In this document: one piece after another, positions 1 through 64,000 of the stretch
How positions within the stretch are numbered: the stretch's first letter is position 1
How the letters are laid out: every line of letters begins with the position of its first letter
DNA from: Chrysomallon squamiferum
Lineage: Eukaryota > Animalia > Mollusca
Direction: 5' to 3'
Length of the DNA: 64,000 nucleotides
Assembly (NCBI GenBank): GCA_012295275.1
Contig: CM022665.1
Span: forward strand, 22,692,001-22,756,000
Translations under genes and position numbers: made by a program
The notes under the pieces: model-generated
What the model was told of the DNA's origin: nothing
What the model saw: only the letters and a program-made list of their open reading frames with translations
Database searches by the model: none

Positions 1-3000
1 GTGAAACTTAAGACGAACATTAATTTGCAAACAATTTTTTTTTTTTTCTTGTTTTAAATTTTAAAACAAATCTTGTATATACTATTTTAAATTGGTGCTT
101 GTATTTATCTAAAATAAAAAATACAAATGAATTCTATTCTATTTATTCTAAGTTTCTTCTTTTAAGAAGAAGGCATTATTAATCATCTATTTATTATTGT
201 TATATTCAGCCAGTCCTAATAATCTGTTGTTTTATCTTTCATTAATAAATAACCAATTATATTCTTTTTGTTAAACTGAAACAGCAGTTACTTATACCTT
301 TTTTGTTTTTGGATTTTTTCTTTAATATGCATTTTCTTTCTTTCTTTATTTATTTACTTATTTGAATTTTATTTAATATATACATCATGTAAGAAAACAC
401 ATTCCTATAATTACTTTCACTGGTAGATTTAACCAAATTATGATCCCATTTTGTATCCACTGTATTAAACTTTGTATAATTTGCTTACATAGAAAAACTG
501 ATATTTCTCAAAAATAAAAGTGAATTCTAAAATTATGGTTCTTTTTGTAATTAAAAAAAAAGAAAAAAAAAAGAAACTAGAGATTTTAATATATAAAATA
601 TCTTTTCTTTTTTTCTTTCTTAATTTTGTTTTATTACACAAAATTAAATGTTGTTTAAATATGATGTATAACTGGGAAAATTCTATTATCTGTCTATTGC
701 CATGGCATTTCTTATGCATTACATGCAAACATAACAAATAAAAAATAAAAAACAACAAGCCTGGTGCAGAATACATGGTTTATTGGTATATTCACCAAAT
801 CCATAAATAAATATATATGAATATAATACTGATTGTTTTAAGTAAATGTACTAGTTAACTAGTTAAAAATGGAAAATTAAAATCATATGATAGTAAGTTT
901 TTTTTAATACAAACATGTAGTAAATGTATAATTAAAGCAGACAGTTAAATATTATTAAATCATGGGCAAGATAGAATAACACACACAACAGAAAATTGTC
1001 TATCAGTTTTCAGCAAATGTTTTGTGTTTATTGTAAGTCATCCCCTTCATGTTTAATTAAAAAACACTGTAATGTAATGCACTGATGGTCTTTTGTTTTA
1101 TACTGCACAATATTTCAATTATATGTAATATCACTATTAAAATATTATCATCAGTTTCACAAGTTCACAAAATTATAATAATATGCAGGATCATGAAATT
1201 TAAAAAAAAATTGCAGTGAGTATATGAATTATTTATCTTTCTCCAGGAAGGACTACATAATTAGCAACTAAAATAAAAACTGATAAATTTTATCACAGTT
1301 AGAAAACATCTAATAAATAAAAGCACACTGATATAAATTAAAATATCACAGAAAGTGAAAATGGACAGAGGTAAAAATAAATATTAACACAGTAATAGGT
1401 GCATAACATAAAGAGCTATGTTATTTCAGCATTTTGTCTATTAATTTCTGTATTTCTGTATTATGCCTCTCTTTGTGATAACTAGCAGGCATTTTGTGTA
1501 ACAGTATACAGACAGTATAATAATACATTCTTGAGAGATTTTGCAAATAAAATATAATCTGTTTCCTCCTGCAGAATATAATATATATGCTGTAGACAAA
1601 TTAAGCAAAGTAAATTTTAGATGATACCAAATTTAAAGTTTAATGTATAAATTTATCAAATGATAAAAAATTAGAAAGCAAATAAGGTAGTCATTGGTAA
1701 TCTTTTCAAACATTTCTAAAATTATAAACTGTTGAAAATTTCTTTCAGTATCAAAAACAATATTTATATTTTATATGTGGTACATCTTTAAATATTTACA
1801 TCACAATGATGCTGAGGTCTGTTATGATTATGTGTCAAACTGCAGTGACATGTGACCAAAATGAATTTTGAACAGCTATATTTAAATATTAATGTCATTA
1901 TGGCTCCAGTTATCTCATAATAAGAATAAATGATGAAACAACTTTCTGTATTGTCAAATTATGAATCAGCCACAGTTAAAAAGGTAACATTTGTCACATT
2001 GTTTATGAATGTAAATGTGTTAAATATTTGTCATGTATACCTGTACTGCCATTTTATTTCTCACAAAAGAAGGTAAAAATTTATAAATTAAAAAATACAC
2101 AAATATACCACAGGGAAAATCGTGAACATAAGTATGACTATAATGATTAAGTTATAAGTAATTAAATGATGGCTAATTTTATAATCTGTAATCAACTTAG
2201 TCAATCTACTGTTATCACAATTTGCTAATTTATTGAATAAAATAAAACAGTGAACATAAGTTCATAACACACAAGTTTATATAATTAAATTCTTTTTTAA
2301 AAAGAACAAATAAAATAGAAAATAAAAAAAGATTTTGAAAAAATCTTTAGTTTAATTTAGTTAATAACTGTTTTATAAAAATACATTATAAAAAAAGCTT
2401 TTTATCAATAAAAGACAAATTTTAGTCTAGCACTATGCCAAAAACAATAGGCACACATTATTGACACACTCAAAAAGCCAGAATACAGTAATTTCACACA
2501 TATAATTAATGCAAACGGTAAGCTAGTTCAGTAACGTCGAAACTTTACATAAGGAGAGTAATATGACAAGGTTGCCATCTGCAAAAAACAGATAAACAAA
2601 ACTATAAAACTTTCTCGTTTTTGTTTTTAAAATAAACATACAATTATTTTTTTCAAAAATTTACTTTCTGATTGTTCTCTATCAGAAAAAACAAATGAGT
2701 ATGTAGAAATGTATCAAACCATTAATGTTTACAGTAATAAATAAAGGAATGTACATTTCACTGGTGGAATGGAACAAATATGAATTACTTAACAATGTGT
2801 CCATTTTCTCATAATATATTCATAATGTCATCTTCAATATGTTGATTCATTTACAAACTAATAAAATTTAAAAAAAAAAATATATATATACTGAAAATAT
2901 CTATATTCACCTGATTATTCAGAAATAAAAGTTTTATTTCCTAAATAATAACTGCTCAAAAGCTATGTTTATTTATTACTAACACGTTTGAAAGAAATCT

Positions 3001-3997
3001 ATTTTTCATGTAAATACGTATAGCTGAACTAGCACATGGTAAAAATATTCACCAATATTTATATAGTATCTGGTTTGTTTTGTTATTATTATTATTATTA
3101 TTATTACTGTTATTATGCAATTTCGTATGTTTAAATTACAATAATTTTCTATCACCGAATAAATATTCATAGTAAAAAAGGTGCAAACTTTTTTTCTGAT
3201 TAGGAATGTGAATATAGATATGTATACATGTATTGAAAAACAAATTATGATAATACTGGTATATATTTTATAATTCATGTATATGACATATACAAACATG
3301 TATAGATAATGTTATTATTAATACAGTGAAACTTATTATTTATAATAAAATTTTGACATAATCAAACATTCAAGATACTATAAATTCATTTTATTTAGGA
3401 AAAAATTAAATTTAAGGGATGGTTTTAAATTTTTGATTCCTTACAAGTTTAATTCTTTTCGTTTTTTTTGGAAATAATTTTTTTTTTTCCATTCCATAGC
3501 CAAAATCTTATAATTCTGGAAAAAGTCAAAAATAAAAATAAAATATGTTTTTACACTGAAAAAAAGTAATTAATGAATTAACAGTATCTTAGACTTGGGC
3601 AATATGCACCATTTGTATAAAACAATATTGATAAAAAGGTCAATACTTAATATATCAGTAATTCTATTTAATTATTTTTAAAATAATTAATAGAACTGTC
3701 AGCATTTTTATTTATCAATACTGAAATGACATTTATAAATGATTTCACAAAGGCAGTAAAATTTTTTATAAAACAACGGAAAATTGGGGTAAAATCTTTG
3801 GTTTTATGAAGAAAAAAATTAAATAAATAAATATTTAAATAATAAAGTTTTATTTATAAAACTTTATTTTTTTATTTTTTGTTTAAATCTAAATAATGTT
3901 TTTTGAAAAAGGAACAATAAATTGTCATCCTTTCATGAATGAACTTGCAGTCAGTGTGTCTGCCATGATGAGACACAAATTAAAGATGAACTTGCTG

Positions 3998-4033
3998 CTA
4001 GTACCAGTAGAGATCTAAATGATCCAACAAGAC
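3998..4033 (-). CDS. SYNE1: candidate alternative terminal exon, coding part (VLLDHLDLYWY*)
   Basis: Strong acceptor gttgctttgtttttgtccttcctgcag in a local higher-GC island; phase 0 matches w79; no spectrin exon seen in 1-6086. Confidence 0.5.
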   Translation of the reverse strand, partial: VLLDHLDLYWY

Positions 4034-4163
4034 CTGCAGGAAGGACAAAAACAAAGCAACTATATGGTCAGACTGCCACACAAGCCAACAGAAACTGGTT
4101 ATAACAATATTTCCACCACCCCAAAAAAAGAAAAACCCCTATTATAACCAAGTTTAAGATAAA

Positions 4164-4338
4164 GTTAGACTATAGAATAAATAGCTGTCAGAACCCAAGC
4201 TAAAATCTTTTTGCAACCCATCATGTGTTCTGTTAGAACTTTTTGTTAGAACTGATCATAAATGTTTGTTACAAACCAGAAGAAATTACTGTTAGATCCC
4301 TATGTAAATTGTTAGATTCCATCTAAATTAAGGTTAGA
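4164..4338 (-). promoter_or_regulatory. cluster of six UCUAAC (STAR/QKI-type or branch-point-like) motifs
   Basis: GTTAGA on + strand at 4164, 4232, 4245, 4291, 4311 and 4333. Confidence 0.55.
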
Positions 4339-5538
4339 ACATATACCCAATTTAATAAACATTTAGTTTAAAAAATAAAATAAAAAACACACAGTAGATT
4401 TATAATTAGGAGAAAACATAAGCTGATATTTAATTTTATTATAGCATCCAACTAAGTGAAAATTAATTTTAAATAATAATATATAGTTCAACTACATTTC
4501 CTATATAAAAAGAGGAATTATTACATTTAACTGAAATGATATTCTAGCTGGAACTAAAATTGCAGGAAAAATTAAACATAGCTGAACAATAAAGTTATGA
4601 CTTAAACTAATTTTAAAATTTTCTAGGAGTTTTACTTCATAAATAAATTTAATAATGACAATAAAATAGTTTGAATTTAATAGTTATTTGCACTATCTTC
4701 ACTGCCATAAATAATTTATCAATTTACCAGTTTATCAATAGGTGACCAAATTCATTTTCAACAAATACATTTTTCTTTTTATTTATTATTATTATTATTA
4801 TTATTTTTTTTTTTACTTCTCAAAAATTAGTTTTAAAAAGCCAAAAAATAAAATTGCAAAATGAATAAATTGATTTAAAAATTTTTAAAATACAATACAA
4901 AATTTAATATAGATGATATCAGGCCACATGTGCATTTAATAGGATACTGATTCCATTTTTGAATACAATTTTTTTTATATTTCTCAAAGTTGTATTGCCA
5001 AAGCCAAATACTTTCATTTCTTTTCAGTTTTTAAAAATTAATATAAAATATCAAAATAATAAAATTCTGAAATGGTTTTCACTCAGTAATTTTCATAAAA
5101 TATTAATAATGGTCTGTTTTCAAGCTGTCAGGCTATATTTTGCATAAAACTTATTATTCTAGTGTAGAAAAATGAAGACAGTGCTTGTGCTGCAAACTCT
5201 TAAAAATATCACTTGTATAGACAATTTTCAAATATGTTTATATCGGATCACCTAATATTTTAATATTTTTAAAATAAATTAGTATACAGTATTTATATAC
5301 AAACATTTTAACTAACAGGATATATATAAATATATATGTATGTTGTTTCCTTCCAGTTCACTACATATTATCTATTAAGCAGTTACATAACAATTGGAAT
5401 ATGTATATATTTTTCTAGTTGTTCACTAAATACTATTTATTAAGTATTTATATGTATTATAAATAAAAAATAATTAAATAATTAAAATACCATATACAAG
5501 CTCAGGAACAGAAAATAGTCTTTTAATTACTTAAAATA

Positions 5539-5540
<2 letters not shown>

Positions 5541-5586
<46 letters not shown>

Positions 5587-5590
5587 AAAA
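5541..5590. repeat. (TAA)12 microsatellite followed by poly-A
   Basis: read directly. Confidence 0.9.
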
Positions 5591-5931
5591 ATGAAAACAA
5601 GTATTTATTCAGCTGTCAGCATAATACATTATAAAGTTTTTAGTATAAACTGTGCACAAGTTAGAAACAACAAAAGAATATGAAGAGAGTTTAAAGGTTA
5701 TACAGTAGAAATCACAGCACACTAGAGGTCTTGCTTCACAATCCTCCTGTCAAACTTGGTAGAATCTTGCAGAAATTAGATGATTTTTTGCAAGATAAAA
5801 AAAAATTAAAAACTTCAACATGCAAATCCAGCAAGCAAAAAAAAAAACACAACCAAAAAACTGAGAAGACACATTTGTTTTTTAAAATGTACATTTCAAA
5901 AAGTGAAGCATGCAAATAATATCATAACCTG

Positions 5932-5945
5932 GTAGCCATGGCAAC
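5932..5945. promoter_or_regulatory. RFX X-box-like near-palindrome
   Basis: GTAGCCATGGCAAC, one mismatch from GTTGCCATGGCAAC. Confidence 0.4.
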
Positions 5946-6086
5946 AGACAGATATGGAATTCTCCTTTATTGGGAGATAAATAAATGTGTGATAATCTTA
6001 AAGACAGCATCATGGGCCTGGCATCGTGGGAAACATTTCTTTAAGTACAGTAAGTTACACCAAAATATAATAATGTTTGTACTTAC

Positions 6087-6263
6087 CCTGATTTGCCTGG
6101 CAGTTCCTTCAAGATTTAAATAGCTTTCTTCCAAATGTTGTAACTGTGATTGGATTTGCTGGTACAGGCCTGGGACTGACCGGTTGGCAGCAATTAACTC
6201 TTGCCCTTTTTTGTTCACATGGTCGAGCTTGTGTCGGTAATCTTCAATTTCATGCAGCAAAAT
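6087..6263 (-). CDS. SYNE1: exon w79 (177)
   Basis: ILLHEIEDYR..ARQIR|gtaagt; AAG acceptor. Confidence 0.9.
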
Positions 6264-9200
6264 CTTAAAAAATTATAGTAAATGTATTAATAATATCAAA
6301 CAATGGAAAATAAAGAAATAAATTCTACTAGTTTCTATTATTTTAGACTGTTTAAATATGAAATGATTTGATTAAATGCAAAAATTTCATCAGTATACCT
6401 GGACATATTTTGGAACAACATCATTCTGAGCAATTGTCAAAATTCAATCTTTACAGGATGATTATACTTATGGAATTAATATTATTGGATTGAAAATACT
6501 GTAAAGATTGATTAATAAAAATAAATAAAAACTATCTTAATGGGTTCTAAATAGTATTAAGATTGATAAAATGTAACTATAAATTAAATGTATGATGCTT
6601 GGATTGGACAGTGAACAAATACAAGCACAGAACTCAAGAACAAGTAGATGGTCTTCTGACAATAAATAAAAAATAAATTTATTCTGAAATAGCGTCTACT
6701 GACTTATGTTATTTAGATATTTTTTTACATTTTCTATTTTAATGTTTAGTTGTGAATTTGAAAAACGGCTAATAAATCAAAAGCTTACTCTGTGTTTCTC
6801 TATTTGTCTTTGTGTCATTTCTAGAGAACTGACGTTCAGTGAATTGTGAGACATTAGGCGGTATGACATCTGCAGCAGCCATTTCTCAGCCTCCTGTACA
6901 GCTTCATGGAATTCAAAATGGTCCTCGTATGCATTCTGAGTCATTTCTGTCATTTGCTAAAATTATAATGTAAATTCCATTTTAAAATTTATTCATTTCA
7001 GTTTCCCAATCAAAATTTTATTCCTTTCTATTTATAAAATAAATATTACCAGATTTTTAGTAAATGTAATATTTGTTTTAAAAAACAGAGTGGAATAATA
7101 TTGTAAAATATTTATTGAAATTTTTTTATCAAATACAGAGATGCACAATTTAAATATAAAAGTATGTTTTTCTAAAGAAAACAGTATTTAAGAATAAAAT
7201 AACTCAAAACAACATTTATCTACCTGAACCTCTTAATTCAAAAGTAATCAAAAGTGTATTTTTATTCTGAATAATACATAAACTTCAGTGTTATCTGATC
7301 TTTCAAAACACCATACAAATATAAGAACATGCAAACACTTCTTTTATCTCTTTGTGTATTTTACAAATAATTCTAATTAGAAATAGATTTTTAAAAATTA
7401 AAAAATAAACTCTATAATTACCTAGTTGATGAAATGAAATGATTATTTGTAAGTGCATTGATATGTTTATACCTGAGCTTTGGCTTTGACAGTTTTGTAT
7501 CGAAGTTCAATATCTGCCAGTGAAGCAGAAACTTCTGGATTACTGCACAGAGCTTCCAGGTTGGCTACACGGTCAGCCAGCTCATTTACAAGTCGATGGT
7601 GTGTTTCAACATCTTGTAGAATCAACTGAAAATATATTTAAAAAAAATTTATATTAAAAACAAATATTAATCATTATTTTATAATTATATATATATTTTT
7701 TTTTTTCCAGAATGGTTATTTATTTTATTACTTCCATGTTTATTCTGTTTCAAAAATACATTTGTAAGCAAGAAAAACAGCAACAACTAAAACTGCTTAC
7801 TAAAATATTGCTGCTGGCCTAAATAAGGATTTCAAATACCTGAACCTCTGGCAAAGTTAAAAGAAATTTTATATCCCAAAATTTTCTTATCAAGCCTTCT
7901 TGGCATAATATTTTCAACGCTGTAATTTATTCACAGACCACATTAATTTGTTTCAAAATGGTTACAGATCAGTATTTGTTTTTCCAACTGATCAAAAAAA
8001 AATAAAAATAACTTACATACGTGCTAATGCAATTTGAATTAAGGAACTCAAATATCTCAAACTTTGTTAGAAGGAAAAAAAATTATATTATTATCACAAC
8101 ATCTAGGCAAGATATGTTCTTCACCCTAATGTGTTTTCATACCTTGTATTTATCCTGTTGTGTTTTCTTTTCAGGCAGTGTTGCTTTGGCTTCAGGTTCT
8201 TGTCTAAGAATGCTCTCCATATCAGCCAACCATTTGACAATGCTGCCATAGTATTCTTCATATTCATGCCATCGTTGCTGTACACCCTCCAACATGCTGG
8301 TGCATTCACTAATGAGGTCGTTCAATTTTTCCCAGTCATTGGTTAAATCTGTTACTTGCTTTTCGACGAGCTTTTTGCCTTCTTTTGAAGTGTTGGGCAA
8401 AATCTTCTCAGCCATGTCACAAACAAAGTTTACCTTCTGAAGGCCTTCATCCATGCTGGATGTTACATCCTAAAAATTACAAACCAAAAATATTTATATT
8501 TAAATTCTCTTTGAAATTATTATATGTTTGCTGTAAGATTTCAACAGTTTTAAATTTAATTGAACTTTTTTATTTTTTTATTTTATATAATCCATGATGA
8601 TGTGATATGAATTGTACGCAAATGTCACAAATTACCCATAATTACCTTGCTAGCACAGCAAGCCGAATAAGACAGTTCAAGTGTTCATTTATTTCAGGAA
8701 AAAACCCACCTAATTCTAAATAAGAAAGATGTTTGCTGAACTATTTAAAGTAAGACCTGTCACAATGACACAACCAGTGCTAGACAAAATCTGTCTTACT
8801 TTAATATCTTCTATTCTGTCTTGAATTGAGTGCCAGTCTCCAGAGGTGTCAAAGCAAGCTCTAACTTTTTCTTCTGTCTGTGAAAGCCATTTGGCAGCAG
8901 CACTCAGAGTATCATCATAGAGTTGTTGGTCATGAAGATTATCTCTCAGTCTTTGAAGCATGCTCTGAAATAATTAAAATACACATTTATTTGTCTACTT
9001 AAAATAAAGCCACATAAATATTCTAAGTCTAAAAAAAATTAAAATTAAAAATAAAACAAGGAAAAGAAAACAAATTGTTTGAAAAACAGCTGACTGTAAA
9101 ACTGATCTGTTTCATTTAATTTCACTTTCTTTTCTTTAATAACGATATTTAATCAGCAATATCAAAGTTACCTTTGCTGAAGAACAGAGTGACTGGTACT

Positions 9201-12200
9201 TTGTGGATAGCTGCATCATACTGTTTGACAGCCGTGGATCACTACTTCTCTGTGCAATAGAGTCACCTTTCTCACGAACTTTATCTAAAGATTCTTTCTT
9301 TGCAATAACATCATCATAAAGATCCTGCAGTAGATAAGAACAGTACATTGTATTATGTATGTAATATATTGAGTAAATAAGAACTATTGTTTCTATAAAT
9401 AGAAATCAAGAAGCACTTGTTAGAAATTATTAAATTTTCTGCATCTGAGAAACAATTACCATTTCATCAAATTATAAATTTTCAAATAATGAGACTATTA
9501 TTACTATCAACAACTACAACAAAAATGAAAATACTAAGTGATAAAAACAAAAGTCTCCCACAAATGTTTAAAATAATACCAACCTCTCCCTCTTTGTACT
9601 GACGCATCTTCTGGGTCTGATTTGCACGAGGCTGTAACAAAGCCTTCACTTCTTTTTCCATTTTGTCTAACCATGTTAACAATGCAATGTGGTCATCATC
9701 CAATTCAAGCCAGTTTGAAATGCATGTTTCTAAATTGTTCTCTACATCAGCCACTGCAGTGGAGAAAGCTCCCCAGTCTTCTTGTAATGACTGGATCTCC
9801 CGTCTGATAATGTCCTGTCCACGATAAGCCGTTGTCTGACACAGTCGATCACCAAAAGCAGCAACACGACTGACCATGTCCTGACCTGTTTGTAAATCTG
9901 CCTTGAAATCCTGAAATAAATGTTTGAAATGAATATCAAAATTTGTATTTATCTGGATTGAAAGTGTGTTGTACACATATGTACAAAATGTAGGCTTACA
10001 CATTATAATAATAATAATTTTTTATTTTTTTTTTTAAATTCTGCATACCAAATGAATGTTGTACACTTTTTAAATCAGCTTATATATATATATATATACA
10101 GAAAGACATGTCAACACAATAAGATAGATTTATTTTGGGATATGGTCTGCTATTTTTTTCTTAACATTTAATAATTCTATTTATAATTTCTATGTTTATT
10201 AATTAACATACCCTGAGTTGCTGGAGCCTATCTTGTAGTGTTCTCTTGTCACCAGAATAGTCACTAAGTCTTTGTAATCGATGTTTAGTGTTGGCTAGCC
10301 AGTCAAGACAGCCAATGTAGGCTTTACGATATTCCTCGTGGCCTTTTACATGATCTTCAGCCTTTGCCAAGGCTTCCTACAAATTTGTTTAATATGTGAA
10401 CATTTAGCAGTGTAATATATAATCCTTAAATATTTATTCATAAACCCCATTATGATCTAAGTGAATACTTTTTAAATAATTTAATACACATCTCTTTATT
10501 AGTTTGCTTTTCAGTAGGTGATACATTAAAGATATATAAATATCTTTAAAACAAATTATTTTCAATGTGGTTGTCGGTTTCATAAAATAATTTCATGTTA
10601 TTTCATTTTTTTTTTTTTAGTAAATCTCTGACAGGACGGAAGAGAAAAGAAAATCAATAAATTAATTATTCTTATAATTCTCAATTGCTAAAAGAAATTA
10701 ATTTAACTTTTAAGTCACTATTTACAACTGAGGTCTGAAGTCTAAACATAATATTAATGTCGTATTTATAACTATAATTAAAATCATGATGTTTACCTTA
10801 CTGATTGCTACAACATTCTGAAACCTAGAAAATAATCCTGCCAAATTACTTCCAGGTGATGAATCTTTCACAAGATCAGCTTTATCTCTAAGTTTATCCA
10901 AAACATCCTGATGCCCTTTGATATCATTTTCTATTGCCTGTAAAAAACAAAAAATTAAAATTGTTAAAAAAGTAAATGACTAATAATAATATTAATTAAA
11001 AGCAAGAAAACGTAACTACATTATTATCAGCTTGTTTACTTATAAGGATACAAAAATAATCTTTAGCTTTATTTTGATTGAAAAGTAGTCAAATTAAAAC
11101 AGATAAAGCTAATAAATACAAGTAAAATAATATATACCTAAAACTGAATTATAACATTTAAAAATAAACAAAAAAACAAATGTACAATTAAAACTGTATC
11201 AAAATTGTGAATAAATATTAAGAAATGAAAGTGCAAACAAACCTTGAATTTTTCCAGATTTGAACGTTTCTCAGGAAGATCTGCTTTATAGTCTTGATCC
11301 ATCCTCAGTTTGGTTTCCACATCAGTGAGCCATCTTTCCATCTGTGAGTACAGACGGTCAAAATCACTCCAGTGAGTCAGTGCATTTTCCAAACTGCGTC
11401 TAGCTTGTGACATTTTAGTGAGAATATTCTCATATTCACTCTTTGCAGCATCAGTTTCTTGTCTGATGACATGACAACCCTTTTGATTGGTTGTTGGTAA
11501 TGTTTTCTCAGAACTTTCTAAAAGAGCCCGCAACAGATTATGTCCGTGATCCATGAAGTCTTGCATTTGCTGAATCAAATAGAAAATAAAAAATAACAAA
11601 ACTGAGGATATTAAGGATATTTTGGATTTTTGAAAAATCTAGTCACCTGACTTTTTCTTTATTTAATTTTTGGGTTTTTAATTTGTTTTTACTATTCATA
11701 TAATCTGATAATGAAAATGAGAAATGTTGTAATACTGAATAATTTACATCACTATGGATTTTTAAAAATATTTTAATTTTCTGTAATTTTTATGCCAGCA
11801 ATTAACAAACACTTTTCTAACTTAAACAAATAATAAATCTATTTTTTCCTTTTTGAATGTTTAATATTCATAGTGGTTTTTTTTTTTTCTTTCTTTCCTT
11901 CTTTGATTTTTAACAGGATTAAAACAAATAGTAATTTGTTAAATTTAATATTATGTTAGGGAACTGTAGTTATTTCATAATTTGTGCAAGGTACATAGTG
12001 CTATAACAATTCACCTAAAAACAATAAACAAACAAAAACAACAACAAATTAAACAACACAACCAGATAATAAAACCAATAATTAACTGAAACTGGGAAAA
12101 GTGATGCATAATAAGGAAATCCAAGCTTTGAAATAAGTTTTTATTGACATAATTATTTCATAATCAACTGTAAAGGCTTCAGTCTTTTTCTCTGTATTAT

Positions 12201-13326
12201 TTAAGATATTTATTTTATCAATGCTATAGTTCAGTTTAATAATATAGTTAATTATAGTCAAGAAATCTGTAAGATAATTAATAATAGTTTAATATTACAA
12301 AATATACTTTAAAATGCTCATTGCAAGTGCTTGGGTGAATAGACTGATAGTTGATTGGTATTTTTAATGTCTATTTAGGCTTTATTAAAAATACAAGGGG
12401 GCGGGGTTGAAAAAATGTATACTAATTCATATTTAAAGCATTAAGTCCTTGATCTTGAAGTGCATAATTTAATTCACTCAGTGCATATTCTTACCACTTC
12501 TATAGGTCTCTGAAATATTAGTTATTACCAAAGTTGAATTTTTTTCATGAACAACACAGATTAATTCTTTAATTTATAATGTTTTTAACCACACTTTTAA
12601 CAACTATTAATGTCACTTTGCTGATTCTTCTTTACTAAGAATGAATCCAAAGCAAATTTTAATAAGATAATCATAACCAGAATTAGGAGAATAACTTGAA
12701 TAATATAACAGGAATGCTAAAAAAAAAGACTGAAGATTAATAAAAACTACTAATTTCATTTTGCTGCTGATCAGTTCATTCTTCTAATGAATTTCAAAAC
12801 AAAATTTAGTAATATAAATATAAATTAAAAAATAATGATCAGTATCGTAAGAACAGTATATAATATACAAAAGAAAAACAAGAACATCAATTTGCCTGCA
12901 GTGGGCTTAACTTTTCAGTGTATCTACTACATTTTTGTAAAAAGAGAAAATAGACTTACATCCAGATGATCAAGCTTGGTTCCAATGCTGTCCTTAGAGC
13001 CACGATCATCCTCTGCTTCCTGCAGCTTACGTTTCATTTCCACTAGCCAGTCTCCAAACTGTGACTTCTTCTGTTTGTATGATGCATGATTTTTGTATGA
13101 TGCTTCTAGACTACTGACTAGGTCCTAAAAATGAATTTAAGAAGATTAATAACAATGTGATGATGAAAACAACAACAACAGTCTGAAGACATAAATTGTT
13201 AATATGTATTTCTGTTAACTTTAATGTAATACTGCATTAGTACATCATTATAAAAATAATAATATTTATAGGGTTTTTTCTAAAGTATTTTCAGTTCTTA
13301 TCAACAATTTTTATTTATTATTAAAG

Positions 13327-13358
<32 letters not shown>

Positions 13359-13886
13359 CTTTTTTTTACAGTGATGTGTTTACCATGAAGATAAACTTAA
13401 AATAATGAAAATAATTTCAATTGTTAACATATCATGATTTTTTATTTATTTAGAAAAGAAAGGAAAATTAGAGGGTTACTTTTGATAGAGCAATGACTGC
13501 TTGATAGCGTGTTGTTATCTGTGTTATGGAATGTGAGATTCTTGCATCAGCATTTGTCTCAAGAAGAGCATGTCCCTTTTCACTGACAATGTCTAATGAT
13601 GACTGGTGTGCCAATATGTCATCCAGATGTCGCTGGACATGAAAAAATAAAATATATAAATGAAAAAATCAAAATAACAATAATAAAAACAATAATGAAA
13701 AATTTATAATTTGAAGGAAAGAAACCTAAACACACATCCAAAAATCAGTTAAACCTTTAAAACATAACCATGTAGTTATTACTTTTTAAACTGAGCTGAA
13801 TATAACTTCATAAATTGTGCTAAGAAATAATGTGATAATTATCTGTTCATAATAATACTTCACATAATCATCTTTATTATTATTAT

Positions 13887-13918
<32 letters not shown>

Positions 13919-16900
13919 ATAATTTAAATAAACAAACCATAAAGAAATACTCTACTGAAGATTAAAATTGTAACAATGACATAAATGCTTGTATGTTTAG
14001 TGTCAAAATATTACTAATTCATACTTGGTACTGTTCCCACTGGTACTTTTTCTCTTCCACTGTGGCTTTCTGATCAGAGTCTGATCTCATGAGATTTTCA
14101 GTGTCTTTGAGCCACTGGTTAAAGTTATGGAAGCTTTCTTCAAATTCTTCCCACTTAGACAGACAGATTTCCAGGTCTGATTGAGCCTGTACCAGCTGTC
14201 CTCGGAACTCGTCAAAATCTTTATGCATTGTCTGAAGTTCATGACGAATCTTTGTCTGTCCCTTAGGGGAAGTGCTTGGTAAAGTAGCTTCTCCTGACTT
14301 TGTTGCTAGAGAAAGTCTCTGAGTTCCTTCAGTCAAATTTTGAATCAGTGCCTAAAATGAAAGTTCAATTATCATTATCATAATATTATAAAATTCTATT
14401 AAATATAATATTTTTTTTATTATTTTTTTATTTATTTATAGTATCAAAAAGAAAATATAAAAGCAAATATACTAATAATGGAACATAATATAAATTACAA
14501 AATGTTAAAACTTTGTTCTAAAATTTCTGCAACATTTTAGCATATTTAAGTCTATTTATGTGCTGAATGTAATCTATGAAAAATGATTTATTCAAGTAAC
14601 AATGACTTAAATACACTTAAAGTTTCTTTTTAAAAATAATACTATAATTATACCATGAAACAGCATGATAAAAAAGCAACTTTTACTTTACTTTATAAAA
14701 AGAAAACAATATAGTATCAAATGAACTGCTTCAAAACAAATATACAAATCATCTCTAAATAGCTTTAAGATTAAAAAGCATTTTTTAAAAAATCACTGAA
14801 CATCAGAGACAGGAAGAGCATCCTTTGAGTCAACAGAGACTATCAGTTTGACCAACATAACATTATTTCTAACAATTTTCTCTGACACACTGCAAACCAA
14901 GTAACAACCTCTAACCACAAAGTCAAACTGTGACATAACATTAAACAATTATAGCTGGTCTTTTGACTATCTCTCAGCAAATGCACTGAAGTGAACTGAT
15001 GTTGATAAATAAATAAAAAAATAATGATCTGGAATAACAATAATCCTAATCTCAGACTACTTAGCACATTGTATAACAACTGGGCAGGTAAAGGGGAGAA
15101 GTCCACATATATACTGCAGACTATATTAATGTAAATATTTAAGAATGTGAGTATTTTTGTGAAAGAAATGAAGGTATTTAGTTAATTTGACTTAATTTAC
15201 ATTTTAATTTTGAAAGTCTTTTTTCCTGTCAATTAATATATTATAAAATTTAAAGCCTTTCCTTGAATGTTGTTTTATTTTAAAAATGAACTAAAATATA
15301 CATCTGAAGATACGAAGTATAAAATAATCAAAAGTGCAACAGTATGTATGAACCTTTCATCATGTTTTCTTTCATTTTGTTTCTATGAAAATATTAAGAA
15401 TTTCTTATCAACTTATTTTTTTTTTTTAATTGACTGTCATCTATATTATGGTCTACCTCTTGATGTAGTAAAATAAGATACAGAACTAAACAGTAACCAT
15501 CCAAACAAATATATGGATAAAAAATCACATGACTACAGATTTAGAATTATCAACAGTTCACAGGATTAAAGCACTGATAATCAGGTAGTTCTGGTCTTGG
15601 ATTACAGTGTTATGTAACCTTTGAAGTAGACTTCATTGTGATTTTTATTGGTGGAACACCCAAATATACAAAAAAAAAAATAATAATAATAATAATAAAA
15701 TAAAATAATCAAATGTAAATAAATAAATTAGACTTATAAAAGACTAAAGATATAACACCCTCTCCAAAAGTAAAAATTAGTTATTTTCAATTAATACTTT
15801 TCAATTAAATTACAAGCCATTATAGAATTGAATTGATTTTATTAATCTAAATGAAACTAAAATATAGAAATACATAAATAAATGGAATTCAAACTGTTTA
15901 AACAAACTTTTTTAACTGCAATAAAATAAAATGAAATAAAATATTTTACCTGCACTCTCTCGATTTTGCTCTCAATGGCAGATTTTTCACCATATGTGTC
16001 GGAGCAGGTTGCTAATTTTTCAATGGCTGTACGTAACCAAGTAATGAACTGATTACAGTTGTCCAGGAAATCTTGATGGTTAGCAACATACTGTTCATTC
16101 TTGGCAAGAAGTTCCTAACAGAAAGAAAAATAATGTCAAATAAAAAAAAAAAAATCAATACAAATTAATAACTGAATTTAACAAAAAAAAAAAAAAAAAA
16201 AAAATTAATTAACTAGTAAAATATGAAAATAAATAAATAAACAAATACCTGCTACATACTATCACAAAAAGATTACTTGACAAATATGTATTTATTATTA
16301 TAAGAATGAAGGTTTCTAAGATTAATATTAAAAGTTTCTATTAATTTTGTTTTTTCACAAAAGTGTAAATTCACAACGTAGAAATGATAATAAACTACAT
16401 ATGTACTTTAGCTTGTTCTTTGAGTGTGTGGTATCTTGCAGCTATCTGTGATGTGTCAGTGGTGGTGTGACTTGCTGGACTTTTCTCTGCAAGCTGGTGA
16501 GCTTTTTCTGTCATAGACTCAACCATCTGCTCATAGGAGACAATGTCCTGGTACAAAACCTGCAAAATAAATAAATAAATAAAATTAATAATGATTACAA
16601 CATCAGTTAAAACAGTAAAGCCTATATCTGTTATTAAACCTGCTAATAGATCATTCCTACGAAAAGTTAAAAATTGGATAATGAAACTAGAAAATTCACA
16701 TACTAGGGTTTTTCATTCTGGATAAATAATGCAAAATTTGGGTTAGTTTTAAATAATATACTAGTAGATGCTAAGTACTTCAAAAACAAACAACTAAAAA
16801 TAATATTTTAAAAACAGAATATATTAAAACTAAAAAAAAATTATAAACCTTAATTCTCTGCAGTTCTCCTTTTTTCTCACTGATATCTGCTTTGGGAGAT

Positions 16901-17892
16901 GTTTCCTTCAGTTTCTTCTCCATTTCTTTCAGCCATTTTTGAACATTGGAGTGGCTGTCACTGAATTCAGTCCATTGTAAAAGACAAGATTCCAGCAGAA
17001 CCTTGGTGTCTGTCACCTCTGAAATGAGCTCATCCCAGTCATTTTGTAACTGTTGTAGTTCCTCACGAATCATCTCACGACCAGTTACTGAGGAATTGGT
17101 CATTGTCTTCTCACCCCAAGTATTAGCAGTGTGGATCAGAACCTGACCCTCTTCTTTCATAACATTGAATTCCTATTTACAATATAATAATGAAGTTTTG
17201 AAAATAAGTGAGACAATTATTTCAAAGACTAACTTATAATAATATTCATAATTCTTTCTTCTTTTTTTATATGATTAAGTAATAGCATTATTAATCATGA
17301 ATAAATATAAATGCTTTTTCATTCTTCTAAATCAAATCTTGTGAAACATTTTTAGAATATAATGTCAACATAATATTACATTAAATATGGCTTAAAATGT
17401 TGTAATAGTTTGACAATTATTCATGCATGTCAGAAAATTAAATTTATATATATATATAAAGTTTCTTTATTCTTGAAATGTAAAGGGTAACATTATTCAA
17501 GAAAATGGGAATTTAGTTAAATTTTATCCACTTAATTATAAAACAATAAATAAATAAAATCTGGTAATTAAGGTGCATTAAAGACTAATTTTCTGTGGTA
17601 ATTAAAGTGGTTTTACCTGTAACTTTTCAAGCTGTGTCTGTATGGTGTAACGGTCACCTGATGTGTCAGTACAGACAGACAGCTTGTCACGAGTGGCCTG
17701 AAGCCAGGATACTGCATCATTGTACACCTCACTGTACTGCTGATGATCCTGGCAGTGCTGTTCATAACGCTTCATCAAATCCTAAATAACATAAACTCAT
17801 AGGTAAGTAAAAAATAAAAAAATAAAAATTAAATAATAATAAAAAACAAACCAAAAAATAATACTTAAAGAAATTAAAAAAAGAAACTAAAA

Positions 17893-17923
<31 letters not shown>

Positions 17924-20900
17924 GTAAAAAGGTTTTATTAATTTTAAATACCAATCCAAATACAAATTAAAATATAATAAATTTATTGATATTACTCATA
18001 ATTTAAATTAAACTATATTAATATTATTAAACAACTTAAAAAAAAAAAAAAAATGCTTCTTTTATTTATTTATCTTCTGAAAACCAATTAGAAACTGACC
18101 TTGGATAAGGTAATCAGTGTGGTGTATCGAGAGCCCATCTGTGTGAGCTGGGTAGACACTCGGCTGTCTTTAGATGACTGCATTAATATTTGTGCCTGTT
18201 CAGCCAAATTGTCAAATGCTGTCTGCTGGGCTATTATTTCTTCATGTACACTCTGAAATGAATTTTTTAAACATTAATGTAAATAAATTAAACAAGAAAG
18301 ATGTAAAGGCATTATATAATTATGAAACGCTTACAGTTGCAAATAATCTGTTATATAAGCTTGTACAAATATAATTATTATGCTTTATTTTCTAATGTTT
18401 TTTCAAAAACACAAATAAAAAAAAATGGTACAGAATTTAATTTCAATAAAACACTCTTGTTTATTTATTAATACCTTTTGTTTCTCTAGTTGAACTGTCT
18501 TGTCTTCTAGAGTTGACTTTAGTTCAGAATCTGCTTTCATGTTGGCTTCCATGTCTTTTATCCAGTGACTTAGTTCCTCATAGTACACTTCATATCTCTG
18601 CCATTGCTCATGCAATTTTTCTACACATAATTAAATACAATTTTCATCAGTTCACTGTAATTTTTTAAAAGTTAAAAATTAATGTATATACAATTTAGTA
18701 AAATGTTGTGGTCTATTTAATGCTATATATTTTATTTTCAACTCCTATGAAATTTAGTATTAATGAAAAGTATAAATTAAATGTAAGAAACAGGTGTTGT
18801 TCAATACATCTGTGATATTTAAAAGTAGAAAATTTATAAAAAAATTAAAAAAGGTTTATTATACACAAACTTATTTCAAACTTATTTGGGGAAAAAAGGT
18901 GCTTAAAATAGTAACTACAATATCCAGCAACTTACCTAGTGTTCTGATCAAGTCAGAAAGGTTTGCTTCAAACCCAACAAAGTCATTTTCTAGCATGATA
19001 AGTTCCTCTTTTATCAGTTCTTGACCATGACTTGATGTCTGTGGAAGAATGCTCTGTCCTTTACTTTTAGCTGTTTCCATTTTCTGTCTGCCTGTGTCCA
19101 CAGTGTTAACAATTTCCTGAAAATTAAAAAATAACAATTTAAAAAATTCCAATTACATTAATATTATATGTTCTATAATAAGTATCAAATATGTTTTTTA
19201 AAAAATGGCTGGGATATTTATATTTTCAATATTAATTATAACAAATGAACTTCCTATATTAATTATCTCACCTGTACTTTGTTCTGCAGAGCCTCAATGG
19301 CATGTCTGTCGCCACGGATATCACTGCACAGACTGAGTCTGTTGACAGCAGCTGTCAGCCAGTCTGTCATGTCCACATAACTGTCACGATACAGCTGATG
19401 ACTTCTTAGATTTGTGTCACATCTTTGAAGCAAATCCTGTGATAGTAAACAATGTAAATAAATAGAAAAAAATTACAGATGATGAATTAAATAAATTTGT
19501 AGCTGAAAAATAAATGATAAAACTGAAGGTAAACAGAAAATCAGTTGGAAAAAATTAAATGATTCTTTCATCTTTTTGTTTCATTTAAAAAAAGGCCTTT
19601 TAGTTATAATTATTATTTTAAATAATGTCAATAAATTAAAAAAACAATGATAGCATGTAAAACTTAATTTATTGAGAAAAAAAAAAAAGAATTGAGATAA
19701 TTTATTTTAAAAATTGAAACACAATGAAATAATGAAATTTTCAAGACAAAGATCTTTACTTTTGTTTTAGTTCCAAGCTTGTCAAATCTTGATACAATTT
19801 CTTTAATCTGGTTGCTTAAACTCATGTCCTTGCTGGTTTGTCTCAATTTCTCAGCCTTGTCATTCATACTGTCTATTGTACTCTGCTGAGAATTGATGTT
19901 TAACTGCAGTACCTGTTTAAAAACATTTACCATTAATATAATAGAACCTATTTTTGTTAAATGAGAATGAAATCAGCACTTAAAACCAATGAATTGAATT
20001 AATATTTGTTTAAGGACACATACAGATATTAACATTTATAGATGTAATATTATCCATTTGAAAATAATGAAATCTGCTGCTTTTCTGTGAGATTATAATC
20101 ATTTAAGGGTGTGTGAGTTAACAAGTTACGTATATTAAACTGTCAGTTGGGTTCAAAGCATCTTCATATTTCATGTAATACCATAATAAACTGTTGTCAT
20201 GTATATGTTGTGGTTCTCACATGTACTTGATAATTTGTTAATTGTCTCATGTTTAGTAAATTTGTATTTAATGTTTCCTGTTCTCTGTCATTTTTGGATC
20301 AAAAATTGATCTTATGACCCATTATACCTTAGGTTATACTGTAACCACTGAGCTATAGATTCTTTATGGTCTTTTCATAGAAGTTAACCTAATACCATGA
20401 CATTTACCTTGATCCTATCAAGCTGTAGTTTCTTTTCTTGCAATGTATTCTGTAACTGGGATTCAGTTTCTATTTGTGTCTCAAGATCTTGCAGCCAGCA
20501 CTGTAGCTGCTGTACACTGTCATCATACACAGTCCACTGTGCTAGACATCCGTCCAGCTTCATCTTCACCTCATTCAAGTCTCCAGACAGACTGTCATAC
20601 TCTTGTTGTAGTGCCTGCATCTCACGACGCATGTTGTCACGTCCACTGACTGATGTATTGGGTAGAACAACCTGCAGGTTGTCCAGAGCTATCTGTAACA
20701 TGTGTAAACCTTCTTCCTTCTCAGACATCAGTTCCTGAAGAGAATAGATCAAATGAATGAAACGATATTACCAATTTCAGAATTATTATTTTTAGATCAT
20801 TGTCATTTGTGATTATTTGAGATGTTCACAAATTTCAGAAATCCAGTAACAATATAAGTTTATTATAGTTGTTTAAATTTATATACCCTTCTAGCATTTG

Positions 20901-23900
20901 GTTCAGCCTCTGAATATTGTTATTCATACATATCTTTATTATTTCACTTAAGCCCTCCCCTCAACAACAACAACCACACATAAAACCTTAATGTCCAAAA
21001 ATGCACCAATCTGTATTAATCTATAGAATATTTAATGATTTTTAATTAATTTTTTAAGATAATCTTTCACTGAATATTAATTTTCTGAAATCAGGTAAAC
21101 TACTATTTATTATCAGTTACAATGTAACACTTTTTCATCATCAAAGTACCTGTACTCTCTGAAGTCTTCCCTGTATCACATTCTTGTCTCCACTGACATC
21201 CATTATTCCAGACACCTTCTCCTTCATGTCTCCCAGCCAAGACTTGCACTGATCAAATGATGTTATGTATGCTTCATGATCAAGTACATACTGTTCCCAG
21301 CGTCGACACAGTTCCTGAAATATTATTCCAGCAACTATTTAAAATATCTGTACTTAAAGTAACAAAAAAACAGCATTTTTTCCATATAACCTAAACAGAG
21401 ATGTCAAAAGGATAGTATTTTTTCCACATAAACTGACAGACATATGAAAAGAAGAGCATCTTTTCCATCAAAATCAATAAATATGAAAAGAATACATACA
21501 AATAATTTTTGTAAATAAATATTTTAGTGAGTAACTGAAATTTGAGCTAATTTTATACATATATTTTTTAATAATAATTTCTGCAGCAATTAAAAATGTC
21601 TGAAAAGATAAATTAAGTAAATGTTACCTTGATGTTAACATTGATCATTTGGTATTTGGTTGAGAGCTGAGAAACTTGACTGACAACTCGCGTGTCTGTG
21701 CTTAGCTGCACCAAGTCTTGAGCTGCATCACTCAGTGAGTCTAGATCACCTTGGTGACTACTGATATCTTTGTGGAGAGCCTGAAATAATATATGATTTT
21801 ATAATATTAAACAGAGTGTGAAAAATAAAATAAAAAATAGATTTAAAACAAAAATAATATAAAAAATAAAAATAAAATATTAAAAAATAAGAAAAAATCT
21901 GCTTTCAAATAGTTATTATTTAAAATTTAAGATTTAAGCAATTAATTTGTTAAACCTATTACTTGTTGTTTAGTGCAGTCACCTGTTATGAACAGTATTT
22001 TTCAAATGGAAACAAAAATAAGCATTGCAATTAGGTTTTGACAAAATATTTTCATGTCTTCTGAATAATATAAATAATAACTAATTAGTAAATAAATAAA
22101 TAAACAAACAAACAAACAAACAAACAAACAAACAAACAAACAAACAAACAAACAAACAAACACAGATATGAATAAATAAATAAAAATAAACAAATATATA
22201 TGAACCTTCAGTCTCTCCAGTTGTTGTTGTTTCTCTTGTAAGGTAGATTTCAAGTCTGTGTTGCGGATTTTGTTTTCCGATTCTTTCAGCCAGTCTGCAC
22301 ACTTTTCTTGCCATGTTTCAAATTGTTTCCACTGAACCATACAGCTCTCCAAGTCACTCTTTGTCTGTGTAGTAATAAATAAAACATTTAGTAAATAATT
22401 CAGTCTGTAATCAGAATTAATTATGAAAATTAATACATCAGTTTTAATGTTTATAATAATTAAATAGAAAAGCAGAAAGAATTTAATTAAAAAATAATCT
22501 ACTATGATTAATTAATGTGTAGAATGTCTAAGAATATTAAATGCAGTACATAAACACATAATATATATGTACATATCTAATGTAAAAATTAAAAAGAAAA
22601 AATTTCGAATTATATTATATTGTATTGGTGAATAAATTTTTTCACACAAATCTATACCATCAGTTTTAATTAATATATTAGAGGAGTTTATAAAAGAAGA
22701 ACATTTTTTATCTGAAACCAAAATGTAAAAATAATAATTATAAAAATTTTAACTTTTTTAGAATTAAAAAAGCTTTTAATTTAATAAAGCCATTACAAGT
22801 ATCTCTCTAACTCATCTTTTTGGACACTTATTTACCTTGGCCAGTGCTGTAATGAATGCCTCCCAATCAGCCTGCAAGGCCTCTGTTTCACGAATTATCA
22901 CTTCTTTACCTTGTGGTGCAGTGTATGGCAATACTTTCTCAGCCAGTGCAACAACATTCTTAACTTTAGGCTCTCCTTCCATCCTTGTAGCAAGTATGTC
23001 CTAAATGAATAAAAATAACATGTATAAAATAAATTGGAATTCACACCATTTTTTAAAAGTTTGTATATAAAATGTAAAATAAATAAAAAATTGTTTTCAT
23101 ATTTACAAAACATTTTATCTATAATAAAATTTATAATTCAGATTCTACACCATCCAGATAAATATTTATTATTATAGCATTCCAAACTGCAAGAGAGAGG
23201 CCAGCCAACACCTTTCAACAAAGCTTGTGAAGGGAACATGACATAACATTATTTGACAGCTAAGAAAAGCATTATTAGAATTTCCTTGATCATAGTTATC
23301 ACATAATAGGAAATGAGAAGGTAAATGAAAAGCTAGTCCTTACCTCACCGCATTATAAGCAATTACATCAACAAGGTGTTAAGATGTATGTTAATAATAT
23401 AATAATGTTCGTTTTAACAATAAGGATATAATCCAGTTTATCATAGCATTTGCTTCAGTACTTTTTTATAATATGATTCAAGGAAGATTTGTGTCTGCAA
23501 CCTTAACAATAAAATACACACACACAAAAAAATGAAATAATAATAAAACAACAAATAATAATAATATAATAAAATGAAATAAAATAAAATAAAATAAATA
23601 AATAAAAACCAAACAACAATATACATTTTATTTGAAAAGAAATACATAGATTAAAGGTATATAAATATAATTAAATCAATAAAAAAATTAAAAATTTAGT
23701 GTACCAAATCCCTGACAAATATATTTTATTATTTGTGAGCAATATATACTACAGTTTTAACTACACTTAAAACTGTTTTTATCCACAAATAAATATAAAA
23801 ATTAATTGTCTTAAATTAGACTGATTTCATCATAATAAATCCCTACTTAAAATACCAGATTTCTTAAAACTGTCAGCAAAATTCTTTTATCAAATCATAT

Positions 23901-26900
23901 TCTAATTACATTTTAAATTTATCAAACTAATTCTGCAGATGGATATCTACAAATATTTAATTTCTATATTCTGTAAAACATTATTGACTTTGTTTAATTT
24001 AACTAAAGTTGTAATTCAAAGACATTATGTTCAATATTATTTAAACTGAAACCCCATTTTCATCAAACAAAATATTAAGTTTAATCTAACACAGACCATC
24101 ACCACTTTGCTAACTACATAAATATCATTAGCATTGTTTTTCCTCCTTTTCTTTTTCTCAATTATTTGTTTTAAGGATAAATTTATAGAAAAAATTAAAT
24201 CCACATAAATCAAAATACCAATACAGCTTCATAATACAGATGAAAAATTTAATTATAATTTTTAAATATTTAAATCCAGTCGTTAGTATTTAAAGCAAAA
24301 TCAATATTTTTAATTACTTTGTAAAATAAATGAAAATAAATGAAAAAGTAATAGTAATTTAAATTTTAATTAAATTATTCCAAAACATTCATATTTTACA
24401 CAAATTAGCCAATTAATGCCATGCGGAACACACATAGTAGGCTATAGCCAAACATAAAAAGTAAAGCATGCATATCTGCATTCTACTATGTCTTGAAAAC
24501 ATAGTTTGTTTTATGCAGATTAAAAAAAAAAAGTGCAATTTTGCTAAAAATGTCTGATAAAAATATAGAAATGAGCTATGTCAAAAAGGAATAACTATTT
24601 TTTTTTTTTTAAATAAATAAATAAACAACTTTTATTATTTAAATATAAAATATTTATAGAAAGAAACTAAATGTAAATCTGGTTTAAGCATTTGCGTTGC
24701 TTTTTAACTATTGTTACTCAAAAAAAAAAAAAAAAAAATCAATGTCTGTAAACAAAGAAATTCTTTATATGTATATTCAGATTTCCAAAAATGTTAGTTA
24801 ACTGAAGCAAAAATCTAAAAAACTGTAATAATATAAAAAGAACAGAATAAAGAAAAAACATACCTTTTAAAATGTTAATTGTTTAACTGGATGGATAATT
24901 TTTATGACATTCCTTCAAGGTTTAAATATTAGTCTGATGCTGCATTTTTTATATTATTTTACATTTTTGATGAAATATTAAAACAGAAATAAATTTCTGT
25001 ATATTTAAACATTTAGGTATTATAATACTTAAAACTGGATAATAATTATATGTATATTAATAATAAGAGATAATATCAGCAACAAAATGTTTACATGGTG
25101 CAAGACAATGGCAGATAAAAACAATGTTGATCAAGTAACTAAGGCTAATCAATTCAGTAGATACATTTTTTTATAACATTTTTTATTTTGCTAGCTGCTG
25201 CAAATTTTACTGGACTGAAATGATTCAATCTATACCAACCTACATGATTAATACAGACTTGGAATATGTTACACTGTATTTAGCATACATATCATCATTT
25301 TATTATATAAATATATATATATATATATATATAATTATCAATGTCAGAACCTTAGTTATTATAGTTAGATATGTTTTGTTATTAACAAATTTAAAATTTC
25401 TAGTTTAAAAAATAATGGTATCTGTAATTCTCACACACACACTTTTTTTTTCTTCTGGCATTCATATTTTTGCAAAAATATTTTACATTTCTTTAATTAA
25501 CTGCATACAAAAAGAGTTGGTTAACCATGAAGGAATGTATTCTATCAAAAATTCTAAAACTGGCAATTGCCAAACAAGAGACAAGCAAATTAAAAGACAA
25601 TTACAACAAACATTTAGCACTTACACAACGACGCTGTTCAGAAGAACAAAAATATTTATTACTAAAAGATCTAATTAACAGAACAGAAGAATGAAGGAGA
25701 GTAAGTTCATAGTTTACTTTAAGATCTACAAACATTTTATACTTTTATAAAGAATTCTCTATAATTTTACAATAACCAAAATTCCAAATATAGTTGAGAT
25801 GTAGCTAAATATTAAATACAGTATTTAAATATGACATCAACTGAAAATAACTATTTTAAAATTAAAACCAGTAACTAAATCATTAGTTGCAACTATCTAA
25901 AATAACATGCAATATCATGTCAAGACAGGAATTGCAATATTTGGTTTGATCAGCATTAATATTACATTTCAGTGCATAATTTTAAATATGAAATATCTCA
26001 TTATAATCTTTACATGATTGCTTTAAAAAAGAAAAGAAAAGAAAAACATTATCCAAAACATTATTAAATATAATTGCACTGAAAAAAGAAAAATACTTAA
26101 GTAATAAACTTGCTTTACCCTTAGCTTAAAATAAGAATATTTAAAAATATTACCAGTTCAGTCTAAAAAAAATTCAGACAGTGGAAATTTATATATATAA
26201 TTCCCAAATGGAAGAAAAAAAAAAAAAAAAAAAAACCCACACAAATCAGCCATTTGATTTTTTAGAATAAAATAGACTAAGTATTATCTATAGCTAATTC
26301 TGACATGTAAGTAACTCACACAAACATTAAATACTTCAACTAAATATAATTATTTTCCTGATATAGGGTATTTTCTCAAATATATATACAGATATATGCA
26401 TTCATGTATACACTTGTTTCAATTATGAGTGGTAACAATAATTTTTGTTTAAATTACCTGTATTTTGTCCAGTCTACTCTGAATTGCATGCCTATCACCT
26501 GACACATCAGAACAGACAGAAAGTTTCTCTCGTATGCTGTTCAGCCATTCTACACAGGCATTATAAGCATCGTTGTACTGCTGGTGGTCTGCGACAAACA
26601 CTTCGTACTGTTGTACACGGTCCTACAACAGTCAAGGAACTAAGTTATTTAGATATTATTTAAAGTGTCTACAAATCAGTCTGTAGAAATCATTAATAAA
26701 TCAGTATATGTATACCTTATCTATATTTGTATTATCTTGTTTAAAAATGTCTATAAGAATATATTATTTGCTTTTATTAGTTTTAATCTAATTTATTTAT
26801 AAACTGATATATTTATAAAAATATTTATCTCCGTTTTTTTTCTAATTCATTTATAAAAGAGTATCTAGAAACATTATTTCTGTTCAGTCTAATTCATTTA

Positions 26901-29900
26901 TATAATTGATATAATCACTATGAAAAGTACCTAAGTTTTATCTAACTCTTTTATAAATTAGTCTACAGAAATAATTTATTCATCTTAGATAATTCATTTG
27001 TAGTTCAGTTTTTGGGCATGGATTACAGTTTGGAGAAGTTATTTTCTCTGAATTAGAAATACAAATTTAAGTATAAAATTAGATGAAAGCTTACTTGATT
27101 GTTAGAAATTAAATGAAAATGTTTTAAGCTTGCCTCAGATGTTACTATAAAATGAAAAAATTTAACATACCTTGGCAGCAATACCTAGTTTCTGGTAGCG
27201 TGCACCTGTTCCTGAGATGAAACGTGATAATTCTGGATTGTTGCTACTTTGGACAAGTGATTGGGCTTTATCACTGATGCTGTCAATAACACGCTGATAG
27301 GACAACACATCTTGGTGCAGTGCCTAAAACAAATATAACTTATGGGTTTTTTAAGGTAATTTATCACTATTTATATATTTTGTATCTAAAATTTTAAAAT
27401 AAATAAATAAATAAAGAGAAGAAATACAATCGGACAATTTTAGAAAATCTAATATGAATTGATATTTAATGACAATTATTAAAGATTAGCTAACTGTATA
27501 TAGTTGAATCACTGTTTTACCTATGAAAATATTCCTAATCTTTTTAAAAAAAAGGAATTTGTTTTGGTACAAAATTGTGAATATTCTAGTTAAATCTTTC
27601 TCTAAAATAAAATCAACATTTGACTAGAAAATGTTTACAAAAACTCTTTTATAAATGAGCAAGTAATATAAAAATAAAAATACTTTAACAAAATAAACCC
27701 ATTAGTTTGACTAGTTAAAATATACTTTATGTGATCAAAATATTAACTACTAACCTTGAAATTGTGTAGTTGTGATTTCTTCTCCTCCAGGGTGGATCTG
27801 AGTGGAGCTGTTCCTTCAAGTTGAGACTCCATGTCACGAAGCCAGTTTTCCACCTGACTGTAGCTGTCATCAAATGATGTCCACTTTACAAGAGATACCT
27901 CAAGCTTGCGCTGGATGTCAGAGAGTTCATCAAACAGTGACTCCCAGCCAACTTTGAGATTTCGCAGGTCCTGTCTGGTGCTCTCTCTGCCTTCTAGTGC
28001 AGTATTGGGGTACAGTTTCTCTCCAGCTTCAACAACCTGACTCAGTTTAGCAAAACCTGCATCTCGATCACGAAGAAGGTCCTGCAAATTAATTTTTAAA
28101 AGATTTTATATATTTATAACTTCACATTTCAAAAAGAAATTTATTTTAATATGATTTTAAATAAAAGATCTTGGCCAGAGTTTCAAATACATCAGTGAAA
28201 TTCTGTTATCAAAAATTGTTTTATCTTTCGCAAAACAAAGAACAAGAATTGAATTTGTCATACATATTATTTTTGATATTAAAATGTAATCATGTAGTAA
28301 CATATTATATTTATTTTATTTTGTTTCATAACAAACCTGAGCTTTCTCCAGCCGTTCTTCCAGTTCAGCTCGGGACCCACTTGTATCAGAGCATTCTGCA
28401 AATTTTGCCTTAGCTTTGTCCAGCCACTGAGTACAGCTGTTGAACTTTTCTTTGAACTGTTTGTGGTCTTCAACATTCTGTTCACATTTCTTAATAATGT
28501 CCTGAAGTAAAAGGAATTGATTATTAAATGTTATCATATAATTTTTGTAAAAAATTTAAAATTTAAAAAAATCGGTAAAAAAACAACAAAAACCTCACTA
28601 GCAGAGAGAAATTCACATCCTTTTCTTTACGAAATTTTATATGTATATTTTAATGAATTTTACTCTATGGAGGAAAACAAAATAATTTTGCCAAATCTAC
28701 TTTAATTAAACTATCTAACATACTCTCCATCTTTAAAAAAGTAAATAAATTAAAATGTTCAATACAGCTAGATCATATGTGGTTGTTTAACAGAATTCTA
28801 TACATTTCACTATGTTATACACATCTCTTATCCGTATTTAAAATTTGTTAGGTTAAACTAAGAAGAATTTTTTTTTATTTTAAGTATAAAGTATTATACC
28901 TTAGCAGCACCCAGCAGAGACTGATAGCGAGTTGCCAACTGAGAAGCAAAGTTTCCAACACGAGCCTCTCCAGTCAGCTGTTGTAAAGTCTGGGCTTCGT
29001 CTGTAAATTTATCAATATCCTGCTGGCGATTTCTGAGATCCTGAAGAAAATCCTATAATGAAATTAAAAATTTTAAATATGTAACTATTCCTTTTTCTGC
29101 AATATCAATTTAGAAAACAACAACAAAAGGAAGAAGAAGAAAAGCAAAACACACCCCATCCAACCTAACAAATAAATGTAACAGTAACAAAATGACCACA
29201 ACAACAAACAAATAAAATCAACATAATGAATCATAATAAATTATTATTTTAAGCACAGTATTTTTCATCAGAGATAATTAATTTTCTAATGATTAAAATA
29301 ATTTTTACTGTAAAAGGTTATGATTTAAAAATAATTATTTCTGCTTTCATATATAATAATAATAATTAAAAAAGAGCAAGAGAGAGAAAGAAAAAAAAAA
29401 GAAGAAGAAAAAACAGAAAAACAAGAAAAAATAAGCTAAAGTTAAATTATCATTCCCATAGTCACCAGTAATTCCATGCCCATTTCCAGGACACATATGG
29501 ATGCTCATTACATGACCATAAGCATTATCATTTTGCATGCTACAATCTATGTGCACTGCAGTATTCATTTAATTTATCAAATTCATTAAGTAATTAATTT
29601 GTCAACTAAAGCAATGAACATTAATAGACAGATAAATCAGCAATAAAAACTTTTTAGATCACCATCACCACCCTTCATGCATGCACAGATGCATGAACAC
29701 ACAAACTAATAAAAAAAATTAAATCCTTAAAAGGTAAAAATAATAATAATAAATAAATAATAATTAATTTTTCATTTATATTTTTTAAATACATGTCATA
29801 AAAATAAAATAAAAATAAAAATGAGCAACAACCATTCCTAAAAATAAAGTTCTGAAATAAGTGAAATTAAGAAATGAAAAATCAAGACGAGCTAAATATT

Positions 29901-32900
29901 AGAGCATTTAACTATATATTAGGCAAATATTTATTTAAAAAATGTTTTCTTTCTTGATTATTTCAAATCACATAACTGAATCTAAGATTAAGAGGTGCAA
30001 TATTAGAAAATATCAAATGCAAAATAAAGGCTAAGTATAAAGTAAAATAATTTTTTTTAAAATAACACACAAATAAAAAAAACTGCTTCTTTAGTGGTGA
30101 TTCTATTTTGTATACCTATAAACTAATAACATTTATAAATAACAGAACAATAAAAAAAATAAAACAAACATAACAAACAAAACAAAAACAAAATGAATAA
30201 AATGGATAAAAAATTAATATAATAATTGTTTAAAATTTTAACATATAAATCAATAAAGTTTCTACCATTTTCTACCACAAAAAGCAGGCACTTTTTTATG
30301 GATGGGGACATGCATAATTTTCTCTATAGTAATTATATTTGTTGTTCATTGCTTGGAAATGAAAAGTAATAAAAACGTGTAAATGAATGAAAAAAAAAAG
30401 AAGTAATTAGTCGTATTTATAACCATGCAAAATACATGTCTTTATATATAACATAAAATACATAAATTTCTATTAACAAATATAGAAGAAGCAATATAGT
30501 CAATAATGAATTGGTTTCATGAATAATGTTTACATACATTTAAAAAATGGCCATGCCCATCATCAATTCTCCAGTCAAATTAAACCAAATAATGCAAAAA
30601 AAAAAAAAAAAAGTAACTGGTAGTTTACAGTGCTAAAAAATGAACATAATATAGAATACTTCAATATGTTATTTTAAAAAATCTGAAAATCTTTTCTTTA
30701 CTCGGTCATCTAAAATAACTAATATTAATTTTCAAAATATATAAAGTAAAACATAATAATAATAAAAATAATTATAATAATAATAATAATAATAATAATT
30801 AAAACATTCAGAGAAGACAGCGATCTATAAAAGAAAATATAACAGGGACACAGACTAAAGAATGAATTATCTATAAAGTAGTAAGACTGCAGAAGACCTG
30901 TAAAAAGCAAACAGAACCTGAAGACTAACAAACATGATGCACCCATATATTTTAGCAGTTATGAAGAATGAATTATAAAATCAAATAACCAACAAACCAT
31001 TCATACAGGTGAAGTATCAGATAACATTTTGTAGATTTCATTCTTATTCATCACCAGGTAAAACCAAATGCACTAAATAAACACCTTACAGGCTTAAACC
31101 ATATTTATAATTAATGTATATATATATTCCGTTAATGTTTAATATTTCTCCCAGTCAGTTTTTTTATTAACCATGCAGTAAAAGGCATTCCCCATCCACA
31201 TGCTAAGCTCTCCTACAAACAGGGTGTGAGAACACCTGAAACAACAGCTTACATCAACAGCACTAATCATGGACTCCTGACGCACTATGTCCTCATACAG
31301 TGCCTGGATGGGTGGAATAACATATATTTATAACAATGATGCTGTTTTAAAAAAAACATGCCATTTAATAAATATAATAATAATAATTTTTCTGAATTCC
31401 TTGTTTTCAGTCAGGTGGCTGGTAGCTGAATTACAAAAGCATTTTAAAAAGAAAACAGTTTATAACTCACTACTTTCTCTGAAGCAGAGTAAAAATGAAT
31501 ATCTATTTTCATTTATCTATGTTTGAAAATGTCGGTAATTTAATAAAAGCATCAAAGGCCACTATCAGTTTTAATTGTTGCTTGCACTAATTCCTTGTAA
31601 AAGTTTTATCACAGAAGTTTAAGCTGTATTTCTAGTAAGATGATTGTTTTCATTCTTTTATGAAATGTATCTTTAAAACTAACTTAATGTTTAACTGGGT
31701 TTTATTGTCATTAATTTCTTTTCAAAAAGGAAAGACAGAAAACCTTTGAAAAATATAAGTAACATAATTTTAGGGGGCAGAAAAGCTAATAAATACAAAA
31801 AATATTCAAGGTCTAATAATTACCTGATACCACACAAGCTGTTCTCTCTTCTCCTCAAGAGTTGATTTTAAAGGAACATCTTTGACTTTTTTCTCCATAT
31901 CTTTGATCCAGCTAGCCACTTTGTCATAGTTTTCCTCATAGATGATCCAGTAGTGAAGTGCCTGTTCAAGGTTATCTTTCAGTGAGGTCAGTTTCTGTGT
32001 AAAGTCTTCCCAATCAAGGCGTAACATATCTAGTTCTTGCTGTATTGTCTGTCGACCCTTCATTGCAGTTGTGTTCATTGTTGCCTCTGCATTCTTTTCA
32101 CATTCTTTGATTTTAGCAATGCCATCAGATTGTGAAGCAATCAATTCCTAAGATGTTTTTAAATGATAAAACAAAAATGAAATGGGAATGGATAAAAATT
32201 TTATAGGCTAAATTATTGTCTGAAATATATATATATATATACTAATATATAATTTTTTTTTTTTTTTATAAGTGACATAATAAAAGATATTAAAATCTTA
32301 ACTTCATCCTTTAGTGACATCATATTCAATTTTGAAAATAAATTAATTACAGATATGATGAACTTTTTAATATATAGAAAATACAATTTTAAATTCAACA
32401 TTTTGTCACTGAAGCCTATTAACAAGTGGTAAACAAACTTACATGAAGTCTGTCAAGTTTATTCTGTATTGTCTGTCTGTCACCAGATGTATCTGCACAC
32501 ATTGTCTGTTTGTCCTTCATCTGAGTCATCCAGTCAACAGCAGCATGAAGTGTTTCCTGGTATTGCTGATGAAATATCACATGCTGCTCCGATTTGCTGA
32601 TTAATGCCTGAAGTATCAAAATTGTGTAAATGATTATTCTTAAGATTCAATACCCAATATGCAAATACTTTTATAAAGTTGTTTATTTATACAAACTGTT
32701 AGGATAATGCTTTAACAACATTTAGAAATAAATTCTTGAAACACCTTGTGTTTTATACATCTTTTATTTAAGTAAATTAGGTTAAACATATGTAAATACA
32801 CCACCTATATATTAAAGAACTGCACATAAGCACCTAAAAAATCATTAAAGGTTAACATAGCAAATATGATTTCAACAACTATTATGTTATGATGTCCTTA

Positions 32901-35900
32901 ATGACAATCTGTTTTATAACAGAAACATCCTTTGCATACCTATATTATTGGGAAAAGATTTATGTTATCAATAATCAAAAGATTTCATGGCTGATATAAA
33001 AACCTTACTTTGGCATCCATAGTTAGCTTCTCATATCTGGAGTTAACACTGGTAATGAAAGAAGCCACATCAGAGTTGGAAGTTGTCTGAAGAACACCCT
33101 GAGCTTTTTCTATCACTGAGTCTACAAGTCTCTGATGAGAGACAATATCTTGAAGCAGAGACTAAAATAAACAAAAGATTTAACTTCATGACTTGGGTTA
33201 AATAAAATGTATTTCTAAACAACAATTCATTATAAAATATTAGTGATAATATATTTGTTAGACCCATTTTCTGAATTAAAAAAGATTTAATTTATTTGGA
33301 AAATGATTAACAAAAATAATTCATAGAGATCCAACTGGTTTCTAAATTTACCATCAATGTAAATAATAATTTGATACTTCTTGTTTCAAAATTAATTAAT
33401 GATATACTAGTGTTACTTATTGATTAATTATGGTTTATTAATTTCAAATAATGCCTTATGATTCAAATTTTGTCTTTAATTTTCTGAATTAAAAAGAAGC
33501 ACAAAATCAAACCTCTATACAGATATTTAAAAAGCACATTAATTTCCTATTCTAATAAACACATTTTTTTAATTAACAGATTATATAATAGAAAATCTGT
33601 AAAAAAAGGTTTTACTCGGTGATGTTGTAGCTGAAGCCGTTTCTCTTGCAGTGTGTTCTTCACTTCAATATCAGACCTGAGCACAGACTCGGTCTCACTG
33701 AGCCATCGCATCAGGTGATCTTGTCCTTCTGCATACGATGACCACTGCAAAAGGAAAGCATCAACTTTCCTCTGTGCATCATTCAGCCCTGTAAACAGGT
33801 GATCCCAGCTATCTTTACATGATCGGAGATCCTGGCGAACTTTTTCTCGTCCTGGTGCAGCTGTGTCAGGATAGAGTTTCTCTCCAGCTTCTATTGTCAA
33901 GTTGAGCTTCTGTAATCCATGTTCCTTTTCAGTGTACAGGATTTGAATGAGAGCTCGCTTTTCTTCCATCGATTCTTGATCACTCACTGGCTGTTGACAT
34001 GTTTCCAGTCTCTGATTTGCCAGGTGAAGCCACTCATTGTATTCATTCAAACGGTTGTTGTATGTGTTGTGTTCATGTACATATTTCTCCCATTTGTTTA
34101 TCAAGTCCTATAAGAGATAACATTTTTTTTTTTAATAAAAACACCTAATATTTGTGGTTTATATGGTTTATATTTATACAATCACTTTATTTCTTTTTTT
34201 TTAAGAAACATGTAAAATTAAATTAAACAACAAATTCTCTTTTTGACTGTTTGTTGTTTTGCAAATCAAATTAGTTTTGAAAATATGTGAGCAATATTAC
34301 TGTATTTGTGCAGTGGAATGCTAAGGTTTAAAGGTTTCTATAAAATAACTGAATTATATTTTAATATCAAATTGTAAATATTTTTATTACATAATTATAA
34401 GCAGACATCCTTTGGAGATGAAGAATTACCTTAACAAGAGATAAGAGTCCTTGATATCTGTTAGTCAGCTGTGAAACTTGGGTGCTCAGACGAACATCAG
34501 AACTTGTGTGCATCAAATTTTGAGCATCATCCATAAATCTGTCTATCTCTGGTTGATGAGACAGGATTTCTTCTCTTTGTTTCTATACAAAAACAAAATA
34601 AATAAATAAATAACAATACAGTGAAAACATATTAAAGATTATCATCTTCTGTTTCCATTTGCATTTATTGAAATGATCAGTAAAAAGGGGCCATAATTAA
34701 CTGTTAATTCCAGTAAGGATATTTGTCCATTTTTTGGTTTTAAGATATTAGCCTTTATGCTTTATAAATAATATTCTTTTAAATAAAACAAACATAAGAA
34801 ACCAAATGAATGAACAATCAAAATAAACAAATAGGAAAATCTGCTCTGCATCTGTCATTGAATCTCACATTAAAAAAAAAAAGATTAGCTAAAATCATCC
34901 CTGAATAATGACTACATAAAACAAAAGCCATATAGTCACACACATATGGACTTATTTAGAACATACAAAGACACCATGTACCTTAAATTTCTCTACTTGT
35001 GCTTCCTTCTCTTTAAGAGTTGACTTCAGTTCATAACCTTTAACCTGCTGTTCCATTTCCTTCAGCCAGTCAGCACAAGAATCAAACTTAGTTTCAAATT
35101 GGTCCCACTGAATCACTGCCTGATCTAGAGACATCTCAGCCTGGTTCATGAGACCGAGATAATCATTCCACTCATGCTGCAGATGGTCCAGTTCTCGTCG
35201 TAGGATTTCGCATCCAGATGGTGATGTGTTCTTGAATGTCTTGTTACACAACTCTTTGGTATTTGACAGTTTGCTCTCTCCTACAGGCACACTGGCAGTG
35301 AAATCCTGTTGTAATAATAATAATAATAATAAAAAAGATGGTAATAATTATAATAATAATGAAATAATAATGACCATGTTGTAGATAATGATGATGATGG
35401 TACAATTCTGTGATCATTAAAAACAATTTCATGTAACAAGATTTTAGCTGTTTAATTTTCTCTCAAGAATTATATCAAGTTAATTTTAAAAGCTCATAAT
35501 GATTTAATTCAAAAATGATTGAAACTATTTTTTAATTATCAATATTTTTTAAACTCTACAAAAATATAAATCCATATAAAATTAAACTTATTTGGTTTTA
35601 CCTGGTAACTTCAATTAATTAATCTTTATTTTTAAAAATGAATATTCAGTTATATTTATTACATGGACAAAATTTCATATATCAGAGAGAACATTTGAGC
35701 ACTTTTATTTTTTTTTTAAATATTCATACATTTAGGCCATCTTTACCTTTAACCTTTCTTTTTTGCTCTGGAGGGAGAGTTTGTCACCAGATCTGTCTGC
35801 ACATGATTCAAGTTTCTCTCGAGAAAGGTTCAGCCAATCCTGGAAGTCATGGGATGCATCCTGGTATTGTTGGTGGTCTTTGACTGCTGTTTCAAACTTC

Positions 35901-38462
35901 TTGAGGATTTTCTTTGAAGACTGACACAGCTTCTCATACTTGTCATTCAGTTCATTAACAAATTTCTGTACTTTTGCTGCAGGTGATGACTGTGTTAAAT
36001 TCTGAGCTTTTTCTGACAAGCTTTGAATGATGTGTTGTCGAGACAAGATGTCTTGATGCAGAACCTAAATATATAAAAAAAGGTTTGTTTATTATTTCTT
36101 TTATAAAATAAATGACCAAAGGCATATTTTCAGTTATGACATATTTGACATAACAGCTATATATGATTAAACTATAGTATCTCTCTTAATGACTTCGTAT
36201 GCAGTTGTTATAACCAGAACATGTCCTATTTCTCATGATAAATCATTAATTTGTGATAATAAAATACATCAGACCTTTGTTTCTTAACATTTAATTTTAT
36301 TCATCTAATATCACTCTAAATTAAGTCAAAGAAAGGTACAATTTCTCTTGAGTATAATAAAGGCAATTAAAAAAAATTCATCTCTGATTGAGAAAATTCT
36401 AAAATACAATGAAACAATGTTTTTTACATACCCAGTAACAGAAATATCTGTAACAGATTTAATGTTTAAACAACTGTAATACTTATTCAATAATTATTAA
36501 TAGTAACACTCATTCAAAACAACTGACAATGACCTCTTATTTTAAAGTAGTACTATTAAAAAGTGTTCCATCCAGTGCATATCTTTTTTCTATAAAAATA
36601 ATTACAAATAACTTTATACCTTGTGATTCTGTAGCTGAGCTTTCTTATCTGGCAGTGTTGTCTTGAGTTCTGTGTCTTCCTTCAGTTTGACCTCCACATC
36701 AAGGAGCCATTTCTGGAACTGCTCAAAGTTCTCATCATAGGCTGACCAGTCCATTAGTGTAGAGTCAAGTTTTCTCTGGGTTTGTGCTACCTCATCACAC
36801 AGAGATTCCCACTCATCTCGCAAATTTCTTTAACAAAAATAATAATAATAATAATAATATAATAATGATAAAAATAATAGAATTAGTAATATTAATAATA
36901 ATAATAACAACAATGACAATAATAGTAATAGTAATAACAGTAATAATAATAATAATATTTTTATAAAAATGAGAAAAAATATTAAAAAATGTAAAATAAT
37001 ATCTAAATAATATTAGTTAATTAACTAATTTCCTTTGTAATTTCAAGGTATATTAATTCACTTGAAAATATATCTCAATATGTATTTCTTATTCAGTAAT
37101 TTTTATTTATTTTTATCTCATATAATGCATAGTTTCATTATTAGCTACAAAATAATAACTAGTATAACCTAAACTTTCAATTGTTAGTCTTCAAAAAAGT
37201 CCAGAAATAAATAATTAAATATTTAGTACTAAGAGTGCATACTAGTTGTAAATTATTTGTATGTGTGTATATTAATTAATATATATATTTGCATGAGAAA
37301 TATTTAGCAAAGAATATAATTATATCCGTATAGATTGAATTTATTTCTACTTGTAATTGTTATTAAAAATGTCCTACTCACAACTAAAGAGTTTTTCAGA
37401 TGTTATTTATCTTTATCCGTTTACATTATTTTTACAACAGATACAACATTACTGCTTCTGCTGTCAGTAACTCACCTTAAATCCTGTCTTATTGCGTCTC
37501 TGCCTTCAGAAGCTGTGCTGGGGTACAGTTTCTCTCCCATGTCAATTGTCTGCATCACATTGTGTCTCCCCTCATCCTTTTCTGCAGCCAGCTCCTGCAA
37601 TTTCACAAGACGATCCTCAACATCCTGCTTGTCACCTGCTAGGTCAGCACACACCTGTAGTCTTTTTCTTAGAGTTGACACCCAGCCCATCACCTGCGAG
37701 TAATTACTCTGGTATGCTTGATGCTCTTCTGCCATTTCCTGACACTTACAGATGGCATCCTAATAAGAAAAAAAAAGGTAAAATACATACAAATCCAAAT
37801 TCAATATAAAATACTGTACATCAAGAGAAACTAATATATATATATAACAAATTTATGCAAATTGGTGAATAAAAATATATATTTGTTGTTTAAGTAATTT
37901 TATGATATATAAAATCATAAAGAAAATATTATTTAAAAAAGGTATAAAATAACGTATTTTTAAATACAATATATACCAATGTAAATGAATAAAGTTTAAA
38001 CAAATTTTGTTTCAGAATTAAGAAGGAAGAAAAATAAATAATTCCTGATCTAACATTTTGAATGGATTACAATGCATACAGAACAAAAAAACACTCAAAA
38101 TAATTTTTTGCATATGAGTTACATCATGGAACTGACCTTGATCCTTGCTTTGAGACCTTCATATTTAGCAGCAAGCTGTGTGCTGTAGTTGAGTTGACGT
38201 GGATCAGAACCCTGCACCTCATAGGCCATTGACTGGAGTTCCTCAAACTTAGCTTGATTGTCCATGATCTGTTGCTGAATATGCTGTCAAGTGGAAAATA
38301 AAACATGATAAATATTAGCAAGTAAATAATGAAGATTTCAAAATATTTATTTTATAAAATGTTTGAAATTAGTCATCAAATATTATGTAGTAACACATTT
38401 ATTAAAGATATCTAGAATTAAAACTTTAGTATTTACTGACCCTCTTCTGCAGCTATAATCAA

Positions 38463-38501
<39 letters not shown>

Positions 38502-41500
38502 CTAACACTTTTTCTTCAATCTAATTCTATTCTTCTGAATAAGAAAATGAACTCAATTTTGTCTAAGAATATACTCTGATGAAAAACTTCAATATTTTAC
38601 CTTCAGATGTTCCACTTGGTTAACCTTGTCTGCAAGAGAAGATTTTAATTCCTGGTCCTTCACTTGAGCTTCAGTTTCTCGCAGCCACTGACCAAGAGTT
38701 TCACAAGATGTATCATACGTGACAAGGGCTTGTTGAGCTTGGGCCAGATTTTCTTCAATTTCATCAACTCTGCTTCCCAGATCCTCCCAGTCTAGTTTCA
38801 GTGTCTCAAGCTCACGTCTGATGGTTCCCTGGCCATGTGATGCTGTTTGTGGAATTACCTTCTCACCCTGCTGTTGTACACTGTTCATCTTGTGATGTCC
38901 TTCTGACATAACAGTTCTAATATCCTGAAAATAGTAAAAAAATAATTATGATAATAATAAAACATTAGTGAACTGAAGATAATGAAAAAAATAAAAAGCA
39001 AACAAGTGCCATTTATTTCTATATTTTTCTCTAAATATTTTAAGTTGTAAAATAATAAAAATTTGTTTAGTTTACTTTGAAGATTCATTTATTCAAATAA
39101 ATAATTTTCTTCATTCATTCAGACAGCAGATCTAATGTTTCAGAATATACAATTTATAAAACCATTATTTATAAACAGATTCACAAGAGAATCCATCCAC
39201 TGTACTAGACAAAATCTAAAACTGTAATTTAAACTACTGTTGCCATGTACAACATAAAATATATATATACATGCAAAAGTAAAACAATTTTCTGAACTAA
39301 AATTCAAAATAAAACCATTTTATGAATCAAAAATAGAAGTGAGTGCTTTGTATGAGATATTTAATCAAACTAAATGTTTGTACCTGAACTCTGTCCATCC
39401 TGTTCTGCAGTGCTTGCTTGTCACTGGTGATTTCTGCACAAATGGCCAGTTTGTCCTGTATGGATGTCATCCAATCTCTGCACTGCTGATACTGGTCTTG
39501 GTACAGCTGATGCTGGTCTACATACTCTTCTGCTTGCTGGACTCGAGTCTGCAAACATGACATAACATTAGGAGTCATTCTAAAACCAGCAGTAACTGAC
39601 AATTATTTTACTGAAGAAGAAACATAACTGTATAATTCTAAACTGATTATGTTATAAGAATAATAAGTTTACTTTTGTCACCTTTGCAGTACTGTCTACT
39701 ACTATGAGAATCTTTAATCCAACTAGGACACAGACTATGAATTTAAAATAAAACCTCAGTTTCTGGTCTTATATTTACACTTTTTCAATAAATGTTATTT
39801 TAATTTAAACTGTGAGTTGAAATTTGTTGAGCATTTTGAAACAGAAAATGACATGAAATTTTCCAAACTTGAACATTTCAACTGAAAATTATTATTTTCT
39901 TGTTTTGTTTTACCTATCCTTTTTATGACCATCTACATTTTTTTTATATGTCTTTTTATGTATGTGTACATACAGACAAATAGACAAACACCATATGCAA
40001 GACAACCTGACAGACAAAGAGACAACAGATACATTTATTATTTAATTTGATCTCTTTCTAAAACAAACCAAAATATATCAAACACTTACCTGGGCTGTAG
40101 CACACAATGTATTGTATTTATTGTTGAGCTGTTTGAGTTTTGCTCTGATTTGACTTGATGACAAGGCTTGTCCTTTGTCGTTTATACTGTCAATCATTCT
40201 CTGATGGGATGTGATGTCTTGTAGTCTTGTCTACAAGAAATATATTATGAAATATTAAATATTACAGACAGTATGAACTGAACTAAATAATGTCATAACA
40301 CTGAAAATAATTATTATTCTGCACAATACATAAAATTTCTATCACTTTATAATATTTAATTTGAATTTTTCTAAATAAACATTCTTTATCACTAATCATT
40401 TTAAATTTTAGCACTGCTTAGTAAAACTGATTTTATACATTTTAACTTTTACAGACAATTAAAATTCCTTTTAAAATATACTTACTGTTTATGTTATTCA
40501 TATTTCCTTAAAATAAAATTGAAATTTCACAAAAAATTTATTTACATATATTTGATATAATAAACATTTCAAAATTTGTATTTATTTTCACCTTATAATG
40601 TTGAAGAACCCCTTTCTTTTCTTGCAGTGTGTTTTTCTTTTCTGGTTCTGTGTTCATCTGGAGTTCCATGTCATCAATCCATTTGGCCAGCTGGTCAAAA
40701 TTTTCATCAAAAGATGACCACTGCATTCTACTCGATTCCAGTTGTCGTTGTGTTTCATTCAGAGTGTCTTGAAAGTTTTCCCACATATTGCGGAGATTCC
40801 TCATGTCTCGCCTAATACTATCACGTCCTTCATTTGAGGTGTTGGGCAACAGCTTCTCTCCACTTTCAAGAGCAGCATTAAAGTGTTCAAGACCTTGATC
40901 TTTGTGTGCAAGAAGATCCTAACAAAATATTTTCATAAAAAGTCAGTAAAAACCATTTAATTAAAAATAACATGATACAACACAATGTAAATAAAATAAA
41001 ATAAAATAAAATAGAAAGCAAGTGAAAAAGAAATAAGAAACTAAAAAGATAGAGAAAGGAAAAATTTAATAACAAAAGTACCAAATATGTTGTTTTTGTC
41101 ATTTGTAATGATATAATTATTAAAAAGTATTCATATATCTTTTTCTTTATTCGAAATATACAGTGATTGAAACAGTATGTTTATATAAAATATTTTTACA
41201 AGTATTATTATGTAGAATAAATGGCCAGCATGAATTGCCAAAACAACCTGAGAATTAACAGATTAAGAAAGCAATCAAGAAATAATAAAATGACAAAAAT
41301 GAACTTCCTTAACAACCAGTAATTAAGAAACGATGAGTAACCAGGATAGACCAAAACAGTTAAAATATAACAAGCAATTAATACTTAAGAAACTAAGAAG
41401 GTGATAGACTAAATTAAAGCATAACCACCGGTAAATAATTAAGAAAGCAATCAGCATACCTGTACAATGGCAAGTCTTGCTTCCAGGGATTCCTCATCGG

Positions 41501-44500
41501 TAACATCATCTCCACATTCCTTTAATTTTGTCAGTGCAGCTTTCAACCACTCAGAACTTGCGTTGAAGTTGGCAGTGAAATTTTCATGGTCATCAATGTT
41601 TTGTTCACACCTTTCTTCTTGTTCCTAGGAAGAAAAAAAACATTCAATATTTTTTTAATGAAATTTTTATAGATTGTGTTAATTGATTTTTTAAATACTT
41701 TCTTTTTAAATACTTTTTTAATACTAACTCTTTCAGTATTTGTGTAAGCTATAATAAAAATTTTAAAGGTTTGAAGAAATGAAACAAAACCCTTTATTAT
41801 TATTGTTGTTATTATTATTACTGATAATATATTCAAAATACTCCAATAAACAATAAAGTTTAAATTTTTTTAAGCATGTAAATTTATAATGATTTTAACT
41901 TGTACTTCTAATACAAAAATTCTCTGAAACAGATTATTTCTTGAATGAAAATACGGAAATAATATTATTATTTAACATCATATTGCTTTTTTAAAGAAGA
42001 TATTTTACCTTTAATGCAGAATCGAGAGTCTGGAATCTGTTTAGAAGCTGACCAGCATAAGAAGCTGTTCTATTGTCGCCAGTCATCTGTGCAATTTGCT
42101 GAGCATTGTCTAACAGAGCTTCAAATTCCCTTCTTTGAGCCTGACAACTTTCCTCCATTTCCTGAAATCAAGATTAATTCTTTTGTGTAAAATAAATAAA
42201 AATCATTTACCATTTTATTAACCCATTAGTGAAAGTTTTGTTTTTAATTTCTGATATTTCTTTGTTCCTTTATGTTGTGGTAGGCTTTCTTTTAAAAATA
42301 TTCAGTTTAAAATCTGATTCTTAGAATTATGATATGTAGGAAAGTTTCCTATATGTTAAACAGAAATCCATCTTCTTAAATAAATTTCAAATGAGATAGG
42401 CACTTTCTAATTAAAATTAATAATAAATAAATAAATAAAATTAAATAAAAACCAATTTCAAGCAAAATAAAATGAATATTTGTTCTTTTTCTTAAAGTGT
42501 ATTATCAAAGCAGAACAAAGTCTTTATTACCTCCCATTAACTTTAGAGCACAAATTCAACACAGAAATAAATAACACATGCATCAATATAAAGTTATTTT
42601 TCTTCAAGACACTATAATAAATATAAACTTTAAAACAAAATTTTATACTAGTCTTTCAAATTGAAACGAAAAGGTTTTAAAAATACTGCTAACTTTCAAA
42701 TTTTGGAGCTGTTCCATTTTTGATGCAAGATCTGGTTTAAGTGATGATTCCTTTCTCATTCTGGCTTCTGTTTCTTTCAGCCACTGAGACAGGTTTTCAT
42801 ACTGGCCATCATAGTCATGCCATTGTTCAATAGAATTCTCCAAATTTGACCTATAAAAAAAATATTAGATCCAGAAGAAATGGAAATATTTATTATTCAA
42901 ATGTTTTCAGGATTTTACTGAAGTTTTTCGTTTACAAAATGGAGAGTTATACAACATAAAACTTATTCAATAATTAGTTTGAATGGCTTAAATGTTTGAC
43001 CAAAGATCCATTATTATATCACTAAATACCTCTCATTTCTATTTAAGTTTTAAAACCTTTCACCTATAATGTTCTTTAAATTATTCAAAAGAAGCTCCTT
43101 CTTGAATGCAGTGCAGAATATTATGAAGTAAAACACTTGATACTAGAAATCTTAAAATAATTTTAACATTAATCTCATATGTTAAGTAAATAAAAACAAG
43201 CCAAACAGTAATATACTATCAACAAATTCTGAATTTTACTTTATTTAAAAAAATTCAAATATCAGTAATTTTTTCAGATACTTAAAGACTGATGTTTTAA
43301 AGACTACATACTGAGTTTCTTCCATCATTCCAACAAGTGACTGCCATTCTTTCTCCATAGTCTTTTTCTGAGCCTCTAGTTCTGCTTGTTTTGATTTGGG
43401 TAACACTGACTTGATAGCTTCAAGTCTAGCAGCAGCAAGAGCCTTTTTCTGTTCTCCTTCTTCAAGACTACTGGTCAAGTCCTTAAAACATTTGTAATAA
43501 GTATTTGAGTTACAAATTAAGATACAACGTTGGTTTACAAAGCATAATCAAATCATTGGTCTTAGTTTGATTTTGCTTAAGGAATACTAATAATGCATAT
43601 TTTCTTTTTGCCTTTTTGGTTAGGCTGGTCTTTTACCAAAATAACAAAATATATTTAATAAAAATATTTTTTCTTTCGATATAAAATAAAATTGTTCAGA
43701 TTATACCATCAAATTCTCAAACTGTCAGTGATAATAATTTTATTATCTTTTATTTTTTATTTTTTAAAGCTAAAATATATTTACCTTGATTGTAGATAAT
43801 TTAGCCTCCACACTGTATCGGTCACCAGCCATGTCACCACACCACAGTATTTTTTCTTTAGCCTGGTTCAGCCACCTGGCCTGCTGCTGTTGGGCTTCCT
43901 GACAGTGCTGTTCTAGTGTGCCAATGAGAGAGTCCTCAATTCTGTCAGCACGTCCAGTCAAAGCTTCAAACTTCTTCATCATCACATTGGCATCTTTGGC
44001 AAGGTTGGACGTTTCTGCTGATGGATACTTTGCATGCAGACTCTGTGTCTTGGACTGAATAGCAGCAATTTTGTCTTTGTGTTTAGCTAGCTCTTCTTGC
44101 AGTTCCTGAAATATGAATCACAAAATTAAATATTAACAGAGTAAAAACAACATATATAAACCATGAAGATCAATACTTTCTTCTTTTTTTTTCTTTTTTT
44201 TTAAAGAAGAAAAAAAGAGTAAGATAATAAAATGTATGCTTATGTAATGATCTATGTTTAGTTTTGACAAACCTTTTAAAAAAATAAAAAATAAATATTA
44301 AAAAATATATTTAAAAACCCCTGAACAAAAAACAATTGCAAATGTTAATTAATGTCATTTCTTTCTGTTCTATTATACTGCTGAAAAAAGTCCCAAGTAT
44401 TTATAGAATTCATGCTCAAAAATATATCCAGAATATATAATTATGTCCATATCTAAGCCAAAATATGTAAAATGTTAAAAAACAACAACTGAGAAATATT

Positions 44501-47500
44501 GTTTTACCTTAGCAGCCTTGAATCTTTCCACAAGATCCTCATCATTACCAGAAAGATCATCACATTTAGCAAGCAGTTCCTTGATGTGATTCATCCAGTC
44601 AGATTCCTCAGAGATAGATGTCTGCAGATCCTGCTGTTCATTAGAGAATGTTGTCATTACAGTGTCCAGTTCATTGGCTAATGCAGATGCTTTGTCAAAT
44701 TCTTCCTGTAACCTCTTTTGTGTTTTCAGCAAATCAGGCATCACCTGTCCACTGTTCATTTCCTGCAAGTCCTTTACTTTCTGGTTCACTTCCTTAAGGA
44801 CTTCAGCAAAATATGGTGCTTCTTCCTGTTATTGGGGGTAAAAAAGAAAAATATACATGGTAAAGAGAGACTTTGAAACATTATAAATATTTACTAATAA
44901 ATATTTTTTAAAGATACCACAAGACCTTGATGACATTAAGATAAAAAGGTAGATCAACTTTTAAAACATCTACTTACAAAATATTATTAGAAAAAAATAA
45001 ATAAAATTAATCATTTATATCAAATATGATAATAATAACTAATAATTAATGAAGAAAAATACACAAATTAAATCAGTGACATGGTGCCAGTATCTAATAT
45101 AAAAATTTAAAAATAAGGTTCTGAAATAAAGACTGTTAACAAAACAATATTTTAGAATGAAACAGATATTTACTTCATTTAAAATTTTCAAGTGAACAAA
45201 ATATCCTCACCTTAAATTTGATAAGTCTGGCCTCTACACTGACAGCATCATTGAAATTAGTTAAACTGTCATCAAGCTTGGACACCATGTTGTTTAGCCA
45301 AGATGCAACTTCTTCTGTTCCAGATTGCACCTGATCCCAACAAACAAGTTGGGCTTCCATATTTTCTTTATGCTCATCAATTGTCTGAAATGTACAATAA
45401 TTAAAACAAATTTAAAACAAATCAGTAAATCCCTCCATATTTTTAGTTTTAAAATATTTTCCTCAACTAGTCTTTTTATTATTTAAATTAAAATAAGGAT
45501 CTGTTTCATCTTGTTTTGAGTATTTTAAAAAATAAAATTGAAATAAAATTCTTAATAAAATATCAAAAAGTTACTGTTAGATTAAAATATCTACAATTAA
45601 AATATTTAAAATTGTATTTTTGATGTCTAATGTTATTTTGCAGTCACACTGTTTCATTCCTCAGACAAACAAGTCATTTAATTATTTTGCTTCTGTCATG
45701 GCCAAATTAAAAAGAAAGTGATAATATTTTTCAGATTATTATAAATTTTAGAATTTTAGCAAAATCTATTTAATTTAACACAACTTCACTGCACTTACGG
45801 AATTAGTCTTTTCCCATTTTAAGTTTATGTCATCCAAGTCATTTTCAAGATTCTCTATCTGGAAGTTGGGAACCTTTTTAAGTTCATTTATGAGCTGCAT
45901 TCCTTTGTTGTTCATGTGATCAAGTTGTGTTTGGTTGGCATGAAGCTCAAATTCTGCATTCTTTAAAAAATTAAAATATAACATGAAATAAACAAATTAG
46001 GGATGATAAAAGTATTAAAATCCAAATTGTTGTTTTATTTTTATTTTTTAAAACAAATCTGTAATTGTAGTGGTTTAACTACTCTTTGAATTTAAAAAAA
46101 ACAATGACTATTTACTTCATTTTTATTTAGTGAAAATCCTTATTTTTTCTTGCTTCTTAAACTTATGGAGAAAAAAAAAGTATTTAAAAGATTTTGCAGT
46201 TCTTTATTTTTTCAAGGATTTCAGGAGGTGGAAAAAGGAAGGATTAATTCATTATATAATAATTGTAGATAACAAGACCTGGTCACTCTTTGCAGTGATA
46301 CACATTGACTATTCATCAGCCCATTATTGATTTAAACCATGATAAAGTATCAATTTCAACAGTAAGAAAAAAGAATAAGATAAAATAAGTTAACAAAAAT
46401 AAAAATGTCTTACTTTATGTTGATCCAAGCTCTTCTTAAGAGATTTCTGATCAGTGAATGCAATGTCTTGATTAACTAATGGCTCAACATCAGCTAAGAC
46501 ATGAGACACACCTTGTTTGGAATCATTGTATTGCTGCCACAAGTTGGCCACACTGCTGTAGCACTGATGTTTTTCACCCAGCAATGCTTGAACACTTTCC
46601 CAGGCTTTGTTGACATCACTCAGTTGAGCCTGGATTGCTTGTGCTTTTGATGGGTCATTCTGCATTATCTGACGTCCCAACTCACGAAGTTGCTCATATT
46701 CAGGGTTATAAGTAGACATATCAGCTTGAATATCCTAGTGATACAGTAATAGAAATCAAAAAAAAAATAATATGAATAAATAAATAAATAAAATAAAAAT
46801 AAAAAAGGGAAATCAATTCAAAAGTATGTTAGTCAACAAAATATATTTATATTGTAAAACAGTGACTGTTCTCTTAATTCAGTACTTCAAAGACAGCTTT
46901 TCTTTAAAAAAAAAAAAAAAAAAAAAAAAGAATTGCTATATATAATTCCAATATTTCTCACTAATTGCACCTTTAAAAGCTAAACATAATAAGTCTGCAA
47001 ATCCAAATCTAAAGTAAATCATAACGATAAAATTTGATAGACTGCCTTGAAATACTGAATTAGTGTATTTTTAACAAGAGGGGAAAAGCCACAAATATCC
47101 ATTCACAAAAACAGATGTATGTTTGTACAAAATGCAAATACCAAAACAAGCTTTCATGCTACTCTTTTCACCATCATGCTCTAAAGATTTGAGAGAGAAA
47201 ACATTATGTGACATTTAACATTGTTTATCTATGTCCTAATGTTACCTCAAGTTCTCCAATAAGTTCTTTTAGTCCTTGTTCACTGGAAACTCCTACTGCA
47301 GAAGCAGCAATCTTGGCCTCCACTTCTTTGAGTTTATCAACTAGAGTTTTCTTTCTGTCTGAAAAGTCATCATTCATCTGAGCCAGTTCTTCGAGATGGT
47401 GTTCTTTCTGTTCGGCATTCTGAGACACTGTGTCACATAAATTTTCTATGCTCTGAAGTTCTGTGTTAAAATGCAGGGTTCTTTGAGTGGCTCTATCTTT

Positions 47501-50500
47501 AATGACCATCTGAGATGCTCCCATCAATTCATCTAGCAAATCTGCATTTTTGTTCCAGCCTTTCATGCTATTTCTCAAGTCTTCAATCTCTTGTTTTATC
47601 TTAGCTACTTCCTCTTCTTTCAGATCAGGATTCTGAAGCTTTGCCTGCAAATTCTTTAATCTAGTCTGTGCATCTTTGTGCTGCTCATGATATTTTGACC
47701 AGTGTTCACACAGGTTCTCACGATTTTGAACCAGATCTTCTAATCTAGTATAGCCCTCCATGACCTTGTCAAAACGATCACCTAATATGGCAGCTTCTTC
47801 TTCTGTACAATTCTGCATCATTTCTTTGAATTCCTGCTGCAGTGCTTGAAACATTGGGTCCTGTTGATTGGCCTCAGCTTTCATTGCCTAAAAGCATGCA
47901 ATTTACTAAAACATTCATCCCAGAATTAAACATGCACCAAAATAATACCAGCAGCCAGAATTATAAGCTTTTGCATAGCCCACAAATTGAACATGCAGCA
48001 ATATTCACAATTATACTAGGTATCTAAATGGAGTGATTTGTAATACTGATGGAGATTATTATGACAAAATATTTCAAAGTTTATAACCATCAGTTTAATA
48101 ATACATTTGTTTTTTTATTTAATGCAGCTAAGGTTCAAATTTTTTTTTTTTTTTTTTTTTAGTGATTCATTACTTTGGATTGTTTATATATGAGGTAATA
48201 TATAAGAACTAAAAAGTGGAATAAATACAGTATTAAAACAATGTTAACCAATTTTATATATCTGTATCTGAACCTGTAAGGCAGATAAAAAAAAGTTTAA
48301 GTGAAAGCCATTTTAGGTTTTTAACCACAAATCACTTCATAAATTTATACCACATTCCATCATACAAAATGTGTTTAAAGTGAAACAGGAATAAATCTAA
48401 TTAATAACCAACATGCAGCATAAAAAGCATGGATGTTGTAAACACCAAAAGTGTATTGATAGGGTAAGTAAAATGAAATGTATACAGTAGTAGAAGTAAT
48501 TATGAAAAAATTATAACTAAAATTAAGACTTAAAAAAATTCACAAAAAAACAAAGACTAAAGCATCAATGAAATGAACATTAATTTAATATTAAATTCAG
48601 TATAAATATCGTACATTTACATTAAATATTACAATAAAAGTAACAATTCAGAGTTCCGAAAATATGAAGCAAAATATTAAAGAATAGAAACATTATTTTT
48701 TCACAACTTTCTAAGTATTTTTATGATTTCTTTCAATTTTCATTTTATTTGTTTATTTATCAAATGATATGTTCTTTTTGCATGTACAAATCATACCTTT
48801 AGTTTTGCAAGGACCTCAGCTACTTCATCTGAATAAATTTCACTGCCTGTGTCTAATTTCCTCTGAGACTTTTTAAGCCATTTCTCAAAGTCTTGTAATC
48901 GTGAATAGAAATCTTTTCTATGTTGAACTGCCTGAGCCAGTACTTTCTGTTTCTCCTGCACACCAGCATTGACTCTGGCCCACATATCTTTAATTCTCTC
49001 TTGTTTGGCCTTCAGATCTTTCAGTCCATCAGGGCTGGTGTAAGGCTGCACCTGTTCAAATTGTCGTTGTACAGCATTTACTTGTGGCTGGTAAGTTCTA
49101 ACTTCTTCTTGCAAAGCCTGGTAAAGAAACAGATATTCTGGTTTAACAAAGGAAACAAAAACATTTTAAGTTTTAAAAAAGGTCTCTTTAAAGATTAAAT
49201 AAAATATCTAATTTTGTCAATTAAAATTATTATTGTTGCTGAATTCATTTTTTTTATTTTATTCATGCCCAACAAATACTTGTTCATTACCTCATGTCAA
49301 AATGAGTTAACTATTTCTGTTCAAAGTATGATATTCATTTCAGTTAAATGAGAGTCTTTATCAGCTATATAGCATCCAGTTAAATTTACTTATGCAGTTT
49401 TGTTAGTTTCATATACTTTGGCAAGAGCAAGTTCATGTTCCAGAACTTGAACATCTGTTGAACTGGTGTTTGGTTCTTGTTCTAATCTGTTCAGCAGCTT
49501 CTCAAGAGCTTCTGTCAGGTTAGCTTGTTCTTCATCATACACAACCCAGGCACCATGCATTTTATCAACCCGATGTGAACGTTCCTCCGAAGCATTCAGA
49601 ATGTTTCCCCACCTATGCTGGATTGATTCAAGTTCTTGTGGCATGTTGGGCAATTCCATTAGATAGCCAGCTTCAGTACTCATCTTGTCAAATATAGGCA
49701 AGTTTTCTTCTGCCTCTTGAAGAAATGTCTGCCACAAAAAAACAAAAGAAAATACACCTTATAAAACATATATGGTTTCACCTATACAACATCAAATGTC
49801 AGGATATTTTTTCAGTACCTTCAGGGAGATCTTGTAATACTGTTTTTGCTACAAATCTTTTACCAAATAGAAAATAATTTACACAAATAAATTATCTAAA
49901 TATCTTACCTGATGAACATCATACAAGTCTTTGGCTTCTTCCAAAGAAGAGCATTTTGGAAGTTCTGTTGCACAGTATTTCTCAGCCTTTACTATCCATG
50001 GCATCAGCTGTTCTTGCAGACTCTGGTATCGCTGCCAGTGAGCGACATTACCTGAAAGTGCAGTACTTTGATCCTTAGCACGAGCACACAAACTTTCCCA
50101 TTGTCGTCGAATACTTGTCAGTTTAGATTTAAGTGCAGCAGTTTCACGTGAACGGAAGTTCTGAGACAACCCTCGTGCATCCTTTTCCAGATTTTCCAGA
50201 GTGATATGATTTTCATAGACTTCAGAACAGATAGTCTGAAAAAATAGTAATAATAATAATAAAACTACTAGATCTAAAAATAAAAATATTTATGCATAAA
50301 CAAAACTAAAAATAATTAATAGAAAATTTAAAAAAAAACATATTACAGTTAATAAAACAATATCTTTTCTTAATATTGGTCAGATAATCATTTAAAATAT
50401 ATATTAAAAAAATGTTTTTCTAAAAATACCAAAAAAACAACAACAAAACAATAAAAGACTAACCAATTTATTGATTTCATATCACCATAAGATCAAAGAA

Positions 50501-53500
50501 AATTTTCAACATCCTTACCTCAGCCTTGCTTAGCTGCACTTCTGGTAGATCTTTTTTCTCCTCATAAACTTGATTGAGGTTTGATTCCTTTTGATTCAGC
50601 CAGTCACAGAAATTATTCAACCTCTTGTAGTAGTCTGACCATTTAGCTATTGTTGCCTCCAAATCTGCAAGTTTAGCATTCAACCGAACAGAGACATTTT
50701 GCAGTCGCTTGTCAATATCAGATACTTCACCTTTCAATGGGCCTTGCCTTTCGCGACTAGCACTTTCTGCTAAAACTGCATTCAGTTTCTGCACCTCAGA
50801 CAACTTGCCTTTCAGTTTGTTTAAAGTGTTGTGTAACTCCTGCAAATAAATATCACATATTTACTGACAAATGCCTGAGAAGGGCTTATGTTTAAATAAG
50901 AGTGAACCTACTATTTATATTTCAATAACATTTTTAGATATTATTTTGCAAGACTTTTCAATATATACATATATAATGCATTCCAAATAATAATTCAAAT
51001 TAATTTTGAGTAAAATGGAACATGATTAAAAAGCAAATTCACCGGAATAACTACTATAATTAATAAACTTTATTATCCTCCAGTCAATATGAATAACAGT
51101 TCTAAGGACATTAAATATATATGAATATATTTCAGTTAATTTAATATAAAATATAAAAAATTATTTTAAATGATATTTATTAGTGGCAGAAACCTTTTTT
51201 GCTTCTAACTCTTTCTTTGCTGAGTCTTGTCCATGTGTGGCAGGTGGTTTTTCTAATTCAGTCTCAGCTTTCTTCAGATATTGCACCAAGTGTTTCTTCT
51301 CCCCTTCATACTGTTCCCAGTTATGAAGAGTCTCCTATCAAAATTAATATTTATATTGATAAATAAATTTATTCTATTTTTTATTCCTGTATCAGGAAAA
51401 TTAACCATGTAAAATTAACCATGTACCAGCTTCTCCATTTCCACTTTTTAATTCAATATTTTATTAATTTTTTATTACATTCAAAAAAACACAAAAAACA
51501 ATGAATTTCAAAGTAAACAGTGTTTTTAACAGATAAAAAACCTTAATTAAATGAAATTAGTACAAAAAATAAAATAAGTAAATAAATAAATATTCAAGAA
51601 GCTTTTTAAAAAAATACAAATTCAAATCTTCAGTTATTTCAATTTTAATGTTTGAGAAAATCTGGCTGTTTTCTTTTTTTTTTTTTTTTTTTCAGTTTAA
51701 CATCTGAATTACCTGATCTCATTTACTGAAGCTTAAATATCATACCTTAAGTTTTGCATGTTTGGATCTTGCTAATTCATTTGTATCCTTCCACTTTCTG
51801 CTAAGATCATCAACAGATCTGCCAATAAAAGATGGTGCATCTTTTTCTTTTTGTAGTCGTTTTCCTGCCTCTATGTCAGCTTGAATACTGGCTGCTTCTG
51901 ACTCCAGCTTCATCATAATTGACTAAGAAAAACAAAAAGCAAAGCAGGGTTAGGAGTATGGAAATGTTGCCAAACTTCAAAACATGTTAGAACACTTGAC
52001 ACAATCATATCTAAGCATTTTAATAAATATCAATAGCATTCATTTTTTATTATCTAAATATACATCCTTAAATCTTTTTCATTAACTGTTTTTTATGTGG
52101 TTTTATATTATAGTGAAGGGACTATACTGTGACACAATACCTGTTAAAAATAATTTATTCATTGATATCCTTATTCTGACCTATTTGAAATGAAATAATA
52201 CAGATAGAAGGTAACAGTTACATTGTAATTTTTTTTTTTTTTAATTTGCTCTTTACTTACTGCACTCTATATACTATTTAATTATGGCTTTTATAAAACT
52301 AGTAATTTTAATAACCATATATTGTAAATCTACAAACAGTAAATAAAATGTACATGATTTATCATGTTGATTTAAGATCTGTGATGGATGCAGTACAACA
52401 TGTAGCTGGTTAGTAAACAAATTCCACTGTTATGGAGCAACAACAAAAACTAATGTGCTTAAATCAACCATGTCAGTATCAAAGATATAATCAATAAACA
52501 ATATTTAATATCAATATGTGCAAACAAATAGTTATAATTTAGGGTAATTATAAAATTTTATTTTAGATTATGGTAATAACTTTAAAAAAAGAGATGTTAG
52601 TTTAAAATCATCTTCTAAAAATTTTCTTTTTATTATTTAAGTTTATTTTGGTTTCATTATTTCATTTATGTATGATGGATTATTCTTTTGAAGAAAATGT
52701 TTTATTTATTTATTTTATTTTATTTTTATTTTTTTTGTTTCTTTTATTCTTTGAAAAGTTATATAAATATTTTAAATTTATTAAATGGATATACTATAAA
52801 TTGTGAAAGCATGCAAGTGAGATTCCATGCTTATGTTTATTTAATTAAAATGTATGTATTTTGTTACAACTAAAACACAAATAATTTATCACTGCCTTCC
52901 AAATATCTTCCTTCTTTATTAAAAATAACTTTCAAGTTTTAATAAATGTAACCATCTTTTAACCCTACATTCATTAACTGAAATACTGTTGTGTTAATTA
53001 GTTTAATATCTTAACACAACAAATTCCTGTTTTTCAATAATGTGCCAAACATAATATATATCTGTCTCCCATGACATTTTTTTCAAACGTCTGGTGGCAA
53101 AAAGCAGGTTAATAACAAACCAGGAAATACCTCATCCACAAACTTGCAACAGGGTTTGATTTTCAACTTACCATTATTCCATGAGGTGACTGATATTATA
53201 AAAAAAACAAAAAGGGTCATGCTCTTAAACTAATCTGTTTATTGAAGTTTGGCATTCCAATTTTATGTCACAAAAACAAGATTTAAAAAAATAACAGTTA
53301 AAAAAAAGAAGAAAGAGAATAGCAGGCTGAATAAACTTTAATTAGTTAAATAATTTTAGCAGTTGTGGTTGAGCATTTCAATTTATATATAGCATATTCA
53401 TATTTTACAAAATAAAGAAATTTTAATTGCTCATTTTCCATATTTATCCTATTCTTTGTTCTGCTTTTCTAAAGGACATGAATACAACATTTAAATAAAC

Positions 53501-54169
53501 AGTTTTGTTTTCTAAACAAAATTCACAAAAACAACTTTATATAAAAATATTAACTCACTATATTATCAAGAAAAATATGTTCTAAAATGAAGAACTATAT
53601 GATGACTATATTAAACATTGTGGTCTTCTGTGATTTTAATGTTATATAATGTGGTCAAACACAAACACTGTCATGTGAGTGCATGCATAAACCAAAGATT
53701 ACAGTTTATGAACATCAAAACAGAAGGAAAAAAGGTCCCAAATATCTCACCTCATGTTCTTGTAAGTATGCTCTGGCATCATCCAAACTGTCAATAGCTG
53801 GATGTTCCATCACCAGTCTCTGTGTTTCCTCCAGCCAGTTGGATCGACGTTCCAAACCATCTCGGTACTCAAAGCTCTTGGAAATAACGGATGATTTGTC
53901 TGATGTGTCCTTCATTGTCACGTCCAGGTTTTTGAAACGAGACAACATGGCAGCCAGGCGTTCTCGCTCTTTTCTTGAGTCAGAATTTGGAGTATCACTC
54001 AAAAGTTCATTCAAATTTTCGGAAAGCCATTTGGCATCTTCAGCATATTTGCTTTTGTTCCGCATGGCTTTCTGCAAATTATAGAAAAGAATTTAGTAGA
54101 TGTCGCTTTAGAGTAACAACATATAAATTTTATTTGTTTTTTCACTTATAAAGATATTAAGATCTGCAC

Positions 54170-54200
<31 letters not shown>

Positions 54201-57200
54201 TTTATCATTTTCTTTTTTAGAAACATACAATTATTAATTAAAATATTTAAATATTTATGTGCACAATCACCTATAAATATTTATCTTCTTTCAATTAATA
54301 CTACAATCTATCTTAGACATGTAAAAAGCAATAAGCACTACTTTATTTATAATGCTATGCACATGTAATTTTTTTTTTTTTTTTTTAAAAGAACATTGAA
54401 GAATAGACTACTGGAAAAGACATAATGACTGACAACGATTTGAAAAAGCAAACAAAACTGAAATAAAACAGCAGTGGAATGTCATGATTGTAAGCCAAGA
54501 TAATTATTTAGACATGTATAAAAACAAATGTATAAATGGCACCTTCTATTTTGATATACAGAAATGATTGTTCTAGTTGTGTTGAATATTTTTAATTTTG
54601 TACCCCATGTATATCTGTTGAAACGTTTCTTGTTTTGTAAATGATCATTTAAAAATATTAAATTTTGATATTTGTTTTCTTAAGTCATTTATTTATTTAT
54701 TATTATTATTATTTTTTTTTTTTATAAATATGTATTGATCTTTTTTTCTTTTTTTTTTTTTTTTTTCATTAACTGATTTATATTTTTGTAAACATAAATT
54801 ATATTTTATTCTTAATATTTGTTTCATGTGAACAAAAAGCACAGACTTCCACACAAATTTAAAAAATAAATGTAAGCTACAGAATTAAAAAAAAATAATA
54901 AACTCAAAATATAAATATTTTCTTAGCAGTAAGAAGAGCAATAAAAAGAAAAGCCATTATCTACAAAAATAAAAAATAAAAATAATAGAAGAAAACATAA
55001 TCCAAGCCAAATGCTATATATTAAAAACTAAAGTACATGTTTTCCAAAAAATGTATTAACTGTTTATTTTTTACATTGTTTTTACCTTATACTGTTTCCA
55101 CAAGAGCAGGCAGTAATTAAAACTGATAGTTTTAGCATTTGTGTCTAAATGACAATTATTCACAATGCACAATAAATATAACAGGAAATATATCAAGTAA
55201 ATACTACAGAATATTAAAAGACTTATTTCTGTTATATATTTGAAATATCGTCCTATGTTAATAACAGTGTAACTTGGTGCCTAAAAGGTTTACTGTATAA
55301 AATTATTTCTTTATACTATTGATTTTAAGATGATTCCAAGCAAGAATAATATCTAAAAATTAAGTGTAATGTCCATTAAAAACAAATGAAAAAACAAAGT
55401 CATAAATTATTAAATAAACAGTTAGCTGCAAAAATGAATATTCTTTTTATACATGATCACTTTCTGTTTAATGGAATTACCTGGAATTTGGCTAGCATGT
55501 CTTTGTATTCATCACTGGTTAGATCCTCTTGCTGCATAGCCTGAACAAGACCTTCTACTTCCATCACCCATTTGTTAAAGTCTGATAATCTGTTTTTGTA
55601 TATAAACATATATATCAGTTATTGGACATTCTAAATGTACTATCTTCTATATACTTCATCAGTGATTTTATTATAACATAAATATTAAAGAAAACCCACC
55701 ACATAAATAATTAGTCATTACCATCAGCTTATACTTTCCTCTATATTATAGTGTTTTAATATATGTTTTAACTAATTAAGAAAATATTGGTAAAACTGAA
55801 TCAAATATCTGTTTTATAGATTGTTCTGTTCCATGAGAAATGATTAAAAAACAACAAAGTGAGGCAGTCTACCTTGTGTTATATTCTTTCCATCTCTCAG
55901 GTAGTTGTTTCAGCTGCTCGTGTGTGCTATCGGCCACTGATTTCAGCCTCTGCCATCTCTCACTGTGTTCTTCATATCGTCGCAACAGTGACTTGTCTTC
56001 TGCATTGTGATTTAACAGCTTTCTGGCAATGCCATCCATTGAGCCAAGGCACTTTTCGCAAGTTTGAACGATTTGGCCATCTTGAAATAGTTGCTGCATC
56101 ATTGAAAAAAACAAACAAAAAAAGTTTCAATTCGTAACTCAAGAGAATAGAAACAATAAAAAAAAATAATGATTGTTAAATTAAATGGACGAAAGTAATG
56201 ATATAACAAAATAGATACCAAACTAATATTTTCTATTAATTTAGAAAATTATGAATTCAGTGATTAAGGAAATTTAAGTTTCTGAATTTATATCTAAATA
56301 AATGACTAAAGAAATAATGTATTAACTTTACATAATAGTTGTGATGAAGGGTAAGCAAAACATGTAAAAATTAATCTGCAAAAGTAATTAAAAATCTTCT
56401 TCTGTTTAAAAAAAATCAAATTGAATTATTAAAATTTAACATTAGATGACAATAATACTTTTAAAGATATTTAAAATATTATAACAACACAAATTTCTGA
56501 GTAAAACATAGAACTCCTATAGTGCATTATTTTTCTGACAACATACTCTGTGTTTCATCAGAGCTTCTTTGACATTTTCTCTGCGATTAAGTTTCTCTTG
56601 GTGTTCTCTAATGATTTTCTCAGCATTCATCACAGTGGCCAGAAATTTGTCTTCAGGGAGTGCAAATTCTAATTTCATCTGCTTAATTGGTGCATTGTAC
56701 AGTATATTCTGAAAAATGTTCAAAATATGAAATAAATTTTGAAAAAGAGAACATATATAAAATTTTCATTAAACAAAGATTATTTGCAAAACATTTAATT
56801 ATATTAAACAATCCTTAGAAACATTTGTTAAACGATGTTTAAAAAAGAATAGTAGACATTTGTATATTTTATTATTTATACACTGAAGAATGGGATAAAA
56901 CACAAATACAGAGAATGTGTGTAAACCTTCAGCACATTATAAACAAAATTATTACAAAGAAAAACGTACCTTCCATCTGGCTTCAAGATTAGCCATGTTT
57001 CTCTGCAAGCCAGCTCTGCTTGATTCAGGTAATTGCTGGAGAATGTCTTTTCCTACTGTTAGATAGTCCTGCAGGATTCGACCTTCAAAACGGTCAAAAA
57101 ACATCTGAAAATGAAAAAATCAGAAGACAGTATTAAATATGTAATATTTTTATTATACAGATACACTTTAAACCAAAATCCTAATTGTTTATAACTTTAA

Positions 57201-60200
57201 AAAAAACAAGAAAAAATGTTAATGCTCGTTATTTGATTTACAAAATTTTGGTTAATAATTTGATTATTTTCTGGTGTTTTGTTCATTTTGTTGTTCATGT
57301 ATTTTCTTAAATTGTTCAAGTTAAAACTCTCTGGTTGGTAATTTTAGGTCTTAAGAAACAAACAGATTAGCAATATTTTGTTAACACAAATCAGTTAAAT
57401 AAAAAATGTTTTTAATAATAATAATTCTTTTTTCAGATGAAATCAGTAACTGTTCCATGAATAATGTACACAATATTTTTGTTATGATTTGTTCTTACTT
57501 TGTGTTTGCGTAGCAAGCTCTCAGGATCATCTTCTTTATCATCAAGAACAGTTTCAGCATTGTCCAGACATTCCTCCAGCACTTCTTGCTTTTGGTGTAG
57601 AGTGTGCCACAACCGAGACAGATTCTCCAGCTTTTTCTCCCAGTCTTTAGCTCCCGCTACACAATTCTGTTAAAAAAAAAAAAAATAACAAAATGTTCAC
57701 TTGTACGTCAAACAATGTTCATTTAGTTATCAGAAAACAGGATTAGTTATCCACACAAAATGTTGGTTATCAAAAAATAAAATTGATGTTTTCCTGTGTA
57801 ATTTATTACAAGATGTAAAGAGATTTAGTATCCCACAGATTTAATTCTGTTTTTCTAGAGTTTATATAGGAAACTTCTGAACTGCAATAAAACCATTGTT
57901 ATGTTTCAGGAACAACTGAATTATTTTTACCTGAAATCTTTCCATAACATCATCCATGAGTTGTTTTGCTGGAGTGAAGTCAACATTCTGTAGTTTATTC
58001 TTCAAAAGGTAGACTTTGTCAAAAACCTTTTTCTTGCTTTCCAAGATTGATTTTTGATAAGTGATATCAGAGAAAAAGGCCTAGATTACAAAAACAACAA
58101 CACCTGATTAAACATGTGTGTTAATGTATGGAAACAGTCACTAATAACAGAAAATTTAAGCAGGAACAAGTTCTGGATTTTCAAGTCCAAGGTAAGAATA
58201 TGTTATTAACAAAATAAATAATAGACAAATTAAATTTTGGGGGATTTTTTAATTCTTATTTAAATACATTACAGACTTTAAGAAATCACAACTAAAACAA
58301 AAGAATCTATATAACTGCTTGGAATTTGATAATTACTGGATAAAACATACTTTGTGTTTCTCAAGTCGAGCTTCTGTTGCTTCAGCCGATCCATCCAGTC
58401 TGTGTGTCTGTAACAAACTTTCTCCCTCCATCAGCCATTCATTCAAGTCAGATATTCCCGTCTCTAATGACTCTACATTTGGCAAGTTAGATTTAACAGT
58501 TTTTATTCTTTCAGGAATATCTTTTCTCAACCTGACAATAAGTTCTTTGTGCTTGTTTAAAGTCTGTAGCATCTCTGTCACTTTTTCTTCTGAGCTGTCT
58601 TTGACTAGTGATTGAGCTGTTTTTGTTGTTGTCTTGAAATTACTCTCAATATCAGGCATTTGTGAATTCAACATCTGAAAAGAAAGAAAAGCATTAAATA
58701 ATTATTCACAGTGTATATTCACTTTTTTATGTGATATATTTAATTACTAATATGTGGTATATTAGATATGCATTTGTAAGAAAAATGTTTTTTTAAATTT
58801 GTAAGACAAATAAATTAAACTGAATAAGTGTATATATGTTCACTAGATCATAATGAAAAATAAAAAATTGTTGGCTTTTGAAATATTATTTTGGATATTG
58901 GTTTGTCAACTTGAGTAAAAGCTACTTTCTTACATCAAGTTGCTGGAGGTAATTCTTAAGATCTGCATGAATACAGGGAATTTCTCCCAACACTGACGAG
59001 TCTGCATCTGATAACCAAACTTGTAACTTTTTTTCTCCCTCTTCATACTGCTGCATTGCCCGTCCTATCACCTCAGTTTGTCTGAAGTTAGCATAGCCAT
59101 CACTGAGAACTTTGAATCTTCGGTCTAACATCTCAACTGTCTGCCTGATTTCATTTGCAGTTGGATCATTTGCTGTTCCAATCAGGAAGTTTGCAGATTC
59201 ATTGAGAATCCTATGTTTTTCTTCATACTGTGCAATATCTTGGAAAAATTCCTTTGAAAAATATAAATTAAAAAAATGGTTTCAAGAGATCCAAAATAAA
59301 TATGTATTAAGTTGTAATATTTTATGAATTCTTAGCATAAATCAAACTTTTAAATACTTATAAATTTATTTCCATTTTTAAAAAAATAATAACAATTCTG
59401 TTTTTATATGAACTTACTTTTTTTTCCTCTGTGGAATGCTTCATAACTTCTTCCCCTTCGGTGACCCAAACAGTGAGAACTTCAACACATGCATTGTAAC
59501 GTTTCCATGTTTCCAGCAACTCCTCCAGCATTGACTTGAGTGAGCGGATTTCAGCAGAAACTTTCTTCCACCTCTGTGTAATGTCATCAAACAGATGGTC
59601 CATCTCAATGACCTCATCCTGGCCTGTTTCAAAATCAAGATAACAGATATGCCAACAACATCTATATAAAAGTATATCATGAACTTATATATCTTGTTAT
59701 TCAGGTTTTGCATCAAGATCAATTTAGTAATATGAAGTCACTAAATCTAAATTAAATAGTAAATACCTTTTCAAATCAATATTCAAAGATAATTATTCTT
59801 CAAAACATCTAAATTATACTTTAGGGAAGACTGGAAAATATGCATTTTAAAAAAATAATAATAATTGTAATTCCAACAAACATTTATCTATTTATATCAA
59901 TATATGTTATTCATTTTCTATGCCTTAGAAACTGAAAATTTCTAGTAATATGAAGAACTCTAAATAATACCTGCTCCCTCTTTTTTGAAAGCGTCAGCCT
60001 TCTTTCTGCATGATGTGTAGATTTTGTCATAATTCTCAAAAAGCTGACCAGTAGTAACAAAGTCCTAAAACAAATAAAAAAATAAAAATCAAACTGACTC
60101 ATTAGTTTAATATTGAAGTTGTGATAAAACTACAAATAAATACAAATATTACATTTTAAATTTAGTAAAGTAAAATAGCCTAAAATATTATTGCAATAAT

Positions 60201-62956
60201 TTATTTGTACTTAATTTAAAATAAATGATGTAAGAAAAGAAAACAAATATTTAGAAAACTTACTGAAGAAGATTTACTTAAGATATCAAGTGACAGATAA
60301 TGGTATAATATATATAAATGTTTAAATAGCATTTTTATACAAAACAAACCTGATAATCCTTGAGTAAAAGTTCTATACTCTCTTGATTTCCATATTTCAC
60401 TGTCCATTCATGAAGTTTCATCTCAGACACAATAAGAAAGGCAATAAGTCGATACTTCATCTCTTGAAATTCAAGTTGTCTCTGTCTTTCTGGTGCAAGT
60501 TTGCTGACTTTTTCAATTCGTTTTGAGAGCATATCCAAATGAGGTGGATGTAGTACCTCTCCTTCATAACGACCTGCTCTTTTTACTTGAAGGAAGAATT
60601 GTCGATTTGATTCAAGATCTTTAAAGAACTCCTGAATAATTAAAAAAACAAAAACAAAACTATCTAGTTATAATCTGCACACATAGTTAAGAGCTAATTG
60701 AATGCTCTTTTAAGATATTACTTATGCAGTTAAGAAAATAAACCAATAATCAACACCCTGTCTCCTAAGTAATAAAAATAAATTCTTAAATTTTTCTTGA
60801 ATATTAGATATACAATGAACAATTCCACCAGTGGTTGTTTTTTTTCTTTTTTTTTTTTTTAAATATATGAATTTAATATAATTTTCGGTTTACAATGGAT
60901 AAATACAAAACTAAGATGGAACATCAATTATTTACTTTATGTCTCTGAACAAAGGCCTCTAACTGATTTGCCATTTCCTCTGGGTTTTCTAATGGTTCAA
61001 CATTTTCTTCCAGCATTCGTTCAGCTCTGTAGAGCCATTCCCCAAACTGACCAAGCCGGCCTGGAAGACTTTGGTCAAGTTTGAGGAGCCACAGCTGAGT
61101 TCTACTAACTGTATTCATCCACAGATCATTGAGTTTCTCCCAGTCTGACATCTTCAGTTTTATTGCTTTTCCTGACTTCACTTTATCACCTATTTTCAGG
61201 TAGATTGGTTCTCGTCTGTCCAGTTCAGTTTGGAAGCCAAGATATTCCTTAAGTTAGAAAACATAAAAAATTATAAATAAATTTTGTCTTTAAAAATTAA
61301 TAAATTCTAATAATTAAATTTTGATAAAATTCTCTAGCAGTCATTTGTAAAATGAGCCTTGCATTAATATCGCTTTAAGATTCTTTGAATTACTTCTTCC
61401 AAACAATGTATGTTTTTAAAATGTAACAAGTGGGTTATTTTTTATATCTATGGAACAAACACAAATAAAACAATATTCATGTTCACAGAGATGATGTATT
61501 ATTTTTTTTTTTTTTATTATTTCTTTGTTAAGAATCTAAAATCTGAAATCAGCTTGTTTGAAAAAAAAAAAATTGGTATAAATATTTATGAATTAATCTT
61601 TGATAGTGAAGTTCTTGCCAACTTACTAGAAATTCAGCCTGTCTATCTTGTACTGGTTCTTGTGATGTTTGTAGAATTTCATCTGCATCTGTACTTAGCC
61701 AGTTCATCAGTGTAGTGAATGCTTGCATCTCCTTTTCTGCAGTGTCCAAGTTGGTACTGGGTACTCCTCGGTACTATAAAAATATTAAATCAGGCATTAA
61801 ATTGAAATTTATTTATCATTTTAGTTGAATTTCTGTCTGTTAATTTTCAAAAGACAAAAAATGTATTGAGCCTAAAGGTTTGACCATACTGAAATGTTCT
61901 TTACTTTCTCAGTTTATGTTTTATCATTATTTTAAAATTTACTAGTATCTTATTAAAAAGATATATATATTGGCACTTAATGTTTCTATTTTCTAGAATA
62001 ATAATTAGACTTTTTTTTTTTCAAGTGTTATGTTTGTCTTATGACTGATCTATATTAATGTTATAATTATTTCTGGTAACTGTTTTGTCTTACATTTGGA
62101 TCTCCTGCATCAGGGTATGCCTTAAGGAACTGAGCAACATATGTCATGATAGATTTGTCATCAGGCTTTTCAACATCAACATCTGGTAAATACAAATTAA
62201 CTACTGATTACACTGTTGTATATAAAAATATATGTATATATATTTATGTGTGTTTTCTTTTTTATTTGTTTGTTTCACATATTTACATACAAATATCAGA
62301 TCAAAGTATTAGTATATTCAAAGATATGCACACTGAAATCTGTTAACAAATTGTTTTTGATATCTTCACTGATTTTGTTCCGATAATTTAGGTTTCTGCA
62401 TTAGGTTGTTTTTACTTTGTTTTTTTAAATTATGTTTTCATATTTCTAACACAATGCTAAACTTCGTACCCTCTGGATCAAGTAGTCTGGCAATTCCCAG
62501 ATGATCCTCAGCAGTGGAGAATGCATGCTCAAGGTTGACTTTAGCAGTCTGTTTGCGAATGACATCCATGTCAACAAGATCAGGACGTATGTTGTGAATC
62601 ATTGCATTGAAGGCTAAACCATCTCGCCAACTCTTTGCAAAATCTTTCACTTGAATATTATATTTTCTGCAATTAATTTATTAGAAATAAAAATAATTGT
62701 GATTTTATTTTATTACACAAGTATGGTTAAATCACCTCCTTTATGATATTCTTATCAATATTTATCAAAAACGTAATGGCAGATACAAAAACAAATTAAT
62801 AAGATAGTCAAATACACTGTTAACAGTTTGCTGTTAGATGATATAGTTTTTTAAGGAGTGAAAAAGTTTAAGAATGAAAATGCAGGATACAAAATAAAAA
62901 ATAAATAAATAAATAGATAAATAAACCAACAAACATTCATTTTTTTTCTTCCTATT

Positions 62957-62993
<37 letters not shown>

Positions 62994-63271
62994 AATTAGT
63001 GTGGTTAAAGGTACATCAGTAATATCATTTTATAACCATTTATGAATAATACATGACATGAATTACAAGTTCAACAATATTACTCACTGTTGGAAAAAAG
63101 ATACTTAAAATAATAATTTATAGTTTTTCCTTTTCAGTGATCTTACTTGGCAAGGACGTTGCCTGCCCAGGCTAACAAACTTTGTTTGGGTAGGGCTTGT
63201 TTCTTCTTGCTGGATGGCCCTTCTCCATCCATGTCTGGCACATTTGGAACATTAGAGATTGTCTCTTCAAT
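6087..63271 (-). CDS. SYNE1: Nesprin-1 / Msp300-like giant spectrin-repeat protein, partial (79 exons, 5,784 aa in window; 5' end and KASH outside)
   Basis: First exon begins IEE (cf. nesprin-1 ILYFQ|IEE at the end of CH1). CH2: [75 protein letters not shown]. About 50 spectrin repeats follow, with no SH3/plakin or WW/EF-hand region. All junctions are GT-AG with compatible phases. Orthology is from recalled motifs, not a database search. Confidence 0.9.
6789..6956 (-). CDS. SYNE1: exon w78 (168)
   Basis: QMTEMTQNAYEDH..EAEKWLLQMSYRLMSHNSLNVSSLEMTQRQIEKHR. Confidence 0.92.
7473..7625 (-). CDS. SYNE1: exon w77 (153)
   Basis: LILQDVETHH..KAKAQ. Confidence 0.9.
8143..8469 (-). CDS. SYNE1: exon w76 (327)
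   Basis: DVTSSMDEG..QDKYK. Confidence 0.93.
8800..8964 (-). CDS. SYNE1: exon w75 (165)
   Basis: SMLQRLRDNLHD..IEDIK. Confidence 0.92.
9172..9324 (-). CDS. SYNE1: exon w74 (153)
   Basis: DLYDDVIAKK..CSSAK. Confidence 0.92.
9584..9910 (-). CDS. SYNE1: exon w73 (327)
   Basis: DFKADLQTG..YKEGE. Confidence 0.93.
10212..10376 (-). CDS. SYNE1: exon w72 (165)
   Basis: EALAKAEDHVKGH..LQQLR. Confidence 0.9.
10797..10937 (-). CDS. SYNE1: exon w71 (141)
   Basis: AIENDIKGHQ..VAISK. Confidence 0.9.
11243..11569 (-). CDS. SYNE1: exon w70 (327)
   Basis: QMQDFMDHG..LEKFK. Confidence 0.93.
12495..12509 (-). CDS. SYNE1: candidate 15-nt microexon (RPIEV)
   Basis: taataactaatatttcag|AGACCTATAGAAGTG|gtaaga; phase 0-0; ACTAAT branch-point-like motif. 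Confidence 0.55.
12960..13124 (-). CDS. SYNE1: exon w69 (165)
   Basis: DLVSSLEASYKNH..LDHLD. Confidence 0.9.
13480..13632 (-). CDS. SYNE1: exon w68 (153)
   Basis: RHLDDILAHQ..IALSK. Confidence 0.9.
13875..13920. repeat. compound (TAT)n(TAG)n microsatellite
   Basis: read directly. Confidence 0.85.
14025..14351 (-). CDS. SYNE1: exon w67 (327)
   Basis: ALIQNLTEG..WEQYQ. Confidence 0.93.
15950..16114 (-). CDS. SYNE1: exon w66 (165)
   Basis: ELLAKNEQYVANH..IERVQ. Confidence 0.9.
16407..16559 (-). CDS. SYNE1: exon w65 (153)
   Basis: VLYQDIVSYEQ..KEQAK. Confidence 0.9.
16849..17172 (-). CDS. SYNE1: exon w64 (324)
   Basis: EFNVMKEEG..LQRIK. Confidence 0.93.
17617..17781 (-). CDS. SYNE1: exon w63 (165)
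   Basis: DLMKRYEQH..CTDTSGDRYTIQTQLEKLQ. Confidence 0.9.
18100..18252 (-). CDS. SYNE1: exon w62 (153)
   Basis: SVHEEIIAQQ..ITLSK. Confidence 0.9.
18475..18620 (-). CDS. SYNE1: exon w61 (146, phase 1-0)
   Basis: KLHEQWQRY..LEKQK. Confidence 0.9.
18936..19116 (-). CDS. SYNE1: exon w60 (181, phase 0-1)
   Basis: EIVNTVDTG..LIRTL. Confidence 0.9.
19272..19436 (-). CDS. SYNE1: exon w59 (165)
   Basis: DLLQRCDTNLRSH..QNKVQ. Confidence 0.9.
19760..19912 (-). CDS. SYNE1: exon w58 (153)
   Basis: VLQLNINSQQ..GTKTK. Confidence 0.9.
20408..20734 (-). CDS. SYNE1: exon w57 (327)
   Basis: ELMSEKEEG..LDRIK. Confidence 0.93.
21150..21314 (-). CDS. SYNE1: exon w56 (165)
   Basis: ELCRRWEQYVLDH..LQRVQ. Confidence 0.9.
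21628..21780 (-). CDS. SYNE1: exon w55 (153)
   Basis: ALHKDISSHQ..NVNIK. Confidence 0.9.
22090..22161. repeat. (AAAT)3(AAAC)15 tetranucleotide microsatellite
   Basis: read directly; produces the spurious FVCL repeats in the ORF track. Confidence 0.95.
22206..22364 (-). CDS. SYNE1: exon w54 (159)
   Basis: TKSDLESCMVQW..LERLK. Confidence 0.9.
22836..23000 (-). CDS. SYNE1: exon w53 (165; first half of a split 324)
   Basis: DILATRMEGEPK..TALAK. Confidence 0.9.
25625..25633 (-). CDS. SYNE1: candidate 9-nt microexon (RRC)
   Basis: atatttttgttcttctgaacag|CGTCGTTGT|gtaagtg; phase 0-0. Confidence 0.55.
26458..26622 (-). CDS. SYNE1: exon w52 (165)
   Basis: DRVQQYEVFVADH..CSDVSGDRHAIQSRLDKIQ. Confidence 0.92.
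27171..27323 (-). CDS. SYNE1: exon w51 (153)
   Basis: ALHQDVLSYQR..GIAAK. Confidence 0.9.
27755..28081 (-). CDS. SYNE1: exon w50 (327)
   Basis: DLLRDRDAG..GEKLYPNTALEGR..LHNFK. Confidence 0.93.
28337..28501 (-). CDS. SYNE1: exon w49 (165)
   Basis: DIIKKCEQ..LEKAQ. Confidence 0.92.
28900..29052 (-). CDS. SYNE1: exon w48 (153)
   Basis: DFLQDLRNRQ..LGAAK; a second in-frame acceptor would start the exon at 29040. Confidence 0.85.
29474..31203 (-). promoter_or_regulatory. RBFOX (U)GCAUG motif cluster downstream of the 51-nt cassette
   Basis: CATGCA on + at 29676, 29680, 30309, 30424 and 31172, plus further CATGC near 29474, 29536, 30551 and 31198. Confidence 0.5.
31253..31303 (-). CDS. SYNE1: candidate 51-nt cassette exon (ALYEDIVRQESMISAVD)
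   Basis: ttattccacccatccag|...|gtaagc; phase 0-0; peptide resembles starts of 153-class exons (VLYQDIVSYEQMVESM, ALHQDVLSYQRVIDSI). Confidence 0.7.
31824..32147 (-). CDS. SYNE1: exon w47 (324)
   Basis: ELIASQSDG..LVWYQ. Confidence 0.92.
32443..32607 (-). CDS. SYNE1: exon w46 (165)
   Basis: ALISKSEQH..LDRLH. Confidence 0.92.
33009..33161 (-). CDS. SYNE1: exon w45 (153)
   Basis: SLLQDIVSHQR..TMDAK. Confidence 0.9.
33616..34107 (-). CDS. SYNE1: exon w44 (492 = 165+327 fused)
   Basis: DLINKWEKYV..LQHHR. Confidence 0.93.
34430..34582 (-). CDS. SYNE1: exon w43 (153)
   Basis: KQREEILSHQ..LSLVK. Confidence 0.9.
34982..35305 (-). CDS. SYNE1: exon w42 (324)
   Basis: DFTASVPVGE..VEKFK. Confidence 0.92.
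35311..35400. repeat. degenerate (TAA/TGA)n trinucleotide tract
   Basis: read directly. Confidence 0.75.
35747..36064 (-). CDS. SYNE1: exon w41 (318 = 153+165 fused)
   Basis: VLHQDILSRQ..KERLK. Confidence 0.92.
36620..36827 (-). CDS. SYNE1: exon w40 (208, phase 2-0)
   Basis: NLRDEWES..LQNHK; AAG acceptor. Confidence 0.88.
36838..36958. repeat. degenerate (AAT)n tract
   Basis: read directly; abuts the w40 acceptor. Confidence 0.8.
37476..37759 (-). CDS. SYNE1: exon w39 (284, phase 0-2)
   Basis: DAICKCQEMAEEH..GEKLYPSTASEGRDAIRQDL. Confidence 0.92.
38137..38283 (-). CDS. SYNE1: exon w38 (147)
   Basis: HIQQQIMDNQ..KARIK. Confidence 0.9.
38601..38924 (-). CDS. SYNE1: exon w37 (324)
   Basis: DIRTVMSEG..VEHLK. 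Confidence 0.92.
39384..39548 (-). CDS. SYNE1: exon w36 (165)
   Basis: TRVQQAEEYVDQH..MDRVQ. Confidence 0.92.
40090..40230 (-). CDS. SYNE1: exon w35 (141 nt)
   Basis: TRLQDITSHQR..CATAQ. Confidence 0.9.
40592..40918 (-). CDS. SYNE1: exon w34 (327 class)
   Basis: DLLAHKDQG..GEKLLPNTSNEGR..LQHYK. Confidence 0.92.
41460..41624 (-). CDS. SYNE1: exon w33 (165 class)
   Basis: EQEERCEQNIDDH..RLAIVQ. Confidence 0.9.
42009..42161 (-). CDS. SYNE1: exon w32 (153 class)
   Basis: EMEESCQAQ..DSALK. Confidence 0.9.
42694..42850 (-). CDS. SYNE1: exon w31
   Basis: SNLENSIEQWHDY..LQNLK; 157 nt, phase 2-0. Confidence 0.9.
43312..43481 (-). CDS. SYNE1: exon w30
   Basis: DLTSSLEEGE..MEET; 170 nt, phase 0-2. 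Confidence 0.88.
43785..44105 (-). CDS. SYNE1: exon w29
   Basis: ELQEELAKHK..CGDMAGDRYSVEAKLSTIK; 321 nt. Confidence 0.92.
44508..44825 (-). CDS. SYNE1: exon w28
   Basis: EEAPYFAE..FKAAK; 318 nt. Confidence 0.9.
45211..45384 (-). CDS. SYNE1: exon w27
   Basis: TIDEHKENMEAQLVCW..LIKFK; 174 nt. Confidence 0.9.
45799..45960 (-). CDS. SYNE1: exon w26
   Basis: NAEFELHANQ..WEKTNS; 162 nt; AAG acceptor. Confidence 0.85.
46414..46734 (-). CDS. SYNE1: exon w25
   Basis: DIQADMSTYNP..LDQHK; 321 nt. Confidence 0.92.
47246..47887 (-). CDS. SYNE1: exon w24: two spectrin repeats
   Basis: AMKAEANQQD..LIGELE; 642 nt, phase 0-0. Confidence 0.92.
47895..47997 (-). promoter_or_regulatory. three UGCAUG motifs just upstream of the exon w24 acceptor
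   Basis: CATGCA on + at 47895, 47931 and 47992 (a fourth at 48412). Confidence 0.5.
48797..49117 (-). CDS. SYNE1: exon w23
   Basis: ALQEEVRTYQ..LAKLK; 321 nt. Confidence 0.92.
49417..49728 (-). CDS. SYNE1: exon w22
   Basis: TFLQEAEE..ELALAK; 312 nt. Confidence 0.92.
49909..50235 (-). CDS. SYNE1: exon w21
   Basis: TICSEVYENH..LYDVHQ; 327 nt. Confidence 0.92.
50519..50839 (-). CDS. SYNE1: exon w20
   Basis: ELHNTLNK..QLSKAE; 321 nt. Confidence 0.92.
51194..51334 (-). CDS. SYNE1: exon w19
   Basis: ETLHNWEQYE..LEAKK; 141 nt. Confidence 0.9.
51746..51922 (-). CDS. SYNE1: exon w18
   Basis: SIMMKLESE..HAKLK; 177 nt. Confidence 0.9.
53172..53189 (-). CDS. SYNE1: candidate 18-nt microexon (SPHGIM)
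   Basis: ctttttgtttttttataatatcag|TCACCTCATGGAATAATG|gtaagt; phase 0-0. Confidence 0.55.
53751..54071 (-). CDS. SYNE1: exon w17
   Basis: KAMRNKSK..YLQEHE; 321 nt. Confidence 0.9.
54170..54200. repeat. (TA)n(CA)n microsatellite
   Basis: read directly. Confidence 0.85.
55086..55091 (-). CDS. SYNE1: candidate 6-nt microexon (YK)
   Basis: actgcctgctcttgtggaaacag|TATAAG|gtaaaa; phase 0-0; tandem UGC motifs before the 3' splice site. Confidence 0.5.
55481..55589 (-). CDS. SYNE1: exon w16
   Basis: LSDFNKWVMEVE..LAKFQ; 109 nt, phase 2-0. Confidence 0.9.
55873..56093 (-). CDS. SYNE1: exon w15
   Basis: QLFQDGQ..LPERWKEYNT; 221 nt, phase 0-2. Confidence 0.9.
56547..56708 (-). CDS. SYNE1: exon w14
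   Basis: NILYNAPIKQMKLEF..LMKHR; 162 nt. Confidence 0.9.
56970..57104 (-). CDS. SYNE1: exon w13
   Basis: MFFDRFEGRILQ..LEARWK; 135 nt. Confidence 0.9.
57499..57666 (-). CDS. SYNE1: exon w12
   Basis: NCVAGAKDWEKKLE..LLRKHK; 168 nt. Confidence 0.9.
57931..58080 (-). CDS. SYNE1: exon w11
   Basis: AFFSDITYQKSILESK..MERFQ; 150 nt. Confidence 0.9.
58351..58674 (-). CDS. SYNE1: exon w10
   Basis: MLNSQMPDIE..RLEKHK; 324 nt. Confidence 0.9.
58934..59251 (-). CDS. SYNE1: exon w9
   Basis: EFFQDIAQYEEKH..YLQQLD; 318 nt. Confidence 0.9.
59418..59623 (-). CDS. SYNE1: exon w8
   Basis: QDEVIEMDHLFDDITQRWKK..EEKK; 206 nt, phase 1-0. Confidence 0.9.
59971..60064 (-). CDS. SYNE1: exon w7
   Basis: DFVTTGQLFENYDK..KKEGA; 94 nt, phase 0-1. 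Confidence 0.88.
60350..60631 (-). CDS. SYNE1: exon w6
   Basis: EFFKDLESNR..EWTVKYGNQESIELLLKDYQ; 282 nt. Confidence 0.9.
60936..61247 (-). CDS. SYNE1: exon w5: spectrin repeat
   Basis: EYLGFQ..LDQSLPGRLGQFGEWLYRAE..QRHK; 312 nt; AAG acceptor. Confidence 0.88.
61627..61773 (-). CDS. SYNE1: exon w4
   Basis: YRGVPSTNLDTAEKEMQ..QAEFL|gtaagt; 147 nt. Confidence 0.88.
62094..62182 (-). CDS. SYNE1: exon w3: CH2 end
   Basis: [30 protein letters not shown]; 89 nt, phase 1-0. Confidence 0.95.
62470..62666 (-). CDS. SYNE1: exon w2: CH2 core
   Basis: [21 protein letters not shown]; 197 nt, phase 2-1. Confidence 0.95.
62962..62990. repeat. (TA)n microsatellite
   Basis: read directly. Confidence 0.9.
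63147..63271 (-). CDS. SYNE1: exon w1: CH1-CH2 linker and start of CH2
   Basis: ttctag|IEETISNVPNVPDMDGEGPSSKKKQALPKQSLLAWAGNVLA|gtaaga; 125 nt, phase 0-2. Confidence 0.9.
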
Positions 63272-64000
63272 CTAGAAGAAATGAAACAAAATCTTACTAA
63301 CAGTAACAGAACATTTTTTTCTTTTCTTTTTGGTTTGTAGTTGGGTTTTTTTGTGCTAGAATTTTATTATCTGGAGCATATTATATGAAATATGTCTCCT
63401 GAAAATAATTAATAATATTTTAGATGTTATAAAATATGAATAAAACAAGTAAAACTAGAACAGATCCACAATAAACATGATTAGTAACAAAAAGAAAATC
63501 ATTTCACATGTCTTTTTTTTATTTTGGATGGATTACTGTTTTTCATAGACACAAATAAGATTAATAAATAAATATTTGGATACTGTTCTAATTCTTTTTT
63601 TAAAATTATTTTCACCATAATTATATAAATATAGGACAAGAAACAACAACAAGCAGCTTGGATTTCATGCTCTTTAAAAGCTTGTACAATGAAACTAAAT
63701 TCAGACTTGCAATTAGGGACTGTGACATGAAGCTCACATCAAATTTAGTCAAAGAAAATCACTTTATTATTTTGAATCAAGACACTCTTTTAGTATATAT
63801 TCAATAGATGTTGTTATCATGAAATTAACTGGTTTATTATTTGTATTTATTTATTATTTTTATTACTATTATTATTTTTAAAAATATGAATATAATTTGT
63901 CAGTAACTAAAAACAATATTTTAAATTTCTGTAACCAAAATATTCTCTCTGTTCAAAACTGCATAAAAATAACTAATGAATCCTAAATGTTAAGGTTAAT

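Follow-up and report, generated by a model that had tools for sequence, protein, structure and literature searches.

The question raised by this locus is whether a few unusually long introns in the rod-encoding part of a nesprin gene hide small in-frame exons, and whether one splicing programme directs these exons to one position of the spectrin repeat. The window, a stretch of 64,000 nucleotides of Chrysomallon squamiferum DNA, contains part of a nesprin-1/MSP-300 gene that extends past both of its ends:

6087..63271, minus strand: nesprin-1/MSP-300 gene, 79 modelled exons

The 79-exon model is stop-free over 5784 aa, and the part of the gene in the window encodes some 50 spectrin repeats, preceded by the end of CH2. 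The calponin-homology domain PF00307 was matched on exon 2 (E 4e-14), Spectrin_SYNE1 was also matched, and a structure model of an orthologue resembled spectrin repeat structures; no experimentally solved structure was found for the rod region of the window. The Gigantopelta nesprin-1-like protein is 88.6% identical to the model. Over the whole model, identity was 59–89% for mollusc and 25–30% for arthropod orthologues, with a collinear rod, and chordate SYNE1, at about 22% identity, was too distant for rod positions to be matched. The KASH domain lies beyond the window in this gene and is present in the Gigantopelta orthologue. Insert sites in orthologues are given as Jn, the junction between exons n and n+1 (intron n).

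Seven introns have the large sizes reported in a preliminary description of this DNA, and the remaining 71 measure 155–648 nt:

54072..55480, minus strand: intron 16, 1409 nt
51923..53750, minus strand: intron 17, 1828 nt
47888..48796, minus strand: intron 23, 909 nt, with four TGCATG and without an in-frame cassette
29053..31823, minus strand: intron 47, 2771 nt, with RNA contigs over part of it (read-through or retention)
23001..26457, minus strand: intron 52, 3457 nt
14352..15949, minus strand: intron 66, 1598 nt, with no cassette in the window or in orthologues
11570..12959, minus strand: intron 69, 1390 nt

All seven are phase-0 introns located 28–30 residues past the helix-A Trp, at the helix-B position. 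As the preliminary description had itself cautioned, introns are common there, with 41 of the 75 rod introns assigned to it by a strict rule and 50 when nine were added by eye. Against this base rate, the common position of all seven long introns represents a weak excess (P=0.011–0.05). An eighth long intron, after exon 79, had been omitted; it is longer than 6 kb, leaves the window and occupies a position other than helix B.

The five candidate exons bounded by CAG..GTAA were all present:

55086..55091, minus strand: 6-nt candidate microexon (YK) in intron 16, with UGC at -21 and -17, a weak acceptor and a strong donor
53172..53189, minus strand: 18-nt candidate microexon (SPHGIM) in intron 17, with good splice scores (6.7/7.2)
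31253..31303, minus strand: 51-nt cassette exon (17 aa) in intron 47, with RNA joints and orthologous inserts
25625..25633, minus strand: 9-nt microexon (RRC) in intron 52, a conserved optional peptide in gastropods
12495..12509, minus strand: 15-nt candidate microexon (RPIEV), the top candidate within intron 69

The AG..GT motif alone does not discriminate and occurs at chance: the sense strand gave eight matches in 5/7 long introns and the antisense strand nine, also in 5/7. When dinucleotide shuffles of the long introns were used as the null, 3.9 ± 2 matches were obtained, so the count of eight stood out marginally (P 0.04–0.06) and the spread over 5/7 introns less so (P 0.08–0.09). Splice scores also failed to rank the real exons; RRC (6.9/1.5) and YK (-3.4/10.7) scored below many antisense matches. 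The RNA test covered intron 47, and the other four candidates were judged by sequence comparison and splice signals.

The orthologues support the reading that the long introns mark hidden in-frame optional exons. Small isoform-variable inserts were found at J16, J47, J52 and J69, where the introns are long here, and at J73; the probability of four out of five junctions falling within 7 of the 75 introns is 1.4e-4, or 9e-4 when two other rod events are counted. These five are all the supported rod inserts, and all lie at the helix-B position. No insert was seen at J17, J23 or J66 in any orthologue compared. Some orthologue inserts rest on single gene models (Pinctada, Tegillarca, Lottia), and in one comparison the rows of Tachypleus, Cylas and Dendroctonus aligned to another repeat, their inserts being taken from other alignments. 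The RefSeq isoform sets hold various in/out combinations with the exons varying independently, in agreement with the combinatorial use that had been proposed. We consider it probable that the long introns carry small in-frame optional exons, of which the 51-nt one is included and skipped in RNA, is likely ancestral and is predicted to cause the extrusion of a helix.

At exons 47/48 the RNA contigs contained both inclusion joints and the skip joint of the 51-nt exon, which is thus real and alternatively spliced. The skip joint was present in 4/4 RNA runs at depths of 190, 34, 69 and 112, the upstream inclusion joint in 1/4 (22.7) and the downstream one in 1/4 (6.0), and in these four runs the skipped form predominates. 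Each inclusion joint comes from a contig of a different run of one study, and for this reason the two provide no single read across the exon and give neither a level of inclusion nor a tissue.

Inserts at J47 occurred in 20 of 48 spiralian proteins (17–24 aa) and, in a second orthologue set, in 3/11 spanning mollusc proteins as well as in a centipede and a horseshoe crab. In an arthropod-dominated set 25 of 42 proteins carried one, every insert being exactly 25 aa long. The carriers comprise gastropods, a nemertean, insects, crustaceans, chelicerates and one myriapod, the sequence is conserved in arthropods, and in/out isoform pairs were found in 8/12 isoform sets. The J47 exon of Gigantopelta has 17 aa and is similar to that of the window. 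At two metagenome loci the orthologous intron holds a 63-nt candidate 417–508 nt from the donor (520 in the window), both followed by a downstream GCATG; in the window this motif lies at +50 and +77 relative to the 51-nt exon. A further locus, L003, was set aside since it represents another part of the rod.

Because nemerteans and arthropods have a counterpart at this junction, the 51-nt exon likely dates from their common ancestor. The J47 inserts may not all be strictly homologous, since their lengths range over 17–25 aa and the Biomphalaria insert showed no resemblance to helix-B starts. Of 115 distant long ORFs, 11 end at J47 and 37 begin just past J16 (query-biased counts from relatives that are not independent), and this suggests that insect giant exons often retain introns J47 and J16. 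The Drosophila ORF continues through J47 and J52 within one exon, so both small exons are absent in the fly.

The peptide of the 51-nt exon resembles the start of the next helix-B segment (rank 1 of 696 for likeness), and the hydrophobic phase is common to insert and segment in 11/12 species. By sequence likeness, the exon is a partial copy of the helix-B segment directly after it. In two AlphaFold models the flanking repeats remained intact and the insert produced a lateral bulge or a helix swap with no lengthening of the rod, which replaces the kink originally envisaged; the models differ in which segment is extruded, and the 17-aa form of the window is in neither. The J47 exon could, more tentatively, be a duplicated helix B forming a protostome-ancestral, splice-controlled helix-swap switch, a tunable slack or force-sensing element, although we regard this as doubtful. 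If it were true, the included exon would occupy the helix-B slot and expel the constitutive segment, with exchange under load, and most invertebrates would possess an element of the nucleus–cytoskeleton tether that was missed because Drosophila lost the exon.

The inserts might also be real yet nearly neutral, left over from an ancient partial duplication of an exon, with the helix-B site simply absorbing insertions. The loss in Drosophila and the length drift of 17–25 aa in spiralians fit such a history, and single microexon deletions in zebrafish often had slight phenotypes in the accessible portion of one study (PMC12626420). We nevertheless find it unlikely: the 25-aa length is fixed and the sequence conserved across insects, crustaceans, chelicerates and a myriapod, introns are kept in insect giant exons, and the long introns are enriched in splicing motifs.

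The RNA contigs raise another alternative, namely that the 51-nt exon serves mainly to begin an alternative last exon, or that the intron is detained, yielding a KASH-less CH-rod or a control of output, the cassette being minor. Contigs span 31253–31823 and pass the donor to about 30800 in 3/4 runs, while intron 46 is uncovered, so retention or early termination may account for part of the use; stretches of intron 47 without contig cover are uninformative. Read-through would add a 54-aa tail, with AATAAA at 31168. However, in two runs this tail has a 1-nt insertion and is hence not under coding constraint, the downstream inclusion joint is present, and an exact in-frame length is kept across phyla. 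We therefore judge this alternative quite unlikely.

Conservation of the other candidates was uneven. The 9-nt exon is real, as judged by its conservation: an identical RRC with in/out isoforms was found in Gigantopelta, Pomacea and two Babylonia genes (three gastropod genera), and just five 9-nt candidates are possible in intron 52. It falls within the 3–27 nt of conserved microexons, is in frame and has an orthologous optional peptide. Other 3-aa counterparts at J52 are RMP in Tubulanus and KHF in Biomphalaria, and in/out isoforms were present in 5/12 isoform sets. Babylonia, Nucella and Pomacea also have J52 exons of 11 aa and 5 aa, for which no counterpart was found in the window. The 6-nt exon is probable, with J16 inserts of 2 aa in Aplysia and 5 aa in three arthropods, including an in/out pair in Athalia; a counterpart of the arthropod 5-aa peptide was not found in the window.

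The 18-nt and 15-nt candidates are unproven. No J17 insert was seen in 41/41 spanning proteins of the spiralian set or 12/12 of the second set, the model of the closest relative being without this region, and differences at J17 in ants (+4/-3) were dismissed as alignment noise with no within-species variation. At J69 Tubulanus alone has an optional insert, of 7 aa and thus of other length and sequence, and the molluscs compared have none; a counterpart of this nemertean peptide was not found in the window. Skipping of the 642-nt exon 24, which has a TGCATG cluster upstream, was also rejected, with no such deletion in 18/18 orthologues. A sixth small exon is likely, outside the helix-B set:

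2549..2578, minus strand: likely sixth small exon (10 aa, first residue Met) at the helix C/A linker, within the >6 kb intron that follows exon 79

Six of its ten residues equal those of an insert at the same junction in a Biomphalaria pfeifferi model (acceptor 11.0, donor 0.3).

RBFOX proteins typically act through (U)GCAUG located downstream of the exon they activate. TGCATG occurred 13 times in the long introns against 4.0 after shuffling, a count reached in 0/200 shuffles, and (U)GCAUG is both enriched in the flanking introns and present downstream of the 51-nt exon, as in RBFOX-regulated exons. TGTGTG was similarly enriched (15 against 4.1, 0/200 shuffles), and neither motif was enriched in the short introns. 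The QKI motif ACTAAY showed no enrichment, nor did the MBNL motif YGCY.

A single neural eMIC (SRRM3/4) programme including all five exons together, specifically at helix B, would account for the position of the supported rod inserts (J16, J47, J52, J69, J73) and for the 6-nt exon, whose UGC and weak acceptor are like those of eMIC exons in the part of the report available (bioRxiv 2021.02.24.432780). But 4/5 candidates lack UGC by the acceptor, and the AG-free zones of the candidates, at 28–57 nt, bracket the constitutive median of 47. In length, four candidates lie within the 27 nt of eMIC exons and the 51-nt exon lies above it. Fly eMIC exons, in that same portion, are flanked by short introns (bioRxiv 2021.02.24.432780), whereas the introns here are long. 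The exons are in or out independently in the isoform sets, and with a position bias of P 0.04–0.12 and the likely sixth exon at the C/A linker, targeting of helix B beyond the base rate is not supported. One common programme is accordingly improbable, even more so than a mainly alternative last exon. The likeness to the eMIC (SRRM3/4, Srrm234) programme is limited to frame-preserving exons of 3–27 nt and the UGC signature of the 6-nt candidate, while the main exon, of 51–75 nt, has RBFOX-type motifs, long flanking introns and no UGC. That chance alone yields the AG..GT candidates in the AT-rich long introns, and that the orthologue inserts are gene-prediction noise, is very improbable and, for the 51-nt and 9-nt exons, already refuted: the antisense and shuffle controls and the single-gene-model inserts agree with it, and the 15-nt and 18-nt candidates may be such matches, but the RNA joints, the identical RRC among five possible and the fixed 25 aa in 25 arthropod proteins contradict it.

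Under the preferred reading, with several independently regulated exons of different ages in place of one programme at one position, the introns would be long because of the exons and control elements inside them. RBFOX-type proteins on the downstream GCATG may favour use of the 51-nt exon in certain tissues (muscle or nerve), and eMIC would be a likely regulator of the 6-nt exon. When included, the 51-nt exon would place two copies of distal helix B in the repeat, and since these compete, one segment would be expelled as a bulge; this could alter local stability or present a binding surface with the rod length unchanged. The LINC context first suggested is not supported, many insert-bearing orthologue isoforms ending without KASH, among them those of Babylonia and Tubulanus.

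Short spliced inserts also occur in the spectrin-repeat rod of alphaII-spectrin (SPTAN1), a different gene. In zebrafish, a deletion of an sptan1 microexon is described in the available text as giving a mild neural phenotype (PMC12626420). Human nesprin-1/2 likewise have small in-frame optional exons: DV23 (69 nt, of similar size to the exon here, tissue-variable with high levels in muscle), exon 93, which adds 47 aa inside a spectrin repeat of the rod, and exon 6' (7 aa, in CH1), according to the accessible sections (PMC3981789; PMC3388047). DV23 lies near the C-terminus, unlike the exons here, and the peptides are not helix-B copies. In Drosophila, the orthologous Msp300 produces isoforms that have or lack CH or KASH, 'few alternative exons' are mentioned, and the accessible text describes no rod cassette (PMC8616381); the J47 and J52 exons are absent there.

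We found no literature on these nesprin rod exons in the main text of largely non-subscription papers; splicing tables for insects or molluscs may list them. The 51-nt exon lies in a force-bearing nesprin rod, copies an element of its own repeat and is missing in the fly model; it offers a small, directly testable case of how a spectrin-repeat rod could have its mechanics or its binding tuned by splicing. Optional internal exons that occupy one junction in molluscs, nemerteans and arthropods alike are, to our knowledge, uncommon. Beetles, ants and a sawfly are tractable insects that retain the J47 exon. In the automatic isoform annotations the rod exons sit unremarked.

The minus-strand gene model consists of 79 exons encoding 5784 residues without a stop, and a domain search of the window identified the final part of the CH pair together with a long rod of spectrin repeats. 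The nearest named protein was the nesprin-1-like protein of Gigantopelta aegis (88.6% identity over the part covered by the Gigantopelta model); identity to other orthologues was 59–64% in other molluscs, 39–40% in nemerteans and 25–30% in arthropods. These values point to a relative of Gigantopelta among the gastropods as the likely source. The preliminary description had listed seven long introns and, in five of them, short CAG..GTAA-bounded exons. The seven lengths were the same in our model, the remaining 71 introns being 155–648 nt, and all five exons were present in long introns with equal numbering (introns and junctions, J, are numbered by the modelled exon they follow):

55091-55086, minus strand, 6-nt candidate exon, intron 16, CAG..GTAA bounds
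53189-53172, minus strand, 18-nt candidate exon, intron 17, CAG..GTAA bounds
31303-31253, minus strand, 51-nt exon, intron 47, CAG..GTAA bounds
25633-25625, minus strand, 9-nt exon, intron 52, CAG..GTAA bounds
12509-12495, minus strand, 15-nt candidate exon, intron 69, CAG..GTAA bounds

By itself, the motif used to find these exons does not separate signal from noise. In the long introns it gave 8 matches on the sense and 9 on the antisense strand, in 5 of the 7 introns on either strand, and shuffled long introns gave P = 0.04–0.12 across five measures. The antisense rate, which had been named beforehand as a test of the proposal, spoke against it; junction reads and cross-species conservation, named alongside, left it standing. 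The core insight, hidden optional exons in the long introns, held; their targeting to one helix-B position is not established. That position accounts for 41–50 of the 75 rod introns (P = 0.011–0.05 for all seven long introns lying there). Five junctions carry small isoform-variable inserts in orthologues, and four of them are long introns in the window (P = 1.4e-4).

The 51-nt and 9-nt exons are real. For intron 47, assembled contigs from four RNA runs of one study were compared with window positions 28850-32250. The skipping joint of exon 47 to exon 48 was present in all four runs. In one run exon 47 was spliced onto the 51-nt exon's acceptor (depth 22.7 versus 190 for the skip), and in another the donor was joined to exon 48 (6.0 versus 34), the exon ends being exactly the predicted splice sites. 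In three runs the first part of intron 47 was covered, with read-through of the 51-nt exon donor; intron 46 had no cover. RNA contig cover was also extensive and uneven over 30030-31823 of intron 47, in contrast to intron 46. Retention, read-through, intronic polyadenylation or an alternative last exon could possibly account for the cover of intron 47.

The J47 insert is 17 aa long in Gigantopelta (6 of 7 isoforms, with a peptide near that of the window) and Biomphalaria, 21 aa in Pomacea (6/7), 24 aa in Nucella and Tubulanus (7/9 in the latter) and 25 aa in Babylonia (2/3). It is exactly 25 aa in 25 of the 42 proteins of an arthropod-dominated set (insects, crabs, scorpion, horseshoe crab), and also in a centipede and a second horseshoe crab. 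Isoform pairs with and without it occurred in 8 of 12 isoform sets. Two metagenome loci have a 63-nt candidate exon in the orthologous intron, which in one of them (L002) measures 1479 nt between neighbours of 159 and 150 nt. Five dipteran models were without inserts, and a 4421-aa ORF clustering with Drosophila proteins runs uninterrupted through J47 and J52. Insect giant exons frequently extend from just after J16 to exactly J47, in a query-biased comparison of relatives that are not independent.

The peptide of the 51-nt exon ranked first of 696 intronic peptides in likeness to the 17 residues following this gene's helix-B introns, on par with true post-intron helix-B starts. The arthropod insert equals the remainder of helix B in length (about 7 turns), and in 11 of 12 species its hydrophobic face is in phase with that of the segment after it. 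For a Babylonia fragment whose alignment had no rows under the insert, AlphaFold predicted the insert as a looped-out helix of low confidence (pLDDT 55–70); for a sawfly fragment, aligned with 11 orthologues that carry the insert, a single helix ran through the insert (pLDDT 94–97), with the constitutive stretch after it at pLDDT <50. From these values we infer that the sawfly insert may take the helix-B slot. Both models preserved the long C-A helices and the neighbouring repeats; lateral extrusion is therefore predicted for these two fragments, rather than a longer rod. Inserts of 2–3 aa would likely break helix B locally.

At J52 the peptide RRC of the 9-nt exon, one of only five possible 9-nt exons in window intron 52, was found in Gigantopelta (6/7 isoforms), Pomacea (1/7) and both nesprin-1 genes of Babylonia areolata (protein groups P0227 and P0359); the J47 exon occurs in the isoform set of only one of these genes. 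Counterparts are RMP in Tubulanus (7/9) and KHF in Biomphalaria, and caenogastropods have further J52 exons of 11 aa and 5 aa. Intron 52 also contains a 33-nt in-frame candidate with a good acceptor (23462-23494, minus strand), equal in length to the 11-aa exon of Babylonia, Nucella and Pomacea and unlike it in sequence. Gene models start or stop at J52 (window 23001-26457) in Bulinus, Elysia chlorotica, Sinanodonta, Biomphalaria glabrata and a tick. These models suggest that in many species J52 holds a long intron or is the site of an internal start or end.

The 6-nt exon is probable. J16 inserts comprise 2 aa in Aplysia and 5 aa in Strigamia, Athalia (in and out) and Anoplolepis; none was seen in 40 spanning proteins of the spiralian set. 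The 15-nt candidate is a possible but somewhat doubtful exon; at J69 a 7-aa insert was confined to Tubulanus (7 of the 47 spanning proteins in the spiralian set). The 18-nt candidate is unlikely to be an exon; the orthologues compared had no insert at J17, J23 or J66. At J3 (window 61774-62093), nemertean isoforms differ by 27 aa directly after the CH domains.

The long introns were three- to fourfold enriched in sense-strand TGCATG and TGTGTG, with no such enrichment in short introns; QKI and MBNL motifs were not enriched in the long ones. In all three genomic loci (the window and the two metagenome loci) GCATG lies downstream of the J47 exon, the side from which RBFOX activates an exon. UGC near the acceptor, an eMIC mark according to passages of bioRxiv 2021.02.24.432780, was found at the 6-nt exon only among the five candidates. 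The exons are therefore likely under different regulators; a single eMIC programme, as had been envisaged, is not established.

Human nesprins likewise have cassette exons, namely DV23, 93 and 6', as described in sections of PMC3981789 and PMC3388047. Excerpts of fly Msp300 isoform work (PMC8616381; review PMC10317153) mention no rod cassette, and our search of main texts found no paper on these nesprin exons.

A sixth exon, beyond the earlier proposal and outside helix B, is likely:

2549-2578, minus strand, likely 30-nt exon with ATG start in the intron (>6 kb) that follows exon 79, by likeness to an orthologue insert

Six of its 10 residues match an insert that one of 61 alignable proteins has, a Biomphalaria pfeifferi model. 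It would be either a cassette exon or, in a short isoform lacking the CH domains, the first coding exon. In intron 23, a very strong acceptor (12.5) at 48244-48273 (minus strand) is followed by nine codons, a stop and, 124 nt further, AATAAA; judging from these signals, the element may be an alternative last exon of a short CH-rod isoform. Three TGCATG lie just upstream of exon 24 in the same intron.
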